Virus record (IMG/VR): IMGVR_UViG_3300029258_003221
Coordinates: 1 to 64,000 of that record
Reading direction: 5' to 3' (one strand)
Length of the DNA: 64,000 nucleotides
Under the pieces are notes generated by a model. It had not been told where the DNA came from. It did not search any database and worked only from the letters and a program-made list of their open reading frames with translations. Shown piece after piece: positions 1 to 64,000 of the stretch; within the stretch, counting starts at the first letter, position 1, and every line of letters starts with the position of its first letter. The translations under genes were made by a program, and so were the position numbers.

Positions 1-2
1 AT

Positions 3-665
3 TGCCATGGAAGCATTTTGTCGAGCTGCATTGGCACCAGCAGCTTCATATCCACTAGCGAATATCACGACTTGTGGTTCGAAACCTAAATTGACAGATG
101 TAGTGCTTGTTCCATCTGTAAAAATACCTGCTGCTACATTAAGTCCAGCAGTGCCATCCCCACTGTCTGCTTCAGTGTAGTGAACAGTCATGCTTATGTA
201 ATCAATTCTAGCATCAACCTCTCTATCGTTTTCTTCGGCAGCAATAACAACGCCAAAGTTTGAATTATTGATATCAGAATAAGTCCAAGTTAGTCCCCAT
301 AATTCAGCAACACCACCAACGGTTACTGCTGCTACACTGGTAGGCCAATCACCGGGATCATCAGAAGCTCTATTGTCTCCTGATATAGTTCCACCTTTCA
401 CCAACCTAATAGATTCTGAATGTGCATTTCCCGGACCATCAGCATCTCTTTCGAAAGTTACTTCAATTCCATTAATTGTAGCATCAACAGGAATAGAGAA
501 ACCAAAATTTGTGGCTTTAATGTAATTGGAGATTTCTTCTCCAATGCCAACAACTGCATAAGATCCATTATTTGCTGTAACATTGCTTGTATTTGTCCAA
601 GCCTGTGTACCAATTGATGCATCATTCGCTACTGTGCTGGGGAAATTTGGACCTTCGGATGCCAT
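3..665 (-). CDS. Virion structural protein (tail fibre/baseplate-like), runs off the window start; missing from the ORF track
   Basis: ATG at 665, open to the window edge: MASEGPNFPSTVANDASIGTQAWTN...ATNFGFSIPVDATINGIEV...WGLTWTYSDINNSNFGV; G/T/N/A-rich beta-type composition. Confidence 0.6.
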   Translation of the reverse strand, partial: MASEGPNFPSTVANDASIGTQAWTNTSNVTANNGSYAVVGIGEEISNYIKATNFGFSIPVDATINGIEVTFERDADGPGNAHSESIRLVKGGTISGDNRASDDPGDWPTSVAAVTVGGVAELWGLTWTYSDINNSNFGVVIAAEENDREVDARIDYISMTVHYTEADSGDGTAGLNVAAGIFTDGTSTTSVNLGFEPQVVIFASGYEAAGANAARQNASMA

Positions 666-711
666 GCTTTTTCCTAATTAAATTCAAGACATGATATTTA
701 CGTCTCATAAT

Positions 712-744
712 AAAAAAAACGCTCCCGGTGGGTGACCGGGAGCG
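712..744 (-). terminator. Rho-independent terminator
   Basis: Perfect 10-bp stem cgctcccggt/accgggagcg, then a T-run on the minus strand, downstream of 808..1164. Confidence 0.85.
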
Positions 745-807
745 TCGGTAACAGAGAGTCAGGTCTTGTCTAAGACAATTCCCACTCCTAGGGTAATATG
801 CGTGGCA

Positions 808-1164
808 TTAGTTGCCAGTACTAGAGCCAGCACCTGAAACACCGAGCTTGATTACAGCCCATGTAACAGAGTTTGTGCCTGTTCCAGCCAATGTCAGTGT
901 GGTGGCAGTTGAAGTGATTGCCAAAGTTCCGCTGGTTGCAGCAGCAGTGCCACTTGCATCGCCAACGACAACAATGTAGTCACCAGAAACGCCGTCCATT
1001 GCTTCGAGGACAACTGTGGCAGCACCACCCGCAAGGGTAGCAGTACCAGCAGCCATAACTCGTGGACCGATCAAGTGACCAACACCAAGTGTCATGTGTG
1101 AAGAGCCTTTATTTTTTCCGTCAGCAGACCCAAGTCCGACGCCAGTTACAGATGTAGCCGCCAT
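808..1164 (-). CDS. Small G/A/T-rich putative virion (decoration-type) protein
   Basis: ORF track; composition; late-promoter-like CATAGATA upstream (1235-1242); followed by a terminator. Confidence 0.5.
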   Translation of the reverse strand: MAATSVTGVGLGSADGKNKGSSHMTLGVGHLIGPRVMAAGTATLAGGAATVVLEAMDGVSGDYIVVVGDASGTAAATSGTLAITSTATTLTLAGTGTNSVTWAVIKLGVSGAGSSTGN

Positions 1165-1320
1165 AGTGTTAATCTCCTTGGAATTAAAATCCTATGTTTT
1201 TTGTGCTTTGTGATTTCAAAGCCATTTTCACAGGTATCTATGACCTTCACACATATTGTTTTAGTTTTCGGTGCGCCAAAGTATCGTAAAAAAATGCATT
1301 TGGTGAACGTAAATAGAATA

Positions 1321-1893
1321 ATGGATGAAACACAGAAGCAAATTGTCACAGGAACCGTGTTAGGCGGTTCATCATTATACAAGCAGAGCAAAGGTCGAAA
1401 CTACTTTCTTTCAATGCGTAGTAAAGATCCTGTTTGGCTATGGTACAAAATTGCAATTCTGCAATCTTATTTTACTTCTGATAAACTGACTCAGCAAAAT
1501 GTAACTTATCGTTGCTGTTCTATTTGTCATGAAAACTTCACTGATTTATATCATCTACTTTACAAAGATGACAAAAGGCATCTTACAGAAGAGATTCTCA
1601 ATAAAATTACAGCAACAGGTTTAATGACTTGGTGGCTGGAAGGAGGCGGTTGGGCAGGAAGAGGCAAGAAAAATGCTTATCTTAATACAACAATGTTGGG
1701 AGAAGAAGGGACCAATCTTGTTCAGCGGTATTTCAGTGAATATTATGGAATCAAATGTAATGTCAACAAAAACAAGAATCGACGGAAAGTTTTGCTTAGT
1801 GTTCAGGGGACTTTGAAATTTTGGAAAACCGTTGAAGACAAATTTCCAAATTTTTACATTACAAGAATAGAAAAAGCCCTCAAAGCCAATTAA
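1321..1893 (+). CDS. LAGLIDADG_2-family homing endonuclease homologue with degenerate catalytic motifs
   Basis: QIVTGTVLGGSSL and LMTWWLEGGGW occupy the places of the usual LGDG and W(F/Y)MDDG motifs; start refined to ATG 1321. Confidence 0.7.
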   Translation: MDETQKQIVTGTVLGGSSLYKQSKGRNYFLSMRSKDPVWLWYKIAILQSYFTSDKLTQQNVTYRCCSICHENFTDLYHLLYKDDKRHLTEEILNKITATGLMTWWLEGGGWAGRGKKNAYLNTTMLGEEGTNLVQRYFSEYYGIKCNVNKNKNRRKVLLSVQGTLKFWKTVEDKFPNFYITRIEKALKAN

Positions 1894-1926
1894 GACCTTG
1901 AGGGCTTGATTGTTCAGAAACTGAGA

Positions 1927-2787
1927 TTACTCAGTCATTTTATCTTCTTCGGTCATTTCGTCGGTCATGTCATCAGCGACAACATCTTCAACGATTGGTT
2001 CTTCGATCATTTCATCAGTTGTGTCTTCAACGACTGGCTCTTCAACCATTTCGTCAGTTATGTCTTCAACAACGTCTTCAACGATTGGTTCTTCGACCAT
2101 GTCATCTTCAATGACGATCACATCATCGGTTGTGTCTTCAACAACATCTTCAATGATTGGTTCTTCGACCATGTCATCAGTTGTGTCTTCAACAACGTCT
2201 TCAACGATTGGTTCTTCGACCATGTCATCAGTTGTGTCTTCAACTGGTGCTTCAATGACATCCACAATAACTGGTGCCTCTGGAGCAGAAGGTGGGACAA
2301 CATCGATAACAGTAAACTCATAATGAGTACCGTCTGGAGAGCGGTTTCCAGCATCGTCGATATCAACCAAATAAACCATGCAGTGAGCATCTTCTGGAAG
2401 TGTCAACTTCCATTCCATAATGCTCAAATCCGTAATTTCATGGACTTCCTCTACGCCATCAACGATGACGTGCAGTTCACGACTGACAACGTCGTTAGCT
2501 CCAAGAGCAGGCAGTCCAAGTGTGTAAATATAATTCATGTCAGTTTGATCCTCCATAATTGACAAGATGGTGACTTGCTCAGGTTGTGGTAAAACAACCT
2601 CCGGTTCTGGCTCGGGCGTAGGCTCGGGCTCTGGTTCAGGGATGGGCTCTGGCACAGGAATCGGCTCTGGCGCAGGCACCGGTTCTGGTTCTGTTGTTTC
2701 TGGCTCGATTTTGAACACAGCCCAAATCAAAACGATTTGGATAATCAAGTGCAAAATGCAAGCAATAATGAGCAATAGTATCCACAT
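1927..2787 (-). CDS. Membrane-anchored acidic protein: N-terminal TM, (PE)n linker, FN3-like segment, acidic repeats
   Basis: Hydrophobic N-terminus; EPEPVPAPEP linker; LVDIDDAGNRS resembles an FN3 strand; EEPIVEDVVEDTTDDMV repeats. Confidence 0.7.
   Translation of the reverse strand: MWILLLIIACILHLIIQIVLIWAVFKIEPETTEPEPVPAPEPIPVPEPIPEPEPEPTPEPEPEVVLPQPEQVTILSIMEDQTDMNYIYTLGLPALGANDVVSRELHVIVDGVEEVHEITDLSIMEWKLTLPEDAHCMVYLVDIDDAGNRSPDGTHYEFTVIDVVPPSAPEAPVIVDVIEAPVEDTTDDMVEEPIVEDVVEDTTDDMVEEPIIEDVVEDTTDDVIVIEDDMVEEPIVEDVVEDITDEMVEEPVVEDTTDEMIEEPIVEDVVADDMTDEMTEEDKMTE
1985..2260. repeat. Imperfect tandem coding repeat, about 51-nt (17-aa) unit
   Basis: Recurring acgattggttcttcgaccatgtcatcagttgtgtcttcaacaacgtcttca. 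Confidence 0.85.
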
Positions 2788-2840
2788 AACGCATGTATCT
2801 ATGCGTAATAAGTATATCTCTGTATGTTTGAGAAAGTTGC

Positions 2841-2868
2841 TTTACAAGTTCTTTTTTTGTCGTACAAT
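2841..2868 (+). promoter_or_regulatory. Sigma70-like early promoter
   Basis: TTTACA-N16-TACAAT upstream of 2920. Confidence 0.6.
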
Positions 2869-2919
2869 GTTTTCATGAACAAACTCAAATTCCCCGTTAC
2901 TCGTTTCATGAGGTGACAC

Positions 2920-3378
2920 GTGTCTGCACAAAATCTTTCCATTGAACGACTCGAAAGCATTCTACAAAAACGTCGTTCTGATGCTCAGGATCTGGAAAAC
3001 AAAAGGAACAAACTTCTGGCTCAACTTGAAATCATCGACAACAAGTTGACAAAGATCAAAGGTGGGTCAACCACAAAGAAAACAAAAAGCCGATCTGTTG
3101 TTCGTGCAAGCAATGATCGACCGCTTCGTGCTTTTGTTGCTGATGCTCTGAAAAAGGAGCCTGCAAATTTGCAGGAAATCACTGACCGTGTGCTGAAAGC
3201 TGGATATAAATCCAACAGCTCTAAGTTCAAGAACGTTGTGTATCAAAGTCTTTTCCACAATGAAGAATTTGTTCATGACGCCAAAACAGGTCAGTATTCT
3301 TACAAAGCCAAGAAAAAGGCGGTGAAAAAGAAGACCACCAAGCGAACAACCAAGAAGAAGGTGGCGAAAAAGAACTGA
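2920..3378 (+). CDS. Coiled-coil plus winged-HTH DNA-binding protein with a Lys-rich histone-like tail
   Basis: N-terminal coiled coil; LRAFVADALKKEPANLQEITDRVLKAGYKSNSSKFKNVVYQSL; tail KAKKKAVKKKTTKRTTKKK. Confidence 0.65.
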   Translation: MSAQNLSIERLESILQKRRSDAQDLENKRNKLLAQLEIIDNKLTKIKGGSTTKKTKSRSVVRASNDRPLRAFVADALKKEPANLQEITDRVLKAGYKSNSSKFKNVVYQSLFHNEEFVHDAKTGQYSYKAKKKAVKKKTTKRTTKKKVAKKN

Positions 3379-3394
3379 TTTTTATTCAAGAATC

Positions 3395-3426
3395 AAAAAA
3401 GCCACTCCGAAAGGGGTGGCTTTTTT
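3395..3426 (+). terminator. Bidirectional Rho-independent terminator
   Basis: A6-gccactcc-gaaa-ggggtggc-T6. Confidence 0.9.
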
Positions 3427-3451
3427 ATTTGGAATACTCTAATATTCAACT

Positions 3452-3739
3452 ATGATTAAAGTACTTAAACTCACAACTGGCGAAGACATCATTGCAGATG
3501 TCGAAGTTTCCGAAAACACATATACGCTCAAACAATCTATTCGACTTTTGCTGACTCCTGAAGGAGGCGTAGTAATGATGCCATATGCACCGTTTTTGTC
3601 AACTGATACGGTTGACATCAAAGATGAATTGGTTGTTTTTTCAGGTGAACCTGAACCTAAATTGAAAAACTCTTACAATTCAAAGTTTGGCAATGGAATT
3701 GTTACTGCGGGTGCGGCTGATCTTAAGATCGTCACATGA
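3452..3739 (+). CDS. Sm-like protein of T4-like phages
   Basis: IKVLKLTTGEDII...MPYAP...EPEPKLKNSYNSKFGNGIV follows the pattern of the cyanophage-type Sm-like family. Confidence 0.7.
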   Translation: MIKVLKLTTGEDIIADVEVSENTYTLKQSIRLLLTPEGGVVMMPYAPFLSTDTVDIKDELVVFSGEPEPKLKNSYNSKFGNGIVTAGAADLKIVT

Positions 3740-3993
3740 AAAATCTGATCGACATCATTAATCAGATATTTGATGTGATACCAGACAGCTACGAAGATAA
3801 AGAATTTTTGTCTTTGAAGCTTGGGAGCATTAAAGAAAGCAGTAGATTGGCTTCACCAGAAACGCAAAGGCTTTGCTGGAGTAGATTTTTTTATGTCATT
3901 GACGAATGCATTTCGCCAATTGAAGAAGATTGGAAAACGTCAGTGGCTTTAATTATTCAAAGTGAAGCCACTGACTGGAAACAAGGTTTTTAA
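3736..3993 (+). CDS. Hypothetical protein
   Basis: ORF track; ATGA overlap with the upstream gene. Confidence 0.6.
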   Translation: MKNLIDIINQIFDVIPDSYEDKEFLSLKLGSIKESSRLASPETQRLCWSRFFYVIDECISPIEEDWKTSVALIIQSEATDWKQGF

Positions 3994-4160
3994 TCAACCA
4001 AACTTCGCATCATTGCCAAAGATTGTTTGAGAGAATCATTGTCAGTATGTTGACCAACTTCTTCATCCAAACGAATAAGTAATTCCTGAAGTTTGTCAAG
4101 TTGAATATATTCTTGACAAATTTGAACAATGTGAGTAGCTTCTGATGTAGTCGTAGGCAT
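3990..4160 (-). CDS. Hypothetical protein (56 aa)
   Basis: Start refined to ATG 4160 after a GGGAGGG RBS. Confidence 0.5.
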   Translation of the reverse strand: MPTTTSEATHIVQICQEYIQLDKLQELLIRLDEEVGQHTDNDSLKQSLAMMRSLVD

Positions 4161-4218
4161 TTTTTGCCCTCCCTTCTCTTCTAAAAGAGTTTCGAATTCA
4201 CAATTTGCAATCCAAAAA

Positions 4219-4752
4219 TTGGGCTGTTTCTCAATGAGCATAAAATGCGTATCTGATATTGATCGCCCGCTTATTGTCGGTGAAAGATACAAAGTAGAAT
4301 GCTTGAAGGCCAAAATAGGAAAACGGTTATTTTGGTTGCCTGTTCTTTGTTCACATGTTGGAGATTTTTCAGAAGAAAATCATTTTCATTTAGACAGTCG
4401 ATTTCTTACTGATTTCTTTTATAAATTGCTTAATTGGAAGCCACATTATGTTTTTGGCGTTCCTGATGATCAGATTTTAGGCAAAAGACTGAAGATCAAA
4501 ACTTGTGTACGCCAATTTGGAATTCCACACACAGATCAAGTTGATACTTTTCGCAAACTTCAAAATCTTTGCAAAAACAGAATTGTCAATTGTTTGACCT
4601 GCCCCCATCAAGGTGTTGATCTTAGCCAAGTGCCTGTCACAAATACTTTAAACGAATCTGTTCGTTATTGCCCGGCACATGGGTTGAAATGGAGTGCAGA
4701 AGATGGAAGAATGATTGAAAGAGACTCATTTTTTGAAATTTCCGGCATATGA
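4219..4752 (+). CDS. Protein with a C-terminal Rieske-like [2Fe-2S] motif
   Basis: TCPHQG ... YCPAHGLKW (CxH / CxxH pair). Confidence 0.6.
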   Translation: MGCFSMSIKCVSDIDRPLIVGERYKVECLKAKIGKRLFWLPVLCSHVGDFSEENHFHLDSRFLTDFFYKLLNWKPHYVFGVPDDQILGKRLKIKTCVRQFGIPHTDQVDTFRKLQNLCKNRIVNCLTCPHQGVDLSQVPVTNTLNESVRYCPAHGLKWSAEDGRMIERDSFFEISGI

Positions 4753-4753
4753 A

Positions 4754-4933
4754 ATGCTGTGTTTACTAAAGTCTTTATTGGTTATTGTGTCTTTCGTGTT
4801 GTTTGGCACATCGATTCAATTGATGATTTTGGGAAATTTTTTGATTGGGGGCTTGCTTTTGATTCCCGCTACAGATATACTTCGAGACATCTGTGAAACT
4901 CAAAAGAGTTTGGCACACCAGTTGCATAAATAA
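4754..4933 (+). CDS. Small membrane protein
   Basis: Two hydrophobic stretches; start refined. Confidence 0.4.
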   Translation: MLCLLKSLLVIVSFVLFGTSIQLMILGNFLIGGLLLIPATDILRDICETQKSLAHQLHK

Positions 4934-4978
4934 GCCACAGACATTAATTTCACTGTCATTTTGACACAGGAGAAGATC

Positions 4979-5329
4979 ATGAAACCCGACACGTAGAACG
5001 TCAAACATTACAGCTATATCTTTGTCAGGGAAGACCTGACAACCTCTCAGCAGGCGGTACAATGCTGTCATGCCGCCATCAACGCCACTGCCAAATACGG
5101 TCTAGGCGATTTGCCAGACCATCCTTATCTTGTCATCTTGGCAGTCAAGAATGAATCCAAGTTGCTCCGGGTACAAAAATACCTGTCAGAGCACGGAATT
5201 CAGTTCTCTTCTTTTCACGAGTCTGATCTCGATAATGAGCTTACGGCTATTGCGACCGAGCCCATTAAAGAGCATCAACGTGCAATCTTCCGCAAGTATC
5301 AGTGCCTTAAACCAAGGGAGGCTGCGTGA
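4979..5329 (+). CDS. Pth2-like peptidyl-tRNA hydrolase with an in-frame TAG at codon 6 (4994-4996)
   Basis: AGGAG-N6-ATG; MKPDT*NVKHYSYIFVREDLTTSQQAVQCCHAAI...FHESDLDNELTAIATEP. The Pth2-type VRxDL/QxxHAA motif lies upstream of the ORF-track start 5111, and no alternative start codon lies between the TAG and the motif. Confidence 0.8.
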
Positions 5330-5511
5330 TGAGTCAAATCAAAGACCTTATCGAAGAACTAAAATCTCTTACCCGTTATGACATGGAAGTCAGAGAATAT
5401 GGTCGAACCAAATTTCGTGATTCACATGCTGAAGCACGTGAAGTGGTTTCTGGAGATGGAGACTGGGTGGAGTGGGAAGATATTGTTTATTTGATCAAGG
5501 AGTATGAATGA
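5326..5511 (+). CDS. Hypothetical protein
   Basis: ORF track; GTGA overlap with the upstream gene. Confidence 0.6.
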   Translation: MMSQIKDLIEELKSLTRYDMEVREYGRTKFRDSHAEAREVVSGDGDWVEWEDIVYLIKEYE

Positions 5512-5521
5512 GTTTGAATGT

Positions 5522-5671
5522 GGGACAGAGGTGGATTGGTTCACACAAACCAACAATTTGTTGTTGGCCTGCATGGGTTCGAGTCCTGACAGGATGCAAT
5601 GAATTGTTGGGGAGGCAGAATTGCCAGCCGTTTTCGGAACGGCCTTGCAGGTTCGATTCCTGCCTGTCCCA
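5522..5671 (+). ncRNA. Expanded tRNA-like RNA (150 nt)
   Basis: Perfect acceptor stem GGGACAG/CTGTCCC; Leu-like D-arm; perfect T-arm GCAGG-TTCGATT-CCTGC; long variable arm GCCGTT-TTCG-GAACGGC; extra hairpins where the anticodon arm should be. Confidence 0.6.
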
Positions 5672-5676
5672 CTTAT

Positions 5677-5751
5677 GGGTGCGTAGCTCAATTGGCAGAG
5701 CAGCGAGTTCTAGCCTCGTGTTTGTTGCAGGTTCGATCCCTGTCGCACCTT
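5677..5751 (+). tRNA. tRNA with anticodon CTA (amber suppressor), Trp-like body, no encoded CCA
   Basis: Cloverleaf: GGGTGCG/CGCACCT; GCTC/GAGC; GCGAG-TTCTAGC-CTCGT (CTA at 5710-5712); GCAGG-TTCGATC-CCTGT. Confidence 0.85.
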
Positions 5752-5756
5752 TTTTA

Positions 5757-5914
5757 CCGCAGGTAGCTCAGTTGGTAGAGCGTTGCTTGTGTTGAAGCTA
5801 AGACAATGGTGTACAACATTGAATTAGTGAATGCACACGTGCTGTCAAAAGTGGCCACTTTTGGCTGTCATGTAAACATAGCAGAGGTCGGAGGTTCGAG
5901 TCCTCAACTGCGGA
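5757..5914 (+). ncRNA. tRNA-like gene whose anticodon loop is replaced by a 92-nt structured segment
   Basis: CCGCAGG/ACTGCGG; GCTC-AGTTGGTA-GAGC; anticodon stem TTGCT(5783-87)/AGCAG(5880-84); AGGTC; GGAGG-TTCGAGT-CCTCA. Confidence 0.65.
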
Positions 5915-5954
5915 ATATTTTCATTTTTCCCCGGATAGAAAGGAAGAAGTTGTG

Positions 5955-6356
5955 ATGTAGAAATGGCATTGGAATCAAAAACTTGGACCTGAAAACTGTC
6001 CATACATGGTGCGATGGGTGTTTGATTTTTACTTCTTCACCATTCGTATTCATCATTGGCTTCATAGTGACGATTTGCGTCACCCCCATGATCATCCTTG
6101 GTCTTTTTGGGCCATTTGTTTGTGGGGCGGATACACAGATGTTTCACCAGATGGCGAGGACCGAGTGCGACCGGGAAGTGTACGGTTTCGCTCGGCTCTT
6201 CACCAACATTCTGTTAAAGTTGATGAAGGTGGATGTTGGACCATCCTTTTGACAGGACGTGAGCATCGTCGTTGGGGTTTTTGGGTTAATGGTAAGTTTC
6301 GTAAAAGAAACAAGTATTTCTATATGATGGGTCATCACAATCCATGTGATTCATAA
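5955..6356 (+). CDS. Cupin-like phage protein with an in-frame TAG directly after the start (5958-5960)
   Basis: AAGGAAG RBS then GTG ATG TAG AAA TGG CAT TGG, giving M*KWHWNQKLGPENCPYMVRW...HHWLHSDDLRHPHDHPW; the ORF-track start 6006 lacks an RBS. Confidence 0.7.
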
Positions 6357-6944
6357 AACTTTCAACCAGTCACTCACGAAGTTTTGATCTGGCCAACCCA
6401 ACAATGTTGAATTGTAATTAGACAGTTTTTTAAAGATTGCACATTTTTGATTTCTTTCCATGAGTTTCCAATGCTTGTCTGCCATTAAAAACCTGCATGT
6501 GTAATTAACTGCTTCAAGCAAAACATCATCAAACATCACAAATCCTCCGACTTTGATGTTCCTATGAGTGTAATACCAATCAATCATAGGAATAGGGAAT
6601 TCATGTCCTCCATCTACCAAAACAAAGTCGTATTTTCTTTTCCCCATCACTGGCAGTAATTTGTCAGATGGGCCTTGGGTGTATTTGACGTTGTCCAAAG
6701 AGATATCAATTTCTTTTGCGACATCGTCAAGCTTGTTCATGAAATCATGCTTGAACAAAGAAATTGCTTGGTGGCTTTTAGAACGTTCTGCAAAAAAGAT
6801 GGTTGTCAGCCCGGCTCCTGTTTCAAGTGAAACTCCTTTTTCTGGAGCATATTTGTCTATCATTTGATAAACAAATTCATCCATGCACCCATGAGTGTGT
6901 GGTTTGTGTCTGAAAAAGGAACTCAACGCTTCATGATAATTCAT
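6351..6944 (-). CDS. Class I SAM-dependent methyltransferase (Methyltransf_24-like)
   Basis: LETGAGLTT, FVLVDGGHEF, VGGFVMFDD motifs. Confidence 0.85.
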   Translation of the reverse strand: MNYHEALSSFFRHKPHTHGCMDEFVYQMIDKYAPEKGVSLETGAGLTTIFFAERSKSHQAISLFKHDFMNKLDDVAKEIDISLDNVKYTQGPSDKLLPVMGKRKYDFVLVDGGHEFPIPMIDWYYTHRNIKVGGFVMFDDVLLEAVNYTCRFLMADKHWKLMERNQKCAIFKKLSNYNSTLLGWPDQNFVSDWLKVL

Positions 6945-6965
6945 TTTCTTATCTAGGTGTTTTGC

Positions 6966-6994
6966 TTTACACTTCGGAATTTTTGACGTAAAAT
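6966..6994 (+). promoter_or_regulatory. Sigma70-like early promoter
   Basis: TTTACA-N17-TAAAAT. Confidence 0.7.
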
Positions 6995-7048
6995 GATCTT
7001 GTCAAGAAGATTGATGACAGAGTATCATGGCAGGAAAAGGAAAACATC

Positions 7049-7726
7049 ATGTGTGAACCGCATCACAGCATTGTGCAATATCCAGACAATGACGATCATG
7101 GCCCTACCAAATCCCGGTTGGACGCTGCTGTGAAAGGTCTGCTGGATCAGGGGAAGAGAATTCTCCGTTGGTTTCATTTTTCTAAAATGGGTTCTGGCCA
7201 CGCCGGTGCTACTGGATTTGGTCGCACTCAAATGAGACACTTGCCAAATCCGACTTCCTATGAAGCCATGTGGTGGAACAGGACAGTCAAGCGTGATGGC
7301 GAGTTTCGTGGAGAGTCATTCGACATAGCGGATGCTCTGGAATGTGCTGAGGAATATGCCAATAGGACTTCGATTGGTGACCTTACTCAGCTTCGACGTT
7401 TCCTAGAGGTTTCAATGCAACAAACAAACCAACATCAAGGCTATGTCCGACAGTTTGTTGATGGAATGCTCAACAAAGAAGGGAGGGATAGTTTCCGAAA
7501 GCGTGCGAAAAAAGCATTGGGTTTGGATTTGGCAAACTATTACGGCATGTCAAATACTGGCTTTTTCAGATCGCTTACAAATGATGCTCGTAAACGAAAC
7601 AGCCTAACGAAGTTCATGCTGGGCTACACTCGCAAACGTGGGTTGCTGGTCCCGGAATGGGCTGACGATGCATCACTTTGGACCCCACCCGGCCAGAAGG
7701 GTTTGGAGGCGGCTCCAGTCCAGTAA
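7049..7726 (+). CDS. Hypothetical protein
   Basis: ORF track; promoter and RBS upstream. Confidence 0.65.
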   Translation: MCEPHHSIVQYPDNDDHGPTKSRLDAAVKGLLDQGKRILRWFHFSKMGSGHAGATGFGRTQMRHLPNPTSYEAMWWNRTVKRDGEFRGESFDIADALECAEEYANRTSIGDLTQLRRFLEVSMQQTNQHQGYVRQFVDGMLNKEGRDSFRKRAKKALGLDLANYYGMSNTGFFRSLTNDARKRNSLTKFMLGYTRKRGLLVPEWADDASLWTPPGQKGLEAAPVQ

Positions 7727-8071
7727 GCTTGTTTTGCACAAGTGAATTCCAGTCATGTGTGTAAGATGAGACTTAGGACAATCTGGTTACCCAAAATTAT
7801 ACTTAAAAATTAACATTTAGATTTTAGATTATGCAGAGGGCTATCAAATCGTCAAACGATTATGACCCGGCCAGAGAAAGGGTTCGAGGACCAACCTCGG
7901 TTTCAATTTGAAAACACTTACAGCGTAGACAAAAAACAAGATTTGATCACCTTCTGGAATAAGGTTTGATGATCTTCTTTTGTTAAATCTGATTTGTTTT
8001 CGCCGAAACAATCTGGTAAGCCCGTCCCAGAATTAAAAAAATAAAAAGTACAAAAAATCCAAAAGGAAAAG

Positions 8072-8105
8072 AAGAAGGGGGCACTTTGCTCCCTTCTTTT
8101 TTTGG
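8072..8105 (+). terminator. Rho-independent terminator
   Basis: agaagggggca-ctt-tgctcccttct followed by a T-run. Confidence 0.65.
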
Positions 8106-8156
8106 ATTTCACTCAAGTTTCAACAACCCCGTATCGATAATGAAAGGACAATTACC

Positions 8157-8624
8157 ATGACAGATACAGAGGTTACAATGAAAACTATTGACACAACAAA
8201 AATTGAAAAAGGTCACCTGATGGCCTTTGTTTACTACACCAAAGTGACAGATGTCAAAGATAATGGCTCCAGACTTGAAGTTGCTGATCTTGACAATAAC
8301 GAAGAGCCAATGTACGTGACAGGGCAACATCTTGTTGAACGTTCGTATTCAGCAGATTTGTATCAAGAAGAAGTCAAAGAAAACAAAACAAAGGTTGCTG
8401 AGATTTTAACCAAATCTGCGGGAAAACCATTTACTGTTTGTTTTGACAAACAAGATGGCGAAGAAAGAGTCCTTAGAGGCCGCATTATTACACCCGAGCC
8501 TTTTCTGGGTCGATCTAAGGTTGAAGATCTTGATGTTGACCCAAGCCAGCACCGATTTCGTCAAGTTGACCACAGAACACTTCATTGGTTGATCTTGGAT
8601 GGCATCAAATACGTCGTGAAATAA
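8157..8624 (+). CDS. Hypothetical phage protein (SH3/WYL-like barrel)
   Basis: FTVCFDKQDGEERVLRG motif; AAAGGA RBS. Confidence 0.55.
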   Translation: MTDTEVTMKTIDTTKIEKGHLMAFVYYTKVTDVKDNGSRLEVADLDNNEEPMYVTGQHLVERSYSADLYQEEVKENKTKVAEILTKSAGKPFTVCFDKQDGEERVLRGRIITPEPFLGRSKVEDLDVDPSQHRFRQVDHRTLHWLILDGIKYVVK

Positions 8625-8776
8625 TCCATGTTTTTGTCCACATTTACAGATGGACATTTGTGAACTACCCCGCCGCTAAAGACGGCGGGGCTTCTGACCC
8701 AGACAGTTGCCCACTCAATGCAGGTCTTGCACCATGACGATCAGCTATCTCCGTAGTTCCTACGGTTCTGTTTTTC

Positions 8777-8977
8777 TCATGTAGTCCTTGTCGCAAAATG
8801 CAAATGGTCATTACGAATGTTTGCAATTCTTAGGTCAAATTTGGCTAATGCTCGGCGAGCTTTTTCTCTTCCGTTGCTTCCCTTTTGTCTTCTGGAAAGA
8901 GCTTTCGCTAACACTCGCCGTTTCTTTTCACTATTCCTATAAGGTCTGATATTGGGAAACACCTTGCCATCACTACA
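8777..8977 (-). pseudogene. tnpB: tnpB internal fragment
   Basis: CSDGKVFPN...KALSRRQKGSNGREKARRALAK...IANIRNDHLH. Confidence 0.85.
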
Positions 8978-9028
8978 GGGGATGTTAGCACTGAGATCAT
9001 TAAGCGATACATTGAAGAACAGGGGTGA
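8969..9028 (+). pseudogene. tnpA: IS200-type (Y1) tnpA C-terminal fragment
   Basis: ITTGDVSTEIIKRYIEEQG* matches the Y1 transposase C-terminus (catalytic Tyr helix). Confidence 0.75.
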
Positions 9029-9131
9029 GTATTATTTTGAGCATTGCTTATAGGGCGGCTCTCATCCCGCTACCCTAAAGAGGCAAGCGGCGTTGCCGTA
9101 GGGGTTTTCCCGCCGCCAATGGATAAATCCC

Positions 9132-9170
9132 AAAAAATGTGAGCGTTTTCGAACGCTCACATTTTTTTTT
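9132..9170 (+). terminator. Bidirectional terminator
   Basis: aatgtgagcgtt-ttcg-aacgctcacatt followed by a T-run. Confidence 0.9.
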
Positions 9171-9175
9171 GTAGC

Positions 9176-9421
9176 ATGTTCATATCTAGGGTAATGACAA
9201 ACCATTGGGTCAACATAGGAAGGTTCATTTCCATCATCAATAAAATCCATGTTCTTGACTACAAAGTATCAAGAAAAGGGATGATGTATTTGTACGAAGA
9301 ATACACAAGATGGAACAGGGGTGATAATTTAGATAAAGTTGATCATTGGTATGGAAGTTTGTTGAAAATCAACGATGGAGAAAAGCTCAAAAGAAATTTG
9401 CGACGAGTTTTAACCATGTAA
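9176..9421 (+). CDS. Hypothetical protein
   Basis: ORF track. Confidence 0.5.
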   Translation: MFISRVMTNHWVNIGRFISIINKIHVLDYKVSRKGMMYLYEEYTRWNRGDNLDKVDHWYGSLLKINDGEKLKRNLRRVLTM

Positions 9422-9520
9422 AATTCCAGTCAACTTTATTTTAACCTTCTGGCAAAGGAGTCAGATTGGTAAGGATTTCAATACCTCAAACAAAAACACA
9501 AAGTGTTTTAAGTAGGAAAA

Positions 9521-9868
9521 ATGGCATATAGACGATCAAGAAAAAAGGTCATCATTAGAGAAGTGCCTGAGAAAATCATCGTTAAAGAAGTTCCTATCCT
9601 TGGAAGACATCGTCAAACAGGCGTGTTGCATCTCAATAAAGGAACACATTCAATTAACGTAGAAACAAAACATAAGCCGGAAAAAGTCTGGGTTTCTTTC
9701 AAAGAAGCAGAAGGCATTCCTGTTTGTCATGGTGACATTGATCGAGTAGGTGTAACTATTACGCCTGATGGATTCATTGTCGATGCTCACATTAACTCAG
9801 ATACACGATCAATAGAATGGCTATCATCACATCAACCTCCAAGACGCCGAAGACGACGACGCAGATAA
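9521..9868 (+). CDS. Hypothetical protein with an Arg-rich C-terminus
   Basis: ORF track; AGGA RBS; ends PPRRRRRRR. Confidence 0.6.
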   Translation: MAYRRSRKKVIIREVPEKIIVKEVPILGRHRQTGVLHLNKGTHSINVETKHKPEKVWVSFKEAEGIPVCHGDIDRVGVTITPDGFIVDAHINSDTRSIEWLSSHQPPRRRRRRRR

Positions 9869-10821
9869 TTGGATGGTATGGAAGAAAGAATATTGGAGAT
9901 GAGAGTTACAAGCTCTCATTTCCAATATGCTTTCCCAATTCAAACATTATCTTTGGTGGTGAATTTGAAAGCACCGATGCTTGCATCCTTGGTGGCGGGG
10001 ATATTTTGAATGATCATTATATTCAAAAATTATTAGACCACCCAGCTCCCAAGAAATACACGATTTCTACAGCAGTAAACGCCAACACGCCTTTTTCCAA
10101 GCTTAAACAACTTGATGGTGTTTATGTAAGGGATCTTCGCTCTATCGATCTCTTAAATTCACATTCTGTACCTTGCAGGTACATTCCCGATGTCTCTTTG
10201 ACATTAGAACCAAATAGAAAAAAGGGCCGTGAATATATTGAAAAAACATTTCACGGACATGATTTGTATGATCGAGTCATAGGCGTTGTATTGAATTGTC
10301 ACTTGTTTCAATCAAAGCCTCCTGATTTACTGACAAGGGATTTCATTACTTTTTGGAAAGTGATTTATGACCTTGTTTCAGTCATAGATAATACATCAGC
10401 AAGTTTTGTCTTTTTTCCAATGTGCACTGGCCTTCCTTATGATGATCGAGTCACAAATTCTATTTTGGCTAGTCGTTGCAAATTCTGGAAGAAAAATGCT
10501 GTTGTGTATGATGAACTCGATGTTCAGGATACCTTGAATCTAATTTCAGCTTGTGATGCTGTAATTAGTACGAGATTGCATTCAAGTATTTTTTGCTTGG
10601 CGTCTTCAGTGCCAAGTGTTGATTTGATTCATCACGATAAAAGCAAATGTTTCTTAGAGTCAGTAGGTCTTATTGAAAATTCAGTTTCTTATTGGAACAT
10701 GGACGTTTCAGTTGTAAAAAACATGTTAAACAACCTTCCTGACAAAGGTTCGCTTGACGAAAAACGGTATGAACAACTTTGTATTTTAGGCGAGGAAATT
10801 AAACATGTATCTCTCAGTTGA
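9817..10821 (+). CDS. Polysaccharide pyruvyl transferase family protein
   Basis: GWYGRKNIGDE, ILGGGDIL, YVRDLRS, IPDVSL, ISTRLHSSI. Confidence 0.85.
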   Translation: MAIITSTSKTPKTTTQIIGWYGRKNIGDESYKLSFPICFPNSNIIFGGEFESTDACILGGGDILNDHYIQKLLDHPAPKKYTISTAVNANTPFSKLKQLDGVYVRDLRSIDLLNSHSVPCRYIPDVSLTLEPNRKKGREYIEKTFHGHDLYDRVIGVVLNCHLFQSKPPDLLTRDFITFWKVIYDLVSVIDNTSASFVFFPMCTGLPYDDRVTNSILASRCKFWKKNAVVYDELDVQDTLNLISACDAVISTRLHSSIFCLASSVPSVDLIHHDKSKCFLESVGLIENSVSYWNMDVSVVKNMLNNLPDKGSLDEKRYEQLCILGEEIKHVSLS

Positions 10822-12085
10822 CAAACACAATTTCATTAGATTGGTATCAGAAACTCCAATTCGATCTAAAGATACGACAATTATTCAAACAGATGAAGTT
10901 GATCACAGTGTGCTCGGCAACAAAATTACATTTGATAAAAAGCCTGATTTGAGCAATTTGAAATTGGCAATTATTTGTAATTGGGGAGACCAATGTGGAA
11001 TTGCCACTTATACTAAACTTTTAGTTGATTCAATTCGCCCGAAAGTTAAAGAAGTTAGAATATTTGCAGAATATGTTGATGGTGCAGAGGAAGAAGAAGG
11101 CGTTGTTAGATGTTGGAGACGTGGCGAAAGTATGGCATCTGCGATAGAGCAAATAAAACACTGGAAGCCAGATATTATTCACATTCAACATGAATATGGA
11201 ATTTTCCCTAAAGCTACACATATGTTGAAAATGCTGGAAATGCTGGACGACATTCCCTACGTGCTTACAGCTCATGCTGTTTACCAACATTTAGATAAAA
11301 CGGTCTGCACAGCTTATGTGAAAAATATGATTGTTCATTCAAATGAAGCTAATGAAGTTTTGAATGATTTAGGTCATAGAAATAAAGTTTATGTGATTCA
11401 TCATGGATGTGTGGAATACCCAGACAGTTCTGAACTTTGGAACATTTTTCACAATGATCACACTGTGATTCAATTCGGATTTGGATTTGGCTACAAAGGT
11501 GTGGATCAGGCAATTGAAGCAGTTAAACATATTGTTGATACAAAAGCTCATCTTAAAGACGTTTTTTATTGTTATTTATGCAGTGAAAACACTCACACTA
11601 AAGCAACTCATCAAGAGTATTTGAACTATTTAAAAGACAAAATAGAAGCAGAAAAATTAAACGAAAACATCGTTATTTTGCGAGGCTTCCAGTCAGAGGA
11701 AATACTTGGAAATTTCCTGAGAACAGCCAAGTTGGCTATTTTTCCTTACAAAACAGATGAAAACAACATTGTTTATGGGGCATCAGGGGCTGTCCGTAAC
11801 GCTATGGCAAATGGAATTCCTGTTATTGCCAGTGATTCTCATTTGTTTGATGACCTTGATGGCATTGTGCCAAGAGTGCACAATGCTAAAGATCTAGCCG
11901 ATGAAATATCTAAGGTTTTTGAAAATGATGATTATCGAATGTCACTGAAGGCTAAGAATTTACAGTACGTTAAAGACAATAATTGGGAAATGACTGCCGA
12001 TAAACACATATCTGTTTATGACGATGTTTTAAGTCAATTTGAAACAGGAATTGTCAGGCTTAATCGCTATCAGGTGGTAGACTAA
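10805..12085 (+). CDS. GT-B glycosyltransferase (GT4-like)
   Basis: CGIATYT, IIHIQHEYGIF, QFGFGFGYKGV, SGAVRNAMANGIPVIASD. Confidence 0.85.
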   Translation: MYLSVDKHNFIRLVSETPIRSKDTTIIQTDEVDHSVLGNKITFDKKPDLSNLKLAIICNWGDQCGIATYTKLLVDSIRPKVKEVRIFAEYVDGAEEEEGVVRCWRRGESMASAIEQIKHWKPDIIHIQHEYGIFPKATHMLKMLEMLDDIPYVLTAHAVYQHLDKTVCTAYVKNMIVHSNEANEVLNDLGHRNKVYVIHHGCVEYPDSSELWNIFHNDHTVIQFGFGFGYKGVDQAIEAVKHIVDTKAHLKDVFYCYLCSENTHTKATHQEYLNYLKDKIEAEKLNENIVILRGFQSEEILGNFLRTAKLAIFPYKTDENNIVYGASGAVRNAMANGIPVIASDSHLFDDLDGIVPRVHNAKDLADEISKVFENDDYRMSLKAKNLQYVKDNNWEMTADKHISVYDDVLSQFETGIVRLNRYQVVD

Positions 12086-12248
12086 TCCCGCCCCAGTTTT
12101 CCGGGTCGTGTTTTTTCATGAAATCTTTGATGTCTTGAGACACATCAAAACACACCATATCATCCCAGCTTTGTGGTAAAAATGAAATTCCATCAATCAA
12201 ATTGTTGATGATTTTTATTGCCTTTTTCAATTCTTGTTCGTTGTCCAT
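12060..12248 (-). CDS. Hypothetical protein
   Basis: ORF track. Confidence 0.45.
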   Translation of the reverse strand: MDNEQELKKAIKIINNLIDGISFLPQSWDDMVCFDVSQDIKDFMKKHDPENWGGISLPPDSD

Positions 12249-12298
12249 CCTTGGCTCCTTTTGAGCAAAGTATACTAGATACCAAAAAGGTGGTCAAT

Positions 12299-13183
12299 GT
12301 GAAATCTCTATGCTTTACAACTTATGTTTTTGGATGGTATCAAGATTACATTCCAACTTACATCTATTCAATTTTGTTGGCTTTTCCGCAACACTTTGTC
12401 AAAATCTTCGTCAAAGAAAAGTTGACTGAAAACAACAAACGAGCCTTGGATTTAGTGAAAAGACACGTTTCTGATTCATTTGAAATCATAGAAGAATTTG
12501 ATGACTTAGATCATTGCAAAATACAACATTTGCCTTCTTTGAGATTTCTCATGACACGTGATTATTTTGAGGGTTTTGATTATGTGTATTTCGGAGATGT
12601 TGATTTCATTATCTACAATGAAAATGATGACAATTTCTATGACCATTATGTTGAACACATGAAGCAAACCGGTCTCCCATTTTCTAATGAATGGAATTAT
12701 GACCGAGGCAAATTTCGAATGACAGGGCTGCACTTTATTGAAAAAGATTCCTATTTTGATGCAATGGACTCGATTATTGAAGAGACAAAAAACCCAAAAG
12801 GAAACCTTTTCAGGAAAGAATGTAGTTATGATTCGAGAACATCTCCTTCTTACGATGAAGAGATGCTTTACTATATGACAACTCGCATTTTTGATCTTAG
12901 ACCACTTGATGGATATCTTAGACCATTTCATGGCTTGCATTTTGGCACTTTTAGGTCCGGTCTATACTCATGGTTTTCTGCAAATCAATTCAGTCGAAGA
13001 ACAGGCTTAAAATCTGAAATGCTACTTAAGGATTGTTTGCCTTTGTGGTGGAGAGACAAAGAAAAAATAGACGCTGTTATGAAAAGTGAACTCTTTCAGA
13101 AATTAAATAAACTCATGTGCGAAAAAGCACAAATTACAGTAACTAAAGCGAAAAATCATGTTTTTGCTAAATTGTTTGGATGA
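12299..13183 (+). CDS. Putative GT-A glycosyltransferase, paralogue 1
   Basis: YVYFGDVDF (DxD); start refined to GTG 12299 after AAGGTGG; paralogous to 13187..14044. Confidence 0.6.
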   Translation: MKSLCFTTYVFGWYQDYIPTYIYSILLAFPQHFVKIFVKEKLTENNKRALDLVKRHVSDSFEIIEEFDDLDHCKIQHLPSLRFLMTRDYFEGFDYVYFGDVDFIIYNENDDNFYDHYVEHMKQTGLPFSNEWNYDRGKFRMTGLHFIEKDSYFDAMDSIIEETKNPKGNLFRKECSYDSRTSPSYDEEMLYYMTTRIFDLRPLDGYLRPFHGLHFGTFRSGLYSWFSANQFSRRTGLKSEMLLKDCLPLWWRDKEKIDAVMKSELFQKLNKLMCEKAQITVTKAKNHVFAKLFG

Positions 13184-13186
13184 TCA

Positions 13187-14044
13187 ATGAAACTTTGTTT
13201 TACAACTTATGTTTTTGGATGGTATCAAGATTACATTCCAACTTACATCTATTCAATTCTTCATGCTTTTCCACAACACTTTGTCAAAATATTTGTTAAA
13301 GAAAAACTCACTGAAAACAACAAACAAGCATTGGATTTGGTCAAAAAACAAATCTCTAATTCATTTGAAATCATAGAGGAATTTGATGATTTAGATCATT
13401 GCGGAATCCCCCATTTACCAGCAATCAGATTCCTGCTGACACGTGATTATTTTGAAGAGTTTGATTATGTGTATTTCGGAGATGTTGATTTTGTCATTTA
13501 CAATCAATGGAATGATTCATTTGCAGATCGTTATGTTGAACACATGAAGCACACTGGCCTCCCGTTTTCTAATGAATGGAATTACGATTATGGGAAGTAT
13601 CGAATGACAGGACTGCATTTTATTCAAAAAGATTTTTACTTTGATGTCATGGACCCATTCATCGAAGAAATGAAAATTCCAAATGGAAACTTCTTCAGGA
13701 AACAATGTCGCCACAACCCCAAATGGCCATCATATGATGAAGAAATGCTTTTCAATATGGCCGTGCGTGCTTTTGATATTAGACCTCTTGATGGTTATCG
13801 AAGACCATTCCATGGCCTGCATTTTGGCACCTTGAGAATTCTTGATGTTGGTGATTCCTTTGTTGAAAATAAAGCACAGGAATCAGATGGCAGAAATTAC
13901 TTACAAGAGTGGCGAAATGAACCTAAAATACACAACATACTTCTAAGTCCTCTTTTTAAAGACTTAAATAAGCTCATGGGCAAAAAAGCACACGAAACAA
14001 TTTTTAAGACACAAACTGCTCTCTACAGAAAGATGTTTGCTTAG
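13187..14044 (+). CDS. Putative GT-A glycosyltransferase, paralogue 2
   Basis: YVYFGDVDF, RMTGLHF, YDEEML, PFHGLHFGT shared with paralogue 1. Confidence 0.6.
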   Translation: MKLCFTTYVFGWYQDYIPTYIYSILHAFPQHFVKIFVKEKLTENNKQALDLVKKQISNSFEIIEEFDDLDHCGIPHLPAIRFLLTRDYFEEFDYVYFGDVDFVIYNQWNDSFADRYVEHMKHTGLPFSNEWNYDYGKYRMTGLHFIQKDFYFDVMDPFIEEMKIPNGNFFRKQCRHNPKWPSYDEEMLFNMAVRAFDIRPLDGYRRPFHGLHFGTLRILDVGDSFVENKAQESDGRNYLQEWRNEPKIHNILLSPLFKDLNKLMGKKAHETIFKTQTALYRKMFA

Positions 14045-14589
14045 AGCAATTTCATGTTAATGTTTCCTCTAATTACCATTTCTCCACGAACATTCTGAAT
14101 ATGTTCATCACAAATTTCTTTTTGGCTTTCGTAAATGTCCACTAAAGCTACTTTTTCCTTCCAAACATCTTCTGGTAAATCCGGGCCATCAAAACAAAAT
14201 GTCCAAAGTTTATCCGAAGGTACAAGTTCACGCATTAGTTCGTTGATTTGCTTGTGATGGAGATGTCCGTATTCTCCATCTTCGTTGTGAGTGACGATTT
14301 TTGACCAATTTCTTTCATTGATGACACGTCTCAAATCTTCTCTTAATACATTGAAATCTAAAGGCGTAAAACGTTCATCGTGATAATCCCAAACTTCAAA
14401 TCTTGAATTGGTCACAAACATTACTTGCTGAAATTCGCCTTTGCGAATGGGATTTCGACCATTGGTAACACACACAACTTTCCAACCCGGTTCTGTTATT
14501 AACTGTGCTCCACCAAATAAAGATTCATCATCTGGGTGGGCTACGACCATAAGTTTATCAGGATCAGTGTTGACAGAAATTTCGCTCAT
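14041..14589 (-). CDS. PIG-L/LmbE family N-deacetylase
   Basis: VVAHPDDESLFGG and THNEDGEYGHLHH. Confidence 0.9.
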   Translation of the reverse strand: MSEISVNTDPDKLMVVAHPDDESLFGGAQLITEPGWKVVCVTNGRNPIRKGEFQQVMFVTNSRFEVWDYHDERFTPLDFNVLREDLRRVINERNWSKIVTHNEDGEYGHLHHKQINELMRELVPSDKLWTFCFDGPDLPEDVWKEKVALVDIYESQKEICDEHIQNVRGEMVIRGNINMKLL

Positions 14590-14674
14590 AGACTAATATA
14601 GTAGTGACCGGATTCAAGTGAAACGGTCATTCAACTGGATGCTAAACAACAGTTTCAAAAAAAGGAGGATTCAA

Positions 14675-15166
14675 ATGAACCTTATGCGTAGACGATCCAG
14701 CTTTCCACGTGACGATTTTTTCTTCCCCATTCAACAACACTTTGACAAAGTCTTCGAGGATTTTCTTAAAGATTTCAGCGTAGACAGCATCAAAGCAACA
14801 GGCAATTATCCTAAGATGGATATTTTGACTGAGGAAAATGATTGGGTGATTAAGGCCGCTATTCCGGGGACAAAATCCGAAGACATAGAAGTGGAATTTA
14901 TCCCTAACCCTGTCCATCATGGGCCTTCAAGTCTTGTAATTAGCGGAAAAATGTCAGAAGAACATCGATCCCCTGAAGATGCAGATTACTTCCTGCGAGA
15001 GTTGAAGAAATCCTCTTTCCGAAGAGAGATTGTTCTTCCTAAATGGATTAAAACCGATCCTAATGCGTCTTTTAAAGATGGGATTCTAAGGCTATCTTGG
15101 CCACTTCCAGAAGAAGTGACAGTAGAAGAACCAAAGGCAAGACGCATTGAAGTAAAAGATCAATAA
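14675..15166 (+). CDS. Small heat-shock protein Hsp20
   Basis: YPKMDI...IKAAIPGTKSEDIEV...FRREIVLP...ASFKDGILRL; AGGAGG RBS. Confidence 0.92.
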   Translation: MNLMRRRSSFPRDDFFFPIQQHFDKVFEDFLKDFSVDSIKATGNYPKMDILTEENDWVIKAAIPGTKSEDIEVEFIPNPVHHGPSSLVISGKMSEEHRSPEDADYFLRELKKSSFRREIVLPKWIKTDPNASFKDGILRLSWPLPEEVTVEEPKARRIEVKDQ

Positions 15167-15196
15167 GATCAATAAGATTGATTTTGATGTTAAAAA

Positions 15197-15226
15197 TAAC
15201 TGGGAGATCATTGGTCTCCCAGTTTT
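15197..15226 (+). terminator. Rho-independent terminator
   Basis: aactgggaga/tctcccagtt stem followed by Ts. Confidence 0.75.
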
Positions 15227-15245
15227 CAATTTGAAAGGAACACGG

Positions 15246-15740
15246 ATGTTTGATGAAAAATGGGACATGAGATTCATGCGGATGGCTAAGATGGTCTCTG
15301 AGTGGTCCAAAGACCCCTCGACGCAATGCGGTGCTGTCTTGGTAGATTCCAACAAAAGGCTTATCAGCGTTGGTTACAATGGGTTTGCACAAAACGTTGA
15401 AGACACCTCTGAAAGGTATGCTGATCGTTATGGCACCAAATACAAGATTGTCATTCATGCTGAGGTGAACGCTGTTCTTTTTGCAGACAGCTATCGTTTG
15501 CAGGGTAGCTGCCTTTACACATGGCCCTTCCAGTCATGTGCAGCATGTGCTGGCAAAATGATCCAAGTTGGTGTGAAAAGAGTTGTTTCAAAAGAGCCAG
15601 AGCATATTGACCTCACAAACGCCAATGATCCCAATCGATGGGAACGTGATTTTGTTCTATCTAAAGAGCAATTTACCGAATCAGGCGTTGAGATGAAATT
15701 CTACCCCAAAGAAATGTTTGAAGGCCAATTCTGGTGTTGA
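15246..15740 (+). CDS. dCMP deaminase
   Basis: SKDPSTQCGA, GYNG, HAEVNA, PFQSCAAC. Confidence 0.92.
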   Translation: MFDEKWDMRFMRMAKMVSEWSKDPSTQCGAVLVDSNKRLISVGYNGFAQNVEDTSERYADRYGTKYKIVIHAEVNAVLFADSYRLQGSCLYTWPFQSCAACAGKMIQVGVKRVVSKEPEHIDLTNANDPNRWERDFVLSKEQFTESGVEMKFYPKEMFEGQFWC

Positions 15741-16525
15741 AAATCGGTGTTTTCTCAGGGTCATTTGATCCACCGACAAAAGGACATGAGTGGATCATTG
15801 AAACAGCTCATGGTTTGTTTGATGAATTTTATGTTCTTGTTGGATATCATCCGAGAAAAACGCATCGACATGACACAGAAACTCGTTTAATGATGCTCAG
15901 AGACATTGCTCCTGAAGGAGTCTTTGTTGATTCATTGGGTAAGCAAAGTATTCGGAAGTACTTGAAAGATTTATCCGACAGAAAAAATGCTGAAATCACT
16001 TTGGTGAGAGGGATTCGAAATAAGACAGATTTTGAATACGAAAAAAACATCAATCATTATCATTCCAGTAAACCAGATTTGTTCCTGAAACAAATTTACC
16101 TGATTCCACCACCTCATTTGGAGAACATCAGTTCATCTCAAATTCGAGAGAAGGAAGTTGTTTACAAAGACACACTTCAAATGAAAAAGGCAAGGAAATA
16201 CTACAAATTGTGCCTTGATGCAGGTATAATTCAACACCCAACCACAATCACAGGTGATCAGGTCAGAAAAACACTTGATCCATACCCTTTCGATGTTGTT
16301 TCCTCTGAAATTTTCACTTTGATGAGGGTTGATCTTTACAAACTGCAAGTAAATGGAGATCGTTACCAGCCTTGTAGTGCCTCAACAGGCCCAGTTATGG
16401 TGGATTTGTTCCCAAATGGACCCACAGCTATTGAAGGCAAACATCGTGTTCTTGATGCACGAAAAAGAGGGGAAAAGGATATCCTGTGTTATGTGGGCGA
16501 TTTGGTGATTGAAAAATTGTCTTAA
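15734..16525 (+). CDS. CoaD-like nucleotidyltransferase fused to a ParB/Srx-like C-terminal domain
   Basis: GSFDPPTKGH, LVRGIRNKTDFEYE, ISSSQIRE; C-terminus AIEGKHRVLDARKRGEKDI. Confidence 0.75.
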   Translation: MLKIGVFSGSFDPPTKGHEWIIETAHGLFDEFYVLVGYHPRKTHRHDTETRLMMLRDIAPEGVFVDSLGKQSIRKYLKDLSDRKNAEITLVRGIRNKTDFEYEKNINHYHSSKPDLFLKQIYLIPPPHLENISSSQIREKEVVYKDTLQMKKARKYYKLCLDAGIIQHPTTITGDQVRKTLDPYPFDVVSSEIFTLMRVDLYKLQVNGDRYQPCSASTGPVMVDLFPNGPTAIEGKHRVLDARKRGEKDILCYVGDLVIEKLS

Positions 16526-16537
16526 GGAGCTTCAGGC

Positions 16538-16777
16538 GTGAATCCTTGGTTAAAAAGATCAGTTACTACACCACACAAATTACCGATTCGTATAAAAAAA
16601 GGATATGGAAGTTCTTGTCCACATTGTGGAGAAGAAGAAATAACAAATTCAATCCACAAAAGATTGACTTACAAATGCGGTTATTCCTCTGATGGCAATA
16701 AAGTTGTAATGACTCATTGTTTGGGTGATCATTTCACAAAACATTACGAAGTTGAAGAAGTCGAAACTTTCACATGA
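16538..16777 (+). CDS. Small Zn-ribbon protein
   Basis: CPHC...YKCG. Confidence 0.5.
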   Translation: MNPWLKRSVTTPHKLPIRIKKGYGSSCPHCGEEEITNSIHKRLTYKCGYSSDGNKVVMTHCLGDHFTKHYEVEEVETFT

Positions 16778-17151
16778 AACACGCATGCGTCCTCTGTGAC
16801 AAAGATTTAGAGCCTGTCAACCCAGACAAACCTGAAGCTCTCCAGCCATATGAAGGTGGAGAAATCAGGTTTGTGTTTGCTTATGGCAGTACCAAATTTG
16901 ACCACTTTCCCGGAAGCACTCACTTCAAGGGGCTTATCTGTGATGATTGTGGTGAACCACTCGTTAAGAAAATGAAGAGAACTGGCTATGACATGGATGG
17001 TGAGCTTCTGAAAGCGCCCGATGGGGAAAGATGGAAACCCACTGAAATGTCTGAAGAGGTGTTTAACGCTCTCAAAAAAGAATTAGAAGATATGGACAAG
17101 GAGGCTTCAGCAGCCCTCGATCAACTTATTGATGAATCAGAGATCGAGTAA
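16774..17151 (+). CDS. Hypothetical protein (two CxxC)
   Basis: ORF track; ATGA overlap. Confidence 0.6.
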   Translation: MKHACVLCDKDLEPVNPDKPEALQPYEGGEIRFVFAYGSTKFDHFPGSTHFKGLICDDCGEPLVKKMKRTGYDMDGELLKAPDGERWKPTEMSEEVFNALKKELEDMDKEASAALDQLIDESEIE

Positions 17152-17550
17152 GTGCTTCCTGTTGGCAACTGTCATGTGATAGGTTTTGCCAAACCCTTCT
17201 GGTGTATTCTCTTTAGAATCTACTGCCAAGCCCAAGTCTCTACGCAATTCATCCAGTCGATTTGAAAAGCAGTTAAGCCAATAATACATCTTGCTTTCGC
17301 CAAATCGCACACACGGCTCATAATAGAATTCAATATTCTCGCCTTCAAATGCTCTCCAAAATACAAGATTATTTGGCATTTCAACCTCTGGCCTTGAGAT
17401 CGTAATGTGGGCTCCGTACCGAGGGCGTCTCACATCCATGTATTTGGGCGTAAGTGCTCGATAGTAATCTGCGATTTGCTGATTGCAATCTAAGATCAAC
17501 CAATATCTGCTTGTGTATCTTAGACTGCCTGTTGCTTTAAATAAATTCAT
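17137..17550 (-). CDS. 2H phosphoesterase-like protein
   Basis: Two HxT motifs: GAHITIS and YHMTVA. Confidence 0.7.
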   Translation of the reverse strand: MNLFKATGSLRYTSRYWLILDCNQQIADYYRALTPKYMDVRRPRYGAHITISRPEVEMPNNLVFWRAFEGENIEFYYEPCVRFGESKMYYWLNCFSNRLDELRRDLGLAVDSKENTPEGFGKTYHMTVANRKHLLDL

Positions 17551-17621
17551 CTGAAGTGATCTTGTGGTTACATTGGCTTAATGTTAAACTCAGTTTTTCA
17601 AGCTAAAAATCGGAGTTTAGC

Positions 17622-18254
17622 ATGCATATTGATTGCTTAATAGAAGTCACTGGTCACAAATTTTCAAAAGATGATCTTGAATGTTTTGAATATTTGGAAT
17701 CGGATCTTGTTTTCGATGAAGAACTTGATGGCGTTTTAACCAAAGAATGGAAACCGCCTGAAGAAGATACGAAAAAGAAAAAAAGTTCCCGAAGAGTGTT
17801 TACTATGACGGAACAAATTCGAATGGATCATTTGGATGCAATTTTCCTTAAAGACTGTTGGGGAATGGAATTCAAGTTAATTCGTGAACTCCATGATGAC
17901 AACAATCAAATGAGCGGAATTGAACATGAAGTAGAATATTGTGGCTGGCAAGATGTTGCAGAACACTATTTTGATGATCTTGTAAAATTGCTTGAAGCTG
18001 AAATCAGTCAACCAAAGATTCGCCTAATAAAAGGGGGGTCTCTGAAAGACACATATCGCTCTTTGAGAAAGAAAGAAAGTCCACCATCGAAGACCCCAGT
18101 AATTATCACAGCATGGACATACGATGCTGGATATTGCAGTTGGGATGGAGAATATGATCCATCTTGGACTATGTTGGGTCGAGTAGATATGAACAAAATA
18201 CAAATAGTGAAGGAGAAAGATGTTTCGGATACCAGCGATAACGAGTCTGTGTGA
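17622..18254 (+). CDS. Hypothetical protein
   Basis: ORF track. Confidence 0.65.
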   Translation: MHIDCLIEVTGHKFSKDDLECFEYLESDLVFDEELDGVLTKEWKPPEEDTKKKKSSRRVFTMTEQIRMDHLDAIFLKDCWGMEFKLIRELHDDNNQMSGIEHEVEYCGWQDVAEHYFDDLVKLLEAEISQPKIRLIKGGSLKDTYRSLRKKESPPSKTPVIITAWTYDAGYCSWDGEYDPSWTMLGRVDMNKIQIVKEKDVSDTSDNESV

Positions 18255-18960
18255 TCAGGCCAAAGAACGTGCACGTCAAATTGGAAGGCTCCATGGCTCC
18301 ATCCGTGGAGGTGAAGGAAACTATACCGGATGTCTTCTCGAAGTGGCACACAAACTTTTGTTTGGTGGAAAGTTTTCATCTGGTGATGACATCTACGACT
18401 ATGATGTCCTCATGCCCGAGGATTGGTTCTATGCAGAACATGGACGTAGAGTAGACTGCAAAGCCAAAGAACGCACAGTTCCTCAAATGGACCCGGAATG
18501 GGATGCATCCATTGCTGATCACGCTGGCAAAGGCGTCACACAGAATTGTGACATTTATGCCTTTGGCAGCGTCTATGTGAATCGCTCACGGCAACCAACT
18601 TGGATATGGTTCATGGGTCTTATGTCCAAGAAAATCTATCTGGAAGGTCGTTCTCAAAACCCACAAGGGGAAGAAATTGATTCCAGAGGCAGACCCGTCA
18701 AACGGTGGAAAGACCTTGAAGACGGAGCCGAGTTCAGAAAGAAAGGTCTGCCCTATGATGACAATGGCTTCACCTGCCGAGAAGATTGCTGGAACCGAAC
18801 TTACAGTTACCTTGATCCATACAATGTCGATAAGCTTCCGCTGGAAGCTAAGAAAAAGGTGGCAACCGTGCTGGCTCAAGCCAAAAGGGAAAGATGGGAG
18901 AAAGCATCCATGTATCACATGTTAGGAATACCAAATGCAAAGCCCGTTAATCAATTATAG
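18220..18960 (+). CDS. Hypothetical protein, possible PD-(D/E)XK nuclease
   Basis: YDYDV...RVDCKAK pattern. Confidence 0.45.
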   Translation: MFRIPAITSLCDQAKERARQIGRLHGSIRGGEGNYTGCLLEVAHKLLFGGKFSSGDDIYDYDVLMPEDWFYAEHGRRVDCKAKERTVPQMDPEWDASIADHAGKGVTQNCDIYAFGSVYVNRSRQPTWIWFMGLMSKKIYLEGRSQNPQGEEIDSRGRPVKRWKDLEDGAEFRKKGLPYDDNGFTCREDCWNRTYSYLDPYNVDKLPLEAKKKVATVLAQAKRERWEKASMYHMLGIPNAKPVNQL

Positions 18961-19552
18961 TCTTATCCAAAAGGCTGTTGAATACTACGAATCCTGTGGC
19001 TATCAATACATAGAAGTTCCATGGGTTGTCTCACCCGAAGCACTGAACATTACTCGTCCAGCAAATCTTCCACCCATTGACAGCCCTCGCCTTGTTGCTT
19101 CAGGGGAACAATCCTTTTTGGAAATGATCCTTAAAGGAGAATTAGGAAAAGGGAAGTTTTGTTGTGCTACACCTTGTTATCGCCCCGGAGATCAAGGCAA
19201 AGACCCATATCACTTCGATCAATTCTTCAAAGTGGAATTGATCTCCAACAAAAGTGATGATACTGAAAGTGACAGAGGCAAATTTATCATTGATGCAATG
19301 GGGTTCTTTCAACGTCGGGGAGTCAGAATTCTGATCACAATGCCCGAAGATGAAGAAAGGGCAGAGTGCACAGAGAGATATTCTCCTATGGACCTTGTTG
19401 CCCCACTCGGCGATGAAGAAATCGAACTGGGTTCTTACGGAGTCAGGTGGAACAAAAACACAGGGTATTGGGTCTACGGAACAGGATTGGCTCTCCCCAG
19501 ATTTCAGCAGGTGCTCGATGGGATATCACAGAACAAAAATCAAGAAGGGTAA
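18935..19552 (+). CDS. Stand-alone class II aminoacyl-tRNA-synthetase catalytic-core-like protein
   Basis: GYQYIEVPW (motif 1), TPCYR...QFFKVEL (motif 2), GTGLALPR (motif 3). Confidence 0.75.
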   Translation: MQSPLINYSLIQKAVEYYESCGYQYIEVPWVVSPEALNITRPANLPPIDSPRLVASGEQSFLEMILKGELGKGKFCCATPCYRPGDQGKDPYHFDQFFKVELISNKSDDTESDRGKFIIDAMGFFQRRGVRILITMPEDEERAECTERYSPMDLVAPLGDEEIELGSYGVRWNKNTGYWVYGTGLALPRFQQVLDGISQNKNQEG

Positions 19553-19766
19553 GTTGGGCGAGGTCTCAAAGATCGAAGAAGAACTCGCTGAACTCAGAGA
19601 CGCTATCGCACAAGATAACAAAGTAATGGCTTTGGTTGAATTGTCTGACATGTGTGGAGCAATTAAACTCTATCTGGAAAAACACCACCCCTCAATTACA
19701 ATTCACGACTTGCTCAAAATGGCTGATGCCACAGCCTCTGCATTTCAGGATGGGACTCGATCATGA
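19518..19766 (+). CDS. MazG-like pyrophosphohydrolase
   Basis: KIEEELAELRDA...LVELSDMCGAI; start refined to ATG 19518. Confidence 0.65.
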   Translation: MGYHRTKIKKGKLGEVSKIEEELAELRDAIAQDNKVMALVELSDMCGAIKLYLEKHHPSITIHDLLKMADATASAFQDGTRS

Positions 19767-20044
19767 CGACAAGAACGATAGCTGAAACAACAGTCCATGT
19801 TCACCTTGATGGGACTCACAGGCTTATTGAGAGAAGCTTGGATCGTGCCTACAAAGATGCACTTTATGAGTTTGGGATCGATGAATACGCTCACTCAGAC
19901 AAAGTCGAAGAGTGGGAGCGTTCAAGTTGTTGTATCGAAGTTGAATTCGAGAAGCTGATTTTTAGTGGGGGTTATGTTGGCGGCGGAACCACTGTTGTCT
20001 ACAAAGCCCGATGTGAAAAAACCGAGGATGAAGAATATGACTGA
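19763..20044 (+). CDS. Hypothetical protein
   Basis: ORF track; ATGA overlap. Confidence 0.6.
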   Translation: MTTRTIAETTVHVHLDGTHRLIERSLDRAYKDALYEFGIDEYAHSDKVEEWERSSCCIEVEFEKLIFSGGYVGGGTTVVYKARCEKTEDEEYD

Positions 20045-20444
20045 TTGGAAAAAGTGGGCAAGGGATAATTTGGAACCTGAGAGACAGGAGGAATTCTTCG
20101 CAGAACTTGAGGAGATCAAGAAAGACTGTGAAAGAACTGAGCAGTGGTTAAATAACACAGAAGAGGCTCTTGGGCTGACAACCGAACACAAAGATTTCCT
20201 GCATAAGCACGACATCTACATTTCTACAGCCTACATTGGCATGGTGAGATTCTACAAAGACAATAGAACGATCTTCCAAACAACCATGTTCAATTTGTAT
20301 GAAAACAAGTCTGGTGGACTATCGCAAGACTACGATAACATGACCATAGAGGTTCATGATTATCTCAACTCAATCATGTCAGCTACTCCTGAATTACAGG
20401 AACAATTGCTGATGACAAATCTTCCTTTGTTTGGGGCCGACTGA
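20037..20444 (+). CDS. Hypothetical protein
   Basis: Start refined to ATG 20037. Confidence 0.6.
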   Translation: MTDWKKWARDNLEPERQEEFFAELEEIKKDCERTEQWLNNTEEALGLTTEHKDFLHKHDIYISTAYIGMVRFYKDNRTIFQTTMFNLYENKSGGLSQDYDNMTIEVHDYLNSIMSATPELQEQLLMTNLPLFGAD

Positions 20445-20602
20445 TGTCTGTTGAAGAAAACCCATTTGATGACATGTCACGTGAAGACATGATTTCTTTG
20501 TTGACGAAACTTCATGAGCTTATCGCTCAAACAGATGAAAGTGATGAAGACGCTTACAGTGATGCTGTTTGGAATGCGAGACAGTTGCTGCGGAAATTTT
20601 AG
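20444..20602 (+). CDS. Hypothetical protein (52 aa, not in the track)
   Basis: TGATG overlap; MSVEENPFDDMSREDMISLL... Confidence 0.55.
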   Translation: MSVEENPFDDMSREDMISLLTKLHELIAQTDESDEDAYSDAVWNARQLLRKF

Positions 20603-20604
20603 CC

Positions 20605-20633
20605 TTGAATTCATTCTTAGATTTTTCTAACAT
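20605..20633 (+). promoter_or_regulatory. Sigma70-like promoter
   Basis: TTGAAT-N17-TAACAT. Confidence 0.55.
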
Positions 20634-20684
20634 GCGTCGAATTCGATCCTAAGACAATCTTAGGGCAAGACAAAAGGAATTACC

Positions 20685-21131
20685 ATGTTAGAAACAATCA
20701 AGAAGAAATACCTGAATCGAATGAGACAGGAGATGAAACAGGAGTTTCTCAAAGAAGCTGAAAGGGAGTTTGACCGAGAATTCTCTCAGCAGTTTGAGAA
20801 ACCTACTCGTGCCAAGAAGAAGCCGTCTAAGAAAAAGACACGAGCCAAAAAGGTAATGAAGGGTCACACGAAGGCTGAAGATTTCATCCCTGCTGTCACT
20901 GCTTTTCTCAAGAGAAACAACGGCAGAGCTTCTAAGAAGGACATCGCTCAACACATCCTCCTGTCAGGCACTCTGACAGATGTGGATGTCCAGACTCACT
21001 CAGACGGCAAGTATCGGTTCTACAAAACGCTTGACAGAACCCGAAAGATCATGGTTGAGGCAGACGATCTTTCCACAAACAACCGATCTGGTATCTGGGA
21101 ACTCCAACAGAAGCAAACTGTGTTGTTCTAG
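20685..21131 (+). CDS. Mrr N-terminal (winged-HTH) domain protein
   Basis: FIPAVTAFLKRNNGRASKKDI...LTDVD...TRKIMVEADDL...SGIWEL. Confidence 0.65.
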   Translation: MLETIKKKYLNRMRQEMKQEFLKEAEREFDREFSQQFEKPTRAKKKPSKKKTRAKKVMKGHTKAEDFIPAVTAFLKRNNGRASKKDIAQHILLSGTLTDVDVQTHSDGKYRFYKTLDRTRKIMVEADDLSTNNRSGIWELQQKQTVLF

Positions 21132-21502
21132 TTCCCAAACAACCAATCCAAGAAGGGACGCCTTCTCTTTCGTTCTTTTGGCTGTTCCTCTTCGGTTGCA
21201 ATCATAGCCTCATCTTCATTGACATCTGCGGTGATTGTCGGTGGATTTGAGGCTTTTGGTTTACCCACATCCACAATAGCTGGTGATTGATTGTTGGAAA
21301 CCTGATAGGTGATTGCCCCACCCACTCCAACGGTCATGAGCAACAAAGTTGCAATCATTGCATGTTTCCAGTAGGATTTCTTTTGTGGCGGCGGCGTAAT
21401 TTGCCCCATTCCCACAAGCATTCCTCCCCCTGTATCCCCCTTTTCCTGAAGGGATTTCAGGTATTCTGGCAAATCTCCGAGCGGCATAGGTTCTTGACTC
21501 AT
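21128..21502 (-). CDS. Single-TM hypothetical protein
   Basis: Hydrophobic segment; AGGAGG RBS; CATACATA upstream. Confidence 0.6.
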   Translation of the reverse strand: MSQEPMPLGDLPEYLKSLQEKGDTGGGMLVGMGQITPPPQKKSYWKHAMIATLLLMTVGVGGAITYQVSNNQSPAIVDVGKPKASNPPTITADVNEDEAMIATEEEQPKERKRRRPFLDWLFGN

Positions 21503-21534
21503 TTTTGACTCCTCCTTTCTTATGTATGTTGGTC

Positions 21535-21563
21535 TTGAGATAGTTTCAAGAATGATCTATGAT
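21535..21563 (+). promoter_or_regulatory. Sigma70-like promoter
   Basis: TTGAGA-N17-TATGAT. Confidence 0.6.
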
Positions 21564-21585
21564 CAGATTTCATAGGGAGGATAAC

Positions 21586-22077
21586 ATGACATCAATAGGT
21601 GGATGGGGTGGCGAACACGCTAGTAACGAAGTGCTTGGTTTTCCAAGGAGAATCGACACTGAACAAATGACAGAAGCAGAATTGGCTATCACCAAAGCCA
21701 TGGAAGAAGTTGAGAAAGCCGGATGTCACCCGTTTTTGACTGATGCTGTTGTTCTACTCAGTGAAGCAAGAGAAAAAGTCGCTGATTTCGTAGACAAGAA
21801 AGAACTGAAGATGTCAAAGCTAACACTGAATAAAACCTGTGGTGCATGCCCTGAGCAATATGACGTTTTCTTGGAAGGGGAAAACGTAGGTTACATGAGA
21901 TTACGCCATGGTTACTTCACAGCAGAATGCCAAGGTAAGATAGTCTATGAAGGCACCCCAAAGGGTGATGGCATTTTTGAGCCAGAAGAAAGAGATAGGT
22001 ATTTGCATGAAGCTTGCCAAGCCATTCTGAAAGATTTGAATAGTCGCCAAGAAAACCTCTATGAAATAGAGGAATGA
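21586..22077 (+). CDS. Hypothetical protein, possibly two fused small phage domains
   Basis: GGGAGG RBS; second half begins MSKLTLNKTCGACPEQYDV...YMRLRHG. Confidence 0.6.
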   Translation: MTSIGGWGGEHASNEVLGFPRRIDTEQMTEAELAITKAMEEVEKAGCHPFLTDAVVLLSEAREKVADFVDKKELKMSKLTLNKTCGACPEQYDVFLEGENVGYMRLRHGYFTAECQGKIVYEGTPKGDGIFEPEERDRYLHEACQAILKDLNSRQENLYEIEE

Positions 22078-22078
22078 C

Positions 22079-22432
22079 ATGGAAGTCATACTGTCATGGT
22101 TTACATTCAGGTGTTTGGATCAATTGTTCGATTGGTCCATTCCTGTTGTTTCGACGATTTGGAAACACTTTCGACAAGCTTGGAAACAAAGTGAGTTTGG
22201 TGATCACTTCATCTTTGTTTGGATCAAATCTTCTCTGTTTCTTTGTATTCCGCCAATGTGTCTAGGGCAAATGTTGATTGTGTTATTTTCATTACTTGTA
22301 GGACAGTATTTCTTGCCTGAAGAAGATGCTTTGATCTACGCTTTTTCAACCTTCCCTTTTTCTACGGTTGTCTTAGGGTTTTTTATGGCTAGATTTTACG
22401 GAAACCCTTGGAACCCAAAGGTGGATCATTAA
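22079..22432 (+). CDS. Membrane protein
   Basis: Multiple hydrophobic segments. Confidence 0.5.
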   Translation: MEVILSWFTFRCLDQLFDWSIPVVSTIWKHFRQAWKQSEFGDHFIFVWIKSSLFLCIPPMCLGQMLIVLFSLLVGQYFLPEEDALIYAFSTFPFSTVVLGFFMARFYGNPWNPKVDH

Positions 22433-22612
22433 ATGTGCACACTAACAAACCTCGGCAATATGGGTGGCGAGCTACCCAATCTTGAATGCGACAATTGCGA
22501 CACGATATTCTCTGTAGTTTGGCACCGAACACCTGACTACGATGATATTCAATACTGCCCCTTCTGTGGAGAAGGCGTTGAAGAAATAGTTTGGGAAACA
22601 GAGGAGGAATAA
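22433..22612 (+). CDS. Small Zn-ribbon protein (59 aa, not in the track)
   Basis: CDNC...YCPFCG; TAATG overlap with the next gene. Confidence 0.65.
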   Translation: MCTLTNLGNMGGELPNLECDNCDTIFSVVWHRTPDYDDIQYCPFCGEGVEEIVWETEEE

Positions 22613-22908
22613 TGAAAAACCACTGGCTAAGCACAAGCCTTCATCTTTGGTATATTGATGATGGCGAACAACATTGGTATGCTGCATCCTCGGCAGATCG
22701 TGCCGTCGAATTGCACACAGAACCACTTCGTGACCCCAAAACAGGTAAAGTAGACCTCAGCGACCTTGAGGAAATTGAGGTTGAACAGGTTCCTGATGAC
22801 TCTGTTTTGCCTGTAAGACACGAAGATTACGACAACCAAGTGATCAGAAAGACTGCCAAAGAATGGTGCGAAGGCGGTGAAGGATTCATAGCTTCTACCG
22901 TCTACTGA
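22612..22908 (+). CDS. Hypothetical protein
   Basis: GAGGAGG RBS; start refined. Confidence 0.6.
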   Translation: MKNHWLSTSLHLWYIDDGEQHWYAASSADRAVELHTEPLRDPKTGKVDLSDLEEIEVEQVPDDSVLPVRHEDYDNQVIRKTAKEWCEGGEGFIASTVY

Positions 22909-22921
22909 CATACATACTCTC

Positions 22922-23236
22922 ATGAAATTCAAGGACTTCATGGAAAACAGGCAGCTTGGCAGATCATTGCCCGAAACAGGCTACACAAGCCCACATGCCA
23001 TCATTTATCGAGCCTCACTGGAACCCGATCTCTTGGGAAACCGTGAATATGTGACCATGAGCCGTAAATTCGCAGTCGAACACGCAGAACACCAAGCGGC
23101 TGTGGAAGAAGAGCCATGTAGTGTTTACCGCTATCTGGTGAAGTCCTCGAATGTCTATGAGGCATACAATCCCGGAGAGTATTTCTATGCTGGACCACCG
23201 GTTCAGGGAAGGATCATACATGTTGCAGAAGTTTAA
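22922..23236 (+). CDS. ADP-ribosyltransferase-like small protein with a capsid-targeting-like N-terminus
   Basis: MKFKDFMEN; IYRA...VTMSRKFA...GEYFY resembles an R-S-E triad. Confidence 0.45.
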   Translation: MKFKDFMENRQLGRSLPETGYTSPHAIIYRASLEPDLLGNREYVTMSRKFAVEHAEHQAAVEEEPCSVYRYLVKSSNVYEAYNPGEYFYAGPPVQGRIIHVAEV

Positions 23237-23768
23237 GACATTCCAAAGGTTTCTGACGGAGAAGAAGGATGCTGATTACAGCTACTCCTGCGTCATGTTG
23301 ATGTTCCCCTCCGAAGATGCCAAAAATGTCCTAGACTGGTCCAAGCAACACATCCCGGACGACAAAATCTTTGAGGATGATGACAAAGGCCGAGAAGACG
23401 AAATTCATGTTACAGTCCTGTATGGCCTACATACAAATGAATCTGGTCCCGTGGAAGAGATCATGGAGTCTCATGAGGGTTTTGAGATTGAGCTAGGAGA
23501 AATCTCAAAGTTCGAAAGCAAGGATTATGATGTCATCAAAATCGGAATCTCTGGAGAAGCTTTACATAAAGCCAACAAGACGCTCAGAGAGCTTGATTTC
23601 ACATCGAATTACGATGAATACAAGCCACACTGCACGATTGCCTATGTGAAAAAGGGATCGTGTGACGACCTGCTCGGAAACAAAGACTTCACAGGGCAGA
23701 AGGTTCCCGTCAAGGAATTGGTCTTTAGTCCCGCTGAGGGTGATCGGACAAAGATCGCTCTGACTTGA
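23220..23768 (+). CDS. 2H phosphoesterase (T4 57B/Acb1-like fold)
   Basis: EIHVTVLYG and YKPHCTIAY; start refined. Confidence 0.8.
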   Translation: MLQKFKTFQRFLTEKKDADYSYSCVMLMFPSEDAKNVLDWSKQHIPDDKIFEDDDKGREDEIHVTVLYGLHTNESGPVEEIMESHEGFEIELGEISKFESKDYDVIKIGISGEALHKANKTLRELDFTSNYDEYKPHCTIAYVKKGSCDDLLGNKDFTGQKVPVKELVFSPAEGDRTKIALT

Positions 23769-23815
23769 TTTTGCCACGAGATTTGGTAACATTCTCCTTT
23801 TGCACAAAGGAGATA

Positions 23816-24694
23816 ATGATGCAAACCCTATCCAAGTTAATGGTTGAAGAATACGACGCTGATCTAGGCCAAGAATGGAATCAAGATACACTCGATCTGA
23901 AGACCATGGTTACGGCCTTGTCGTTCCAAAGACACATCTACCTGAACCCGGAAGAGAACGTAAAAGCACGGAAAATCATTGAGAATGTGTTTCGATCACA
24001 TTGTGATTTTGTCGAAGTTCAAGGCGATTATGGCAATGTCATCGGTGGCTGGGATGCCGATCTGTCAGGCAAACACGTGATCGGAGGTCATTACGATGGT
24101 CCTCCGGGCAGCCCCGGAGCCGACGACAACGCCTCGGCAATCTCTTCTCTTTGCCTGCTGGCAAAGAAACTTTCGGACATAAAACCGAAAGATGTTGTCC
24201 TTGTGGCCTTCAATGGAGAAGAAGAAGGTCTTCTAGGTAGCTTTGACTTTGTTGAAAAGATGTCACCAAAGTCAGGCGTGATCCTTGAGATGGTTGGGTA
24301 TTTCGTGGAAGACGAAGATTCTCAGCAGATGCCTCAAGGTTTGCCAGAATACTCCGTAGGAGATTTCTTAGGCATTGTAGGCAATCGCTACACAGGTAGT
24401 TTGGGGAAAGAGCTAACAGACATTGCACGATCCATGAAGCTGAACCTTCCCATCAAAAACCTGAAGATACCTCTCGGCCTTGAAGAAAGATTGCCGGGCC
24501 TGAGTAACACCAGACGCAGTGACCACTACCCGTTCTGGAAAAAGAAGCTCCCGGCTGTCATGCTCACTGATACTGCCGAATTCAGAAATGCCAACTACCA
24601 CAGACGAACAGATACGCCCGATACCCTGAATTACAGTGGAATGGCACAGGTCGTCAGAATGCTTGAGCAGTATTGTCAGAAGTTACTCTCTTAG
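23816..24694 (+). CDS. M28 family peptidase
   Basis: GGHYD, PGADDNASA, FNGEEEG, ILEMVG, RRSDHYPF, NYHRRTD. Confidence 0.9.
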   Translation: MMQTLSKLMVEEYDADLGQEWNQDTLDLKTMVTALSFQRHIYLNPEENVKARKIIENVFRSHCDFVEVQGDYGNVIGGWDADLSGKHVIGGHYDGPPGSPGADDNASAISSLCLLAKKLSDIKPKDVVLVAFNGEEEGLLGSFDFVEKMSPKSGVILEMVGYFVEDEDSQQMPQGLPEYSVGDFLGIVGNRYTGSLGKELTDIARSMKLNLPIKNLKIPLGLEERLPGLSNTRRSDHYPFWKKKLPAVMLTDTAEFRNANYHRRTDTPDTLNYSGMAQVVRMLEQYCQKLLS

Positions 24695-24710
24695 GCAAAG
24701 GAGAAACACT

Positions 24711-24998
24711 ATGCCCAAAGCAGCAGCTAGACACATTTTGGTCGCCGATGAAGCGACATGCAGCCTTATCAAACAACAAATCGAAAGCGGAGAAGCCACT
24801 TTCGAAGAACTCGCCAGACAACACTCCAAATGCCCTTCAGGTAAGGCCGCAGGTGGAAGCCTCGGAACGTTTGAACCGGGACGTATGGTTCCTGAATTTG
24901 ATCAAGTTTGCTTCAATAGCATGGTTGGCGAAGTGCACGGTCCTGTGAAAACTCAATTTGGTTACCACTTGATTGAGATTACAAATCGAATCGACTAA
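24711..24998 (+). CDS. ppiC: Parvulin-type peptidyl-prolyl isomerase
   Basis: ARHILV, FEELARQHSKCPSG, GGSLGTF, MVPEFD, GPVKTQFGYHLI. Confidence 0.95.
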   Translation: MPKAAARHILVADEATCSLIKQQIESGEATFEELARQHSKCPSGKAAGGSLGTFEPGRMVPEFDQVCFNSMVGEVHGPVKTQFGYHLIEITNRID

Positions 24999-25216
24999 CC
25001 CTCGACCTTTATATCTTTGATGTAATCTCCACCGTCACCATCCCAGTGGAACCTCTTTTCTCTCTCGTCATCTGGATCAACGATGATTGAGAACGAATGA
25101 CCCGTGTTCCCATTGGATTTGATGTGTTTGATCAAGTCCTCAAGCTCATTGTCCTGATCATGACACGTGATTGTTATGGTTTTGGGGTTCTCACGCCATT
25201 CGTTTAAGCTTTTCAT
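24995..25216 (-). CDS. Small protein with a capsid-targeting-like N-terminus
   Basis: MKSLNEWRE; CCTATATA upstream. Confidence 0.6.
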   Translation of the reverse strand: MKSLNEWRENPKTITITCHDQDNELEDLIKHIKSNGNTGHSFSIIVDPDDEREKRFHWDGDGGDYIKDIKVEG

Positions 25217-25293
25217 ACAAACATACCTTCAAAGGTTTATGAAGCCTCTTGATACGCTTCGGGGGTCTTCTGACTGGTTTATATAGGTTTGTT

Positions 25294-25689
25294 TCACAAA
25301 ATAATCCGAGTTTCATAGGTCCAACTCCTGAAATGCCCTGAGCAATTCGCTATGGCAATTTGATGGAAAAGTGCACCGCCGCACACACTCACAGTCTCCA
25401 AGCTTTGGCCATAACTGTAATAAAATGACACGTGAGGATTCTCAGGAAACCAAGGCTGAACCGGGCTCACATGGTAATACAAGGCACTGAAATCCTCTCC
25501 GTATTCCGCTATTGGAGAGCCTTGTAAATTCAGGTAAACTGAGTTGAAATCACCTGATAGAAATGATTCAACTTCCTCTTTCTCTAAGAAAGAGTTGAGA
25601 GTCAGGTGAATTGGAAATCCATTCGTTAGGGAATTCCATGAATGCCTTTCGCTGGGCATCAACCAAACACACCATTTGAAGCTTTTCAT
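25294..25689 (-). CDS. Hypothetical protein
   Basis: ORF track; start refined. Confidence 0.45.
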   Translation of the reverse strand: MKSFKWCVWLMPSERHSWNSLTNGFPIHLTLNSFLEKEEVESFLSGDFNSVYLNLQGSPIAEYGEDFSALYYHVSPVQPWFPENPHVSFYYSYGQSLETVSVCGGALFHQIAIANCSGHFRSWTYETRIIL

Positions 25690-25700
25690 AAAGGTTAGGT

Positions 25701-26222
25701 ATGAAGATTTACACAAAAGCAGGAGACAAAGGTAAGACGTTTATGCCGGGAGAAGGTAAAGTAGATAAATACGATTGCTCCGTAGACGCTCAGGGAGAAA
25801 TCGATGAACTCAATGCGTGGCTCGCTCACCTCCTACAGGAACACCCGGAATCCCCCGAAGAACAAATCATAGTAAACGCTCAAAACGTCCTGATGCACAT
25901 CGGAGCACAACTTGCAACCAGAGAACAAAGACTCAGAGAATCAGATATCACTGAGTTGGAAATTTCCATTGATCGTATGGAAGGCGGTTTACCAGAACTG
26001 ACCAACTTCATTCTTCCTTGCTACCCAACAGAAGGACATATTGCCCGAACAGTTTGCCGACGTGCCGAAAGGCAAATGGCCGCTTGGGAAGCAAATGCAG
26101 ATGATAAAGAGAAATTCAATCTCATCCTGCCTTATCTGAACAGACTCAGTGACTTCCTCTTTGTCTGGTGCCGAACTCTCTGTGGTAACCTCGAAGAAGT
26201 TTGGTATGGAAACGATAGATAA
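25701..26222 (+). CDS. pduO: ATP:cob(I)alamin adenosyltransferase, PduO type
   Basis: KIYTKAGDKGKT, GEIDELNA, LTNFILP, ARTVCRRAER, YLNRLSDFLF. Confidence 0.93.
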   Translation: MKIYTKAGDKGKTFMPGEGKVDKYDCSVDAQGEIDELNAWLAHLLQEHPESPEEQIIVNAQNVLMHIGAQLATREQRLRESDITELEISIDRMEGGLPELTNFILPCYPTEGHIARTVCRRAERQMAAWEANADDKEKFNLILPYLNRLSDFLFVWCRTLCGNLEEVWYGNDR

Positions 26223-26225
26223 TCT

Positions 26226-26918
26226 ATGTTTTCTTTGGATGGACTAAGTGAAAATTTGGGTTATGTTGGTGAATCATTGATTGATTCATTGACAGATGCT
26301 GTTGATTTAACATATGCAATAATTAACGGTCTAATAACCCAGCAATTTGCTATCGATCACTTCCCAACTAATTCAATTCTCGTAAAAAACTTTGGCTTAT
26401 CACTTAGGTTGCGTAAAGTTGGTTTATCGCCGCCAGACCTAACAATTCGAATTGTCAAAAATGATGATGTTACCTTGTTGGCATCATCGGAAACCCTAGT
26501 TGACTTTGATTCAAATTTCACTACCACCGAATTGGACTTCACCGTTTTGGATAATAGTCCTTCTAGTTGGATTGGATCAAAAATTGAAATGGTTTCTGGA
26601 GTTGCCGCCGCAGGTCTAATTCAAATGTCAGAAATGGATTTGAATTACGAATTGTCTTTCCTCAATACTGAAATCGCCAGTGGAGGATGTGTTGTAAGTG
26701 GGAACTCAAATCAAAATTCGGTCAAAAACCTGTTTGTAACAGGTGGGGCTCTGTGTGGTGGGCAAGACTCATATGTTTCTGGCAGAAGAAATAACACCCC
26801 AACAGTTGCTACACTCAGTCAGTTCAGGAATGCCTTCAAAGGAACAATTCGTGGTTCTATAAATGTTCCAATTTGGCCAGATAGAACAAATCCTCTGATG
26901 AGACTTTGGATCAATTGA
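26226..26918 (+). CDS. Hypothetical, possibly structural protein
   Basis: ORF track. Confidence 0.55.
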   Translation: MFSLDGLSENLGYVGESLIDSLTDAVDLTYAIINGLITQQFAIDHFPTNSILVKNFGLSLRLRKVGLSPPDLTIRIVKNDDVTLLASSETLVDFDSNFTTTELDFTVLDNSPSSWIGSKIEMVSGVAAAGLIQMSEMDLNYELSFLNTEIASGGCVVSGNSNQNSVKNLFVTGGALCGGQDSYVSGRRNNTPTVATLSQFRNAFKGTIRGSINVPIWPDRTNPLMRLWIN

Positions 26919-26925
26919 AATAGAC

Positions 26926-26954
26926 TTGATCTCTATGATCAATTGAGCTAATCT
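26926..26954 (+). promoter_or_regulatory. Sigma70-like promoter
   Basis: TTGATC-N17-TAATCT. Confidence 0.55.
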
Positions 26955-26985
26955 TACACTTTCAAACATAAAACAGGAGGTTCTT

Positions 26986-27186
26986 ATGCTGAGCCCTACT
27001 TCTTATCTGTTCAACAAAATCTGTGAATACTCAATGAACCAATTTTCAGAAGGAAATATCACCGAAGAAGAATCTGAACAGATCATGGACAAAGCAGAGC
27101 TTTGTGATCTGGAAGGTATGGTTGACATGTGCGTCGAACATAACATCATTATCCCCAAGGAAATTCAAAAAGGATTGTCATGCTAG
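26986..27186 (+). CDS. Hypothetical protein
   Basis: AGGAGG RBS. Confidence 0.6.
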   Translation: MLSPTSYLFNKICEYSMNQFSEGNITEEESEQIMDKAELCDLEGMVDMCVEHNIIIPKEIQKGLSC

Positions 27187-27500
27187 AAAACCTAAGAGCC
27201 GCAAACAAACAACGACACAAAGAATGGGGCGAAGGAGCAGACCTCACACTCTCTTTCCGAGGACTGGAATTGGGTGGCGAAGCCGGTGAAGTCTGCAACG
27301 AACTGAAAAAACTGGAACGGACCCGATTCGGTATCGCTGGTGGAAAAGAAGATACTCAGGGTCTTCGTGAAGAACTTGCCGATGTCATCATCTGTGTTGA
27401 TTTGATCGCCATGGATATGGGCATCGATCTCGGAGACGCCATCAGAGAAAAGTTCAATATGACCTCCGAAAAATACGGTCTGGAAACAAGGATCGCCTGA
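27180..27500 (+). CDS. MazG-like pyrophosphohydrolase
   Basis: ELGGEAGEVCNELKK...LREELADVII. Confidence 0.85.
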   Translation: MLENLRAANKQRHKEWGEGADLTLSFRGLELGGEAGEVCNELKKLERTRFGIAGGKEDTQGLREELADVIICVDLIAMDMGIDLGDAIREKFNMTSEKYGLETRIA

Positions 27501-27518
27501 TCCAAACTATGATATGAC

Positions 27519-27677
27519 ATGCAAACTCAGACCATAATGCCACCACCAAAACCGCCCGAGGACAACATTGTTGCCTCGGGCTTTCCTGATGACATTCGAG
27601 ATATCGGTGACCGAATCGCCGCACTCTCCTCTGATCAAGCATCAAAGCTGTCCCAATACCTCGACGGAAAACAATGA
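27519..27677 (+). CDS. 52-aa protein resembling only the N-terminal domain of ribosomal bL12 (not in the track)
   Basis: MQTQTIMPPPKPPEDNIVASGFPDDIRDIGDRIAALSSDQASKLSQYLDGKQ; ATGA overlap with 27674. Confidence 0.55.
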   Translation: MQTQTIMPPPKPPEDNIVASGFPDDIRDIGDRIAALSSDQASKLSQYLDGKQ

Positions 27678-28489
27678 AGCACGACAGAGTTATGATCCTT
27701 GGCTCCAATGGATACCTTGGAAAAAAGTTCCATGAAGCCTACCCAGAAGCCATCACCACAAACATCGATATCATGGACCAAAGAGAACTCCTCAGTGCCA
27801 TCGATGTCAATTCACCCAATGTTATCATAAATGCCGCAGGAAAAACCGGTAGACCAAATGTGGATTGGTGTGAGGATCACAAAAAAGAAACTCTTAGATC
27901 AAATGTTACAGCCCCTCTGATGATCTGTGATGAAGCCCTCAAACGAAATATCTACTTCGTCCACATTAGCTCAGGATGCATATATCAAAATGGGGAATTT
28001 GGAGAAGATGATGAGCCTAACTTCAAAGGGAGCTATTACTCTAAGACGAAGGCGTTTGCTGATCAACTTCTGGCTGACTTTCCTGCTTTGGTCCTTCGCC
28101 TGAGAATGCCATTCGATGATTCCCTCGGCGAACGAACTCTTATCGGCAAAATCTTAAAGTACAAGCGTGTAATCGATGTCAAGAACTCCCTGACCTACAC
28201 GCCAGACTTTGTTGAGACTGCTCAAAAGCTCATAGATCGCCGCAAAACAGGCATCTACAATGTCGTGAATACAGGGTCCATCTCCCCATTCGAAATCATG
28301 GAGATGTACAAAGAACACGTCGATCCCAATCATGAGTTCGAAAAACTCCCTCTCGAAGAACTGGGAGACTACTGCAATACAGGTAGAAGCAACTGCCGAC
28401 TGTCAACAAAAAAACTGGCAGAAGAAGGATTGGAACTGCCTCCAATCCACACTCGGCTCAAAGAAGCTATGCAAAAGATCGCATCATAG
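27674..28489 (+). CDS. NDP-4-keto-6-deoxy-sugar epimerase/reductase (RmlD-like, rhamnose synthesis)
   Basis: ILGSNGYLG, NAAGKTGRPNVDWCE, SSGCIY, YYSKTK. Confidence 0.9.
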   Translation: MKHDRVMILGSNGYLGKKFHEAYPEAITTNIDIMDQRELLSAIDVNSPNVIINAAGKTGRPNVDWCEDHKKETLRSNVTAPLMICDEALKRNIYFVHISSGCIYQNGEFGEDDEPNFKGSYYSKTKAFADQLLADFPALVLRLRMPFDDSLGERTLIGKILKYKRVIDVKNSLTYTPDFVETAQKLIDRRKTGIYNVVNTGSISPFEIMEMYKEHVDPNHEFEKLPLEELGDYCNTGRSNCRLSTKKLAEEGLELPPIHTRLKEAMQKIAS

Positions 28490-28765
28490 CTCGATCTCTT
28501 CGTCGTCCCAGATGATAGCTTTCTGATCAAACCGCTTGCCGAGTTCCGTGAGGTCTTCTAAAGAGATGTCGCTGATCTCAAACGCATCTTCCTCGTGCCC
28601 ATTGTAGCTGCCTCGAACCGGAACAGGATCGTATCCACGATCTCTCAGAAACTGAAGAAGCTCTCTATTGGCGTCTTCGTTCTCCTTGTCCGGGAGCTTG
28701 TTACCCATTGGGTTGTGTGCAGTGATAACACCACGCTTTCTGACGAACTCTCGAAATGTGCCCAT
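28484..28765 (-). CDS. DUF3293-like protein with a capsid-targeting-like N-terminus
   Basis: MGTFREFV; ITAHNP...EN..AN..L...G.Y..EE. Confidence 0.6.
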   Translation of the reverse strand: MGTFREFVRKRGVITAHNPMGNKLPDKENEDANRELLQFLRDRGYDPVPVRGSYNGHEEDAFEISDISLEDLTELGKRFDQKAIIWDDEEIEL

Positions 28766-28781
28766 GCTGTATATATGAGAC

Positions 28782-29837
28782 TTACTTGATATACCTGTAA
28801 TCCTCGCCAGCCTTCAAGCTTTTTACAGTATTATACATCAATTTAATTGTGCTCTTCACATCCTTCTTGTGAACCATTTCAACAGATGTATGCATGTACT
28901 TCAATGGCAAACTAATCAAACAGGAAGGAATTCCACCAGCAGCTTTGTAAAAAGCTCCTGTGTCCGTTCCACTGTTGCCATTGTATGTGCCGATCTGAAC
29001 TTTGACCTTACTCTTCTTGGCAACCTTCAAAACCTTCTTCAAAAGATTTCTCTGAACATCAGGACCATAATACAAAGCAGGCCCATTCCCGCATGACACA
29101 TCACCACACAATCGTGTATTATACATCGGTGAATGTGAATCATGTGTTACGTCTGTAATGATGGCCACATCCGGCTTGATACTGTGAGCAATCATGTGAG
29201 CGCCACACAAGCCTATCTCTTCCTGAACTGCATTTACTACATGCAAACCAAATGGAAGCTCGTCTTTCTTTTCCTTCAACATTCGAGCAACCTGAGCAAT
29301 CATATAACCGCCCATTCGATTGTCTAAAGCACGACACAAATAGTAATCACCCATGACCTCAAACGGAGCATCATAAGTCATCACACAACCAACATGAATT
29401 CCCATCTCCTCAACTTGCTTTTTGTTCTCAGCTCCAACATCAACATAAAGATTCTTAACCTTTGGTGTTTCTGAGTCACGCTCGTGAATAGCAAGCCAGC
29501 CAAATACGCCACGAACAGTTCCCTTTTGGCCAATTATGTTCACCCGTTGACCCGGAGCAACCATCTCATCTGATCCACCTCGGCGAACAACACTGATATA
29601 ACCCTTTTCATCAATGTGCGAGACTGTCCAACCAATTTCATCGGCATGAGCTTCAATCACCACTTTGTATTTGGCATCAGGGTTTACTACGGCAACTGCT
29701 GTCCCATAAGAATCACAGTATGTTTCATCAACATACTGTGAGATGTAGTCCAGCCAGATCTTCTGACCTTCGGTTTCCCAACCAGTGGGCGACTGAGCAT
29801 TCAAATAACTTTGTAGAAACTTCTCTCGCTTATTCAT
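28782..29837 (-). CDS. M42 family aminopeptidase
   Basis: EAHADEIG, ALDNRMG, VQEEIG, IITDVTH, LKYMHT. Confidence 0.93.
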   Translation of the reverse strand: MNKREKFLQSYLNAQSPTGWETEGQKIWLDYISQYVDETYCDSYGTAVAVVNPDAKYKVVIEAHADEIGWTVSHIDEKGYISVVRRGGSDEMVAPGQRVNIIGQKGTVRGVFGWLAIHERDSETPKVKNLYVDVGAENKKQVEEMGIHVGCVMTYDAPFEVMGDYYLCRALDNRMGGYMIAQVARMLKEKKDELPFGLHVVNAVQEEIGLCGAHMIAHSIKPDVAIITDVTHDSHSPMYNTRLCGDVSCGNGPALYYGPDVQRNLLKKVLKVAKKSKVKVQIGTYNGNSGTDTGAFYKAAGGIPSCLISLPLKYMHTSVEMVHKKDVKSTIKLMYNTVKSLKAGEDYRYIK

Positions 29838-30376
29838 CTTTCAAAATCCTTTTCGGTTAATGTCTTGTAATTCCGTCGCCATCTCCACGCATACTGCTCT
29901 TTCCAAATGTCAAATTTCTCTTCACCAAGATTTCTTTCAATCCATTTGCACAAATCATTTTTGCTGTAACCCAATGAATCGCCAAGTAAGATGTCTGTTG
30001 TAAGAACAGAAGCACCTGTGTTCATTCTAGTTGGGTCTTCTAAAAGTAAAAATGCGTACTCCGCTTGATGAATTCTCCAAATATTATCTGGAGAACAAAT
30101 ACCACCTTTATACATGTCGTCATGTCTGCTTTTAAGACACTCTATCGGATAATATTTAAAATCTTTTTGTCCAAAATATCGTTCAAATTGATTTGCCATT
30201 CGAGGGCTTGTAAGAGCCATTGGTTTTTTGCGGGTTATCAATAAAGCAAATTCCACATCATTGTGCGGGCCGATACTTCCATGTTCAGAAAGTAATTTAA
30301 TCTCAGTCCAATCAAAAGATAGAAACGAAGAAATCAACTCATCACAATCTGTTATCCAATCTTTTTTACTCATCAT
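29834..30376 (-). CDS. Hypothetical protein
   Basis: ORF track. Confidence 0.6.
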   Translation of the reverse strand: MMSKKDWITDCDELISSFLSFDWTEIKLLSEHGSIGPHNDVEFALLITRKKPMALTSPRMANQFERYFGQKDFKYYPIECLKSRHDDMYKGGICSPDNIWRIHQAEYAFLLLEDPTRMNTGASVLTTDILLGDSLGYSKNDLCKWIERNLGEEKFDIWKEQYAWRWRRNYKTLTEKDFER

Positions 30377-30600
30377 TAATGTATCATGACCACTCGATTA
30401 GTTTTCTCTTTTAATTCTTCTGAATCAAAAATACTGACAGACCAACAATCCACTTCGTCATCAGACAATACCGACAAGTCTACAAAATTAGCCAATTCTA
30501 TGTAAGCCAAGTTAACACAACCAACAGAAACATAAACATCTAATTCCGGGTCAAACTCTGACAACTTTTCAATTAAATCTTTAACCTTCATCGAAACCAT
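30376..30600 (-). CDS. Hypothetical protein
   Basis: MKVKDLIEKLSEFDPELDV, a common small phage motif. Confidence 0.6.
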   Translation of the reverse strand: MVSMKVKDLIEKLSEFDPELDVYVSVGCVNLAYIELANFVDLSVLSDDEVDCWSVSIFDSEELKEKTNRVVMIH

Positions 30601-30868
30601 ATTTCTCTAATAATTCACTACATTGTGATTCACCATAGCCTTCTTCAAAGCAACCATTTTCATTAAGCTTAAGCAATACTTCATCTGATTGTTCTTCTAA
30701 GACAATGATGTGCATTTTCAATCTATTTACATCATCTTCAGCAGAAGTCGGTTTAAATCATCATCTCTTTGATTAAATGAAAATCCTACAATAGGAATTG
30801 CTCCTATCATCTTCAACACACTTCTTCTATCTACTTTCATTTTTAAACTCCTCTTTTCATCGTAAATT

Positions 30869-31075
30869 TTAGTCCTCAAATTTCACTTCTAACAAGTCTT
30901 CTGGGAGACCGCCTGTTATCATCAAAAATTCTCCAGCATCTTTCTTCTCAAAAGATAACCCTAAAGCCTCCAAAACATCATCAGCTTCAATTCTGTGATT
31001 CTGGAATTTTAGCTTACCGTCCACATAAAGACCAGACCAATCGTCGCCGTACACTAATGTAATTTGATTAGTCAT
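30869..31075 (-). CDS. Hypothetical protein
   Basis: Start refined to ATG 31075 (MTNQITLVYG). Confidence 0.6.
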   Translation of the reverse strand: MTNQITLVYGDDWSGLYVDGKLKFQNHRIEADDVLEALGLSFEKKDAGEFLMITGGLPEDLLEVKFED

Positions 31076-31202
31076 TTTCAATTCTTTCCAATAGAAAAAA
31101 ACCATCGTTTTCCAATTGAATTGCGTAAGGCACATCTTCAAAAAGGTAAGCGTAGATTTCTGTTTTCACATCATTTACCAAAGCTTCTTTATGCTCACAA
31201 TA
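31068..31202 (-). pseudogene. 3' half of the 78-codon gene split by the IS607 element
   Basis: YCEHKEALVNDVKTEIYAYLFEDVPYAIQLENDGFFLLERIEND*; joins in frame to 35891-35790 across the GG core. Confidence 0.8.
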
Positions 31203-31336
31203 CCGTTCCTGAAAACCTACGGAAATCTAGGATACGCAAAAATGCCCTAAATTCCTTGTTCCATTCCTGCTTCATTGAGGCTGGTTTCACTCAAAACTAC
31301 AAGTTTCAAGCCAGAGCCTTCCTCTCCACAAGCGTT

Positions 31337-32443
31337 TCATATCTCCGTCGAACTGGCGGCGATGTATTCTAAATTACAACTGGCATTGAAGTCTCGGTCG
31401 TGGTGAGTTCCACATCCATCGCAATCCCATTCTCGGTCTGCCAAGGTCAAGTTTTGATTGATCTGACCGCAAATCGAACATGCTTTGCTGGATGGGAAGA
31501 AACGATCCACAGGGACGATCCTGCATCCATACCAAGTTCCTTTATATTCCAGTTGTCTTCTACACTCGAAAAATCCAATATCTGCGATTGATCGAGATAA
31601 TCTTCTGTTCTTCAACATTCCAGACACATTCAAGTCTTCAATTCCAATCGCACGCTTGGTTTTCGCTAATGCTGTTGTCATCTTGTGTAATGTATCTTTA
31701 CGAATGTTGCTGATCTTGAAGTAGAGCCGAGCAAGACGGTTCGCCGCTTTCTTTCGGTTCTGACTTCCTTTTTGTTTGCGACTCAAACTTCTGTTGAGCC
31801 GCTTGAGTTTCCTTAGTTTTTTCTTGAGCGGTTTCGGGTTCTCAAAGGTTGTCCCATCGCTCACGGTTGCCAGTGTTTTGATCCCCAAATCCATACCAAC
31901 CACATCATGTTCGTCCTTCTGGATATTGGGTTCTAACATATCTTCTTCAACTTGAATGCTGACAAACCACCTACCTGCTCTTTCACTTACAGTTGCCGAC
32001 AATATCTTGGCATCGGTTGGCAGGTATCCACTTTCTTTGAGTTTTAGTTTTCCAAGTCTCGGAAGTTGGATTGTTTTCTCTGTTACTTTGATCGTTCCCG
32101 TCAGTCGAAACCCGCCGATGCCTTTTCTCTTACTCTTGAATTTCGGGAACTTTCCTCGCTTCTTGAAGAAATTGTCAAAAGCACGATCTAGGTTTCTAAG
32201 GGCTTCCTGTGGGCTACATTTGCTGACTTCATACATCCAAGGGAATGTATCTTTCTTGAGGTCGTTGAGGCGACGGTGAAGTTCAATGGCGTTGGGAATC
32301 TTATCTTTGACTTCCATCGCTTGCTTCTTCTGGTTCATGCCCCAATTATATGTGAACCTAGCAGCACCAGCATGTTTTAGACATGCGGTTCGCTGCTTGT
32401 TGTTCAACCTCAATTCGGTCTTATAGCCCCTCTGTATCTTCAC
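31337..32443 (-). CDS. tnpB: TnpB RNA-guided nuclease
   Basis: RuvC I VGMDLGIK, RuvC II GIEDLNV, zinc finger CSICG...CDGCG, RuvC III DRDFNAS. Confidence 0.96.
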   Translation of the reverse strand: MKIQRGYKTELRLNNKQRTACLKHAGAARFTYNWGMNQKKQAMEVKDKIPNAIELHRRLNDLKKDTFPWMYEVSKCSPQEALRNLDRAFDNFFKKRGKFPKFKSKRKGIGGFRLTGTIKVTEKTIQLPRLGKLKLKESGYLPTDAKILSATVSERAGRWFVSIQVEEDMLEPNIQKDEHDVVGMDLGIKTLATVSDGTTFENPKPLKKKLRKLKRLNRSLSRKQKGSQNRKKAANRLARLYFKISNIRKDTLHKMTTALAKTKRAIGIEDLNVSGMLKNRRLSRSIADIGFFECRRQLEYKGTWYGCRIVPVDRFFPSSKACSICGQINQNLTLADREWDCDGCGTHHDRDFNASCNLEYIAASSTEI

Positions 32444-32861
32444 ACTCCTCCTCTGCTATGAACTTGCCGAAATCATGTTCATTGAACTCAGCAGTTTCAT
32501 AGACATCCCATCCAAGAACAACAGGGTCTTCGCCAACAGGCAAAGGCTGTCCATGTCCATCTAACAATGTGCCATCACGTTTTACATCAATGTGTTTAGC
32601 TCGCCAGCCATCGTACCAAAAGCCACCACGATTGAATGTGATGCAACCTTTGGGTTTGTATTCAACAACAATGTCAAATGTTGCTTCCTGCCCCATACTA
32701 ACAGGCTTGCGTTGCTTGAATTCTTTGATCTTGCAACTTTTGGGTTCTTTGCTCATCCACTCTGTTTCATTCAACTTATTCATTAGACCAAACATCAACT
32801 TTGTTGGGTCTTTCGTAACCAACTCGAACTTCAAGTAAGTTGGATTCACATTATCGGTCAT
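32421..32861 (-). CDS. Cargo hypothetical protein
   Basis: ORF track; overlaps both neighbours. Confidence 0.7.
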   Translation of the reverse strand: MTDNVNPTYLKFELVTKDPTKLMFGLMNKLNETEWMSKEPKSCKIKEFKQRKPVSMGQEATFDIVVEYKPKGCITFNRGGFWYDGWRAKHIDVKRDGTLLDGHGQPLPVGEDPVVLGWDVYETAEFNEHDFGKFIAEEECEDTEGL

Positions 32862-34849
32862 GCAACCTCCTTCAAATAATGTTCTCTCGCCGCCGCAGCT
32901 TCCTCTATGGTGTCATAAGTCCCGACACTTTGACGACCAACTCTTGCTGACCATCTCCCATTGGCTTGTTTGTAAACACCCTTATGTCCAGAGCCAGCCA
33001 ATTTTTGGCAATCGCATTTTGAGTTTGCCTTCATATTGCCGGGCAATCGTTGAAACTCTTTGCCATGCTCGCACCTGACTGTCACATACTCAAAAAATCC
33101 AGCATATTCTGACGCCAACTCCCACCCTTTATCCTCAAGAAACTGCAACAATTTTTGCTTTCCGTAATCCAAGCAGTTAGTTCTTACACAATCGCATTGG
33201 GCGTGTGGCCGCACGGCAGATCGACGCTTCATAGTGAAAACTTCACCATGTTCGCACCTAATTTGGATTTCACCCTCGCCACTATATTCAGATAGCAACT
33301 CCCACCCACGATTGGCAAAGATTTCAGTCAAGTTATCCTTACCCATCTCAGTCATTCTTTCGCCAGAGGCGATGTCGCAACAACGTGGACAACCACACTC
33401 GTTCTTGAAGTTCTGCACCAGCGTCGTCCAGACATGACCCTTATCGCACTGGATGGTCATATCTCCGTAGTATCCTTTATACTCCGAGAGACGCTTCCAG
33501 CCCCTCCGCTCCATCTCAGTGTCAATAATTTGAGTTTGGTGTTCTTTATCTTGCGGACGTTTAGATGAATAATCCCAAGAGTAGAATTTCTCTTTCTTGC
33601 AATCCATCGAAACAGACGAATCTTCGTAAAGCCAATCTCTAATTCGGAGTGCTGGCGTTCCACTGTAGCTGAACAATGACGCTGTGGAGTTCTTTAGTTC
33701 TCGATCATACTCCTCTTTGCTTCGGTCTATCACAGTATTCTTCGAGACATTGGCTTCTTCAACAATGACATCCACCACATCCTCAAGGAATTTAGGAACA
33801 GCCCCGCAAATGCTGAATGTTGGAGTTTTGTAAACCTTATGCCTGTATTTCGTAGTGCCAACGCTCACTGACCCGTCGCCATCGAAAAGTCCTCGGATGA
33901 AGTGTCTTCTCAACTCTTTAGGAATATCAGGAAAAGAAACAAGAAAGGTTTTGTTCGGAATAACGCCATGTTTCATCAAGGCTTCTACGAAACCAGTGTG
34001 ACAACATTCAAGAGTGTATTTGGTTTTCTTTCCGCCCTTATTTTTGCTGCTCACATGATATGGACCAAGAACCTTGCCTGTATATCCGATTGCATCCTTG
34101 AACTTCTCTAAATGTCTCTTCCCTTCTACAACCAACGAAATACGAAGCCGGTGTGGATTGAGTGCAACTGATCCGTCTGCATAGATGAACCCAAGCCAAT
34201 ATGCCTTTTCTTCTGTGTCTATCTCATCAAAGAAGTTGAAATCAAATGTGTATTTTCTAATCAAACCAGCAGAGCGGCGACTGCCAACTTTCAGTGTTAC
34301 TGCACGCCCGATGATGGCATTCCAAGTTCTATTGGGCAAGCCAGCTTGGATGAACTCTTGACTTTCCTTGGTGTAACTTGAGCGAAGAAAATCATCTTCC
34401 TCAGATGACCACGAAAAATCAGGCTTACTCAAGCCCAGTTTGACCGCCTTGTTCCTAATCTCGGATTCAGTCTTGTCTGAAAGCAATTCAAGCAATTCCG
34501 AATTGCTCATGGTGGCATAATTGGATTTCAACAAATCTAACTCTTTAGAAGTCCATTTCTTTCGCTTTCTGGTAAGCCCCAATCGGCAGGCTCTATCTTT
34601 GATTGCCTTGTATTTGCGGTTCGGAAGCAAATTCGACCATTGATCGGCTGCGATCTTGCCATAATACTGCCTGACAACATCATCTTCCGCCAACTGCCAT
34701 TTAGTATCTTGCGTCAAGCCAAGCCGAGATAATTTGTGTCTTATAGAAGTGTCACTCTTATCCAACTCGTTACTCAACCAATCAGTCGGTTTATCCGCAT
34801 TTTCTACAAGAAATGCCTCTTCTTTCTTAGTCCAATGCTTTCCGCTCAT
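32858..34849 (-). CDS. Multidomain LAGLIDADG endonuclease: 4 Myb-like repeats, double LAGLIDADG, 3 Zn-ribbon repeats, AP2-like domain
   Basis: WTxxE repeats; YWLGFIYADGSV and FIRGLFDGDGSV; GW.LLSEY...C..GH...C repeats; SGHKGVY...GRWSARV...GTYDTIEEAAAAR. Confidence 0.9.
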   Translation of the reverse strand: MSGKHWTKKEEAFLVENADKPTDWLSNELDKSDTSIRHKLSRLGLTQDTKWQLAEDDVVRQYYGKIAADQWSNLLPNRKYKAIKDRACRLGLTRKRKKWTSKELDLLKSNYATMSNSELLELLSDKTESEIRNKAVKLGLSKPDFSWSSEEDDFLRSSYTKESQEFIQAGLPNRTWNAIIGRAVTLKVGSRRSAGLIRKYTFDFNFFDEIDTEEKAYWLGFIYADGSVALNPHRLRISLVVEGKRHLEKFKDAIGYTGKVLGPYHVSSKNKGGKKTKYTLECCHTGFVEALMKHGVIPNKTFLVSFPDIPKELRRHFIRGLFDGDGSVSVGTTKYRHKVYKTPTFSICGAVPKFLEDVVDVIVEEANVSKNTVIDRSKEEYDRELKNSTASLFSYSGTPALRIRDWLYEDSSVSMDCKKEKFYSWDYSSKRPQDKEHQTQIIDTEMERRGWKRLSEYKGYYGDMTIQCDKGHVWTTLVQNFKNECGCPRCCDIASGERMTEMGKDNLTEIFANRGWELLSEYSGEGEIQIRCEHGEVFTMKRRSAVRPHAQCDCVRTNCLDYGKQKLLQFLEDKGWELASEYAGFFEYVTVRCEHGKEFQRLPGNMKANSKCDCQKLAGSGHKGVYKQANGRWSARVGRQSVGTYDTIEEAAAAREHYLKEVA

Positions 34850-35532
34850 ACCTCCACAACCTCTTTCTGTTCCGCAGGCACAAGACCATCTTGTGCTACC
34901 GCCGCCAACTTCTCTTCTTTCTTTTTCCTGCGATTTTCAGCACTACGCTTGCCGTAAATCTTATTGCTGAACGAGGACATCAATGTGAGCATATCTTCTA
35001 CAAGTTCTTGCTCGTAGGACTTGCCCAACACATTCTCCATCCACTCGATCTGAACACCATGACTGGCGAAGAAGTCGTCCAAGAATTGAAAGTTGAAGCG
35101 AGTCAAACGATCTTTGTGTTCGACCACAACCTTGCTGATCTTCTTGTCCTTGACCAACTCAAACAGGTTTCTCAACTTCGGTCTGGTGTCCGACATGCCT
35201 GATCCTACTTCTTCGTAGGATTTGACAATCTTGTACTGCTTCTTGACGCAGTAGGACAAGAGCCGCCCGTTCTGTCGTTCTAGGTCGCCCTTTTTCTTCT
35301 GTTCGTGGGAACTTACTCTTGCGTAAGTTGCGACCTTGACTTCACTTTCTTTCTTGTGTTCCACGATCTCGCCGCAGAAGGCTTTGATGTCTGATAATCT
35401 GTACCTTCTGTGATTTCCCGGCGTTTTGACTGGAACTAGCTTTCCTTCTTTATCCCATTCTCTGAGCGTATCGAGGCAGACACCGAGGATGTCGGCTGTT
35501 TTACCGATGCTCAACAACTTCTGTTCGTTCAT
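34846..35532 (-). CDS. tnpA: IS607 serine-recombinase transposase
   Basis: MerR-like HTH (TLREWDKEG...TPGNHRRY); YARVSS; VVEHKDRLTRF; ELVEDML; start refined to ATG 35532. Confidence 0.96.
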   Translation of the reverse strand: MNEQKLLSIGKTADILGVCLDTLREWDKEGKLVPVKTPGNHRRYRLSDIKAFCGEIVEHKKESEVKVATYARVSSHEQKKKGDLERQNGRLLSYCVKKQYKIVKSYEEVGSGMSDTRPKLRNLFELVKDKKISKVVVEHKDRLTRFNFQFLDDFFASHGVQIEWMENVLGKSYEQELVEDMLTLMSSFSNKIYGKRSAENRRKKKEEKLAAVAQDGLVPAEQKEVVEV

Positions 35533-35704
35533 TCTCAATGAGTCCTTTTTCAAGGAACGCATCGAGCCATTCATCGTATTGTTCCTGAAACTCCTCTACT
35601 GTCGGTGTTTCCTCCAAATCAAAGAGAATCGGATGGATCGTACCATCCTCCATCTCAAACTCGGTTTTGGTTACTCTAACGATTTTTCGACTCAACATGT
35701 TCAT
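35501..35704 (-). CDS. Small acidic protein, first ORF inside the IS607 element
   Basis: AGGAGAG RBS; overlaps the tnpA start. Confidence 0.65.
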   Translation of the reverse strand: MNMLSRKIVRVTKTEFEMEDGTIHPILFDLEETPTVEEFQEQYDEWLDAFLEKGLIENERTEVVEHR

Positions 35705-35789
35705 TCTCTCTCCTATAATAGTCGTCTCAACTTCATTTTTTCTTTAGCAATCCGTAGATTTTCCGAGATTTTTCTTCAACTGCTTAGAA

Positions 35790-35891
35790 CCCTCCACTCA
35801 AAGTTTGATATTCGATGAACTGACTTCTTAAAGCTTCACTTGAGAGGCCAACCATTTCGATCTTTGGTCCTATTACTTTGTAACTTTCCAT
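35790..35891 (-). pseudogene. 5' half of the gene split by the IS607 element
   Basis: AGGAAAGG RBS; MESYKVIGPKIEMVGLSSEALRSQFIEYQTLSGG, then runs into the element. Confidence 0.8.
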
Positions 35892-36028
35892 TCAATCGCC
35901 TTTCCTTTGTAAATTTCGAATGAATTTTTCAACGCTGAAGGATATGGACGCTTAGGGTCTTGTAAAATTCTTAAACGTATCATTAAAATCAAAAATCCAT
36001 TTTTTAGCTCATCTTTGTTGATGTCCAT
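35873..36028 (-). CDS. Hypothetical protein (51 aa, not in the track)
   Basis: MDINKDELKNG...; AAAGGA RBS. Confidence 0.45.
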   Translation of the reverse strand: MDINKDELKNGFLILMIRLRILQDPKRPYPSALKNSFEIYKGKAIEWKVTK

Positions 36029-36051
36029 TTATCCTTTTAACCTCTTTAAAT

Positions 36052-36240
36052 TTATGAGCCTCTTGAGTTACGGGCGATCAAGTTATCGACCAAAAATTCA
36101 GCGATCTGACCGTTGTCCAACATCACTTTGTAATGTTCTTTGTCATCTATCCAACGGTCTAATACAATTGCATCATGTCGTTCTCTTGGTTCACTATGAG
36201 AGAATGCCACAACATGAGATTTGTCAGCAAATTTGAACAT
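36052..36240 (-). CDS. Hypothetical protein
   Basis: ORF track. Confidence 0.55.
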   Translation of the reverse strand: MFKFADKSHVVAFSHSEPRERHDAIVLDRWIDDKEHYKVMLDNGQIAEFLVDNLIARNSRGS

Positions 36241-36722
36241 TATTCAGCCATTTCTTGAATTTTAAAATTCAACACGTTTTTTCTTTTATACTCCTGAACG
36301 TCCTCGAATGTCATTCCTATGAATTTACCTAAAGGTATGTCGGTCTCCGTCTCAGGATCATCATACTGTAAAATCGATAACTCTAAGTCATCATAGGAAT
36401 ACGTTTCATTAGCTTCGTGATTGAGATTCTTGAATTCGTAAATCATGTTACGCTTCCATTCATCTCTGTTTGTGTTCCCATTCGTGTATGTTAAGATTAA
36501 ATCTGGAGCAGAATAAACATCGATTCTTGCCTTGTCATAGTGGCTTTCAGGCTCTTCATCAAAGAACTTAAGCAACACACGTTTGTTTGGATTGTCAACT
36601 TCCAATTTAGTGACAATCAACTGATTGTTTAGAATGTGTCTAACTGGATTACCCATTTTTCTCGGCCTCTTCAACGGCCATATGATACAAGCCTTCAAAC
36701 CAATTTGTGATCCCGTCGCCAT
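36240..36722 (-). CDS. Hypothetical protein
   Basis: ORF track; true start may be later. Confidence 0.55.
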   Translation of the reverse strand: MATGSQIGLKACIIWPLKRPRKMGNPVRHILNNQLIVTKLEVDNPNKRVLLKFFDEEPESHYDKARIDVYSAPDLILTYTNGNTNRDEWKRNMIYEFKNLNHEANETYSYDDLELSILQYDDPETETDIPLGKFIGMTFEDVQEYKRKNVLNFKIQEMAE

Positions 36723-37035
36723 TCACGACTTCACACAGATAAGTTTCCAGCTTTCCCGCTCGTCTCATCTTGTCTATCACATCATCACACCAAACATCGT
36801 GGTCATCATTTGCCTTTTCAAAAAGGTCAAGGTTGTCAGATGTATGATCCTCCGAGTATTGACATAGTTCTAGTAAGTCCAGCGTGTCTTCATGAACACT
36901 GAATTCTCTTAGGTCTTCACGCTCTTTGGTGGGATAAAGGATTACGTCAGCTTCTCCATCTTTGACCACAAATTCCCAGTATACTGTTACCTTAGACATC
37001 TTTGTTTTCCTTGTTTTGTTCTTTTTTGCTGTCAT
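36649..37035 (-). CDS. Hypothetical protein
   Basis: ORF track. Confidence 0.55.
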   Translation of the reverse strand: MTAKKNKTRKTKMSKVTVYWEFVVKDGEADVILYPTKEREDLREFSVHEDTLDLLELCQYSEDHTSDNLDLFEKANDDHDVWCDDVIDKMRRAGKLETYLCEVVNGDGITNWFEGLYHMAVEEAEKNG

Positions 37036-37174
37036 CTAACAAGATCAACAAATCTCTGATTGACACAACTGCTGAAGCGTTCATCTTCTTAGCCAATTCG
37101 GGGTGATTCATGTCATCAGGGATATTTTCTAGTTTGTCTTTGATATCCACTCCTTGAACTCCTTTTCGTCGCAA
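36992..37174 (-). CDS. Hypothetical protein
   Basis: ORF track; true start probably the internal GTG. Confidence 0.45.
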   Translation of the reverse strand: MRRKGVQGVDIKDKLENIPDDMNHPELAKKMNASAVVSIRDLLILLDDSKKEQNKENKDV

Positions 37175-37219
37175 ACATCGGCCTTAGACAAGTTCTCAGG
37201 GCCGGGCATTGGACGCAGG

Positions 37220-37513
37220 TTAAAAAAGATAAGAGATGTACTTGAAAAGCACAATGATGGCAGAGGGAAGACCTACGAAAAGACAAATGTTTTTTGTCAA
37301 TTCTATGAGGCTTATTTTTTTCAATCCCTTTTCTTGAATTTGAAACTCATAGACCCCATGATCTCGGCGTAATGAATGAAACCATCCTTCTCCTGTACCA
37401 CTCCATTGTTCATGTTGTTGCCGGGTGATTCCTAGTTCTTCTAACGTTGTAATCAACCGATTATTGCCTTGATTTTTTCTCATCTTCCACAAAGCTCTAT
37501 GTAAATCAAACAC
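37220..37513 (-). CDS. Hypothetical protein with a C-terminal TM
   Basis: ORF track. Confidence 0.45.
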   Translation of the reverse strand: MFDLHRALWKMRKNQGNNRLITTLEELGITRQQHEQWSGTGEGWFHSLRRDHGVYEFQIQEKGLKKISLIELTKNICLFVGLPSAIIVLFKYISYLF

Positions 37514-38623
37514 TTATTTCACCTTTGCCGCCTTTCTACGGCACTCTTTGCACCGGGTAGCATAGCCATCGCTCTTAGAACTGTCTACCCCAAACTCTTC
37601 GAACAACTTCACGTCCTTGCATCCATTGCACAACTTCTTACCCTCGGCAGCATAGGGATTTACCTTCTTCCTCTTAGACCTCTTTCCAGCAATGGAGCCT
37701 CCCTCACGCTCACAGATGTAACGACCATTTCGGGCAATGTTCTTCTCGTGGGTCTTCCTGAGAACCGTGTGAGTCTCATTACAAAAATTGCATTCGACTT
37801 CGACAGTGTCTTTGGCAATCTTCTCGTCGTAATGCTTCTTGGCTTTCTTACGATTTAGCTCTTTTCTGTGCTCCACATAATCTACTCCATGGAGTTTACT
37901 CATTTCCTCATCAGCCCATTTGGTTGCTTCTCTGTCATTTTCAAAGCCAAGTTCGGCCTCAGACCATATCTCAAAATCGTAACCATTTCGATCAGCATAA
38001 GTCATGTTATCCATGATTTGAATTTGAACTTTGTGTGACTGAAGCATTCGTTTGGGTTTTACTTCTACCAACTTTGACTCATTGATCAAGAAGTCAGCAC
38101 TTCGATCACGTCCGTCAATTTTGAATCCAATTTGAACTTCGTATGTTTTCACACTGTCGTCTGCTTCTAGCAACAATATGGCCTTGAGTTCATAGGATGA
38201 TTGGAACGGGAAGGTTTTTCCCATTTTCTTTGATTGGTAAACACCTCTTCTGCGGGTGGGCTCAAAGTCATTGTTCCTATGACGTTTTGTTGTCAATCCT
38301 GCAAGGTATTTCTTCAAACGCTTGCCTTCAGGCGTGGCCCACTTTTTGTTAGCTGAATCACGCATTTTCTGTTTTGTTGCTTTGGACCTTTTGTAGCTGG
38401 TCGCTTCGGCAATGCGTTGGCGTCCCTCTTCAGTGTACACACGAGTGGGGATAGCATTTGCTGTGGCACACTTCTGGCAGATGTATTTGCCGTTCTTTTG
38501 GATGTTCTCTTTGGCCTTGAATTTACCGGGATGCTTTGTTGTGCCACATTGTTCGCAATCTATGGAAATGTGATCTTTGGCTCGAACCCCTGCATAGATT
38601 TGCTCAAACTCTTTTACATTCAT
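37514..38623 (-). CDS. TnsA-like PD-(D/E)XK endonuclease with Zn-ribbon and basic helical segments
   Basis: PFQSSYELKAILLLEADDSV...ADFLI...LVEVKP; several CxxC; AGGAG RBS at ATG 38623. Confidence 0.8.
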   Translation of the reverse strand: MNVKEFEQIYAGVRAKDHISIDCEQCGTTKHPGKFKAKENIQKNGKYICQKCATANAIPTRVYTEEGRQRIAEATSYKRSKATKQKMRDSANKKWATPEGKRLKKYLAGLTTKRHRNNDFEPTRRRGVYQSKKMGKTFPFQSSYELKAILLLEADDSVKTYEVQIGFKIDGRDRSADFLINESKLVEVKPKRMLQSHKVQIQIMDNMTYADRNGYDFEIWSEAELGFENDREATKWADEEMSKLHGVDYVEHRKELNRKKAKKHYDEKIAKDTVEVECNFCNETHTVLRKTHEKNIARNGRYICEREGGSIAGKRSKRKKVNPYAAEGKKLCNGCKDVKLFEEFGVDSSKSDGYATRCKECRRKAAKVK

Positions 38624-38650
38624 AGCTTTCTCCTTAATCTCTAACATCGG

Positions 38651-38679
38651 AGAATAGCAGAAATACTTGAGTGAATCAA
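38651..38679 (-). promoter_or_regulatory. Sigma70-like promoter for the TnsA-like gene
   Basis: TTGATT-N17-TATTCT. Confidence 0.6.
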
Positions 38680-38701
38680 GTCCCTTTACAAGTTTTTTGC
38701 C

Positions 38702-38734
38702 AAAACAAAAAGCCTCACCATTTCTGGTGAGGCT
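38702..38734 (-). terminator. Terminator after the major capsid gene
   Basis: agcctcacca-tttc-tggtgaggct; T-rich on the minus strand. Confidence 0.85.
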
Positions 38735-38765
38735 CTTGTTCGTTTCAGTTGCTAAGCAGCTAAGC

Positions 38766-40205
38766 TTAGATGATGAAATTCGCCACGCTCATGCGGGCAT
38801 AGAACTTCGATCCTTCCCTTAACAACTTTTTTCCATACCGAGTCAAGATTCCCTTACGAGGGCAGAAGCTCTCAGGATCAAGCACTACGGGTGTTTGTGT
38901 CAGTGGCACGTAGGGACAGTAGAAATATCCCGAGTCCATGTAAGAATCACCTTTGTATCCCATGAGGATTTGACCTTGTGGGAACAGAGGGTCTTTGTAG
39001 AGACGCCATCTGTTGTTGATCGTACCAACATACTGAATACCAAGACTTGAAGTGAAGGTTTCAGAAGGTGCAGGTGCGAAACCAGCAGTAGCAGTTTCGA
39101 AGATAGAAGCAACTTCAGGGCTTGTGACAAGCCAGTTACATCCGCCTCTGAGCGTCTTACGGTGAACGACGTTAGAGACTTCGACAACCTTGATGTACAG
39201 GGCTTCGTACTTCTCTTTGATAGTGTCACCGAGTGCTGTATTGAAGTCCCAAACAGCGACAGTACCGGCGTTGTTACGCAGGTCAGTCAGAACCTCACGG
39301 TCGATCTCAAGATTGATTTCCTGAGCGAGGACAGCAGTCAATTCTGCCTCTGCATCAAGGTTGTGCTGAGATCGGAGGTCTTGCTGAGCTTCATAAGACC
39401 AGACAGCTTTGAGCTTACGGGTCTTAGCAGCAATTTCTTCAGATTCGACAACCAGATTAACTTCTGGGAGGTCTTGGTTGCATTCCATGTTGTATTCGTA
39501 AGAAACAACAGCGTGGTTTTCACCGGGATCACCGTCCCAAGTGAAGGTCATTTCGCCCGTGGTCAGGTCAATCGATCCGCTTGTAACAGCAGGAGAAGGA
39601 GCAGATCCAACGTTGGAGAAAGTGAAGGTTCCAGCTTCAGACACAACAAATGTCTGGATAGCGGTTGATCCATCATAGATGGTACCAGTGAGAGTACCAG
39701 CAAGGATAGGAGTGTGCTCAAGAGCACCGAAGGTGGAGGTTGTATCGCCACCGGCATCCGTTGTGGTAGTTTCATTCTGCACGAACTGATGCGTGTAGTA
39801 GATTTCCAAGTTTCCATCACCGGAAGCCAACTGCTGGAGTGATGTGCTGTCATCCGATGGGAATCCAGCGTTCAGATCAGCACCTCTCATGGCACCTTTG
39901 TTGCTGGAGTAGCGGAATCGCAGGTAGTACACCAAACCAGTTGGGCCGAGCAATGGTTGCACGGAAACAACTTTGTTTGCGATCAGTTGTGGGTAAATTC
40001 TTCGCACAAGCGGAATAGAAATTCGCTTGAACTGAGCGATGTCACCTGTGTCGGTCATGGTCTCATTGATGAGACGCTGGTTTTCCAGAAGCACAGCGGC
40101 TGTGGAACGTTCAAACCGATCAGAAATGCCATCCAGCATCTGAGTTCGACCCCATTTGGCTTCGATCTTAGCTGCTTCGTTTAGATATTGAGCATTTGCA
40201 TTCAT
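38766..40205 (-). CDS. gp23: Major capsid protein, T4 gp23-like
   Basis: IPLVRRIYP...VQPLLGPTGL...RKLKAVWSYEAQQDL...EINLEIDRE...GYFYCPYVPL...KGILTRYG. Confidence 0.97.
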   Translation of the reverse strand: MNANAQYLNEAAKIEAKWGRTQMLDGISDRFERSTAAVLLENQRLINETMTDTGDIAQFKRISIPLVRRIYPQLIANKVVSVQPLLGPTGLVYYLRFRYSSNKGAMRGADLNAGFPSDDSTSLQQLASGDGNLEIYYTHQFVQNETTTTDAGGDTTSTFGALEHTPILAGTLTGTIYDGSTAIQTFVVSEAGTFTFSNVGSAPSPAVTSGSIDLTTGEMTFTWDGDPGENHAVVSYEYNMECNQDLPEVNLVVESEEIAAKTRKLKAVWSYEAQQDLRSQHNLDAEAELTAVLAQEINLEIDREVLTDLRNNAGTVAVWDFNTALGDTIKEKYEALYIKVVEVSNVVHRKTLRGGCNWLVTSPEVASIFETATAGFAPAPSETFTSSLGIQYVGTINNRWRLYKDPLFPQGQILMGYKGDSYMDSGYFYCPYVPLTQTPVVLDPESFCPRKGILTRYGKKLLREGSKFYARMSVANFII

Positions 40206-40239
40206 TATTGAATCCTCTTTCGTTATTGTTTGTTAGAGT

Positions 40240-41148
40240 TTATTTCTCTTCAGGGGTTACACCTGAGAGGAAAAGAAGGTCGTTCATTTGATCATTTTCC
40301 ATGAGAACGTCTTCTTTCGGTTGTTTGTTATCAGCTTGTGGATTGTTGAATTCAGAAATAATCTGATCGCCATCCGCCACTCTATGTCCACGCCCGCTTG
40401 CTTTCTTTGCACTTTCCGCTCTTTCTTTTCTTTCGGTTTTCACTGATTCAGTGATCATATTTTGCTGTTCTTTAACAGCTTCGTTCAACTTGTTGTTATG
40501 CATAGTCAAACGAGTGTTCTTAGACTCAAGAACTCTCAGGTTAGCTTTAAGGTCATCGATTTGACGCTGTGACTCTTCCAGCTTAGCTGAGGTGACAGAA
40601 GAGTAATCTTCGTCAGAGAGTCGATCAGCGACGATATCGGTGATCTTGTCAAAAGCGACCTTATGTTCAAGAGTGCGAGGATCGTTGAGAACGTCACGCT
40701 TAGCGTGTTCATAGATTTCAGCGTTCTGCAACTGAAGGAACTGATCGACTTTATCGACCATGAAGTCCTTCATATCCTTGAGTTTATTATCAAATTCTTT
40801 GTAGAGTTCGACTTCGATGTTTTCTTTGTCGCCCTTAGCTTCTTCGATCATTTTGTAAGCTTCTTCGAACTGTTCTTCCATGTGGTTTTCAAATTCCTCA
40901 CGTTGCAGTTCCAGACGCTTCTGGAGATCGTCGATGATGGCAAAGGCTTGCTGATAACCGGCTTCACGAGATTCTTCAATCTCCTTCTTTTCGGTTTCGA
41001 GCTGCTCATAGGCTTCGTTCAACTTTGCGTTGTACTCTTCTTCGAGCTTAGCATTGGACTCTGTCATCATGTCTGCGACAGCCTTGGCAACATCTTCCAC
41101 CTGATCTTCTGGGATCAGTTTATTGAGTGCTTCTGTTAATTTATCCAT
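40240..41148 (-). CDS. gp22: Prohead core scaffold, T4 gp22-like
   Basis: Acidic coiled coil between the protease and capsid genes. Confidence 0.75.
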   Translation of the reverse strand: MDKLTEALNKLIPEDQVEDVAKAVADMMTESNAKLEEEYNAKLNEAYEQLETEKKEIEESREAGYQQAFAIIDDLQKRLELQREEFENHMEEQFEEAYKMIEEAKGDKENIEVELYKEFDNKLKDMKDFMVDKVDQFLQLQNAEIYEHAKRDVLNDPRTLEHKVAFDKITDIVADRLSDEDYSSVTSAKLEESQRQIDDLKANLRVLESKNTRLTMHNNKLNEAVKEQQNMITESVKTERKERAESAKKASGRGHRVADGDQIISEFNNPQADNKQPKEDVLMENDQMNDLLFLSGVTPEEK

Positions 41149-41149
41149 G

Positions 41150-41875
41150 TTAGATTAACCCCGACTTTATGGTTTCTGTTTGAGACTTCACAATACCGCC
41201 CAAGCAAGCTATGAGTGCCTCTTTGCTCACATTATTGGTATGTATGTTTGAGTCCTCATTTTTGAGATGAGAATTATTAGATTCCGATTCTTTTTCGATA
41301 ACAATTCCCCGAGAATTGTCTTCGTGTGCTTCATTCCTTGACTTTCGTGTAGTAGTATGTGGTCCAACAACTTTTTGCTGGAAGGCAGCAAAAGTAGAAG
41401 GGTCAGCAACAGCGTCGAAGGTGATAAGTTTATAGCTTTCACCAATAACGAGGATGCCATCTTCGTTTGTTGATCCATTACCAACTCCTCTTGAGGAGAT
41501 GCCGACCTTAACACCATCATTAATGAGTGCTTGAAGCACTCTTCCATTAGGTGTACTTAGGATTTCGCCTTCTCCCATGAGTACATTTCCTTCCCACCAT
41601 AATCTTGTGATAACGTGGGAAGCATCAGCAAAGTGAATAATACTATCTGAAGGGTGATCAAGTTCACCCAGCAGGCGTCGTTCAGCAATTGCTTCCTGTA
41701 AACGTTGCATGTTTTCATCCAAGACGTTGTATGGATACATGCGTTTGTTTTTGTTAACTGCTTCGGCTTCTTGAAATTTACCTCGGAACCTTACTCGTCC
41801 TGAATCACCAGCACTTTCGCAAAGTTCCAAGTTAAATCCTGAATCGTTACAGCTATCAATGAACATAGATTCCAT
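41150..41875 (-). CDS. gp21: Prohead protease, T4 gp21-like
   Basis: NKNKRMYP, LGELDHP, GISSRGVG, FDAVADPS. Confidence 0.93.
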   Translation of the reverse strand: MESMFIDSCNDSGFNLELCESAGDSGRVRFRGKFQEAEAVNKNKRMYPYNVLDENMQRLQEAIAERRLLGELDHPSDSIIHFADASHVITRLWWEGNVLMGEGEILSTPNGRVLQALINDGVKVGISSRGVGNGSTNEDGILVIGESYKLITFDAVADPSTFAAFQQKVVGPHTTTRKSRNEAHEDNSRGIVIEKESESNNSHLKNEDSNIHTNNVSKEALIACLGGIVKSQTETIKSGLI

Positions 41876-41888
41876 TATTTGCTGCTCC

Positions 41889-43745
41889 TTACTTGTTGAC
41901 TACGAGGTCTTTGTTGTCGATGGTTGCCTTGTGGCCCTTGCCACCGACGCCACCTGCTTCTTTAGGAACATATGGGTTTTGCAGTGCTGGCCATGTGTCA
42001 GAAGACTGCCATGATCCGTGGTGCTGTCCAAATGTGTCCTTATCAACGCCCTTTTCTCCCTTCATGGTGTAATCACCGAATGGAGAAGGAACGTAAGGGT
42101 TTTTCAAGCTTGGGAACGTTTCTTTAGAAGTGTTACCCCAGCTTCTGCCTCTCATTTCATCAGCGTGGCTACCTTTGTAGTTCATGCTGTCCTGTCCGAT
42201 GGCTGGTGCAGCGTCACCCCAGTTTCCTGAGAAGTCACTCGAAGGTTTGTAAGAGTGCTTAGCTTTCTTAGCCATATCTGGGTGATCTCCACTCACGGTA
42301 ACGTGAGCATTGTTAGAGACGCTCCAGACGCCTGTTTCCAGATTGGTTTCTACAAGGCTCTTAGACCAAGAAGCAACCTCTTCAGCCAATTCAAGTTCTG
42401 GCTTAGCTTGGTTATTGAGAACAGCAGCGAGATCATTAAGATAGCTTGCCGTTTCGTTCTTGAGAGCGGTATCGCCACGTCGGTCAGCTTTCTTGTAAAT
42501 CTTCTCAAGAGACTCATAGAGATCAGAGAAGACTTTTCTTTCCAGACCGAATCTTTCATCGATAGCTGGGTAGAAGCTTTCAACAACGTGCTGGAAGTAC
42601 AGGTAGTGATCAGCATTATCTTCTTCCAACTTAGGAGCAGAAGCCAAATGCAGAATTTGTTGTACTCGTTCTGTGTGAGCATCATGTGCGGTTCTCAGAA
42701 TGCCTTCGGCCATGAAGGCACATGTGTTATCGTCATAGTTCTTTTCACCAGCGATTCTAAGAGATTCGCCAATAATTTTTGCCAGTTCAGTTTGAGTGAC
42801 ATAAAGAACATTTGGAAATGCTCCGACAATATTTTCGAGGACTTCTTGCAGTGCCTCATTATCAGAAACATTATTTTGTCGTTTGAGATCAACACAAGCT
42901 CGACAGAAGTTTTGGTTCTCACAGAGCGAAGAAGCACCATCACGCAGAACTTTGACGTTATGGTTCAGGGTCTTCCAGTTGAAGTTCAGGACTTTGCCTT
43001 CGTTTCGAACTTTTCTTGTAGGAACTTTAAGTTGTGTAACATTTCCATTTTCATCAGTTTTGGAAACTGATTCAGCCAGAGCTGGTCCAAGTCTCATGTA
43101 CTGAACGTAATCGAGAACATTTTCAGCTACTGTGTAGCATTCAGCGATTTCATTGCCAGCAGCTTTTTCACGACGGATAAGAGCATCTTTCTTATCATCG
43201 TCTTGTTTTTCCTGACTTGGTGATTTTTTATCTTTGTTATGTTCTTCTTCAGATTTCTCTGAGAAGGTTTTGTGATCATGACTGAATGTGTCATCATCTT
43301 TTTTGGGCTCATGATCGATAGCTTTGTATCCGCCCTTTTTGCTATCGGGAACAATTCGCTTTGTTGCTTCCTGCCAATTGAACAGCCCCATGTAGTTTTC
43401 GAGCAGGGATGTTGCTTTGGTGGTATTGTCAACAAGCAAAGCGTCGATCATTTCCGACAGAGTTGACTTCATTTTGTTCTTCTTAGAATCATGATCGACG
43501 ATCAGTTCTTCAATTCCTGAAAAAGTGATATCGTCGTCTTTGACTTCGTATCCTGCGTGAACGTAGGTGCCATCGAGTGTTTCGAACAGTGCCGTTGATT
43601 CATTGAAGCAACGAAGCTTGAGATGGTCTTTTTGTAATGCTTTTGACAGAAGTTCTTCTGCTTCTCGAAGTTCAACTTCAGAGTTCGTAATAGAACCTTT
43701 AGTGATCGAGTCGAAGTCTTCCTGCTTGATGAGATGTCGCCTCAT
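41889..43745 (-). CDS. Large hypothetical protein of the head operon
   Basis: 618 aa; TATAAATA upstream; C-terminal duplicated motif (F/W)P.L.NPYVP. Confidence 0.7.
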   Translation of the reverse strand: MRRHLIKQEDFDSITKGSITNSEVELREAEELLSKALQKDHLKLRCFNESTALFETLDGTYVHAGYEVKDDDITFSGIEELIVDHDSKKNKMKSTLSEMIDALLVDNTTKATSLLENYMGLFNWQEATKRIVPDSKKGGYKAIDHEPKKDDDTFSHDHKTFSEKSEEEHNKDKKSPSQEKQDDDKKDALIRREKAAGNEIAECYTVAENVLDYVQYMRLGPALAESVSKTDENGNVTQLKVPTRKVRNEGKVLNFNWKTLNHNVKVLRDGASSLCENQNFCRACVDLKRQNNVSDNEALQEVLENIVGAFPNVLYVTQTELAKIIGESLRIAGEKNYDDNTCAFMAEGILRTAHDAHTERVQQILHLASAPKLEEDNADHYLYFQHVVESFYPAIDERFGLERKVFSDLYESLEKIYKKADRRGDTALKNETASYLNDLAAVLNNQAKPELELAEEVASWSKSLVETNLETGVWSVSNNAHVTVSGDHPDMAKKAKHSYKPSSDFSGNWGDAAPAIGQDSMNYKGSHADEMRGRSWGNTSKETFPSLKNPYVPSPFGDYTMKGEKGVDKDTFGQHHGSWQSSDTWPALQNPYVPKEAGGVGGKGHKATIDNKDLVVNK

Positions 43746-43812
43746 ATTTATAAACTCCTCAACTTAGATTGGTCGCTTCCAAAGTGTTAGGCACGTTTTT
43801 GTTCCAACTTAG

Positions 43813-43841
43813 CATAAATAGCCAGTGCCTACTTATTTATA
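43813..43841. promoter_or_regulatory. Divergent T4-type late promoters
   Basis: CATAAATA (+, 43813-20) and TATAAATA (-, 43834-41) between divergent genes. Confidence 0.7.
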
Positions 43842-43886
43842 TGGTATGCACCAAGCTCTAATTTTTGATAAGGAAACAGGTTTATA

Positions 43887-44240
43887 ATGCGGACATTTGC
43901 AGCTTACGCCCAAGAACGAGGTCTTAGAGAAGACATTGACGACATCCAAAACCCTGCTGATGGCTTCAAGCTTAATAGGGATGAAGACATGGGACAGGAT
44001 TATGACCATACTTTGACCGAGCTTATCAAAGCGGTTATGACTAAGTATGAACAGGAAACTATGCAGTTTTTACACGGTATTGCAGACCGTGGAGATCAGG
44101 AGGTTGCTGATCTTCTTAGAAAGCTTGACAAAGAGCACAAGCCATCTGAGCTTGAAGAGCCTCGGCACCCCACAGATATAGACAATGAGGTTATTCCACC
44201 TATTGCTGACACGGGTCATTCTGAAACAGGCGGGGACTAA
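43887..44240 (+). CDS. Acidic hypothetical protein with a capsid-targeting-like N-terminus
   Basis: MRTFAAYAQERGLRE. Confidence 0.65.
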   Translation: MRTFAAYAQERGLREDIDDIQNPADGFKLNRDEDMGQDYDHTLTELIKAVMTKYEQETMQFLHGIADRGDQEVADLLRKLDKEHKPSELEEPRHPTDIDNEVIPPIADTGHSETGGD

Positions 44241-44903
44241 TTAGAAAATTTTAGGGCTTGGTGGCGAAAGAATGTGTTTTGCATTCAAATTCAGAGTTTG
44301 AATTAGAAATTCTTGGTTTTGCATAATGAGTTCTGGCTGATAAATCATTGATCCACCAATACGTGGATCGTGTCCAAAGCCCAATTGAGCAATTTTTGGA
44401 TCACATCCTATGAACAGGCAATTTTGGCATCCTGTGAACCACAACATGTAAATTGTGGTTGTTATTGTCCCAAAGCCAGTTGCTATTCGATTACGCTTAA
44501 TGACTTCATCTTTGTCTAACAACCAGTCATATTTTTCGAAGAACCATGGTTCCAGCTTATTGTGAACCTGTGCATCTACTGTGACAGCCTTACCTTTGGG
44601 TCTATGTTTGGCTATCATAATATCTTGGTAATCAGGTCCGGTATCATCCAAAAATTGTGCTTGAACATAGATTGTTACAGGATCAACCTCTTGAAATTGA
44701 GGTCTCATGCCCAAATGATGTGAAAAGAAGAGCTTATGGGGACTTGGGCAAAGATGTTCATATTGAACGGTATCGTTAATGAAAAAGATTGGATCATTGA
44801 TATCTTTGATGTCTTTTTCGTAATCAAACAGGGTTGGTCCGCTTCCTAAGACGTAAACTGTATCTGATGTGAATTTGTTTTTGAGATCATTTAATGTCAG
44901 CAC
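44241..44903 (-). CDS. DUF115/Maf-like (GT29/GT42-fold) CMP-sugar transferase candidate
   Basis: VYVLGSGPTL, IFFIND, LWFTGCQNCLFIGCD; overlaps kdsB. Confidence 0.65.
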   Translation of the reverse strand: MLTLNDLKNKFTSDTVYVLGSGPTLFDYEKDIKDINDPIFFINDTVQYEHLCPSPHKLFFSHHLGMRPQFQEVDPVTIYVQAQFLDDTGPDYQDIMIAKHRPKGKAVTVDAQVHNKLEPWFFEKYDWLLDKDEVIKRNRIATGFGTITTTIYMLWFTGCQNCLFIGCDPKIAQLGFGHDPRIGGSMIYQPELIMQNQEFLIQTLNLNAKHILSPPSPKIF

Positions 44904-45628
44904 GGCAATTCTGGTATCATTGACGATACAAATTCCTCATAGTCATCTGGGGTGTCAACGCCTTTTGTTGCATTTTTGGTTTCAACCATTGTGATTTGAA
45001 ATCCCTGATCCAAAAATTGGAGTTGTTCGAGATCTTCACTTTTCATAGGAGAATTCCATTCTTGATCTCTCATTTGAAGATAGAATCGAATCATAGTCAG
45101 ACTTAGGCTGTACACGCCAATGTGATATAACAATTCTTCTGAGTTGTGAGGAATTGGTTGGCGGCTAAAGTAAAGAGCATGCCCAAGACTATTCACGACA
45201 ACTTTAACGAGGCTTTCATTTGATTTTTCTGCTGAACCTCGATAATAGAGAGATGCCATTAAAGGTTCATCGGGCATGAATGATGCAGTGTTGATGATGT
45301 TATGGATATCAACTGGGTTTACGCAGGGCCATTCTCCTTGAACATTTGTAACAGTGTCACAATCATCCAGTTTGGATGCCGCTAAGACAACACGGTCAGT
45401 GCCGGATTTGGTAGGCCGTTCATCATAATCTACCTTTGCCCCAAAGTTTTCGCAGGCTTCTTTAATTTTTTTATTATTGGTAGCGATGATAATTTCTTCG
45501 ACGTGTGGAATCTTTTTGCAATTTTCCCACGTGTGTTGAATCAATGGTTTCCCGGTTTCATCCAAAAGCAGTTTACCCGGAAGTCGAGTGCTTTCCATAA
45601 TAGCTGGAATCACAACGTAATTAGCCAT
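44897..45628 (-). CDS. kdsB: CMP-Kdo synthetase (3-deoxy-manno-octulosonate cytidylyltransferase)
   Basis: IPAIMESTRLPGKLL, SGTDRV, NVQGEWP, ALYFSRQPIP, HIGVY, EDLEQLQFL, GVDTPDD. Confidence 0.9.
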   Translation of the reverse strand: MANYVVIPAIMESTRLPGKLLLDETGKPLIQHTWENCKKIPHVEEIIIATNNKKIKEACENFGAKVDYDERPTKSGTDRVVLAASKLDDCDTVTNVQGEWPCVNPVDIHNIINTASFMPDEPLMASLYYRGSAEKSNESLVKVVVNSLGHALYFSRQPIPHNSEELLYHIGVYSLSLTMIRFYLQMRDQEWNSPMKSEDLEQLQFLDQGFQITMVETKNATKGVDTPDDYEEFVSSMIPELPC

Positions 45629-45629
45629 T

Positions 45630-45890
45630 TCAATCTCTTTCAGCTAAGCGATTTATTTTGAGGTCATGATATAAATCAGTTCCTCCAGACACAACACTTT
45701 TTACTTGAAGAGCTTCTTTTTGTCCACCCAAACCTAATTCTTCTAAGATAGCTGCAATGTCTCTGGCTTTCATTTGAGCAAGAGTTTCATTATCCAGACC
45801 TTTCCCATAATTCAAATGGTTAAGGATTCTTCTTAGTTCATCAAATTCACGCTGTCTATTTTCGCAGTATTCCTGAAAAGATTGCATCAT
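45630..45890 (-). CDS. Small protein with a capsid-targeting-like N-terminus
   Basis: MMQSFQEYCENR. Confidence 0.6.
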   Translation of the reverse strand: MMQSFQEYCENRQREFDELRRILNHLNYGKGLDNETLAQMKARDIAAILEELGLGGQKEALQVKSVVSGGTDLYHDLKINRLAERD

Positions 45891-46750
45891 ATCTCCGTCT
45901 TTGAGAAAATCTCGTCAAGCTTATTTAGAAGTGCTTTGTAATCTTCACAATCAAAAACTTCAGTCGCACAATTTCCTATACCATCTTCCGTGTAAAGTTG
46001 AGTGCATCCAACCTTAGTTGCTTTGGAGATTACCTTTTGTTCGTCTTCCTTTTTGCACTTCCATTTTTTGACAACAGATGCATTCGGGCAAATACATCTA
46101 TGTTGCTTCATTCTGTTTTCTACATTTCTTGCGAACCCTAACTTAACACGATTTTTATTGAATTCAGGAATTGGATGTACCATGTAGAAAAATCCATCAG
46201 ACTGTTCACACATAAGATATTTCTTTAATTTCTTGGCATCTTTTATAACCAACGCCTTTTTGTTTCGTCCACCAACCTCTGATCTTGTTTCTACAAATTC
46301 ACATTTGTTTCTTTTGGCCCATCGTTTAACCAAATTCCAGTTGGTATTGTATTGATCGATTATCTCGGTTACAGGGACGCAATTCTTTTGCAACAAACTA
46401 TCGCTGAATTTTTTAGCATCTTTGATAGACATTGCTTGGGTAGGTGGGTGTTTAGAGTTACGAATTGTTTTTGTTTTTATGTCGTTTTTATCAATCCATA
46501 ATCTAACAGTTTTTCTGTCTACATTATTTGTTTTAGCTATGTCTGGAACAGTTACCATATTTTTTGGTAAAGATGTCACATCTTTCCAATGATACTCAAA
46601 TTTGCAGGATTCATCAATAGACATAGCTTGCACTAATTTTCCATTGCCTGCTTTAACTTTTTGAGTTTGGATTTTGTGTTTTTTAACCCATCTTCTTACA
46701 GTTAATGGATCGCAGTTGCATTTTCTTGCTAAGTCGAGTATTGTTATCAT
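45887..46750 (-). CDS. HTH-repeat protein with a C-terminal GIY-YIG-like (T5orf172/MUG113) domain
   Basis: Three (L/I)A...VRxW repeats; GFFYMV...VKLGFARNVENRMKQH...EVF. Confidence 0.8.
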   Translation of the reverse strand: MITILDLARKCNCDPLTVRRWVKKHKIQTQKVKAGNGKLVQAMSIDESCKFEYHWKDVTSLPKNMVTVPDIAKTNNVDRKTVRLWIDKNDIKTKTIRNSKHPPTQAMSIKDAKKFSDSLLQKNCVPVTEIIDQYNTNWNLVKRWAKRNKCEFVETRSEVGGRNKKALVIKDAKKLKKYLMCEQSDGFFYMVHPIPEFNKNRVKLGFARNVENRMKQHRCICPNASVVKKWKCKKEDEQKVISKATKVGCTQLYTEDGIGNCATEVFDCEDYKALLNKLDEIFSKTEI

Positions 46751-46803
46751 AGGTTCTCCTTAACTTATGATAGCGTGCTGTGTATATTTTTTCCTACTCG
46801 TCT

Positions 46804-49329
46804 TTACATTTCTGAAAAATCTATCTCTTCTTCATCCTGCTCTTTAGCGTAATCCTTGATATCCAGATTGTATTTCTGAATATCTTCTTCTGTTGGATCA
46901 GGTAAAGGCGTGGCTCCTGTTGGTCCTTCCATTCCGCCTGATGGGCCTTGATCATCTCCTGTTGGAGCAGGTGCTCCACCCATTCCCATATCATCTTCAC
47001 CGCCTTCTTCACCTTCTGGCGGTTGATCTCCCAACATAGGACTTGGTCCACCAGCTTCTCCACCAATTTCGGTTTCGTCTGGTCCGGGAAGTCCAACGCC
47101 CAAAAGCATTGGGTTTTGAGCAATGATTTGGAGTTTGAGTTCTTCCATCTTTTGGATTTTAAGACGAGCAAGCATCTTCAGAGCTTCTTCTTCATCGTAT
47201 TTCATCCACTTGGTAAGAATATCAAAGTCCGACATGAGTTGTGCTCCTTTCAAAGCACCGGCGTTTTGAATTCTACCAGCTACAACTTCTGATCTTGTTA
47301 GCTCACGCCAATCAGAAGGTGGAGTTAACTTAATTTCCAAATCCTCATAGGCTTCTTTTGGGAAACCAAGCAGCGTTAAGTGACGGTTGCAAATTTCCCA
47401 AAAAGCGTTCTGAATGTGAGATTGAAGTCGTTCGATCATGCGAGCGAACTTCACATCCTGTGCAGACAGGGTGATTCTTGTACTTTGAACATCTTCGTTA
47501 TTGAAATAGTTCTTAGGGAAATTCAGAGCTGTAAACAGTTTATTTCTGAAGTAGACTGTATCATCGATTTCACCAAGATTCTGAGCACCCGGTAAAGTTT
47601 CAACTCTTGTGTTGGAGTTGGGCCTAACAGGAATCCAGTAATCTTCATCGGCTGCTGGTGCGTGCCAACGTTCTTCAACACTGGAGGCACCCGGCAATCC
47701 AGATTTTCCGGTAGCAACCTTTTTCTTTTTGAACTGATCTTTCATTCGTTCAACAAAGGCTTCCGCCCTGTAAGGCGGAAGCTGGAACGTGTCAATATAG
47801 AACACTCTACGTTCTGGTGCTCTTGTCAATCGATAAACCACCATGGCATCTTCCATCAATCTCAATTGATGAGCAGGTCCACGTGCTGCTTCAATAAGAC
47901 TTACACCATATGGATAGAATGTTTGTCTATCATCCCCGACACGAATATGCACAACCTGATCTGCTGCGAATCTAATAGCTGTAGCTTGTTGTAAATCTGC
48001 TTCTGTTGCCTGTGTGACTTCCACACGGGAAAGGCTTTGGTAGTCAGGCCCTTCTTTAGACTGTTGGAATTCAACCAATTTTCCTTTGGTTGTTTCAATT
48101 CGATACATGCTGTCAGGAGGCAATGGAACAAGACCTACGATACCATGTTTAGGGTTTTCCAAATCAATAATGACTTCATAAAAGAAGTCGCCCATGATGA
48201 ATAATCTTTTGGCCATGTCCCAACATGTATTTTGGTCCATATTAAGCATGTCACGATGAAACAATAGATATTCACATTCTTCTTTGACTGATTCATTGCC
48301 GCAAACAACCTGCATTACTCTGCCATCTTCATTTTTCTGGCAATTGTGAACAACTCCCCAGTTTGTACAGAAGTTATGATGTTTCTCAACAGTTAGGTCA
48401 TAGACATCAATCTCTTCCCAAGGTTGTATTCCGACAACTCTTCTTCGATCTTCTTTGCGACCGAGCCATTTCATCTCTTTGTTTGAGAATCCAGCTTTTT
48501 CGATTCGGCTTTTAATTGTCTTGAAGTCATGACCTGTCATGTCAACAATCTGCTGAGTCGTCAATCCTTCAGAGATGTATCGACAAAGTTTGTTAACGCT
48601 TTCAAGTTCAGGATTGTCTTTGCCCGTAGCCCATTCGTCGGCAAACTGTCGTTCGTGAATCCAGCCTTTGCGATGAGTATAAATTCTAGGGAACTGATTG
48701 ACTTTGATTTCGGTAATATCCGGGTTTGGCGAAATGCGATAGAAAGGCATGAGTTCATCACCGGAATTTAGTTCACCTGCTTCTCTCCATGTACCTTTTC
48801 TGGTCATAATTCGGTGATCAGGTGTGCAGATCACATAATTGCCATCATCAAAAATGATTTTGATTGTTTTGGCTTTTTTGGTTTTACGTGCATCAAATGC
48901 CCAGCCAAGCGTATAATCGCCTTTATCCTGATCATAGCAATAGACTAAGAATCGCTCGTTTTCATTGACGAGATCTTCGATCTTTTTATATCCATGTGGT
49001 GTGGCGATAAGAGTATCGCCAGCCAAACAGGTCTCATCTGCGAAAACGGTCATTGCCATTTCGATTTCCGGCATATTTCGCAGTCGTTCGTATTCTTTGT
49101 AGCGATGAACTCTATTAGTGACGGTACTTAAATCTACGAAATCATTAGTGTCTCGAAGGCGAATGGCCCCTCGTCCACCACCTGTAGTTCCGTCATTGCC
49201 ACCCCTGATGTCAGGAATAGCTCCATCAACTGGATATCCCGCTCCACTGGCATCTCGGTCTCTGCGTCTTGCGAGTGGATCATCAGTGAAAGCGTAAGTG
49301 AAAGTTTTGAAATAATCCCACCAAGCCAT
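46804..49329 (-). CDS. gp20: Portal protein, T4 gp20-like, with an intein
   Basis: RLMEDAMVVYRLTRAPERRVFYID, EDYWIP, VETLPGAQNLGEIDD, FARMIERLQ. Confidence 0.96.
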   Translation of the reverse strand: MAWWDYFKTFTYAFTDDPLARRRDRDASGAGYPVDGAIPDIRGGNDGTTGGGRGAIRLRDTNDFVDLSTVTNRVHRYKEYERLRNMPEIEMAMTVFADETCLAGDTLIATPHGYKKIEDLVNENERFLVYCYDQDKGDYTLGWAFDARKTKKAKTIKIIFDDGNYVICTPDHRIMTRKGTWREAGELNSGDELMPFYRISPNPDITEIKVNQFPRIYTHRKGWIHERQFADEWATGKDNPELESVNKLCRYISEGLTTQQIVDMTGHDFKTIKSRIEKAGFSNKEMKWLGRKEDRRRVVGIQPWEEIDVYDLTVEKHHNFCTNWGVVHNCQKNEDGRVMQVVCGNESVKEECEYLLFHRDMLNMDQNTCWDMAKRLFIMGDFFYEVIIDLENPKHGIVGLVPLPPDSMYRIETTKGKLVEFQQSKEGPDYQSLSRVEVTQATEADLQQATAIRFAADQVVHIRVGDDRQTFYPYGVSLIEAARGPAHQLRLMEDAMVVYRLTRAPERRVFYIDTFQLPPYRAEAFVERMKDQFKKKKVATGKSGLPGASSVEERWHAPAADEDYWIPVRPNSNTRVETLPGAQNLGEIDDTVYFRNKLFTALNFPKNYFNNEDVQSTRITLSAQDVKFARMIERLQSHIQNAFWEICNRHLTLLGFPKEAYEDLEIKLTPPSDWRELTRSEVVAGRIQNAGALKGAQLMSDFDILTKWMKYDEEEALKMLARLKIQKMEELKLQIIAQNPMLLGVGLPGPDETEIGGEAGGPSPMLGDQPPEGEEGGEDDMGMGGAPAPTGDDQGPSGGMEGPTGATPLPDPTEEDIQKYNLDIKDYAKEQDEEEIDFSEM
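48343..49029 (-). mobile_element. Intein (229 aa) in the portal
   Basis: N-terminal CLAGDTLIAT, block B CTPDHRIMT, C-terminal VYDLTVEKHHNF...VVHN followed by +1 Cys. Confidence 0.95.
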
Positions 49330-49386
49330 AAATTGTACCTCGTTTTCCTGTTACCTATTCATTAGTTAGTAGAGGATTTAGTAATT

Positions 49387-50184
49387 TTGAAAGTTTTGAC
49401 GTGTTCAGATAACGCTCTTGGAAATGCAATTTCTGATTTGTTGCCTTTGCTTTCGATCTGGAAAAGGCGTAATGCGACAATTCATGGCATTTTGAGAAAC
49501 AAACATGCTTATCGTCTATTCAGAGAAACTCCTTATTTTGATAGAATTTTACCACTCTATGACAAAGATGATTTGTGGCATGATTTAATCAAAGATGTAC
49601 CTCAATGGTTTGAAGATTACGATAAGGTCTATGTTGTCAATAACAGGCAAATGCCGGGGGTGGAAAAAAGCGAAAAGGTACCTGTTGATTACCGTCCAGC
49701 AATGAGGGTGGCAGAATATGGAGAGCTTTTTTCGCCAGAAGATATATTGCTGGATATCAATTGGTATCAAAAGTACTACAAAGACTTCAAATGTCACAGC
49801 AAAACAGTGTTATTGAACACCCAATCAACCAGTTTTCATCGATGTTATACGAGGCCATTAAAGGAAGAATTGGCTAAATTAGGATTTGATGTTCGTGAAT
49901 TTAATTACAGAAGAGATATTCGAGAGAATTTACATTTAGTTCATCAGGCAGCTCATATTTTAACTGTTGACACATCAACCATGTGGTTGGCTAGAACATT
50001 AGGGAAGGTTCCTTATGTTTTTATGGCACGTGAATCAGGGACTCTTCCTGCTTTTGGCCCAAACACAGAAAAGAGGCATGGGCTTAAAAACTTGATACCA
50101 TGGAAGGAAAATCTAAACGATACAGCTCCTGACTTTATTGCCAGTCAATTTTCAGGAGCTATTCAAACCATTCCGGTTATTTGA
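49387..50184 (+). CDS. GT9 (heptosyltransferase-like) glycosyltransferase
   Basis: N-terminal ALGNAISDLLPLL; C-terminal LTVDTSTMWLARTLGKVPYVF. Confidence 0.65.
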   Translation: MKVLTCSDNALGNAISDLLPLLSIWKRRNATIHGILRNKHAYRLFRETPYFDRILPLYDKDDLWHDLIKDVPQWFEDYDKVYVVNNRQMPGVEKSEKVPVDYRPAMRVAEYGELFSPEDILLDINWYQKYYKDFKCHSKTVLLNTQSTSFHRCYTRPLKEELAKLGFDVREFNYRRDIRENLHLVHQAAHILTVDTSTMWLARTLGKVPYVFMARESGTLPAFGPNTEKRHGLKNLIPWKENLNDTAPDFIASQFSGAIQTIPVI

Positions 50185-50702
50185 TGGAAGTCTTTGCTGT
50201 GTCTTTTTCCATTTCTGGAAGAGAACACGTAGCTATTAGCCGTAAAACTTCTTCCAACAAACTCTTTATCGCCTTTGAGCCCCCATGCTTTATCTTTTTT
50301 GACATAAGCGATGGTTACATGTGGGACATAGCTTTCGTAGCGATTGGAATAGACAACATTTGATTTCAACTTTTCATTAAGTGCACAAATTTGTTGACTG
50401 TGCACTTTAACGAATACGACATCGAACAGATTTGATCTTGTAAAAAGGTCAATTTCACCAAGTTGTATATCAACACTGGATTCGTTTCTGAATGTCTCGA
50501 ATGTCCTACGAGGTTTATCTGAATGGATTCCATAGAGAATCGTGACATGCATTTCATTTTCACGTCCGAAAAAGGGGTCTTTCGGGTCTCGAAAAAGAAT
50601 ATGATCAGGGATACTCTCATTACCCCATTGCATAATCTCTTCTGCTAAATAATGGGGCACATCGACGTGGACAGACGAGAAATCATAACGAATATTCTGC
50701 AT
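50163..50702 (-). CDS. 2H phosphoesterase, paralogue of 23220..23768
   Basis: GRENEMHVTILYG and YVPHVTIAYVKK. Confidence 0.8.
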   Translation of the reverse strand: MQNIRYDFSSVHVDVPHYLAEEIMQWGNESIPDHILFRDPKDPFFGRENEMHVTILYGIHSDKPRRTFETFRNESSVDIQLGEIDLFTRSNLFDVVFVKVHSQQICALNEKLKSNVVYSNRYESYVPHVTIAYVKKDKAWGLKGDKEFVGRSFTANSYVFSSRNGKRHSKDFHQITGMV

Positions 50703-50737
50703 GTCGCTATTTATTGCTAAGCTTTAATATTCTGAGA

Positions 50738-51448
50738 TTATTGTGGCGACATTGCAGCTTGTTGCACCGGTGCATTACCTTGGTTAATCTCCGGGTGTCT
50801 TCTACGAATAGCTTGCTGACGCTGTCTTTGCAGCCCTTCACGACCTTTTTGGAATTGAGCGTCATCTCGTTTGCCGAATTTAGCCTTCATGGCAAAATTA
50901 TCAATCATAGGCTGAGACGCTTTCATAAGACGATCATAGAATGCTTTAGCAATTTTCCATCCAATGTAATCGTTTTCCTGTGTAGCGTTACTTTGCATCG
51001 CACTCAGGAAATCACGCATTTGTTTAATGAATTCGTTTTTGACATTCTGCACACTTTGATCAATTGTCTGTTGATATTGCTTGAGTTTGGCCTGACGACG
51101 CATTTCTCTTTCTTCGTCGCTATTTTGCATGCTTTGCGTATTTTGCATGTTTTGATTTACACGAACTCTTTGATTGTATTTATCTGTTTGAGGATCTCCA
51201 CCACCAAGATTTCTGATAGCTGATCCCCAGTTAGATGGATTCATCATTGATCCACCCAAATTGAATTCACTCAGGAGGTCTTTTTCATTTTCAAATCCGC
51301 AATTAAGAAGAACGGGAAGTGCATGATTTTCCCAATATTTTTCAAAAGAGATATCTGACAGAACAATATTTGCACACAGTTCATCGAACTGTTCCTGAAA
51401 TTCACGATCTTGACGCTCTTCAGAATACAGATTGAAAGTCTTATACAT
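50738..51448 (-). CDS. Gln-rich hypothetical protein with a capsid-targeting-like N-terminus
   Basis: MYKTFNLYSEER; TCTAAATA upstream. Confidence 0.65.
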   Translation of the reverse strand: MYKTFNLYSEERQDREFQEQFDELCANIVLSDISFEKYWENHALPVLLNCGFENEKDLLSEFNLGGSMMNPSNWGSAIRNLGGGDPQTDKYNQRVRVNQNMQNTQSMQNSDEEREMRRQAKLKQYQQTIDQSVQNVKNEFIKQMRDFLSAMQSNATQENDYIGWKIAKAFYDRLMKASQPMIDNFAMKAKFGKRDDAQFQKGREGLQRQRQQAIRRRHPEINQGNAPVQQAAMSPQ

Positions 51449-51498
51449 TGGTGGTCTCCATAAGCTGTTTGAGTTATTTAGAGACCTAGATTAGATTT

Positions 51499-51915
51499 TT
51501 AATCCATAAACAATTTGCTATCATCTTCATCGTCTTTAGTGGTTCCGCTGGCTTTCTCCAGATCATCCAATTTTTGTTTCTCTTCATCGATCATAGAATT
51601 AAGTTGATCTAAAGACACGTTATTACTGACAGCAGAAGCGGTTGTGGGGCTTGAAGAAACTCCTGCCAGAACATTTTGCCATTGTTCAAACGCTGTTTGG
51701 TTGTTCTTTTTGCGTTTTATTTGTGTTTTTTGAACCGATTCCAGTTTATTGATGGCTTGTTTAATGTGGCCTCTGGCTTCTGAAACATTTCGATTATCGC
51801 TCATGGAATTGAGAGCAGTTCCAAGAACTGAGGAAAGTATACTTTTAGCTCTGGCAAGTTCGTTGATTTGTTCTTTCAAGGTTTTTCTCCCATTTTTCAA
51901 ATTCAGTGTGTGCAT
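51499..51915 (-). CDS. Coiled-coil hypothetical protein
   Basis: ORF track. Confidence 0.6.
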   Translation of the reverse strand: MHTLNLKNGRKTLKEQINELARAKSILSSVLGTALNSMSDNRNVSEARGHIKQAINKLESVQKTQIKRKKNNQTAFEQWQNVLAGVSSSPTTASAVSNNVSLDQLNSMIDEEKQKLDDLEKASGTTKDDEDDSKLFMD

Positions 51916-52177
51916 CTAATATTTCCCCTACATCATCATTTGTTGGAAAAGGGTATAGTTTTTTAAGATGCAGCATTTGACAGAATAATAGAGTGCCTTT
52001 TTTCCACTCTGCGATATTGAATTTATCACAACTGTCTTTGACTCTCTTACGAATGTAAGAAGCAGCAAATTCAATTTGTTCATTATCCAGTGGTGTTTCA
52101 CCAACTGGTGTTTTCAGCATGAGCTTGACATAATCACAAATGCCGCTTTGGCATCGATCTAACCAAAAGTTTCTCAT
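51845..52177 (-). CDS. Hypothetical protein
   Basis: ORF track; ACTATATA upstream. Confidence 0.55.
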   Translation of the reverse strand: MRNFWLDRCQSGICDYVKLMLKTPVGETPLDNEQIEFAASYIRKRVKDSCDKFNIAEWKKGTLLFCQMLHLKKLYPFPTNDDVGEILDAHTEFEKWEKNLERTNQRTCQS

Positions 52178-52217
52178 ATCGCTTTTATATAGTGACGTAA
52201 ATGAGGACTCTGATTTT

Positions 52218-54020
52218 TTACCAGCCGAATTCTTTTAACAATTTGTTGTGTTTTCTTTTGAAATGACTAGGCACAGCAAACTCATCTTTATCAATCGCAT
52301 TCATATTTAAATCTTCTTCTTCAAACCAATTGTCTGGAGCATCTTTAGTCAATTCAGCTTTGATATCTTCATAGATTTTGATTTTGAATGCTTCTTTTTC
52401 TTCTTCAGGAACATCATAACCAACAGGTACAAATCGGGCACGAGCATCACGTGCGTGCAAAGCCAGACACATTGCCATAATAGCATCATCATGGTGACCT
52501 TTTTCAGCTTCAGCTCGTTTGGTTTGTTTGTTGTAAACGAATGTTCCCAGTTCTTTAACGAATCTTCGACTACGAATTGCCATGCTTTTGTTGATCAAAC
52601 GTGTGTGTAGTGTTTCAAGATACAATGGTCTGTTGCTTCTTGTTGTTTTAACGCCTGCTTGTTCTTTTTTACCCTGCACAGTGTGAAAAATGTTTCCGTA
52701 ATGAAAATCGTGCTGTAGTTTATTGAGAACCGTTAATCCGCAACTTTGACTTTCAACAACAATGCATGCATCATTGTAGGTATGTCCAACCATGGCGAGG
52801 ATTTGAGCAAATGAATGCGGAGGGCAAGTATTACTGTAAAACTCTGCAACTTGTTCACATGTGCTTTGGTCTATGACTTGAAAACAAGTATTGTCTGCCT
52901 CTTCGCCTTGTCCTTCGGCAGGGTCTACACCGATGATATACTCTCTGCCATCAACAGGTTCTTTCCACACATGAAGAGCACCACGTTCCCACAAATCTTC
53001 GTCTTCAACTTTAAGTTCACGAGCTTCTGCACTATTGTTCCATTCCGGGAATAACATTCTCAAAGGTTCGATGTCTTTAATTTTTGCACGAAGTTCTTCA
53101 ATGATGTGTGGCGGAATGTAAGAATCACCAGCACCAAGAAAGTCACGAAGCACTTCCTGTTTCCAGCCTTTTTCACCAAGCTGAGCTTTTGTTTGTTTAA
53201 CCCATTTTTCATCGTGGTAATCGGGGTGTTCCCAATAGTCCAAGTCGATGATGTGAAAAAAGTTATCACCTTTTTCTGCATTGTGATATGTTTCTTCATA
53301 CCAGTTGCCTACACCGTTAACCGTAGAAATTGCGATACATCGACCACCAGTTGAAATAGTCGGATACATAGCTTTCCAAAACTTTTCCATGTTTGGAATA
53401 AACGCTGCTTCGTCAAGAATCAAATATGTAATAGCACGACCACGGGCAGCTTCTGGTGTATAGAAGAACAGTTTGCAGCCTGTATCGGAGAAAATCTTTT
53501 GGTGGTCGTTATTTTTGTCCATTTGAGGAGTCATCCAAGATGGAAGTTCCTCTAAGGCTCTTTTAGCGACTTCACCAGCAGCAATAGCTTCACGGTCAGA
53601 TTTAGATAAGACCATCATAGTCTCATCGAGCTTGAATAAACTTCTCCATAAACACCAGTTTACGGTCACGGTTGTCAATCCACCTTGCCTAAACTTAGAA
53701 ATTATGTTAAATCTGTAATCAGCGTATTCTTCAATTACCCTTCTTTGGTAATTGTACAGTACAAATGGAAGTAAACCGTGAATAGGATGAGTAATCTTAA
53801 CGTACTTGTGAGAAAAGTATGGAAATGACAAAGCACATTTGTACATCTCCAATTCTTGCTTCTCTACGCTGTAATTCTCAATATCTTCGATGGTTTCCAT
53901 TGGATCAATTTCCAATTCAAACTTATCGAATTTGTAATATTCACTGTCATATGTGGCATCATAGTACTCTTTCAATGAAGCGTATTTGCCACGCCAATTT
54001 GTATCAACAATGTAAGACAT
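52218..54020 (-). CDS. gp17: Terminase large subunit, T4 gp17-like
   Basis: SKFRQGGLTT (adenine/Walker A region), LILDEAAF (Walker B), ISTVNG, IGVDPAEG, HDDAIMA; start refined. Confidence 0.96.
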   Translation of the reverse strand: MSYIVDTNWRGKYASLKEYYDATYDSEYYKFDKFELEIDPMETIEDIENYSVEKQELEMYKCALSFPYFSHKYVKITHPIHGLLPFVLYNYQRRVIEEYADYRFNIISKFRQGGLTTVTVNWCLWRSLFKLDETMMVLSKSDREAIAAGEVAKRALEELPSWMTPQMDKNNDHQKIFSDTGCKLFFYTPEAARGRAITYLILDEAAFIPNMEKFWKAMYPTISTGGRCIAISTVNGVGNWYEETYHNAEKGDNFFHIIDLDYWEHPDYHDEKWVKQTKAQLGEKGWKQEVLRDFLGAGDSYIPPHIIEELRAKIKDIEPLRMLFPEWNNSAEARELKVEDEDLWERGALHVWKEPVDGREYIIGVDPAEGQGEEADNTCFQVIDQSTCEQVAEFYSNTCPPHSFAQILAMVGHTYNDACIVVESQSCGLTVLNKLQHDFHYGNIFHTVQGKKEQAGVKTTRSNRPLYLETLHTRLINKSMAIRSRRFVKELGTFVYNKQTKRAEAEKGHHDDAIMAMCLALHARDARARFVPVGYDVPEEEKEAFKIKIYEDIKAELTKDAPDNWFEEEDLNMNAIDKDEFAVPSHFKRKHNKLLKEFGW

Positions 54021-54109
54021 AAAATCCCCCAACTCTCTGTTACCTAGAAAGTAGTTATTAACTAAAAGGCGATTTTTGTTGCACATTCCAGAAAAAAATG
54101 AGGTAACAA

Positions 54110-55282
54110 ATGAAAACTGAATGGAAGTGGATAGCGATACTAGCTTTGATGTTCACTCTAAGCATGAGTGTATTATTGTTGTTTTCCAAGCATAGAAGTG
54201 CTCCCAAGTTTACCCCACCCAGTTACATACAAAGACCACCACAATGGGTAGAGCCGGAGCCTGAACCTGAACCAGAACCTGATCCATATACATTTGAAGA
54301 TGCTGTCACTTCAATTACCGAAGAGTCTCTTAAGAAAGATCTCTATTATCTTGCTTCAGATGAGCTTGAAGGAAGAATGTCAGGGAAAAGAGGAAATGTA
54401 ATTGCTGCAAAATTCATCAAAGACAAATTTGAAAGTTTTGGTCTTAAAACGATGTATCATAGATTCAGAATTCGAAGAATGAATTCAGGGCCTAAGAATG
54501 AACGAGGTGATGATTTTACTCAAAACATTTATGGTTGGATCGAAGGTAATGATCCAGAATTGAAAGATGAAATTGTTGTAATTGGTGCTCATATGGACCA
54601 CATTGGTTACGGTCCTTCAATGTCTCGTTGGGGAGGTGGAAGGATTCATCCGGGTGCGGATGACAATGCTTCAGGGACTGTTGCTCTCTTAGAAATTGCT
54701 GAAGCTTTTTCAATGATGAAAGACCGGATAAAGAGAACAATTGTTTTTCAGGCTTACTCTGCTGAGGAAATGGGGTTGATTGGAAGTCGATATTATTGCA
54801 ATAATCCTGAATTCCCAATTCACAACCCTTCTATGAAAAAGCACGTTTTCATGCTCAACATGGATATGATTGGGCATTTGGGACAAGGCAGGTTTGCTAC
54901 GTCGTTTTTTGATGGAAACAGTTCCATTGACATTGATCGATACATTAGAGAATTGAATGAAAAGTACTCTTTTGCCAGATCAATTACTGGTCGGCGAGGT
55001 GGAGGAAGTGACCATGCCTGTTTTTACAACAAGCGTGTTCCTGTTGCTTTCTTGCACACGGGAGGCCATTCACATTATCACAAGCCAAGTGACACACCGG
55101 ATAGAATCAACTATTCGGGGATGGAGAAAGTTGCACGTTATGGATTTGAGCTGGCTTGGAAGGTTGTTCAATCAGAAGCGAGTCCAACATTTAATCATGG
55201 CGGCTTTAAAGAATTGCCATACATTCATGATCACGGACACGGTGTTCCGTTCATACACAATCACACACACGGAGAGAATTAA
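54110..55282 (+). CDS. Membrane-anchored M28 peptidase
   Basis: N-terminal TM and PEPE linker; IGAHMDH, GADDNASG, YSAEEMG, LNMDMIG, GSDHA, YHKPSD. Confidence 0.92.
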   Translation: MKTEWKWIAILALMFTLSMSVLLLFSKHRSAPKFTPPSYIQRPPQWVEPEPEPEPEPDPYTFEDAVTSITEESLKKDLYYLASDELEGRMSGKRGNVIAAKFIKDKFESFGLKTMYHRFRIRRMNSGPKNERGDDFTQNIYGWIEGNDPELKDEIVVIGAHMDHIGYGPSMSRWGGGRIHPGADDNASGTVALLEIAEAFSMMKDRIKRTIVFQAYSAEEMGLIGSRYYCNNPEFPIHNPSMKKHVFMLNMDMIGHLGQGRFATSFFDGNSSIDIDRYIRELNEKYSFARSITGRRGGGSDHACFYNKRVPVAFLHTGGHSHYHKPSDTPDRINYSGMEKVARYGFELAWKVVQSEASPTFNHGGFKELPYIHDHGHGVPFIHNHTHGEN

Positions 55283-55284
55283 AT

Positions 55285-55713
55285 ATGACAGATGAAGAAT
55301 TAATTAACATGCTTCAAAATGATTTGAAGAACGAACGGAAGCATCTTGCTTTCTACACACAAGCTGCTGTTAGAATCAGAGGGCCTCATCGTGAAGAGCT
55401 TCGGGAGTTTTGCGAAACAGAGGCTAAAGGTGAACTACAGCATGTGACGGAGTTTTCAGAGCTTATTGTTCATTTGGGCGGCGATCCGGGAACTGATGTG
55501 AATCATTTTCCTAGTTTGAAAACTCCACGTGATATTCTGAATTACATTGTCAAGATGGAAGAAGAGGTTGCTGAAAATTACGCTCAGCGACTTAAACAAA
55601 CAGAAGATATGGAGAATGCCAACACGGCGTATGTTCATCTCTTCTATGAAGATCAACTTCAGGATTCTTGGAAGACTGCAAAAGAAGTCAAAGAAATGAC
55701 TTGGATTGTTTAA
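55285..55713 (+). CDS. Ferritin-like (bacterioferritin/Dps-type) diiron protein
   Basis: E..E...Y, ELQH, KMEEEVAENY, EDQLQDS carboxylate pattern. Confidence 0.75.
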   Translation: MTDEELINMLQNDLKNERKHLAFYTQAAVRIRGPHREELREFCETEAKGELQHVTEFSELIVHLGGDPGTDVNHFPSLKTPRDILNYIVKMEEEVAENYAQRLKQTEDMENANTAYVHLFYEDQLQDSWKTAKEVKEMTWIV

Positions 55714-55729
55714 TCAAAGAGAGTGAAAG

Positions 55730-56002
55730 ATGGCTTTTGTTGTTACTGAACCTTGCTTCAACTGCAAGTACACGGATTGCGTTACGGTTTGCCCTGTAGA
55801 TTGTTTCTATGAGGGAGAAAGTATTCTGTTCATCAACCCGAATGAATGCATTGATTGTCACAATTGCGTTCCCGAATGTCCGGTCGAGGCGATCTTCCCA
55901 GAAGATGAAGTGCCTGATGAATGGAAAGATTACATTCAGTTAAATGCTGAGATGGCACCTAAGTGCCCAAACATCACTGAGAAAAAAGACCCACTTTGTT
56001 GA
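55730..56002 (+). CDS. fdxA: 7Fe/2x[4Fe-4S] ferredoxin
   Basis: [18 protein letters not shown]...[16 protein letters not shown]. Confidence 0.95.
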
Positions 56003-56015
56003 AGGGAGCAAAGTC

Positions 56016-56573
56016 ATTCCTACCGAGCACGAATACAAATATGTGGTCTCACTGGACATTGCTGAAAAGTATGACCACAAATCGCTAAAGTCTATGAGCG
56101 ATGCTGTTCAAAATATCAAACAGGGTTATCTTGCTTTCTCAAAGGGCATGACACTTCGTGTTCGTTCTATCTCAGATGTCAAACGACAGAAGTGGTATAT
56201 GACTTTCAAGCAAAAAGTCAACAATCGGGTCATAGAGATTGAGAAGAAACTTGATGCCCGTGATGGCGTTGATCTTTGGGAGGTTTGTGTAGGTCGTTTG
56301 ACTAAGAATCGTTACATCATAGATGTGGATGGTTTGACATGGGAACTGGATTACTTCTGGAAAGGCCATCATTTGTATTTCATACAAGCTGAGGTCGAAC
56401 TGGATGAGGGTGCTCCTCGTCCTAAGAAGTTGCCAGATTTTCTTAATGACTACATTCTTTATGAAGTGCCCTTGACAGATGATAGGTTTTCTAATAAAAG
56501 ATTAGGAGACGCTGAATACGCCAATCGGCTTTACAAAAAACTTGAGGAGAAAAAGAAAAATGGCAAAGCGTAA
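56016..56573 (+). CDS. CYTH-domain triphosphatase, probable ATT start
   Basis: EHEYKY (ExExK), LRVR, IEIE, WELDYF, AEVEL; AAGGGAG RBS 7 nt before ATT 56016. Confidence 0.85.
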   Translation: MPTEHEYKYVVSLDIAEKYDHKSLKSMSDAVQNIKQGYLAFSKGMTLRVRSISDVKRQKWYMTFKQKVNNRVIEIEKKLDARDGVDLWEVCVGRLTKNRYIIDVDGLTWELDYFWKGHHLYFIQAEVELDEGAPRPKKLPDFLNDYILYEVPLTDDRFSNKRLGDAEYANRLYKKLEEKKKNGKA

Positions 56574-56883
56574 AAGGAATTACGATATTATTTACAGAAA
56601 ACCGGCTGCTAAGTTTTTCTACAAAGGAACACACAGTCATCCCGTTCGACGAACCGTATTGATTGTTGAAGACAATCCAGAATTTATTGTTGGCTATGAA
56701 CTGCGTGCTGGGAACACAGTGCGTTCAATGAAGGATGCTCCTGTTCACACTTATCGCAAGGACAGAATTGCACGTTATGGTGATTACTCAAGGCTGGAGC
56801 AACATATGCCAGCCGGGAAAACAGAACGAAGCACGACGCTCCGTCGAATGGATTTGCTGGAGTACGTCAAAGAAGGAACATAA
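56560..56883 (+). CDS. WYL-like/SH3-barrel hypothetical protein
   Basis: FFYKG...RRTV...VGYEL...TYRKDRI. Confidence 0.5.
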   Translation: MAKRKRNYDIIYRKPAAKFFYKGTHSHPVRRTVLIVEDNPEFIVGYELRAGNTVRSMKDAPVHTYRKDRIARYGDYSRLEQHMPAGKTERSTTLRRMDLLEYVKEGT

Positions 56884-56904
56884 TTGTTCTTTTGAGCTTT
56901 GCTA

Positions 56905-56945
56905 AAAGAAAAAAAAACCGTAAGATTTCTTACGGTTCTTTTTTT
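56905..56945. terminator. Bidirectional terminator between convergent genes
   Basis: A-run, aaccgtaaga-tt-tcttacggtt, T-run. Confidence 0.85.
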
Positions 56946-57151
56946 GTACTCATTTGATCAAATAGAGTTTCCAGATCGTTTCTTTCTCGTGCTGACAATT
57001 TGCTGTATGTTATTTTAACAACAGGCTTAGGTTTATCGCATTGGTCACTGTGATGTTTTATCACAGTGACCGTGTACGAAGGGATATTGTGAAAAACGCA
57101 TTTTTCCCAATTCCAAATATCCATCTTACATAAAGAATACCCAGAAACCAA
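56930..57151 (-). CDS. Hypothetical protein
   Basis: ORF track. Confidence 0.35.
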   Translation of the reverse strand: MVSGYSLCKMDIWNWEKCVFHNIPSYTVTVIKHHSDQCDKPKPVVKITYSKLSARERNDLETLFDQMSTKKEP

Positions 57152-57773
57152 ATGCCAACTGAAGCATAATCAGAACAGCCAATACCATGTTGACAACTGA
57201 GTCCGTGCCTCCAGATTTAGTTTCGCCTTCTTTAACTCTTTGTTGAACCTGAGCAGCCGCAGACATGATTGGCTGATGCATGTGCATGGCGTGATCATCT
57301 TCTTCGCTGAAATCGATATTTTCCATCATGGTTTGAATACCGGTAACAACAGCTTCAGAGATAGCTGGGCCAAGTTCAGGGCAGAGTTCTTGTTTTGTAA
57401 CATACTGCTTGTTGTCAGTAGCATAGTGTTCTGCAATGCCAAGGTGCTCTCGCATCTGGAGACGTGTTTCTGGCTCAAGTGATCTCACTTCAACTTCAAC
57501 GATCTCCCCATCCCTGACATGTTCCACTCGCTCTTCAGCAAGCACATTCTTGTGTTTTTGAACGATTCTTTTTTCAAGATGGAGTGGTCTTTTTTCTTCA
57601 GCAAAAATCTCAACAACTTTATCACCATCATCGTTAAATGACGTGTGACGTTCAGCCATACGACCATCAAATGTAGTTTGTTCGATATCTACAGAATTTG
57701 AGTAATCTTCGCAGCAGCAACAGTGCCTGTTGCCATGACCATCCGACATCGTTCTTTTATCAACGTTAGCCAA
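57126..57773 (-). CDS. Hypothetical protein with a C-terminal TM
   Basis: AGGAGG RBS before TTG. Confidence 0.65.
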   Translation of the reverse strand: MANVDKRTMSDGHGNRHCCCCEDYSNSVDIEQTTFDGRMAERHTSFNDDGDKVVEIFAEEKRPLHLEKRIVQKHKNVLAEERVEHVRDGEIVEVEVRSLEPETRLQMREHLGIAEHYATDNKQYVTKQELCPELGPAISEAVVTGIQTMMENIDFSEEDDHAMHMHQPIMSAAAQVQQRVKEGETKSGGTDSVVNMVLAVLIMLQLAFGFWVFFM

Positions 57774-57856
57774 AATGACCTCCTTAACTTAAGCGTCCTT
57801 GAATAGACAAGCAATCGTAAAAATATGTAGTCATCATAATAAAGATTTTTGGAACT

Positions 57857-58399
57857 TCAGATGCCCCACTTATCTCTAAGACGCTCTAAATATTCTCCTA
57901 CTTTTTTCATCTTTTGCTCTTTGCGAGCTTCTTTTTCAGCTTTCTTGTGAGCTTTTCTTATTTGAACAGCCTCTTCGTGAAGTTTTTCAATTCTGTCTTC
58001 CCATTCCGGGAATGGATTATATCTTTCTAAATCCCCAGCAATTTCCACAAAAACTTCATATCCTTTGAAAGTAACTGTCAGACGTTTTTCGTGATCAATG
58101 TACTTAATTTCCAAATGAATGCCTCTATTTAAGCCATCGAACATCCAGCCAACTTCATAAAGCCCACCACTTTCTGCATCAAATACAGGAATTTCATTCA
58201 TGATTTGTTCATTGCCGAAAGAGTCCATTGGCACTTCATAGGGATCTTCCCACAGAGGTTCTGATTCAGAACTGTGAAAAGTTATTGGGCTTCCTAAAAA
58301 TTTACAGATAACTCCGAGTTTCCCACCCGGACCCATTAAATTTTTTCTTGTTGCTTCTATGGTCCTTCTTTCTTTGACCATAGATTCCTTGGAATCCAT
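57857..58399 (-). CDS. Hypothetical protein
   Basis: AGGAGG RBS; start refined. Confidence 0.65.
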   Translation of the reverse strand: MDSKESMVKERRTIEATRKNLMGPGGKLGVICKFLGSPITFHSSESEPLWEDPYEVPMDSFGNEQIMNEIPVFDAESGGLYEVGWMFDGLNRGIHLEIKYIDHEKRLTVTFKGYEVFVEIAGDLERYNPFPEWEDRIEKLHEEAVQIRKAHKKAEKEARKEQKMKKVGEYLERLRDKWGI

Positions 58400-58445
58400 T
58401 TTCCCTCCTGAATTGTTACTCCTATATATTAGTGAAGGAGGGGCT

Positions 58446-59927
58446 ATGTTCAAAAAACTCAAATCAATGTTTTCAAGTTGTTTTAACTTCTACGAAACAG
58501 GCACAGAAATGGAAACCAGTGCCAGACGACGTTGGAGAATTAAAAAGAAACAAGTTAAATCTGGACCTGTTACAAAAGATAAAGAAATAGAATATCTGAT
58601 CAATGATCGTTCAACGCCTGATTTGGTTAAGATGGTTATGCCACCTGAGCCTTACAATCTTTTGAATTATTCAGTTCATCAATACAAAGGTGGTGGTTTC
58701 CCATCTGATTCAGATGAAGGGCGTGCTGCAAATGTGTATGTGACGGTTACAAACTGTTTGAACATGATGCGTAAGTATTCTAACAAACCTTTAGTGCGAT
58801 GGGCTGGCACAAAAGACCTTGCTGTTCTTCCTATGGCGGGAACTGATTTCAATGCATTTTACAATCGTAAATCAATGCAGTTTTTCTTTTCTTATGACCC
58901 TGTTGCAAAGGTGCCAATTTTCACATCAGAATCTGCTGACATTGTTGCTCACGAATTGGGCCATGCTATTCTTGATTCATTCCGACCTGACACATGGGGA
59001 GTTGCATCTCTTGAAGTTTGGTCTTTCCACGAAGCTTTTGCAGATCTAACAGCATTACTGTCAATCATGCAACACGATGAAATTCTCAAATATGTTCTTG
59101 CTGAAACCAAAGGCAACATAAGAATGGAAAGTGTTATGACTCGTTTAGCGGAAAGTATGGGACGAGCAATTTACAACATTACAGGTGGTCAGGGCGGTCG
59201 TCCAAAGAATCATCTTCGATCAACAATCAACAACTTTAAATACGTCAATCCGGGAACGCTCCCAAAACAAGCTCCTCACAACAAACTTGCCGCAGAATGT
59301 CACAGCTTTGGTCGTGTTTTTCTAGGTGCTTTTTATGATATTATGGAAATGATGTATCATGAAAATGTCGCACAGGGCAAAAGTCAGTTGAAGGCTCTTA
59401 AAGAAGCAAGAGATACTTTGGGCAAATATGTCTTCAAGGCAATTATGCATGTTCCAGTGAATGTCAAATTCTATGAATCATTTGCTAAAACAATGTTGTG
59501 GGTTGATCACAATCAACCAAACCGACCTTATTTTGAAAAGATGCGAGAAATTTTCCTTGATCGAAATTTGATGAAGCCTCAAATTCGCATGTTGAGTGCT
59601 CCTCCTGTTGATGAAGATGGAGACGGCATTGTGGCTTTGGGAAGTCAAGTTCCAATGACTTTGTCTCATCACATCATTCGAGCACAGGGACAAGATGAAA
59701 ACCCACTTTATGACGTAGAACTCGTTGCTGCCAAAGAAGGTGCATTTTTCTATGATCAAAATACTGGAAGTGCAATTGATCACGTCAGTGTTTCTGACGA
59801 AGATGTTCTTAGTGCTCTTCAGGATATGATTGTTTTTCTGCACGAAACTGGTGCAGTAAGTGATGATGAGTCTACGCCTTTTGAGATTAAAGATGGAAAA
59901 TTAGAGAGGACTCATTTTTCATGGTAG
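58446..59927 (+). CDS. Zinc metallopeptidase (thermolysin M4/M36-like)
   Basis: FNAFY, VAHELGHAILD (HExxH), FHEAFAD; start refined. Confidence 0.88.
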   Translation: MFKKLKSMFSSCFNFYETGTEMETSARRRWRIKKKQVKSGPVTKDKEIEYLINDRSTPDLVKMVMPPEPYNLLNYSVHQYKGGGFPSDSDEGRAANVYVTVTNCLNMMRKYSNKPLVRWAGTKDLAVLPMAGTDFNAFYNRKSMQFFFSYDPVAKVPIFTSESADIVAHELGHAILDSFRPDTWGVASLEVWSFHEAFADLTALLSIMQHDEILKYVLAETKGNIRMESVMTRLAESMGRAIYNITGGQGGRPKNHLRSTINNFKYVNPGTLPKQAPHNKLAAECHSFGRVFLGAFYDIMEMMYHENVAQGKSQLKALKEARDTLGKYVFKAIMHVPVNVKFYESFAKTMLWVDHNQPNRPYFEKMREIFLDRNLMKPQIRMLSAPPVDEDGDGIVALGSQVPMTLSHHIIRAQGQDENPLYDVELVAAKEGAFFYDQNTGSAIDHVSVSDEDVLSALQDMIVFLHETGAVSDDESTPFEIKDGKLERTHFSW

Positions 59928-60106
59928 ATTTGTCTAAGATATCCAATGTCATGGCTTACAGCCTGCCTTTGAAACCCAAAGGCTCGCCTGAGTATCAAAA
60001 AGACTACAAACCGGAGAATCATGCGGGTTGTGGCTGTAAGCCCAAAACTGTGACTACTCCTAAGAACGTTTGTCGATGTGCAGCAATTCGGTACAAAATT
60101 ATCTAA
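59921..60106 (+). CDS. Small Cys-containing protein
   Basis: ORF track; overlaps the upstream stop. Confidence 0.45.
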   Translation: MVDLSKISNVMAYSLPLKPKGSPEYQKDYKPENHAGCGCKPKTVTTPKNVCRCAAIRYKII

Positions 60107-60207
60107 TTTGCTCTGGACATTAAAAATTGTTTTTTGTAAGAAACTCTCAATGGATTATTCAGGGCAAGAGCTAATATACTCTTGCCTCTTTTTTCAAGGA
60201 GAGAATC

Positions 60208-60489
60208 ATGGTTGAGCGTTATGGGGAAGATTTTTTCCCGGAAGATATTCTTAGTGTTTATGACTCGGTTGACGAGGAAAATCCATATTACGACGACGAC
60301 GACGATGACGATGATTACCAATCAAATAATGATTGGTATGATGACGATGATGAAATTTACGATGACATCGATGAAGAAGACGAATGGTACAATGAAGACG
60401 ATGATGAATGGGATGACGATGATGACGACGAATGGTACGATGACGATGATGATTTAGACGATGACTTGTATGATGAGGACTATGAATGA
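60208..60489 (+). CDS. Extremely Asp-rich low-complexity protein
   Basis: AAGGAG RBS; D-runs punctuated by WY/YD. Confidence 0.7.
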   Translation: MVERYGEDFFPEDILSVYDSVDEENPYYDDDDDDDDYQSNNDWYDDDDEIYDDIDEEDEWYNEDDDEWDDDDDDEWYDDDDDLDDDLYDEDYE

Positions 60490-60851
60490 CAGCAATATTT
60501 TTGTTTCGATTCGTGGTGGTAATCCACATGTTAGTTTGCATAGGAAACGTAACTTGTTTCTTTTTGCTTCCTTTTGTTGAGCCCCCATGGATAGCATTGC
60601 CTTGTTGCACGTTGATATTCTTTCTTACTTTTCAAAAAGAGGTGACATGTCCTATGACTCGTTTTGAAAATAAGTTGAGACGCCAACTGGGAATGCGGGA
60701 AATTCGTGGCTTTATAGGCCACTACATGATTTGGCCGATTAAAAGAAGAATTCGGGATCGAAAAAGAGCGAAACTATATCCGCCAATTAAGGCAACAATG
60801 TTTCAGGGTTTGCAACTCAACTCTTCTTCATCTTCTTCTTCATCCCTTTAG
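60486..60851 (+). CDS. DUF2784-like membrane protein
   Basis: VVVIHML...CPMTRFENKLR...G; ATGA overlap. Confidence 0.65.
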   Translation: MTAIFLFRFVVVIHMLVCIGNVTCFFLLPFVEPPWIALPCCTLIFFLTFQKEVTCPMTRFENKLRRQLGMREIRGFIGHYMIWPIKRRIRDRKRAKLYPPIKATMFQGLQLNSSSSSSSSL

Positions 60852-61065
60852 ACATGTGCCTTCGCTGGTAATATTTGGCATCAGGGCTTTTTCGACCATA
60901 GACAGGTGGATTCTCATTATTATTGTGATGAGGAAACGCTCCAGCTCCTTTTTTAGCTATTTCTTTACTGTCACGTTCGACACTTCCCACGGATGAATCC
61001 ATGGTGCCACCACCACCCGGACCAGCAAGACTCTCTATCATCTGAAACCACTTTTTGAATGTCAT
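60817..61065 (-). CDS. Small protein with a capsid-targeting-like N-terminus
   Basis: Start refined: MTFKKWFQMIES. Confidence 0.55.
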   Translation of the reverse strand: MTFKKWFQMIESLAGPGGGGTMDSSVGSVERDSKEIAKKGAGAFPHHNNNENPPVYGRKSPDAKYYQRRHMSKGMKKKMKKS

Positions 61066-61105
61066 AACACTAATATATACCAAACCAGCTTTGGAAAAGG
61101 TAAAC

Positions 61106-61624
61106 ATGAGCGATAATAATTGGAATGGCATCATGAAGGTGCTCTGGATCAAGCAGGAAAGAGATGGCGAAGTCATCTATGAACAAAATAACATTCGCAA
61201 TCTTTTACACACAGATGGTGAATCTTTCATTTTGAGAGCAGTTTTTACTGGTGGTCAGGTCAGTTCTGTGATTCCCACGAACTATTATCTGGGATTAGAT
61301 AACAGATCAGAAATTGTAGCAGCAAACACTTTAAGTAGTCTTGTTGCTGAACCAACTGGTGATGGCTATGTTCGACAAGCTGTAGCTTCTGCTGGGGATT
61401 TTGTGGTGACTCTTGAAGGTGTAAATTACCGAGCAACAAGTCCAATTGTTGCATTTCGTGCAGAAGGTGGTAGCTGGGGACCAGTCCAGAATATTTTTCT
61501 AACAGATAGTGCCACCACATCAGGCACATTAATATCTTCTGCTCAATTAGATACAGCAGTGACTGTTGCCGATGGGGATCAAGTTACCATGAGAATTGGC
61601 TTGGTGTTGAAAGATTGTCCATAA
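61106..61624 (+). CDS. Tail-associated structural protein
   Basis: YYLGL...EPTGDGYVRQAV...F.A.GGSWG...GTLISSA.L...TVADGDQ pattern of phage tail-fibre-associated proteins. Confidence 0.65.
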   Translation: MSDNNWNGIMKVLWIKQERDGEVIYEQNNIRNLLHTDGESFILRAVFTGGQVSSVIPTNYYLGLDNRSEIVAANTLSSLVAEPTGDGYVRQAVASAGDFVVTLEGVNYRATSPIVAFRAEGGSWGPVQNIFLTDSATTSGTLISSAQLDTAVTVADGDQVTMRIGLVLKDCP

Positions 61625-61625
61625 A

Positions 61626-62114
61626 TCATCTTTCAGATTCAGATATTTCACCAATGTCAATATAATGCATGATTCTTAAGAAATCATCATTTTGTTTAAC
61701 TTTATTTTGCTCTCTATAATTCAAACGCTTAGAGCCTCCGTCCTCAATGTCCAAAAGAGATTTTGAGGAAATTTCAGATACAAATAAAGAATAATAATCA
61801 TCTCTTTGAGATTGATCCATATCTCTCCATTCTTTGTCGCTGATTCTTTTTGGCTCACTGCCTGCCCTGTTTGGCAGCGTAATTTCATATCCGTCTGCTA
61901 ATATCTTGACGGGATGCATTTTTTGATTGTTTTTGAGGTGATATTTGCAAAATATTTCCTTTGCTGGTTCGGATGTTGCTTTTCCCATGAACCATACTGG
62001 CACAGACACTCCTACAACTTCTACGGACTTTCCGTTGTGAAGATCATATCTTTGATCACGTGTCAGACGAATGTTGTGATGAATTGTTAGTGAAAGCATT
62101 TGTTTTGTGTTCAT
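61626..62114 (-). CDS. Hypothetical protein
   Basis: ORF track. Confidence 0.6.
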   Translation of the reverse strand: MNTKQMLSLTIHHNIRLTRDQRYDLHNGKSVEVVGVSVPVWFMGKATSEPAKEIFCKYHLKNNQKMHPVKILADGYEITLPNRAGSEPKRISDKEWRDMDQSQRDDYYSLFVSEISSKSLLDIEDGGSKRLNYREQNKVKQNDDFLRIMHYIDIGEISESER

Positions 62115-62146
62115 ACATACCTTTAGGTCTTAACTGGAGTGTAACC

Positions 62147-63106
62147 ATGCAAGGAATTCGTGTAAAGTACATTTTGTATCCGATGTCAATCATAATGAGC
62201 ATAGTCATGTTAATTGGCATCAGTATAAGAGTGCAAAGAGCAAACGTTCTGGAAATATCTGTTGATAACTCTAATCCAGAATTGACGATGCCTATCGTTG
62301 AAAATGACCCTTATGCACACTTGGCTGCAAATGTAGCTCCTGTTCCCAAAAGAGGAATTGAGTATCGAAAATGGTTGCAGGCTTCTGTTAGAATTCGAGT
62401 ATCTTATGCATCAGGTTCAGGCACTATTGTCTATTACGATGATAAAACAGGTTGGGCATACATTCAGACATGTGGCCATCTTTGGGGTGGCATGAAAAGC
62501 AACATGTCAGCCGAAGAAGGTAAACGAAGAAAAGAAAAATGTCGTATCAATGTTTTTTATCACAACGAAAAGAAACTTGATCAACCAAAAACATACAGTG
62601 CAGATGTGTTGTATTACAATAACAGAGGTGGTCCCGGTGGTGGACACGATTGTGCGTTAATTCGATTTAAGCCCGATTGGAAACCAAATTATTTTCCTAT
62701 TGCACCTTCAGATTATCGATATAAACCGGGCTCAATGTTACATTCAACTGGATGCGATGGCGCAACAGAAGCTGCACATTATGATGTGCGTGTCATTGGG
62801 TTTTCTAATTCTTCTCAGTTTCCAAGTTTGGTCACTACAGAAAACAGTCCAAGACCCGGACGTTCGGGTGGAGGATTGATGAATGACAGTTATTTTGTGG
62901 CTATTTGCTGGGGCACTTCAGATCGTTCTGGTAATGGTAACGGGTTCTTTACACCATTGAGTACAGTACGATATTACAACGAAAAAAATGGATTTGGTTG
63001 GCTTAATGATGTTGGAAGTAGTTTGGCAAGACAAATCCCAATTAAAGACAGAAACAACCCTCAAAGAAGGTATGAACCAGATTACATTCCATTGCCGGGA
63101 CGTTAA
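62147..63106 (+). CDS. Membrane-anchored trypsin-like serine protease
   Basis: TM; TCGHL (His), HDCALI (Asp), GRSGGG (Ser); start refined. Confidence 0.88.
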   Translation: MQGIRVKYILYPMSIIMSIVMLIGISIRVQRANVLEISVDNSNPELTMPIVENDPYAHLAANVAPVPKRGIEYRKWLQASVRIRVSYASGSGTIVYYDDKTGWAYIQTCGHLWGGMKSNMSAEEGKRRKEKCRINVFYHNEKKLDQPKTYSADVLYYNNRGGPGGGHDCALIRFKPDWKPNYFPIAPSDYRYKPGSMLHSTGCDGATEAAHYDVRVIGFSNSSQFPSLVTTENSPRPGRSGGGLMNDSYFVAICWGTSDRSGNGNGFFTPLSTVRYYNEKNGFGWLNDVGSSLARQIPIKDRNNPQRRYEPDYIPLPGR

Positions 63107-63468
63107 ACGTTGTCTCTCCAAGCTTTACCGAGTTCGCCGATGTGATCAGAATGTACAACAGTATCAAAATCCTGTTGTGCTAGTTGGAGCAATTGTCTCG
63201 CATATCCTTGTCGCCTAACATCTGGCATTGTGTAAACATTGGCAATTTGGGCATTAGTTCCATCTCTTGATACAACCTGAAGGGCACTAACAGCCTGCCC
63301 ATCAACCATGTAAATGTATCGATAAGAACCATGCGGTGAGACATACTTCACCGCACCATTCTTAGTGTCACCGCCCAAATTTTCTTCTGGGCCAATCTGA
63401 CTGGTTTGACCTGCTGGACTCAGAAGGTATTGCAGCATTTCATTTTCTAACCAAAGTTTAAACTTCAT
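63103..63468 (-). CDS. GNAT acetyltransferase with a capsid-targeting-like N-terminus
   Basis: IANVYTMPDVRRQGYARQLL; MKFKLWLENE. Confidence 0.85.
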   Translation of the reverse strand: MKFKLWLENEMLQYLLSPAGQTSQIGPEENLGGDTKNGAVKYVSPHGSYRYIYMVDGQAVSALQVVSRDGTNAQIANVYTMPDVRRQGYARQLLQLAQQDFDTVVHSDHIGELGKAWRDNV

Positions 63469-63480
63469 GCCTTATGTATG

Positions 63481-63999
63481 TCACAAGTTACTCATATCTC
63501 CATCCCATCCAGATTGCTGCGTGGAAAGAGGTTTGTAAAAAGGGCATTTGACACGAAAATCACATCTTTTACAGTGATGACCAACATTTCCCCAAACTTT
63601 ATCCGGGTCAGATTGTTCAATTCTTTTGAATGTCTTCAAAAGCTCTTGTTCAACTTTTATTAATGTTGATTCTGTGAAAGTCGCCGCTACTAAACTTCCA
63701 CCATCCACGTAATACAAACCTGCTTTAATGTTTTCAGGTTCAATTTCAAACTCTCGTTGTACCGCTCTTGCATAAACACACAATTGAAGATCCTGTGTGA
63801 TGGTTTTTCTTGTTTTTCTCCATCGACCTTTCTTGGTTGTTTTGTAATCTATGATCCAAGCTTTGTTGCCTTTAATGATCAAGCGGTCGATAAATCCTTT
63901 GACAAAACGTCCGTGAGGAGGATCAAGATCGTAGTAAATCTCATGTTCAACAATCCCATCTGTCCCCATGCTATCCATCAGTTTTTGAATGGATCTCAA
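63481..63999 (-). CDS. PD-(D/E)XK exonuclease (RecB/Cas4-like), 5' end beyond the window
   Basis: GFIDRL, IIDYKT, QLCVY, CKRCDF...CP. Confidence 0.88.
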   Translation of the reverse strand: MRSIQKLMDSMGTDGIVEHEIYYDLDPPHGRFVKGFIDRLIIKGNKAWIIDYKTTKKGRWRKTRKTITQDLQLCVYARAVQREFEIEPENIKAGLYYVDGGSLVAATFTESTLIKVEQELLKTFKRIEQSDPDKVWGNVGHHCKRCDFRVKCPFYKPLSTQQSGWDGDMSNL

Positions 64000-64000
64000 A

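What the first reader, a model, noticed from the sequence alone, without database searches (positions are those of the whole stretch)
5677..5751. Trp-like amber suppressor tRNA with non-canonical features
Seen: a complete cloverleaf with loop TT-CTA-GC, G1:T72, a 7-nt variable region, U73 and no encoded CCA. The D-arm and overall layout resemble bacterial tRNA-Trp, where CCA to CTA is one change. Established: the E. coli Trp-derived amber suppressor Su7 inserts Gln as well as Trp. Inference: a deliberately weak suppressor, enough for the neighbouring TAG genes without extending all TAG-terminated genes.
Basis: partly seen in the sequence, partly recalled or inferred. Interest (0 to 1): 0.8.

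Follow-up and report, generated by a model that had tools for sequence, protein, structure and literature searches.

The report
Amber-suppressor tRNA in marine jumbo phage
A well-formed tRNA gene that should read the UAG stop codon sits in a large T4-like marine phage whose own genes use the ordinary genetic code; this kind of gene is already known from many phages.

Summary
Window 5677-5751(+) is a complete tRNA with anticodon CUA (ARAGORN; Rfam 52.2 bits). It has G1-U72, U73, a 7-nt variable region, the loop UU-CUA-GC and no encoded CCA. The window is the start of a 234.6-kb IMG/VR contig of a T4-like marine/sediment jumbo phage.

- **Trp ancestry:** the body (positions 2-25, U72) best matches cellular tRNA-Trp, but tRNA-Lys(CUU) is almost as close. 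The 7-nt loop is one change from a phage tRNA-Gln(CUG) loop and at least three from any Trp loop. G73, the Trp discriminator, is absent.
- **"Neighbouring TAG genes":** none exist. TAG ends 10 of 93 ORFs, no gene is split by TAG, and the structural genes are intact in code 11.
- **Relative:** the 595-kb phage LR756511 also uses the standard code and has one CUA tRNA at the matching position. Six stem pairs differ there on both sides yet stay paired.

This is most likely a working, probably inefficient, UAG-reading tRNA charged through its anticodon (Gln or Lys), kept in a genome where TAG is the rarest stop. Expression, charging and suppression are untested. It is a new member of a known kind, of moderate-to-low interest. 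Two conserved tRNA-like genes with large insertions flank it.

The parts
5677..5751 (+). tRNA gene with anticodon CUA (reads UAG): G1-U72, U73, 7-nt variable region, loop UU-CUA-GC, no encoded CCA
   Evidence: ARAGORN; Rfam RF00005 52.2 bits, full length; cloverleaf parse with all 21 pairs standard
5709..5711 (+). anticodon CTA (positions 34-36)
   Evidence: ARAGORN gives the anticodon at position 34 of a gene starting at 5677; sequence
5522..5671 (+). upstream tRNA-like gene, 5 nt from the CUA tRNA: 7-bp acceptor stem, D-arm-like and canonical T arm, a long variable-arm-like hairpin, and a roughly 61-nt extra hairpin instead of a normal anticodon arm. Probably part of the same precursor transcript.
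   Evidence: Rfam tRNA 29.4 bits with a 78-nt insertion; MFE -65.9 kcal/mol, z=-4.5; no listed substitution in the 98.4%-identical strain variant
5757..5914 (+). downstream tRNA-like gene, 5 nt from the CUA tRNA: Asn(GUU)-like cloverleaf with an 83-91-nt structured insertion in the anticodon loop, plus G7-A66 and G49-A65 mismatches
   Evidence: Rfam tRNA 33.4 bits; ARAGORN with introns: tRNA-Asn(gtt) with an 83-nt insertion; fold z=-2.4
5752..5756 (+). 3' trailer UUUUA after U73; no CCA, so the 3' end must be trimmed and CCA added after transcription
   Evidence: sequence
8157..8624 (+). 155-aa ORF of unknown function. It is the synteny anchor: its 53-54%-identical homologue lies 1.5 kb downstream of the only CUA tRNA of phage LR756511.
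   Evidence: tblastn; alignment A1

Best explanation
This is a functional phage-encoded amber-suppressor-type tRNA (tRNA-Sup-CUA). It is probably transcribed on the + strand with the two flanking tRNA-like RNAs as one precursor. RNase P and a 3' endonuclease or exonuclease would trim it, and a CCA-adding enzyme would supply the missing CCA. It lacks the main acceptor-end marks of any one synthetase (G73 for Trp or Gln, A73 for Lys). It carries U35 in a Gln-type loop, so a synthetase that reads the anticodon most likely charges it: GlnRS or the Glu-tRNA-Gln amidation route, or else LysRS. It would insert Gln (or Lys) at UAG in competition with RF1. G37/C38 in place of the A37/A38 usual after A36 should make decoding inefficient. 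The phage's own genes use the standard code and TAG is their rarest stop, so read-through costs the phage little. The benefit is probably one of two things: buffering or pre-adaptation of the kind proposed as the first step towards code 15, or low-level read-through of host or a few phage UAG stops. Shown: gene, structure, anticodon, lack of recoding, a positional counterpart in a distant relative, strain-level conservation. Inferred: transcription, maturation, the amino acid, efficiency and biological benefit.
For: - **The tRNA is real and intact.** ARAGORN and Rfam (52.2 bits) agree on the coordinates, and all stems and tertiary positions are present.
- **It is kept by selection.** LR756511 shares 75.6% of its major capsid protein with this phage, and other proteins at 35-57%. 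Its single CUA tRNA among 63 tRNAs lies outside the main tRNA arrays. It sits 1.5 kb upstream of the homologue of window ORF 8157-8624, in the same orientation. Of LR756511's tRNAs it is the most similar to the window tRNA (75%). Six stem pairs differ on both sides while pairing is kept.
- **It is conserved between strains.** In a strain variant 98.4% identical over 3.6 kb, the only listed change between 5224 and 5934 is C>T at 5738, which is T-loop position 60. About 11 changes would be expected at the flanking rate.
- **Neither genome is recoded.** TAG ends 10 of 93 window ORFs.
- **The loop is Gln-type.** It is one change from a phage tRNA-Gln(CUG) loop. Four other viral CUA tRNAs have the same loop, and two of them have Gln-like bodies.
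- **U73 and a missing CCA are common in viral CUA tRNAs.** U73 occurs in 9 of 38.
- **Literature.** Only TAG-to-Gln is seen in recoded phages of standard-code hosts, and suppressor acquisition by standard-code phages is proposed as a step towards recoding (bioRxiv 10.1101/2021.08.26.457843).
Against: - No RNA-seq run holding this sequence could be listed, so expression, CCA addition and charging are unobserved.
- No UAG-containing target gene was found in the window or in LR756511, so the benefit is conjecture.
- U73 is a poor discriminator for E. coli-type GlnRS, TrpRS and LysRS (established identity rules, from my own knowledge), so the tRNA might be charged badly or not at all.
- The host is unknown.
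- Two more distant relatives of the anchor gene (L147, L148) have no tRNA within 6 kb.
- Orthology with the LR756511 tRNA rests on one anchor gene; the genes in between are unrelated.
- Only the first 64 kb of a 234.6-kb contig was examined for TAG use.
Confidence: 0.55

Rival explanations
1. It is an evolutionary leftover: a phage tRNA (Trp, Lys or Gln type) whose anticodon and identity positions have drifted. It may be transcribed but is poorly charged and has no selected suppressor function.
For: It has several off-consensus features together: G1-U72, U73, G37/C38, a 7-nt variable region and three terminal G-U pairs. Its Rfam score is lower than that of the LR756511 counterpart (52 against 65 bits). 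It sits between two clearly aberrant tRNA-like genes. No UAG target genes were found. It is absent near the anchor gene in L147 and L148.
Against: All stems and tertiary nucleotides are intact. A CUA tRNA is retained at the matching position in a phage whose proteins are only 35-76% identical, with six compensated stem changes. The cluster region is far less variable than its flanks between strains.
Confidence: 0.2
2. It has a role outside decoding. The three adjacent tRNA-shaped RNAs would act as decoys or competitors for host tRNA-targeting defences or for tRNA-processing or modifying enzymes, or as regulatory stable RNAs like the stable RNAs C and D of the T4 tRNA cluster. On this reading the CUA triplet is incidental.
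For: The tight three-gene cluster has 5-nt spacers, and two members cannot decode normally. The whole cluster is conserved between strains. The anticodon loop context is unusual. The T4 precedent and phage tRNAs that evade anticodon nucleases are known from the literature (my own knowledge, not tested here).
Against: The anticodon CUA is kept in the LR756511 counterpart although the rest of the anticodon arm has changed. That points to selection on the triplet itself. LR756511 has no flanking tRNA-like genes. CUA tRNAs are recurrent in large viral contigs.
Confidence: 0.15
3. It is part of a stop-codon recoding system (code 15, TAG = Gln) that operates in genes lying outside the 64-kb window, such as lysis or other late genes.
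For: Suppressor tRNAs are strongly associated with TAG-recoded phages, and recoding can be confined to late or lysis modules. 170 kb of the contig was not examined. TAG is rare as a stop here (10 of 93).
Against: The structural module is in the window (terminase, portal, prohead protease, major capsid protein) and is intact in code 11. Treating TAG as sense gains less ORF coverage than treating TGA or TAA as sense. The complete relative LR756511 shows no excess of TAG-split genes: 23 for TAG, against 69 for TAA and 25 for TGA. No release factor or synthetase was found among the 50 largest window ORFs.
Confidence: 0.07

Closest known systems
Suppressor tRNA(CUA) genes of TAG-recoded (code 15) phages: crAss-like, Lak and other gut phage clades
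   Same: Phage-encoded class-I tRNA with anticodon CUA in a large phage genome. Probably charged by a host synthetase, and Gln is the expected amino acid.
   Different: This phage, and its 595-kb relative, use the standard code with TAG as a real though rare stop. No release factor or synthetase module is nearby. The habitat is marine/sediment and not the gut.
CUA tRNA of uncultured huge phage LR756511.1 (complement 179588-179661)
   Same: It is the positional counterpart, upstream of the homologous 152/155-aa ORF. The D arm and acceptor positions 4-7 are the same, the variable region is also longer than 5 nt (6 nt), and the genome also uses the standard code.
   Different: The LR756511 copy looks canonical: G1:C72, G73 and the loop CU-CUA-AA, at 65 bits. 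Pairs 2:71, 3:70, 29:41, 30:40, 31:39 and 51:63 are all exchanged, and it has no flanking tRNA-like genes.
E. coli Su7 (supU), the tRNA-Trp-derived amber suppressor that is charged with Gln as well as Trp
   Same: A CUA anticodon on a Trp-type body: 5' half, U72, G2:C71 and G3:C70. Mischarging driven by the anticodon is the likely rule here too. Su7's properties are from my own knowledge.
   Different: Su7 differs from tRNA-Trp only at position 35 and keeps A1:U72, G73 and the loop CU-CUA-AA. This tRNA has G1-U72, U73, U32, G37, C38 and a 7-nt variable region. It is a natural phage gene and not a laboratory mutant.
Phage tRNA-Gln(CUG) genes with the loop UU-CUG-GC, and viral CUA tRNAs with the loop UU-CUA-GC (L315, L326)
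   Same: The anticodon loop is identical apart from position 36. One of them (L326) also has U73 and no CCA.
   Different: Those tRNAs have Gln-type D arms and A/U-type first pairs. This one has the GCUCAAUUGGCAGAGC D arm and a GGGUGCG acceptor stem typical of Trp or Lys.

Membership tests
Canonical elongator tRNA (Rfam RF00005) | Cloverleaf with 7/4/5/5-bp stems, a 7-nt anticodon loop with U33, and conserved tertiary nucleotides; score above the family threshold | tested here: met
   52.2 bits against a gathering score of 29, model positions 1-71; ARAGORN; all 21 pairs standard. The 7-nt variable region is off-consensus.
Amber suppressor tRNA | Anticodon 5'-CUA-3' at positions 34-36 | tested here: met
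   ARAGORN gives the anticodon cta at position 34; the loop is UUCUAGC.
Amber suppressor tRNA | Expressed, CCA-matured, aminoacylated, and inserting an amino acid at UAG | not testable with these tools
   No RNA run holding the sequence could be listed; only DNA metagenomes hold it.
tRNA-Trp-derived suppressor (Su7-like) | Body (acceptor stem, D arm, T arm) of tRNA-Trp | tested here: inconclusive
   Positions 2-25 occur exactly in 20 cellular tRNA-Trp but also in 7 Lys(CUU), 2 Val and 1 Asn. The best identity is 82% for Trp against 79% for Lys. The masked HMM classifier scores Lys 29.0 and Trp 16.3 bits at 65% cross-validated accuracy. The only LR756511 tRNA matching positions 2-7 is its tRNA-Trp.
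tRNA-Trp-derived suppressor (Su7-like) | Discriminator G73 | tested here: not met
   It is U73 here. Viral tRNA-Trp have G73 in 30 of 32 cases, and all 20 cellular Trp matches have G73.
tRNA-Trp-derived suppressor (Su7-like) | Trp anticodon-loop context C32 U33 ... A37 A38, differing from Trp only at position 35 | tested here: not met
   The loop is U32 U33 CUA G37 C38. None of 34 viral Trp has G37, and the minimum loop distance to any Trp is 3.
tRNA-Gln(CUG)-derived suppressor (supE-like) | Gln anticodon loop with only position 36 changed | tested here: met
   UUCUAGC against the UUCUGGC of a phage tRNA-Gln(CUG); distance 1, and Gln is the only isotype at that distance.
tRNA-Gln(CUG)-derived suppressor (supE-like) | Gln-type body: U1:A72 or A1:U72, G73, Gln-type D arm | tested here: not met
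   G1-U72, U73 and the D arm GCUCAAUUGGCAGAGC. The Gln HMM scores 22.7 bits and ranks 4th. G2:C71, G3:C70 and G10 are compatible with Gln.
tRNA-Pyl (the ARAGORN label) | Pyl-specific architecture (3-nt variable loop, 6-bp anticodon stem, shortened D loop, atypical T loop) and pylS/pylBCD genes | tested here: not met
   The D loop has 8 nt with G18 G19, the T loop is the canonical UUCGA, and the variable region has 7 nt. There is no PylS-like hit among the 50 largest ORFs. The architecture criteria are from my own knowledge.
Code-15 (TAG = Gln) recoded phage | In-frame TAG codons in phage genes, and a gain in coding density when TAG is read as sense | tested here: not met
   Window: 14 TAG-split candidates against 52 for TGA and 34 for TAA, and none is convincing. 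The structural genes are intact. Treating TAG as sense gives the smallest coverage gain in the window and in LR756511. The rest of the contig was not examined.
Code-15 (TAG = Gln) recoded phage | A code-change module (release factor 2 and/or a synthetase next to the suppressor) | tested here: not met
   The neighbours are a weak Rieske-like ORF, a SAM methyltransferase and ORFs of unknown function. There is no RF or aaRS domain in the 50 largest window ORFs.

The most novel reading that the evidence does not exclude
A lineage of standard-code marine mega/jumbo phages has kept a dedicated UAG-reading tRNA at a fixed genomic position while rebuilding its identity elements. Here that produced a Trp/Lys-type body carrying a Gln-type anticodon loop and U73. 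On this reading the tRNA is not there for the phage's own genes. It is a weapon or regulator: read-through of host UAG stops, or of the stops of competing recoded phages. It may be made together with two novel insertion-bearing tRNA-like RNAs as one functional unit.
Probability: 0.12. Interest if true: 0.65.

Novelty: new member of a known kind. Interest (0 to 1): 0.33.

Why it matters
Suppressor tRNAs are the agents of stop-codon recoding in phages, and how recoding begins is an open question. A CUA tRNA held at the same position in two standard-code giant marine phages, in genomes where TAG is a rare stop, fits the proposed 'suppressor first, recoding later' route. It gives a natural pair for testing that route. 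The mixed identity signals (Trp/Lys body, Gln loop, U73) also make it a useful case for asking which host synthetase phage suppressors recruit. As a single gene, though, it adds one more example to a class already catalogued by the hundred.

Tried and rejected
1. **Near-identical or distant DNA matches in 50,697 phage records.** There were none apart from generic tRNA similarity.
2. **Orthologues through flanking proteins in IMG/VR.** Only the source contig came back. The metagenome scan gave six loci, and none had an informative tRNA upstream.
3. **Exact and degenerate searches for the anticodon arm in viral contigs.** The exact arm is unique to the source contig. The pattern combining the D arm with the loop gave only chance, non-tRNA matches.
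4. **Expression.** No RNA run could be listed. The DNA runs gave strain variation only, and the 'joints' across 5781-5886 are ordinary tRNAs of other organisms aligning to the shared D and T arms, not intron-less alleles.
5. **Isotype classifier.** Per-isotype HMMs with the anticodon masked reached only 65% cross-validated accuracy, with Lys acting as a sink class. I treat the result as weak evidence.
6. **Known ribozymes or introns.** I looked in and around the flanking tRNA-like genes, including HDV-like/theta ribozymes associated with phage suppressor tRNAs. Rfam at E<=10 found nothing beyond tRNA. The insertions have no homologue in the window or in LR756511.
7. **Promoter and terminator scan.** Counts were no higher than in shuffled sequence.
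8. **tRNA-Pyl, tRNA-Sec, tmRNA.** Rejected on architecture.
9. **TAG read-through extensions of the 10 TAG-terminated ORFs.** Extensions are 2-52 codons, and none is compelling.

Full report
**1. What is there**

ARAGORN finds exactly one tRNA in the window, at 5677-5751(+), with anticodon CTA. Rfam's tRNA model matches the same coordinates end to end at 52.2 bits (threshold 29; E=2.5e-8 for the window).
- G1-U72 tops an otherwise Watson-Crick acceptor stem.
- The D arm is GCUC/AAUUGGCA/GAGC.
- The anticodon stem is GCGAG/CUCGU and the loop is UU-CUA-GC.
- The variable region has 7 nt.
- The T arm is GCAGG/UUCGAUC/CCUGU.
- The discriminator is U73 and the trailer is UUUUA, with no CCA.

All 21 stem pairs are standard pairs. 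The universal tertiary nucleotides are present.

**2. Where it is**

The window is the first 64 kb of IMG/VR contig IMGVR_UViG_3300029258_003221, which is 234,631 bp long. It encodes a T4-type large terminase, a gp20 portal protein carrying an intein, a prohead protease and a gp23 major capsid protein. Several DNA metagenomes from seawater and sediment, from different studies, hold the sequence. No phage record matches it at the DNA level. The nearest record by capsid protein is the 595-kb uncultured phage LR756511.1, at 75.6% amino-acid identity. Other shared proteins are 35-57% identical.

**3. Is the genome recoded?**

No, on everything examined.
- Standard-code ORFs of at least 100 codons already cover 90% of the window. 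Reading TAG as sense adds less coverage than reading TGA or TAA as sense.
- In a greedy gene set, TAG ends 10 of 93 ORFs, TAA 47 and TGA 36.
- Same-frame ORF pairs split by a single stop number 14 for TAG, 52 for TGA and 34 for TAA. The TAG cases overlap better ORFs in other frames or the tRNA genes themselves.
- Read-through of the ten TAG-terminated ORFs adds only 2-52 codons.
- The complete relative LR756511 behaves the same way. It has 85% coverage in code 11. TAG ends 150 of 820 ORFs. It has 23 TAG-split pairs, against 69 for TAA and 25 for TGA, and shows no TAG-specific lack of downstream start codons.

The 50 largest window ORFs include no release factor, synthetase or tRNA-modifying enzyme.

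**4. Is it maintained?**

I assembled LR756511 from 12 fetched pieces. It has 63 tRNAs and a tmRNA. Only one of those tRNAs has the anticodon CUA, at complement 179588-179661, and it lies far from the main tRNA arrays.

That tRNA is 1.5 kb upstream of, and in the same orientation as, the homologue (53-54% identical) of window ORF 8157-8624. The window ORF lies 2.4 kb downstream of the window tRNA. In a 595-kb genome, such a coincidence has a chance of about 1%.

Among LR756511's tRNAs, this one is also the most similar to the window tRNA, at 75%. Pairs 2:71, 3:70, 29:41, 30:40, 31:39 and 51:63 differ on both sides while staying paired. The CUA triplet is unchanged.

A strain variant in another study's seawater run is 98.4% identical over 3.6 kb. 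It shows one listed change between 5224 and 5934: C>T at 5738, which is T-loop position 60, a position where either pyrimidine is usual. At the flanking rate about 11 changes would be expected. One caveat applies: 16 of that contig's 56 differences were not printed. The printed list runs in order and stops at 7410, so the hidden ones probably lie beyond that point.

These points argue for selection on a working RNA. Against universality, two more distant relatives of the anchor gene have no tRNA within 6 kb.

**5. Which tRNA is it like?**

*D arm.* It is generic. The exact 20-mer occurs in viral tRNA-Thr, Asn, Trp, Lys and others.

*Body.* In one genome per species of Bacteria and Archaea, positions 2-25 occur exactly in 31 ARAGORN-called tRNAs. 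Twenty are tRNA-Trp, many of them from Planctomycetota but also from other lineages, including Chloroflexota (Anaerolineae), Bacteroidota, Bdellovibrionota, Actinomycetota and Proteobacteria. Seven are tRNA-Lys(CUU), two Val, one Asn and one unassigned.
- The best overall identities, with the anticodon masked, are 82% and 81% for Trp and 79% for Lys.
- The 3' acceptor strand CGCACCU, with U72, is the Trp form (A1:U72). The Lys form has C72.
- G1 is the Lys form, although a Bacteroidota (Lewinellaceae) tRNA-Trp also has G1-U72.
- The only LR756511 tRNA with the same positions 2-7 is its tRNA-Trp.

*Against Trp.*
- G73 is found in 30 of 32 viral and all 20 cellular Trp matches. Here the base is U.
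- All 34 viral Trp have A37.
- An anticodon-masked HMM classifier puts Lys (29.0 bits), Val and Asn (24.7) and Gln (22.7) ahead of Trp (16.3). It is only 65% accurate in cross-validation.

*Loop.* The 7-nt loop UUCUAGC is one substitution from the loop UUCUGGC of a phage tRNA-Gln(CUG). It is at least 3 substitutions from every Trp or Lys loop in an 838-tRNA viral reference set. The first 120 hits of a viral scan yielded four other CUA tRNAs with this same loop. Two of them have Gln-type bodies, and one of those also has U73 and no CCA.

*Conclusion.* The gene looks like a mosaic: a Trp/Lys-type body, a Gln-type anticodon loop, and a discriminator belonging to neither. 'Trp-like' is defensible for the body only. 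'One change from CCA' is not an adequate description.

**6. Are the odd features unusual for phage suppressors?**

Among 38 distinct viral CUA tRNAs, many from contigs of 200-600 kb, the discriminator is G in 16, A in 12, U in 9 and C in 1. Several lack CCA. U73 and a missing CCA are therefore within the normal range for this class. The G37/C38 loop and the 7-nt variable region are rarer. The LR756511 counterpart also has an over-long variable region of 6 nt.

**7. Mechanism proposed**

*Shown:* a structurally intact CUA tRNA gene under apparent constraint in standard-code phages.

*Inferred from established tRNA biology (my own knowledge, not tested here):*
- The three closely spaced genes (5-nt spacers) are transcribed together, as in T4-type tRNA clusters.
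- RNase P and a 3' nuclease release the tRNA, and CCA is added afterwards.
- With C35 and G73 both missing, TrpRS is an unlikely charger.
- U35-reading enzymes are the usual chargers of CUA tRNAs that lack strong acceptor identity. These are GlnRS, or non-discriminating GluRS followed by amidation, or LysRS.
- G37/C38 after A36 departs from the A37/A38 'extended anticodon' that favours efficient UAG reading, so suppression is probably weak.

*Likely benefit:* TAG ends only about one ORF in ten here, and read-through extensions are short, so the cost to the phage is low. The benefit could be protection against amber mutations. It could be a first step towards recoding, as proposed for gut phages (10.1101/2021.08.26.457843). 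Or it could be interference with termination at host UAG stops. I give the functional-suppressor reading 0.55. The rivals are a drifting relic (0.2), a non-decoding role for the cluster of tRNA-like RNAs (0.15), and recoding confined to unexamined parts of the genome (0.07).

**8. The neighbours**

The element at 5522-5671 scores 29.4 bits as a tRNA. It has a perfect 7-bp acceptor stem, a canonical T arm and a long variable-arm-like hairpin. A 15-bp hairpin enclosing a second T-arm-like stem-loop replaces a normal anticodon arm (MFE z=-4.5).

The element at 5757-5914 scores 33.4 bits. It reads as a tRNA-Asn(GUU)-like cloverleaf with an 83-91-nt two-hairpin insertion in the anticodon loop and two stem mismatches.

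Neither insertion matches a known RNA family, the rest of the window, or LR756511. Neither changes in the strain variant. ARAGORN also predicts insertion-bearing tRNA-like genes in LR756511. A 2026 survey mentions predicted introns in jumbo-phage tRNAs (PMC13037316). These elements are recorded as observations made in passing and deserve their own follow-up.

**9. Verdict**

The feature is real and the description is accurate. It is a new member of the known class of phage-encoded amber suppressor tRNAs. Its points of interest are that it occurs in standard-code marine giant phages, has a positional counterpart in a distant relative, and carries mixed identity signals.

Noticed in passing
window 5522-5671 (+): A tRNA-like gene with perfect acceptor and T arms and a long variable-arm-like hairpin. 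A roughly 61-nt hairpin, which itself holds a T-arm-like stem-loop, replaces a usable anticodon arm. It is strongly structured (z=-4.5) and unchanged in a strain variant.
   Followed up: partly
window 5757-5914 (+): A tRNA-Asn(GUU)-like gene with an 83-91-nt two-hairpin insertion in the anticodon loop. That is too short for a group I intron, and it has no Rfam match. It also has G7-A66 and G49-A65 mismatches.
   Followed up: partly
window 46804-49329 (-): The T4-type portal protein (gp20) carries an intein splicing domain at residues 113-329. Its LR756511 homologue aligns over the full 841 aa.
   Followed up: no
window 1201-1893 (+) and 1906-2562 (+): A LAGLIDADG homing-endonuclease ORF is followed in the same frame, after a single TAA, by a 218-aa ORF. 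This may be a free-standing or intron-borne endonuclease next to a split host gene.
   Followed up: no
window 31337-35574 (-): A cluster of mobile-element genes: TnpB/Cas12f-like (31337-32443), a 663-aa ORF with LAGLIDADG and HNH endonuclease matches (32858-34849), and a MerR-HTH serine recombinase (34846-35574). The recombinase and TnpB resemble an IS607-type pair.
   Followed up: no
window 23151-23768 (+) and 50163-50702 (-): Two paralogous 2H-phosphoesterase ORFs (2'-5' RNA ligase superfamily / anti-CBASS Acb1-like). Both match the same LR756511 region. They could degrade cyclic nucleotides or work on RNA ends.
   Followed up: no
window 23765-24694, 28782-29837, 54110-55282: Three metallo-aminopeptidase genes (M28, M42, M28) in one phage window. 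Sugar-nucleotide and glycan genes are also present: glycosyltransferase, pyruvyl transferase, RmlD-like, cytidylyltransferases and PIG-L deacetylase.
   Followed up: no
LR756511.1, whole record (loci L131-L142): 63 tRNAs and a tmRNA (tag ANPEFAMAA). ARAGORN with introns predicts further insertion-bearing tRNA-like genes, including a tRNA-Leu(UAA) with a 700-nt insertion at complement 409169-409955, the classic site of a group I intron.
   Followed up: no
viral loci L182-L223 and L056: Among 38 distinct viral CUA tRNAs, many on contigs of 200-600 kb, U73 occurs in 9. Viral tRNA-Trp have U73 in 1 of 32. Most of the U73 CUA tRNAs lack an encoded CCA. A U discriminator may be a recurrent trait of phage amber suppressors.
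   Followed up: partly
window 20685-21131 (+) and 21128-21502 (-): Two convergent ORFs end on the same palindromic CTAG, so both use TAG as their stop on opposite strands.
   Followed up: no

Follow-up and report, generated by a model that had tools for sequence, protein, structure and literature searches.

Introns of bacterial tRNA genes are thought to be removed only by self-splicing, and group I introns (Rfam RF00028), usually of at least about 200 nt with a conserved catalytic core (P3–P9), interrupt the anticodon loops of both bacterial and phage tRNA genes. In archaea and eukaryotes, short structured tRNA introns are removed by proteins, with the splice sites marked in the archaeal type by two 3-nt bulges separated by a 4-bp helix and with EndA and RtcB acting as endonuclease and ligase. 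Inserts of another kind have been noted once in phage tRNA genes, as the "enigmatic", non-classifiable introns of Lak megaphages, one of which was itself predicted to look like a tRNA, and were left unexplained (Devoto et al. 2019, PMC6784885); literature searches found no follow-up of that report and nothing on the Caulobacter phages. Stable RNAs that keep tRNA features without decoding are represented by tmRNA, which has a tRNA-like domain lacking an anticodon arm plus a tag reading frame, and by the 139-nt species 1 RNA (rnaC), which has a T arm, in the T4 tRNA cluster. Valine-accepting tRNA-like structures of tymoviruses and the tRNA-linked small RNAs of murine gammaherpesvirus 68 likewise use a tRNA shape for charging or processing and not for decoding.

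The gene described here lies in a 64,000-nt stretch (the window) that forms the first 64 kb of a 234,631-bp IMG/VR virus record (IMGVR_UViG_3300029258_003221), rated 44% complete by CheckV. The major head protein, portal and large terminase are recognizable, and the head protein has 385 relatives in viral contigs, some on records of 459–533 kb, indicating that the record is a fragment of a very large phage. A tmRNA-like gene and a group I intron in tRNA-Leu(UAA) elsewhere in the record point to a bacterial host. The same DNA was found in seawater and sediment DNA metagenomes from six studies, and among the public runs searched it was present only as DNA and in no RNA run.

The observation of a tRNA-shaped gene whose anticodon loop holds a 92-nt structured insert, made from the sequence alone, is confirmed. 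The Rfam tRNA model (RF00005) matched the gene from end to end (model positions 1–71) at 33.4 bits, above the curated cut-off of 29, with 91 unaligned bases within the anticodon loop and with intact acceptor, D, anticodon-stem and T helices, apart from G-A mismatches at 7:66 and 49:65 (Table 1). However, the 7-nt loop with U33 and a purine at 37 of canonical decoding tRNAs is absent, as 92 nt lie between the strands of the stem, the last seven being UAAACAU (A33) and the first two UG, so that U33 is supplied by neither side. The hairpins named in the sequence-only reading are present, and its 16-nt palindrome at 5847–5862 is right but is part of a perfect 18-nt palindrome. Such an 18-nt palindrome is expected about 0.24 times in 64 kb and is only mildly unusual. 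The fold of the arm plus insert is not clearly better than that of shuffled sequences (z -1.77, with 10 of 200 shuffles as good), while z is -2.42 for the whole gene, and the strength of the finding therefore lies in the tRNA frame and in the relatives and not in the stability of the insert. No Rfam family matched the insert at E values up to 10.

Table 1. Coordinates of the tRNA-like gene, its neighbors and other features discussed in the text.
Sequence	Position	Strand	Feature	Basis
Window	5111–5329	+	Small ORF directly upstream of the cluster; a homolog sits in the same place in locus L107	phrog_34073 (E 1.8e-14) and, weakly, a "hydrolase" phrog; no Pfam hit
Window	5522–5671	+	Second tRNA-like gene (150 nt), 9-bp perfect acceptor helix, about 78 extra nt between the D arm and the anticodon hairpin	Rfam 29.4 bits; fold z -4.52
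Window	5576–5588	+	T-arm-like element GGTTCGAGTCCTG within the extra part of 5522–5671	Repeat analysis
Window	5627–5643	+	Canonical anticodon hairpin of 5522–5671 (GCCGU-UUUCGGA-ACGGC, anticodon UCG), right before its T arm	Infernal alignment; fold
Window	5677–5751	+	Ordinary amber-suppressor tRNA (anticodon CUA), companion gene of the cluster	ARAGORN; Rfam 52.2 bits
Window	5757–5914	+	tRNA-like gene with anticodon-loop insert (158 nt)	Infernal/Rfam
Window	5757–5763	+	Acceptor stem, 5' strand (CCGCAGG); C1 pairs with G72	Infernal alignment; same 7-mer in locus L114
Window	5766–5781	+	D arm (GCTC-AGTTGGTA-GAGC)	Infernal alignment; last stretch homologous to L114 before the break
Window	5783–5787	+	Anticodon stem, 5' strand (TTGCT)	Pairs with 5880–5884
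Window	5788–5879	+	Insert (92 nt), including the single-stranded tail	Direct reading
Window	5788–5872	+	Lineage-specific part of the insert	Minimum-free-energy folds; repeats
Window	5789–5836	+	Hairpin A, with inner hairpin 5797–5828 and loop GUGUACAA	Minimum-free-energy folds
Window	5837–5873	+	Hairpin B	Minimum-free-energy folds
Window	5846–5863	+	Perfect 18-nt palindrome (CAAAAGTGG/CCACTTTTG) in hairpin B	Repeat analysis
Window	5873–5879	+	Tail UAAACAU, corresponding to loop positions 32–38 (A33, A34-A35-C36-A37-U38)	Last six or seven bases unpaired in the folds
Window	5880–5884	+	Anticodon stem, 3' strand (AGCAG)	Infernal alignment
Window	5885–5914	+	Variable loop AGGTC, T arm (GGAGG-TTCGAGT-CCTCA, 5890–5906), acceptor 3' strand ACTGCGG, discriminator A73 (5914)	Infernal alignment; 87% identical to L114 1927–1957
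Window	6006–6356	+	116-aa small cupin gene (predicted metal-binding), starting 92 nt downstream of the tRNA-like gene	phrog_4786 (E 3e-30); AlphaFold2 pLDDT 90
Window	6351–6944	-	Methyltransferase gene	
Window	31337–32443	-	TnpB-like transposase	phrog_506 (E 5.5e-116)
Window	32858–34849	-	663-aa protein combining endonuclease, D5-like and HNH endonuclease matches	
Window	38766–40205	-	Major head protein	
Record	121538–121851 (locus L002 1539–1852)		tRNA-Leu(UAA) with a 240-nt group I intron	Rfam Intron_gpI 40.6 bits, E 5.6e-8, below the gathering score of 50
Record	134421–134560 (locus L003 921–1061)	-	Miniature tmRNA-like gene of about 140 nt	Rfam tmRNA 53.7 bits against a cut-off of 47, with 78 nt where the model expects 308; ARAGORN proposes a tag peptide
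Record	146976–147089	-	tRNA-like element with no D arm	
Record	211218–211284	-	Second amber-suppressor tRNA (loop UUCUAAA, anticodon CUA), 67 nt with a shortened D arm	
CcrColossus (NC_019406)	241461–241733; 241749–241994		Two family members (273 and 246 nt), unannotated	
Bajun (ON529858)	53586–53856		Family member (271 nt), unannotated	
GD virus 1 (MW805361)	113999–114122		Family member (124 nt), unannotated	Rfam tRNA, 41 bits
GD virus 1 (MW805361)	112272–113695 (locus L164 399–1822)		Genes annotated as RNA ligase (gp191) and phosphatase (gp192), immediately upstream of the family member and the cupin gene	Annotation
Genome G004 (532 kb)	L088 4872–4971, 6212–6337, 14780–14905; L089 14759–14889; L104 872–995		Five tRNA-like genes sharing a motif of about 45 nt	No Rfam match
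Cupin loci	L131 2037–2111, 2187–2261; L119 2161–2235; L120 1685–1761; L121 1603–1679		Further odd tRNA-shaped genes	

The sequence-only reading also held that both neighbors of the suppressor tRNA lack a decoding loop, which is wrong for the gene at 5522–5671. This gene has a canonical anticodon hairpin next to its T arm and, with a T-arm-like copy in its extra part, looks like a tRNA nested in a tRNA. The small ORF upstream of the cluster has a C-terminal motif (ELTAIATEP...FRKYQ) reminiscent of PTH2-type peptidyl-tRNA hydrolases. Together with the gene at 211218–211284, the suppressor tRNA makes two CUA tRNAs in 234 kb, although a test for stop-codon recoding by open-frame coverage did not decide either way, and the in-frame stops seen in two cupin homologs are TGA and TAA in thin contigs and not amber. 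The TnpB-like transposase and the adjacent 663-aa protein are probably mobile elements inside the structural gene region.

Direct searches did not reveal copies of the insert. Exact-pattern scans of viral contigs with the 18-nt palindrome, and with the exon pair separated by a gap of 75–105 nt, found nothing outside the window's own record, and blastn against GenBank phages gave only a generic tRNA hit. When the cluster DNA was sought in 20 large relatives chosen by capsid similarity, only D-arm 20-mers matched. A covariance model of the whole gene, run over 47 related records, found only ordinary tRNAs (an Asn-GUU tRNA at 51.5 bits and a Phe-like tRNA at 35.1 bits), indicating that the tRNA body alone does not fix the identity. 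In contigs built from public reads, joints that skip the insert come from tRNAs of unrelated organisms matching only the 20-nt sides and are not insert-free alleles. ARAGORN called the gene a tRNA-Asn(GUU) with an 83-nt intron at 37/38, but this reading is rejected because it needs a shifted stem with a U-U mismatch and G37, whereas the relatives point to the 3' tail as the conserved half of the loop.

Relatives were recovered through the gene just downstream, whose predicted structure resembles small metal-binding cupins of the TM1459 type; the fold gave only generic small metal cupins, with no link to RNA. Homologs of this cupin were retrieved with their flanks from viral contigs (loci L107–L112), metagenome contigs (loci L113–L160) and GenBank phages. 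In about two thirds of the 57 loci (37 by our tally, which includes near-duplicate contigs and L113, which equals the window), a tRNA-shaped gene of the same unusual kind lies within a few hundred bases of the cupin gene on the same strand. Three of these loci are in cultured phages, Caulobacter phage CcrColossus, Brevundimonas phage Bajun and Paraglaciecola Antarctic GD virus 1, in whose GenBank records standard annotation has missed the genes completely. A CUA tRNA accompanies the family in L107, L114, L115, L120–L122, L135, L136, L156 and L158. The neighboring methyltransferase gene gave no relatives in viral contigs and is not homologous to the methyltransferase that precedes the cupin gene in CcrColossus, and no three-gene module exists. 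The tRNA clusters next to cupin homologs in L131, L119, L120 and L121 contain further odd tRNA-shaped genes, in some of which the anticodon stem is 7 bp and capped by a 4-nt loop (GCAA, GUUG), leaving truly no anticodon, while others have 8-nt loops.

Of the 26 members examined, 22 begin with C, which pairs with G72, and nearly all have A73. When the anticodon stem was placed purely by canonical geometry (2 nt after the D stem and 5–6 nt before the T stem), 13 of 16 long members formed a full 5-bp stem, each with a different sequence, with 75 of 80 cells paired against 32–46 of 80 when the 3' strand was slid by 2–3 nt, indicating that the stem is kept by compensatory change around the insert. 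The insert, of 1–207 nt across the family and 39–207 nt in members with a long insert, always begins directly after nt 31, usually starts with a helix within 0–3 nt of the stem and ends 5–8 nt before the 3' strand. Members with loops of 7 nt (GAAACAU, AAUACAU), 8 nt and 9 nt also occur at the same genomic position. The single-stranded tail is N-A-C-A-U or N-A-C-A-A in most members, but in a few it is a complete canonical loop (UUGACAA in GD virus 1, UUAACAU in L108, AUGAAGA in CcrColossus). U33 is present in only about a third of members, and A33 is the commonest base, including in the insert-free members. The window's gene has all of the features that define this cupin-linked family, namely C1-G72, A73, the covarying 5-bp anticodon stem, the insert directly after nt 31, the single-stranded N-A-C-A-U/A tail and the small cupin gene within about 700 nt on the same strand.

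The inserts fall into several unrelated sequence groups. L107, L114 and L115 (subfamily alpha) share a core with a conserved 14-nt apical loop on covarying stems, in which RNAalifold found compensatory changes in 11 of 33 predicted pairs; L108 and GD virus 1 share another insert, and L154 and L138 a third. The window's insert resembles none of them (best z 2.3), has no homolog outside its own population and is not itself supported by covariation. L114, whose cupin is 84% identical at the protein level, showed by blastn 76–87% nucleotide identity to the window up to 5781 and again from 5884, with the exons 87% and the flanking genes 76–78% identical, but no homology at all across 5782–5883, which is exactly the anticodon arm plus insert. 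The arm with its insert has therefore been exchanged as a unit on a conserved scaffold. Within the window's own population, a contig from run X6 that is 1.6% diverged over 4 kb showed no change in 5757–5914 in a partial comparison, which is not fully certain and carries limited weight. In the related megaphage G004, the motif of about 45 nt shared by five tRNA-like genes lies in or beside the anticodon arm, contains ATTTGTCC-TTCG-GGAATG ... GGGATTACAT and has a covarying flanking helix (CCAA/TTGG, CGAC/GTTG, CTTC/GAAG), but it is not detectably related to the window's insert. The same genome has tRNA-Lys(CUU) and tRNA-Thr(AGU) genes whose 21-nt and 36-nt inserts could be removed to leave perfect loops.

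The interpretation drawn from the sequence alone, an anticodon-less tRNA mimic or a spliced tRNA, is supported in part, as a non-decoding RNA and a spliced tRNA remain the two leading explanations and are not separated by the present evidence. It was right that the insert is too short for a group I intron and has no bulge-helix-bulge. "Anticodon-less" is not accurate, however, because the 3' half of a valine-type anticodon loop sits directly before the 3' strand of the stem, both here and in relatives. The condition named beforehand as refuting it, that relatives have a normal tRNA and that the insert is a one-off inactivation, does not apply, since relatives carry inserts at the same position and the 7:66 G-A mismatch is shared with L114 and is a family trait and not decay.

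The gene belongs to a conserved, so far unannotated family of phage tRNA-like genes derived from valine-type (in some lineages phenylalanine-type) tRNAs. In the tentatively preferred reading, to which a probability of only about 0.4 is given, the RNA would be transcribed together with the neighboring suppressor tRNA, cut out by RNase P and RNase Z because its tRNA frame is intact, and would keep its insert, resulting in a stable, tRNA-scaffolded RNA that does not decode on the ribosome. It would present the N-A-C-A-U strand and A73 together with a variable hairpin module. A35, C36 and A73, which are conserved besides the scaffold and present here, are the main identity elements for valyl-tRNA synthetase in E. 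coli, while CcrColossus and Bajun carry G34-A35-A36 with A73, the phenylalanine set. The anatomy, the family, the fixed insertion point, the covarying stem, the cassette swap and the linkage to the cupin gene are established by the sequence analysis, whereas transcription, processing, retention of the insert, binding or charging by valyl-tRNA synthetase and any downstream role such as decoy or regulator are inferred, and no function for a non-decoding RNA of this kind has been demonstrated.

Retention of the insert is favored because U33, nearly universal in decoding tRNAs, is missing here and in most members on either side of the insert, and because the 1–2 extra nucleotides on the same side of the 8–9-nt loops of relatives cannot be introns, so that the family tolerates extra nucleotides at this site in the mature RNA and does not keep a decoding loop. 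The conserved apical loop of subfamily alpha, far from the junction, fits a working RNA domain and not a spacer and is not expected of a protein-spliced intron. However, it is also possible, and only slightly less likely, that the insert is a true intervening sequence, cut out by an unidentified protein endonuclease that recognizes the helix/6–7-nt bulge/helix junction, with the halves rejoined by a phage or host RNA ligase to give a valine-type tRNA (anticodon AAC) with the loop UAAACAU; in this view different intron families have invaded the same site and the flanking exon sequence was co-converted. The fixed position with variable length and sequence, the insert-free alleles on the same scaffold (CAGCGGG acceptor in L139 and L158 against L132), the perfect canonical loops that GD virus 1, L108, L123, L141 and CcrColossus would regain on exact excision and the replacement of the flanking stem, as in intron homing, all agree with splicing. 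The RNA ligase and phosphatase genes of GD virus 1 may be an RNA repair or splicing toolkit, Rnl1- and Rnl2-type ligases occur in the clade's near-complete genomes, and the group I intron in tRNA-Leu(UAA) shows that interrupted tRNA genes are tolerated in this phage. Against splicing, no group I core was found, EndA (PF01974) and RtcB (PF01139) were absent from this record and from the clade's genomes G003, G004, G005 and G007 in searches that found the control genomes but covered phage genomes only among the candidates, and no RNA ligase was found in the 234 kb of this incomplete genome. The spliced product here and in most members would have A33 or C33 instead of U33.

A dead tRNA gene, disrupted by palindromic junk or a remnant of a small mobile element and carried along with the working suppressor tRNA, is unlikely. 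The two G-A mismatches, the lack of a canonical loop, the chance-level fold, the lineage-specific insert and the palindrome-rich region would fit decay, but the same architecture recurs at the same genomic position over cupin identities from 28% to 84% and in cultured phages, the anticodon stem is kept by compensatory change, the exons are more conserved than the flanking genes, and no change was seen in the partial comparison with the diverged strain variant. A role at the DNA level, with the palindromes as binding sites for a dimeric repressor, recombinase or nuclease or as a transcription stop inside a tRNA gene, is very unlikely. The 18-nt palindrome is accompanied by TGTACA and CACGTG, and relatives keep palindromic 8-mers that change symmetrically (GTGATCAC in L107 and L114, GAGATCTC in L115), but a terminator scan found nothing in the insert, palindromes are what RNA hairpins look like in DNA, and neither the conserved tRNA frame nor the single-stranded tail would be explained. 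More broadly, though doubtfully, phages of several lineages, including culturable Caulobacter, Brevundimonas and Paraglaciecola phages, may share a tRNA scaffold with an exchangeable anticodon-arm cassette that represents either a new kind of tRNA intervening sequence at 31/32, removed by a route that is neither group I nor EndA-based and perhaps uses phage RNA ligase, or a new class of tRNA-scaffolded functional RNAs presenting a synthetase-readable strand plus a variable module, possibly in an arms race with host tRNA-targeting defenses. Either a new splicing route in a bacterial system or a new class of stable phage RNAs would be of interest.

Among the described systems, group I introns share with this gene the interruption of a tRNA anticodon loop in a bacterial system, but the insert is only 92 nt and no RF00028 match was found at E values up to 10 in 5300–6100 or in the 180–207-nt inserts of CcrColossus and Bajun, although the model does find the tRNA-Leu intron of this genome. 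Group I introns have a U at the end of the 5' exon paired to G in P1 and a G as the last intron base; here the exon end GCUU pairs with AAGC of the insert through U-A and not U-G, with no U-G wobble at a P1-like helix, and a G precedes UAAACAU, without other support. Protein-spliced archaeal and eukaryal introns are likewise short structured inserts of free length and sequence whose ends are brought together at the base of a helix next to the anticodon stem, but here no 3-nt bulges flank a 4-bp helix, the folds giving helix/(0–3 nt against 5–8 nt)/helix, and the site is 31/32 and not 37/38. tmRNA and T4 rnaC keep acceptor and T-arm features, so that tRNA processing enzymes handle them, while carrying a large non-tRNA body, whereas the window's RNA would keep a full D arm and anticodon stem, has no tag reading frame or tmRNA call by ARAGORN or Rfam, and shows no sequence similarity to rnaC, itself without a described function, or to rnaD. 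The tymoviral and gammaherpesviral RNAs come from different viruses and hosts and have no homology, and the Rfam Tymo_tRNA-like model gave only a weak, chance-level hit elsewhere. The Lak megaphage genes are closest, being tRNA-shaped genes of a very large phage with an anticodon-region insert that no RNA family explains, that is conserved between samples and for which no splicing mechanism is known, and the tRNA-like Lak insert recalls that of the neighbor at 5522–5671. The Lak inserts were placed by a eukaryote-mode predictor and by alignment with insert-free alleles and were treated as introns of decoding tRNAs, whereas here the site is 31/32, U33 is mostly absent, the arm plus insert is swapped as a cassette and the gene is linked to a cupin gene, and the phage clade, GC content and habitat also differ. 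Genes of this general kind were reported once, as a single oddity, and the present finding extends that report with a defined family, a fixed 31/32 site, cassette exchange of the anticodon arm and experimentally tractable members in phages that can be grown in the laboratory.

Follow-up and report, generated by a model that had tools for sequence, protein, structure and literature searches.

A cupin gene in a phage genome fragment carries an in-frame TAG at codon 2 that is most likely a conserved lock, read by a predicted amber-suppressor tRNA encoded 207 bases upstream. A second early TAG interrupts the neighboring PTH2-like (peptidyl-tRNA hydrolase 2) gene, and cultured phages CBB, BF, ME3, and RsoM2USA also pair an amber-interrupted PTH2-like gene with a tRNA-CUA. 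There is no direct evidence of translation, and suppressor-tRNA-dependent translation of this small gene module is the likely, though inferred, reading.

The window analyzed is 64,000 nucleotides (positions 1 to 64,000) of IMG/VR record IMGVR_UViG_3300029258_003221, a 234,631-bp fragment estimated to be 44% complete. The initial annotation described a cupin-like gene with a TAG-blocked N-terminal extension, an annotated ATG at 6006 without a ribosome-binding site, and an extension inferred to belong to the domain. Each of these elements was supported. The suppressor tRNA, the second amber-interrupted gene, and the recurrence of the pattern had not been noted. Features of the module, all on the forward strand, are as follows.

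4968–4972 (+), Shine-Dalgarno-like AGGAG, 6 nt before ATG 4979.
4979–5329 (+), PTH2-like gene: ATG-K-P-D-T, in-frame TAG at 4994–4996 (codon 6), then 110 codons to the stop.
5326–5511 (+), 61-aa ORF of unknown function with no family hit.
5522–5671 (+), tRNA-like RNA with a large structured insertion in place of the anticodon arm.
5677–5751 (+), predicted amber-suppressor tRNA, anticodon CUA, canonical cloverleaf, no encoded CCA, G37 in the anticodon loop.
5757–5914 (+), second tRNA-like RNA with about 83–100 nt inserted in the anticodon arm, ending 41 nt before ATG 5955.
5938–5946 (+), Shine-Dalgarno-like GAAAGGAAG, 5 nt before GTG 5952 and 8 nt before ATG 5955.
5955–5957 (+), proposed true start codon of the cupin gene, with GTG 5952–5954 as an alternative.
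5958–5960 (+), in-frame TAG, the proposed suppression site.
5961–6005 (+), 15 codons (KWHWNQKLGPENCPY) with the predicted first beta-strand and the conserved LG...CPY motif of the cupin domain.
6006–6356 (+), remainder of the cupin ORF (116 aa as mechanically called), stop TAA 6354–6356.

No ATG, GTG, or TTG lies between the TAG and 6006, and no Shine-Dalgarno-like motif precedes 6006, whereas AAGGA precedes 5952/5955. The TAG is not a sequencing error. It is present in four independent assemblies of near-identical strains (L010, L011, L012, and L098; L numbers denote homologous cupin loci), and no variant at 5955–5960 appears in contigs of four public metagenome runs from seawater and sediment. 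Runs from at least five studies, 2018–2024, contain the phage. A Methyltransf_24 gene at 6351–6944 (-) converges on the cupin and overlaps its last 6 nt, and the cupin homologs of Bajun, RHph_Y1_11, and CcrColossus also sit next to a methyltransferase gene. A promoter and terminator scan of 4600–6600 gave no more sites than shuffles.

The 15 codons belong to the cupin domain. Adding them raised the PHROG 4786 match from 106.5 to 114.2 bits and extended it by 12 profile positions. TBLASTN hits in cultured phages align from residue 1–10 of the extension, and homologs start 1–8 codons upstream of K1, so ATG 5955 is the ancestral start position. The nearest relative, L099, has AAA ATG TAG, with ATG directly before the stop. 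In an alignment of 36 homologs, Y15 of the extension is invariant and L8, G9, and C13 are nearly so, and H43, D44, H45, and H83 of the His-rich motifs are invariant. The residue opposite the TAG is variable, K in the nearest stop-free relatives. An AlphaFold model of the 131 residues has a mean pLDDT of 96.1, with residues 2–8 in a beta-strand at pLDDT about 95. Foldseek against PDB gave 253 hits at E ≤0.001, the best to the Thermotoga Mn-cupin TM1459 (E 1.7e-6, TM 0.60–0.72), consistent with a small metal cupin. PHROG and RefSeq label the family cysteine dioxygenase. However, a Pfam scan of the 116-aa and 131-aa forms did not match CDO_I and gave only a sub-threshold DUF5660 hit at 12 bits, and the PHROG hit (E 1.5e-32) shows membership in PHROG 4786, not CDO activity.

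The tRNA at 5677–5751 was detected using ARAGORN and Rfam (RF00005, 52.2 bits over the full model, E 5.6e-10). ARAGORN labels it Pyl only because of its anticodon; it fits the general tRNA model well, with a normal D-loop and T-loop. It is conserved in L011, L012, and L098, with an ortholog in L100. Its nearest phage tRNAs are Lys, Trp, and Gln at about 75–77%; the acceptor stem resembles a phage tRNA-Gln(CUG), but a wider search gave the three equally, so the inserted amino acid is unresolved. The anticodon loop (5708–5714) reads UU-CUA-GC. The L100 ortholog shares G37, while most other phage CUA tRNAs collected have A37-A38, and A37 is probably the usual base in efficient amber suppressors.

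The flanking tRNA-like RNAs (Rfam tRNA 29.4 and 33.4 bits) keep acceptor, D, and T arms but carry about 80–100 nt of structured RNA at the anticodon arm (fold z -4.5 and -2.4). With introns allowed, ARAGORN called the second as tRNA-Asn(GUU) with an 83-nt intron. Similar tRNAs with 60–125-nt insertions, or odd Val(AAC) elements, end 45–125 nt upstream of the cupin's conserved RW anchor in most homologous loci. In GC-rich loci L005, L006, L031, L037, L111, L122, L040, and L043, the 3′ end of a tRNA, some with an encoded CCA, runs in frame into the conserved cupin N-terminus, with no ATG, GTG, or TTG and no room for a ribosome-binding site. At G000 121538–121851, outside the window, ARAGORN called a tRNA-Leu(UAA) with a 240-nt insertion at position 38, the classic site of the group I intron of cyanobacteria and plastids. 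YrlA (Y RNA-like) Rfam hits at 5645–5701 and 5722–5782 are far below threshold, span tRNA junctions, and are likely artifacts. No Ro60/TROVE gene is present in the fragment, although a Ro60/TROVE + vWA gene (L015:1–1363) lies about 1.6 kb upstream of the tRNA-like cluster and a TGA-interrupted cupin in a relative.

The PTH2-like gene was resolved by six-frame comparison with G003, a distant relative (IMG/VR contig of 238,888 bp). Its post-TAG piece matches Pfam PF01981 at 32.2 bits (cut-off 23; profile 4–103/115). The first canonical start after the TAG, TTG 5111, would remove 38 domain residues. The G003 homolog is 61% identical and reads AAGGAG, ATG TTG TAG, an early amber at a different codon. 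A strain about 14% diverged in public reads changes 4993, 4998, and 5000 but keeps the TAG. A search for related loci with the PTH2-like protein found only G003. The whole record was scanned for a Shine-Dalgarno, a start, up to 8 codons, TAG, and at least 60 open codons. Only two of ten hits look like real proteins, and both flank the tRNA cluster. At 37514–38788 (-), AAGGA, ATG, two sense codons, and TGA are followed by 47 open codons running into a 377-aa gene (37514–38647) with a C-terminal endonuclease VII-like domain, but the extension did not change the PHROG hit, so chance cannot be told from a gated TGA.

About 120 homologous cupin loci were retrieved at the DNA level, to avoid gene-caller bias, and anchored on the conserved RW. 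Of 96 non-identical loci, 29 have a TAG, one a TGA, and none a TAA within the first 2–8 codons, at anchor -14, -16, -17, -18, and -22. Examples are M(stop)KWHW, M(stop)NWKW, MR(stop)IIW, ML(stop)IKW, MS(stop)IWK, ML(stop)RQK, MS(stop)NPFSKW, MK(stop)IWN, MNII(stop)RQ, and the large MKFT(stop)[NG][EQ]KLG group. Apart from TGA at a conserved Trp in L042 and L121, no stop occurs elsewhere in the gene. Nineteen of the 30 have no ATG, GTG, or TTG between the stop and the core, and in L100, L101, L102, and L104 the codon at the 6006 position is CTT or TTA. The 13 codons after the stop are under purifying selection, with pN/pS of 0.17 in the window's subclade against 0.13 for the core, at saturated synonymous divergence, which suggests that they are translated. 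The base after the stop is a purine in 29 of 30 early stops, but this is uninformative because true TAG terminators in this genome are also 30 of 37 purine.

Stop type matches suppressor anticodon. A tRNA-CUA lies 260–710 nt upstream of the gated cupin gene in the window, L011, L012, L014, L018/G003, L098, L099, and L100. Many MKFT(stop)-type loci show none within the 1.5–2.5 kb examined, but the one complete genome of that type (G001, 363 kb) has two elsewhere. Nine lineages have a PTH2-like gene with an early TAG, and eight hold a tRNA-CUA in the same locus. The single lineage with an early TGA, L121, holds a tRNA-UCA whose acceptor stem and discriminator equal those of the CUA tRNAs of G003 and L099. 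The opal suppressor L121:1030 and the amber suppressors L177:5922 and L099:205 share the acceptor stem GGGCGTG/CACGCCC and discriminator, indicating that one tRNA scaffold has switched between stop codons. In contrast, L015/L016 carry TGA with no tRNA-UCA found in the 15.7-kb contig, and the odd tRNAs of L015 are not UCA suppressors. The order CUA tRNA(s), PTH2-like(TAG), tRNA-like RNA, cupin(TAG) is kept in the window, G003, L014, L100, and L024.

TBLASTN with the PTH2-like piece found homologs in many jumbo phages. In each of the following, the conserved Y-x-Y/C-x-F-V/I-R-x-D start of the domain follows the stop.

Pectobacterium phage CBB, leader ATG GCA CAA TAG AAT, tRNA-CUA at 289,995.
Serratia phage BF, leader ATG ACG CAC TAG AAT, tRNA-CUA at 289,666.
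Acinetobacter phage ME3, leader ATG ACT TAG ATT, tRNA-CUA at c167,348, about 430 nt upstream.
Ralstonia phage RsoM2USA, leader ATG TTG TAG ATT, tRNA-CUA at c55,744.
595-kb phage LR756511, leader ATG ACT CAC TAG GTT, tRNA-CUA at c179,588.

RaK2, XacN1, and Xoo-sp13 have stop-free versions. A loose T-loop pattern search on three phage records was uninformative. In the complete ME3 genome, TAG ends 25 of 262 crude genes, and the PTH2-like gene is the only convincing early-TAG client. Public gene calls are inconsistent. Protein P0001 (98% identical) has Q at the stop, but its DNA (L010) also reads ATG TAG, so the Q is a gene-caller assumption. In the CBB, BF, and RsoM2USA records, the gene is called from a downstream codon or omitted; that of RsoM2USA is unannotated.

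The fragment is not generally recoded, as far as the 44% examined shows. Treating TAG as sense lengthened ORFs no more than expected, TAG ends 44 of 347 crude genes (about 13%) in a gene model that can miss small genes, and in-frame ORF pairs separated by TAG are no commoner than those separated by TAA. TBLASTN of TAG-to-X extended ORFs against G003 gave four hits, all artifacts (a shared true stop or wrong-frame translations). No mid-gene conserved TAG was found, and one TAG terminator coincides with the G003 homolog's stop, although TAA and TGA controls show that the method is noisy and the fragment and G003 share few genes. No RF-1 domain gene is present in the fragment.

In the favored model, ribosomes load at AAGGAAG, start at ATG 5955, and meet UAG at once. 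With only host factors, release factor 1 would end translation after one or two residues. When the phage tRNA-CUA is transcribed, processed, and charged, it would decode the UAG to give the full 133-residue cupin, and the PTH2-like gene would be gated likewise. The tRNA would act as a trans-acting translational activator of its two neighbors. An early stop makes failure cheap and leaves no truncated protein. The two genes may be co-transcribed with the tRNA cluster, and gating potentially provides delay or dosage control tied to phage tRNA expression, though this purpose is a guess.

Other explanations are less likely. Ribosomes could terminate at ATG-TAG and re-initiate at the in-frame ATG 6006, making a 116-residue protein that lacks the first strand, with the mini-ORF tuning expression. 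Start codons at that position also occur in L014, L015, and L017, comparable start-stop elements and minigenes appear to exist in bacteria and lambda, and a truncated product is not excluded for this particular phage. However, re-initiation is unlikely given the absence of a start in 19 of 30 loci, the selection on and predicted strand structure of the skipped codons, the lack of a Shine-Dalgarno before 6006, which lies 45 nt from the stop, and the loss of 38 residues in the PTH2-like gene. It also does not predict the TAG/CUA and TGA/UCA match. Decay of the cupin by nonsense mutation beside a coincidental tRNA needs only a single-base change from AAG or CAG at a non-conserved position. It is strongly disfavored, because the TAG is kept in all strains sampled, early stops recur at five positions in diverged lineages with intact, selected ORFs, and a second gene in the module has the same feature.

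Block-wise TAG recoding (code 15-like), as described for crAss-like, Lak, and Agate phages, is also improbable but not excluded in the unsampled part of the genome. Phage suppressor tRNAs go with stop-codon recoding (bioRxiv 10.1101/2021.08.26.457843), a public gene caller read this TAG as Q, and L121 and L042 have TGA deeper in the gene. Recoding does not explain why 29 cupin lineages place the TAG only in codons 2–8 of 131, nor the standard stop usage of ME3.

In the recoded crAss-like, Lak, Agate, and Jade phages, a phage tRNA-CUA or UCA is likewise predicted to decode in-frame stops and gate particular genes, and Borges et al. proposed that recoded stops time late genes. Those phages have many in-frame stops through structural and lysis genes and largely abandon the codon as a terminator, whereas here one stop sits in codons 2–8 of one or two tRNA-linked genes. 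The proposed competition between RF1 and a charged tRNA-CUA is that of laboratory amber suppression (supE/supF hosts, genetic code expansion), but this case is natural, conserved, and phage-encoded, with tRNA and clients linked. Read-through of the Q-beta A1 protein and retroviral gag-pol uses host near-cognate tRNAs at low frequency to add a C-terminal extension; here a dedicated cognate suppressor would be needed to make any functional protein. Lambda bar minigenes and bacterial start-stop sites share the short layout and a link to peptidyl-tRNA hydrolase biology, but here the frame continues into a conserved, selected domain.

Suppressor tRNAs are repeatedly reported in jumbo phages that otherwise use the standard code, and their targets have stayed unknown. 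XacN1, RsoM2USA, and Atu_ph07 have large tRNA sets, one or two suppressor tRNAs, and peptidyl-tRNA hydrolase genes. Read-through of the 18 amber stops of XacN1 revealed no target for its two CUA suppressors (PMC5852040), and the RsoM2USA and Atu_ph07 papers only speculate (PMC8504454, PMC6102473). No description of early-stop targets was found in five searches of open-access full text. It is more likely than not that in standard-code jumbo and huge phages the orphan suppressor tRNA is a dedicated regulatory RNA, a key that unlocks a small, conserved set of tRNA-cluster genes, a PTH2-like hydrolase in many lineages and also a cupin in this clade. If so, the targets in CBB, BF, ME3, RsoM2USA, and relatives are N-terminal stops, after leaders of 1 to about 7 sense codons, that gene callers hide by starting at the next ATG, dropping the gene, or translating TAG as Q. 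This would provide a system directly testable in cultured phages, a concrete annotation fix for PTH2-like and cupin genes in many phage genomes, a minimal natural two-part translational switch, and a plausible first step on the path to full stop-codon recoding.

Follow-up and report, generated by a model that had tools for sequence, protein, structure and literature searches.

In bacteriophage T4, the internal proteins IPI, IPII and IPIII carry a capsid targeting sequence (CTS; Mullaney and Black 1996; reviewed in PMC9026906 and PMC3012670), a peptide in which T4 genetics has assigned positions 4 and 7 to targeting and positions 8 and 10 to processing (PMC9026906). A second system is found in the phiKZ-like giant phages (such as phiKZ, 201phi2-1 and SPN3US), whose ejection proteins bear long N-terminal propeptides of 80-160 residues with the cleavage motif A/S/G-x-E (PMC5694885). 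The setting is, as here, that of a jumbo phage, and head-internal proteins are cut after Glu by the prohead protease and ejected, as is proposed below for the present phage; however, these propeptides are long and have no common short peptide, unlike the tags reported below, and a search of phiKZ found no match to the gp21-type protease of the present phage. A third comparison is offered by the polyvalent proteins of phages and conjugative elements, reportedly described by Iyer, Burroughs, Anand, de Souza and Aravind in 2017. Their domains (including ART-PolyVal, ArdC-N, NADAR-type, peptidase and helicase domains) overlap with those found here, and the role proposed for them, that of effectors delivered with DNA, is alike; but polyvalent proteins fuse domains in one giant polypeptide, whereas here separate genes each carry a putative targeting peptide.

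Source genome and head module

The window analyzed here is the first 64 kb of the 234,631-bp genome of an uncultivated jumbo phage (~235 kb) of marine or sediment origin. Its head genes specify a large terminase, a portal, a capsid protein like gp23 and a prohead protease of the gp21 type (Table 1), so that shell and protease are of the same types as in T4. The protease is 33% identical to T4 gp21 (E 1e-24) and is presumed to be the tag remover. The capsid protein aligns with T4 gp23 from residue 53 onwards, at 28% identity (E 1e-37); its N-terminus is a propeptide-like conserved region, with the motifs [FY]LNE (residues 7-10), LLE (39-41) and [ILM]NE (46-48) kept across 60 distinct relatives. 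The acidic protein encoded between protease and capsid genes lies at the gp22 position and, from its position and composition only, is presumed to form the scaffold or core on which the tags would dock; a comparison with T4 gp22 found no similarity in sequence. Beyond the head module, this phage and T4 have almost nothing in common by tblastn, so that assuming a conserved mechanism is an extrapolation.

Table 1. Features of the window. Tagged genes are named in the text by the coordinate of their start; those at 25216, 28765, 45890, 51448, 61065 and 63468 start on the minus strand.
Feature	Coordinates	Strand	N-terminal peptide	Evidence or score
Tagged gene, 104 aa	22922..23236	+	MKFKDFMEN	PSSM 11.4 bits, strong
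Tagged 2H phosphoesterase (Acb1-like), 182 aa	23220..23768	+	MLQKFKTFQRFLTE	PF13563, PF23474
Tagged small acidic protein, 73 aa	24995..25216	-	MKSLNEWRE	6.9 bits, intermediate; pI 4.9
DUF3293 protein, 93 aa	28484..28765	-	MGTFREFVRK	4.7 bits, weak; PF11697 at 6.8e-16
gp23-like major capsid protein	38766..40205	-		phrog_138 at 6e-81
Acidic 302-aa protein between protease and capsid genes	40240..41148	-		Position and composition
gp21-type prohead serine protease	41150..41875	-		PF03420 Peptidase_S77 at 1.8e-26
117-aa ORF, opposite strand inside head module	43887..44240	+	MRTFAAYAQE	-9.4 bits
Tagged 86-aa protein between portal and protease	45630..45890	-	MMQSFQEYCE	18.3 bits, strong
Portal protein	46804..49329	-		phrog_213 at 5.9e-72; tblastn match to T4 gene 20 ORF
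Untagged 2H/Acb1-like paralogue, internal control	50163..50702	-		PF13563 at 2.3e-8
Tagged 236-aa Gln-rich protein between terminase and portal	50738..51448	-	MYKTFNLYSEE	9.1 bits, strong
Large terminase subunit	52218..54086	-		phrog_2 at 2.7e-46; tblastn match to T4 gene 17 ORF
Tagged 82-aa basic Gly-rich protein	60817..61065	-	MTFKKWFQMIE	7.9 bits, intermediate; pI 10.1
Tagged GNAT acetyltransferase, 121 aa	63103..63468	-	MKFKLWLENE	19.0 bits, top score of the genome
CATACATA box	5 nt upstream of 22922; 4 nt upstream of 63468
CATATATA box	4 nt upstream of 28765

The tag and its enrichment at start sites

The tag occupies the N-terminal 9-14 residues as an amphipathic helix; its consensus is M-(K/R)-(T/S)-F-x-(E/Q)-(W/F/Y)-(L/I)-E-(E/N), and its first aromatic falls at residue 3-5 in nearly all cases. 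F at 0 and W/F/Y at +3 occur in 99% of cluster representatives, these columns being part of the selection pattern. Among the columns that this pattern left free, the one after the second aromatic is L/I in 64% of tags and those ahead of the first hold K/R and T/S, so that the unconstrained columns reproduce the T4 peptide MKTYQEFIAE. Glu is enriched at +2, +5, +6 and +8 (28-40% vs 8%); only 24 of 68 clusters have [LI]xE placed so that its Glu is residue 9-12, most of the others having W-L-E.

By using a profile (PSSM) trained on related phages only, with a main threshold of at least 8 bits, 13 of the 2901 ATG starts of the genome were recovered against 1.13 expected (P 2.6e-10), and the enrichment over background that an earlier, sequence-only reading of this DNA had named as a check was thereby confirmed. 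When only first-in-ORF ATGs were considered, the count was 9 of 1180, where 0.46 would be expected (P 1.6e-9); 300 column-shuffled PSSMs gave 3.4 hits on average and 10 at most, so that none came up to 13. The simple pattern.{2,4}F..[FWY].{1,3}E matched 7 of 248 crudely called N-termini (P 2e-6), where internal windows of these proteins would predict 0.57. Starts of at least 10 bits numbered 11 in G000, 7 in the cultured relative Stenotrophomonas phage RAS14 and 4 in T4, and the clade profile found none in phiKZ. A loose regular expression applied to all ATGs in all frames was not enriched (9/908 first vs 10/1477 internal), which would suit a resemblance produced by chance or by N-terminal composition; chance probably does account for 43887 and perhaps for 28765. 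For the set as a whole, such an origin is hardly credible, since it is rejected by the profile tests under three different nulls, a strict DNA pattern gave 21 matches in the relatives and 0 in the reversed control, and the tags are conserved in orthologues.

At least 11-15 genes of the genome are tagged, compared with about 3-5 in T4. All tags lie between 22.9 and 112.3 kb, a region to which all recognized virion genes are likewise confined, and include six further starts at 105-112 kb, outside the window; from 113 to 234 kb, no tag was found except for one 6.5-bit hydrophobic ORF.

Upstream boxes and codon usage

The sequence-only reading had placed a late-promoter-like box ahead of most of the nine genes that it listed, which did not hold, such boxes being present at only three or four. 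A CATA(C/T)ATA box 4-5 nt before the ATG occurs at only 22922, 28765 and 63468 (Table 1), and TATATA lies ~10 nt upstream of 61065. The T4 box TATAAATA has only two copies genome-wide, with none ahead of the nine peptide genes.

In the relatives, tagged genes more often have a TA(A/T/C)ATA box 1-10 nt upstream of the ATG (23/68 vs 29/592, P 2e-11) and less often a Shine-Dalgarno site, and MK(T) starts are A-rich. These features might suggest that what is conserved is a signal in the nucleic acid or for translation, such as A/U-rich 5' codons that ease initiation on mRNAs with a short leader or none, or else a cassette for recombination by which genes are shuffled. This explanation appears very improbable, because codons vary synonymously at every conserved residue (F is TTT in 34 and TTC in 30 cases, L uses five codons, and identical tag residues share a codon in just 48% of pairs), indicating selection on the protein level. 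Moreover, the conserved aromatic, Leu and Glu residues show helical periodicity, the tag is found also on genes with ordinary Shine-Dalgarno sites, and that of 23220 stands four residues away from the Met.

Likeness to the T4 capsid targeting sequence

The likeness of the peptides to the T4 CTS is well supported by sequence comparison. When the 1580 starts of T4 were scored with the clade profile, IPIII (13.2 bits) took second place and IPII (12.1 bits) third, and the clade consensus aligns with residues 4 and 7 (targeting) and 8 and 10 (processing) of the IPII/IPIII peptide. Both peptides are N-terminal, of about 10 residues, with aromatics at 4 and 7 (and, in part of the tags, also L/I at 8 followed by Glu near 10), and in both systems the cargo is diverse and fast-evolving while the peptide alone is conserved. 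The aromatic-L-x-E shape is further common to tags with [LI]xE, the T4 gp23 cleavage site SFLTE65 and the N-terminus of the clade capsid protein. Elsewhere, too, the tag accompanies T4-type capsids: all five large IMG/VR contigs retrieved with a DNA pattern for MKTFxEWLE encode a gp23-like protein. On the other hand, F...W-L-E is preferred here and Y...F-I-A-E in T4, so that Glu often comes one residue earlier. The cargo also differs, consisting largely of enzymes here (up to 484 aa, and up to 1076 aa in relatives) and mainly of small internal proteins in T4.

The T4 scan also gave high scores to UvsW.1 and gp61.1, neither of which is known to be packaged; thus, the profile alone is no proof of packaging. 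These two proteins, together with the fact that an amphipathic helix is a generic binding element, would fit a peptide that serves as a docking helix for some other partner (a chaperone, an assembly or replication compartment, a membrane or a hub protein), in which case the tagged proteins would not be virion cargo. Such a role is considered unlikely, given that the only role that experiments have defined for a peptide of exactly this shape is capsid targeting in T4, that the tag is found together with gp23/gp21-type heads whereas no phiKZ start reaches 10 bits, and that tag genes are located among virion genes; the acidic polar face also speaks against binding to anionic membranes.

The nine window peptides and their proteins

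The sequence-only reading had listed nine N-termini in the window as T4-CTS-like. All of them are present at the starts given, and the PSSM grades five as strong and two as intermediate, whereas 28765 is weak and 43887 does not fit. The aromatic pair of the targeting positions is present in eight of the nine, 25216 having Leu at the first. It had also named an ART-like protein, a 2H phosphoesterase and a GNAT among the cargo, and the latter two pass Pfam cut-offs while the first is a weak lead from fold and features.

The 2H/Acb1-like protein (23220) matches both PF13563 (41.2 bits, 2.2e-10) and PF23474 (Acb1; 37.7 bits, 2.1e-9) above the cut-off of 27 for each, and keeps both H-x-T motifs (H63-T65 and H137-T139, invariant in the alignment). 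Its start is an internal ATG of the ORF 23151-23768, preceded by a GGAAGGA Shine-Dalgarno-like site, and its tag, shifted four residues from the Met, scores 17.0 bits (strong) when the motif is anchored at F8 and includes FLTE, the tetrapeptide of the gp23 maturation site. It carries an N-terminal extension of 14-19 aa compared with its untagged paralogue, which lacks the extension and aligns to it from residue 5. The match to the Pfam Acb1 model and the two H-x-T motifs relate it to T4 Acb1 (gene 57B), an anti-CBASS 2H phosphodiesterase, but aligned identity is only 22%. In T4, the Acb1 gene adjoins ipI; T4 Acb1 is not known to be packaged.

The GNAT (63468) scores 27.7 bits with PF00583 (cut-off 20.7), the domain starting at residue 46, and has the acetyl-CoA loop (Q/R-x-x-G-x-G/A) as RRQGYA; at a length of only 121 aa, the protein may lack part of the fold.

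The 22922 product has no Pfam hit. In an alignment of 13 homologues, R30, H54, H57 and E80 are invariant, and the tag is kept through substitutions in most full-length members (such as MSFKQWLEMRQ and MRFRTFLEVRQ). Its AF2 model has a pLDDT of 90.5, but only 52 for residues 1-10, with a helix (3-8) detached from the domain. Foldseek returned nothing significant (best E 0.25, TM 0.4-0.5); ART-superfamily folds (Tpt1/KptA, PARP, Arr and toxin ART domains) dominate the list of top matches, all non-significant, and the Atlas features gave Arr-ms at 0.86, as a lead only. The domain is small and conserved, and its likeness to the ART superfamily is weak.

Family searches found no match for 25216, 45890 or 43887. 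The 45890 gene has the location of T4 core genes 67 and 68. The 51448 protein has a predicted fold of low confidence, and a relative (L013) has a similar tagged ORF (1377-2204; MALTFSEYKK...FNKLCEGIVL) upstream of its head genes. The 61065 protein, which starts at an internal ATG of the ORF 60817-61176, resembles an internal protein, and similar small tagged Gly/Ser-rich proteins occur in relatives (clusters 6, 12, 44 and 48). The 28765 peptide lacks Glu after the motif; PF11697 begins at residue 14 with profile position 1, showing residues 1-13 to be an add-on. The 43887 ORF is not supported as a tag bearer: it fails the PSSM and fits only the loose spacing F4/Y7/E10, and IMG/VR relatives are absent beyond its own genome.

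Cargo diversity

The peptide is a portable add-on to unrelated cargo. In 1.04 Mb of related sequence, 101 tagged ORFs formed 68 unrelated cargo clusters (42-1076 aa), with Pfam families that include GNAT, PolyA_pol, NADAR, UvrD, C39-like peptidase, AAA_33, 2H/Acb1, NIF phosphatase and ArdC-N. In the present genome, the tag occurs on at least six Pfam families and on cargo of up to 484 aa, and tagged and untagged 2H paralogues are both present. Tagged cargo outside the window includes a polyA-polymerase-type nucleotidyltransferase, a P-loop kinase and, just below the Pfam cut-off, an ART-PolyVal-like protein (109458). Pfam domains in the tagged proteins begin past the tag.

Proposed role in packaging and delivery

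Considering the motif, its start-site enrichment and portability, the match to T4 and the protease and capsid homologues together, we assign a probability of roughly 55% to the reading that these peptides are T4-type capsid-targeting sequences marking packaged and injected cargo. In the mechanism that we infer, the hydrophobic face (F, W/F/Y, L/I) would dock the protein onto the scaffolding core, the gp23-like shell would assemble around it, and the gp21-type protease would cut after Glu at about residue 8-12, freeing the cargo inside the head. The cargo would then exit with the DNA at infection, and ready-made enzymes, possibly with an anti-defence role, would thus be in the host before any phage gene expression. 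Candidates for such delivery are the 2H/Acb1-like phosphoesterase, the GNAT and the small ART-like protein in the window, as well as the nucleotidyltransferase, ART-PolyVal-like protein and P-loop kinase encoded outside it. With a near-T4 peptide on about a dozen unrelated proteins, the probable packaged and injected set can be read from sequence.

A broader and more tentative proposal is that the peptide acts as a portable address label across a large group of phages that share the T4-type head, are of jumbo or huge size (contigs of 140-570 kb) and are widespread in the environment; in such phages, an arsenal of dozens of separate enzymes might be delivered with the DNA. Were this true, the injected proteome of uncultivated phages could be read directly from sequence, and pre-made, fast-shuffled enzymes encoded in tagged-gene arrays (2H/Acb1-like, NADAR, ArdC-N, ART, GNAT, nucleotidyltransferase, kinase, peptidase and helicase) would travel with the DNA.

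The phage and its head module

The virus record is a single sequence of 234,631 bp with a G+C content of 42%, the window being its first 64 kb, and DNA of this phage is present in sediment and seawater metagenomes. The head module lies on the minus strand at 38.7-54.1 kb (Table). T4 gp22 gave no BLASTP match to the presumed scaffold, and beyond the head module a tblastn search with T4 ORFs against the genome found likeness to T4 only in denV, the Tk.4 macro-domain protein and one further ORF. PHROG searches with the large ORFs at 64-116 kb yielded a baseplate wedge protein as the sole identification. Many IMG/VR contigs, of which some exceed 450 kb, and a 595-kb uncultured phage record encode capsid proteins with 75-100% identity to that of this phage. 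Judged by capsid sequence, it is therefore a member of a large jumbo- and huge-phage clade with a T4-type head.

Several neighbours of the head genes are of other kinds. A cytidylyltransferase and an MptE-like protein, encoded between portal and protease, are odd occupants of a head module, as their genes belong to sugar-nucleotide metabolism. The capsid gene is surrounded by mobile-element-type genes, including those for a phrog_506 transposase and for a 663-aa protein that matches endonuclease, HNH and D5-like regulator families. Two more of these genes encode an endonuclease VII-like protein, immediately downstream of the capsid gene, and a multi-HTH protein, which follows the portal.

Table. 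Positions of head genes, tagged starts, upstream boxes and further features (window or studied genome unless stated; bits refer to the profile trained on relatives)
Feature	Position	Strand	Remarks
Large terminase	52218-54086	-	
Portal	46804-49329	-	
Peptidase_S77 prohead protease	41150-41875	-	PF03420, 1.8e-26; 33% identity to T4 gp21
Acidic 302-aa protein, presumed scaffold	40240-41148	-	scaffold position
gp23-like major capsid protein	38766-40205	-	28% identity to T4 gp23, E 1e-37
Cytidylyltransferase and MptE-like protein	44241-45628	-	PF02348, 1.2e-32 (cytidylyltransferase)
Mobile-element-type genes	31337-32443, 32858-34849, 37514-38647, 45887-46750	-	
Tagged start	63468		19.0 bits, strong
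Tagged start	45890		18.3 bits, strong
Tagged start	23220		17.0 bits, motif anchored at F8, strong
Tagged start	22922		11.4 bits, strong
Tagged start	51448		9.1 bits, strong
Tagged start	61065		7.9 bits, intermediate
Tagged start	25216		6.9 bits, intermediate
Candidate start	28765		4.7 bits, weak
Candidate start	43887		-9.4 bits, does not fit
Tagged genes beyond the window	105361, 107683, 109146, 109458, 112084, 112347		
CATA(C/T)ATA boxes	22909-22916, 28770-28777, 63473-63480, 107187-107194		4-5 nt before ATG, no Shine-Dalgarno
M28 family peptidase	23765-24694	+	PF04389, 1.4e-22; TTG start
WGR/PARP protein, 550 aa	218788-220440	-	L122:788-2440; PF00644, 2.1e-20
T4 gp61.1 (NC_000866)	18966-19130	-	54 aa, MKTFKEFIKED; 12.0 bits
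T4 UvsW.1 frame (NC_000866)	about 114210-114440	+	76 aa, MLLEFKQFLYEAS; 13.4 bits
RAS14 candidate tagged starts (OP752703.1)	281509, 167590, 30103, 154202, 138721		

An enriched N-terminal tag

Nine N-termini had been put forward in the sequence-only reading as T4-like targeting peptides, and all nine occur at the start coordinates that serve here as gene names; 25216, 28765, 45890, 51448, 61065 and 63468 are on the minus strand, and 23220 and 61065 start at ATGs inside longer ORFs. A loose regular expression run against all ATGs in six frames gave no enrichment and was replaced by tests on called genes and by a profile trained on relatives. With a crude, self-trained set of gene calls, 7 of 248 N-termini carried the pattern.{2,4}F..[FWY].{1,3}E, against an expectation of 0.57 derived from windows inside the same proteins (P 2e-6).

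Among 80 related loci, comprising 1.04 Mb around the capsid gene, such ORF N-termini recur (e.g., MKTFQEWLNENR, MKTFAEYLAEAT, MKSFDEFLTEAK and MNFRQFIESQE). A position matrix was built from 47 non-redundant examples from the relatives, with the copy of the studied genome left out. Bias was also found in the columns that the selection pattern left unconstrained: L or I directly follows the second aromatic residue in 64% of the tags, K/R and T/S precede the first, and K/Q/R and E/Q/N lie between the two. By this matrix, 13 ATG starts in the studied genome reached at least 8 bits versus 1.13 expected (P 2.6e-10), as did nine first-in-ORF ATGs versus 0.46 expected, and none of 300 column-shuffled matrices reached 13 starts. 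The motif is enriched at start sites, and chance is largely excluded as its explanation. Starts of at least 10 bits numbered 11 in the studied genome, seven in Stenotrophomonas phage RAS14, four in T4 and none in phiKZ.

The nine proposed peptides differ in their fit to the profile: five score strongly and two are intermediate, but 28765 is weak and 43887 does not fit. IMG/VR scans with the single 28765 and 43887 proteins matched the studied genome only, and no usable Atlas match was obtained for the tagged proteins of 236 and 86 aa.

Likeness to the T4 capsid targeting sequence

The capsid targeting sequence (CTS) of T4 is a concept established in 1996, and variable internal proteins of T-even relatives are already known to bear CTS-like peptides (PMC9026906, PMC3012670). 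In the T4 GenBank record, IPII and IPIII begin with MKTYQEFIAE and IPI with MKTFKEFTST. Scored with the matrix from the huge-phage clade, IPIII (13.2 bits) and IPII (12.1 bits) rank second and third among 1580 T4 starts. Moreover, the mutational map of the IPIII peptide assigns residues 4 and 7 mainly to targeting and residues 8 and 10 to processing (PMC9026906). In the present tag, the first pair corresponds to the two conserved aromatics and the second pair broadly to the L/I and Glu positions. The likeness to the T4 peptide noticed in the initial reading is borne out by these ranks and coinciding residues. The maturation site of T4 gp23, SFLTE65|A, has the same aromatic-L-x-E shape, and the 23220 tag ends in exactly this FLTE.

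A related pattern is found in the capsid protein itself, whose N-terminus is kept as M-x(2-5)-[FY]-L-N-E-A in 60 distinct relatives (loci L001-L081). In the clade, [FY]LNE at residues 7-10, LLE at 39-41 and [ILM]NE at 46-48 are all conserved, and all three precede the stretch alignable with mature T4 gp23; these motifs are likely to be protease sites of a propeptide of ~48 residues.

Taken as T4-type CTSs, the peptides would target their proteins into the prohead, a reading to which we give a probability of roughly 0.55. The tag would dock the cargo to the scaffolding core, the gp21-type protease would cut it off after Glu, and the cargo would stay in the head until ejected with the DNA. With Asp at position 10, the T4 peptide still targets but is no longer processed. 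The cleavage register and an anti-defence role are each held with less confidence than prohead targeting. The main rival is that the tag is a shared docking helix for another partner, which we consider improbable. The enrichment of Glu at +2, +5, +6 and +8 fits a helix that is hydrophobic on one face and acidic on the other. The predicted complex of the presumed scaffold with the tagged GNAT protein (score 0.01) speaks neither for nor against binding.

In T4, the clade profile gives gp61.1 and the UvsW.1 frame scores on a par with those of the internal proteins. To our knowledge, neither is known as a virion component; they may be unrecognised packaged proteins or else false positives of the profile.

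A portable tag on diverse cargo

The 101 tagged ORFs of the relatives fall into 68 clusters of 42-1076 aa with no detectable mutual similarity past the first 15 residues. Cluster representatives match GNAT, PolyA_pol, NADAR, UvrD helicase, C39-like peptidase, AAA_33, FMN reductase, 2H/Acb1, NIF phosphatase, ArdC-N and DUF5661 in Pfam. Of two 2H paralogues in the studied genome, the tagged one carries a 14-19-residue extension absent from the untagged one, and a tagged 2H protein of a relative is likewise extended. Most full-length homologues of 22922 keep the tag through substitutions, and two have other long N-termini without it; an AF2 model of 22922 (pLDDT 90.5) shows residues 1-10 as a short, low-confidence helix standing apart from the domain. 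All conserved tag residues show free synonymous codon variation, indicating selection on the peptide rather than on DNA or RNA, and an RNA-level explanation is largely excluded. The tag is a portable protein-level add-on.

Cargo in the studied genome includes a 2H/Acb1-like phosphoesterase, GNAT, DUF3293, a PolyA_pol-type nucleotidyltransferase, an AAA_33 kinase and an ART-PolyVal-like protein just below the Pfam cut-off; the Pfam domains of these proteins start downstream of the tag. ART-like, 2H phosphoesterase and GNAT enzymes had been proposed as an injected set. Two of these identities hold by Pfam: 23220 is above the 2H and Acb1 models and retains both H-x-T motifs, and 63468 is above the GNAT model and has an RRQGYA loop. 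The ART-like label of 22922 is only tentative, drawn from fold matches that fall short of significance, ART-superfamily structures prevailing among them, and from a language-model lead; BLASTP found no match between 22922 and the tagged ART-PolyVal-like protein. The non-structural half of the genome encodes an untagged protein with WGR and PARP catalytic domains, and an untagged M28 family peptidase directly follows the tagged 2H gene. Short N-terminal tags may be under-annotated and systematically mis-annotated, because public gene calls for 22922 begin at Met7 (98 aa), removing a tag that its homologues conserve.

If the tags act as in T4, a 10-residue signature would predict capsid-carried proteins of uncultivated large phages, a class to which the only other route is virion proteomics on cultured phages; the practical value would be a packaged proteome predicted from sequence. 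Such proteins would act in the first seconds of infection. Families with links to counter-defence (Acb1-like 2H phosphoesterase, NADAR, ArdC N-domain and ART-type) are well represented in the tagged set, which would therefore form a focused list of candidate early anti-defence effectors. In the literature searched, no earlier description was found of the tag on so many enzyme families or of uncultivated jumbo or huge phages that carry CTS-like tags, which does not prove absence.

Boxes upstream of tagged genes

Most of the nine starts had been said to follow a late-promoter-like box, which does not hold: in the window, CATA(C/T)ATA precedes 22922, 28765 and 63468 only, and 61065 has TATATA ~10 nt upstream. 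Of 12 genomic copies of CATAYATA, only four stand immediately before a start. Calling the boxes late promoters is unsupported, as the T4 late promoter TATAAATA has only two copies in the whole genome, tblastn with T4 ORFs found no homologue of a gp55-type late sigma factor in it, and capsid, scaffold and protease genes of the relatives are mostly without a box.

The association between box and tag is real: in the relatives, a TA(A/T/C)ATA box ends 1-10 nt before the ATG in 23 of 68 tagged representatives, compared with 29 among the 592 other long ORFs, an odds ratio of 9.9 (P 2e-11), and Shine-Dalgarno sites are correspondingly rarer at tagged genes. The short distance from box to ATG suggests transcripts with very short leaders; taken with the excess of boxes at tagged genes, it suggests dedicated promoters and near-leaderless mRNAs.

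Distribution of the tag in the genome and in other phages

All tags of the studied genome, including six beyond the window, lie within 22.9-112.3 kb, the part that holds all recognised virion genes, among them the baseplate wedge gene (93.5-95.1 kb). The strict DNA pattern M-x(1-3)-F-x-x-W-L-E gave 21 matches in five related genomes and none with a reversed control. An exact DNA pattern for MKTFxEWLE found 29 IMG/VR sites, mostly on contigs of 140-570 kb; the surrounding loci contain 60 starts of at least 8 bits in 219 kb versus 0.8 expected, often in arrays (e.g., seven in 14 kb at locus L137). A gp23-like protein is present on each of the five large MKTFxEWLE contigs tested, with 74-78% identity in three cases and 31-45% in two. 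If the tags act as in T4, the T4 targeting and processing logic would be an old property of the gp21/gp22/gp23 head module, not a T-even peculiarity.

With RAS14 and CM1 as cultured tag carriers, the prediction of a packaged proteome is testable. RAS14 (319 kb), a possible experimental system, encodes a gp23-like capsid protein with 31% identity and a gp21-like protease with 36% identity; among its seven starts of at least 10 bits are MTQSFKQFLIEAR and MTKLSFKEYLETKE, of which MTKLSFKEYLETKE lies two genes past the capsid gene.
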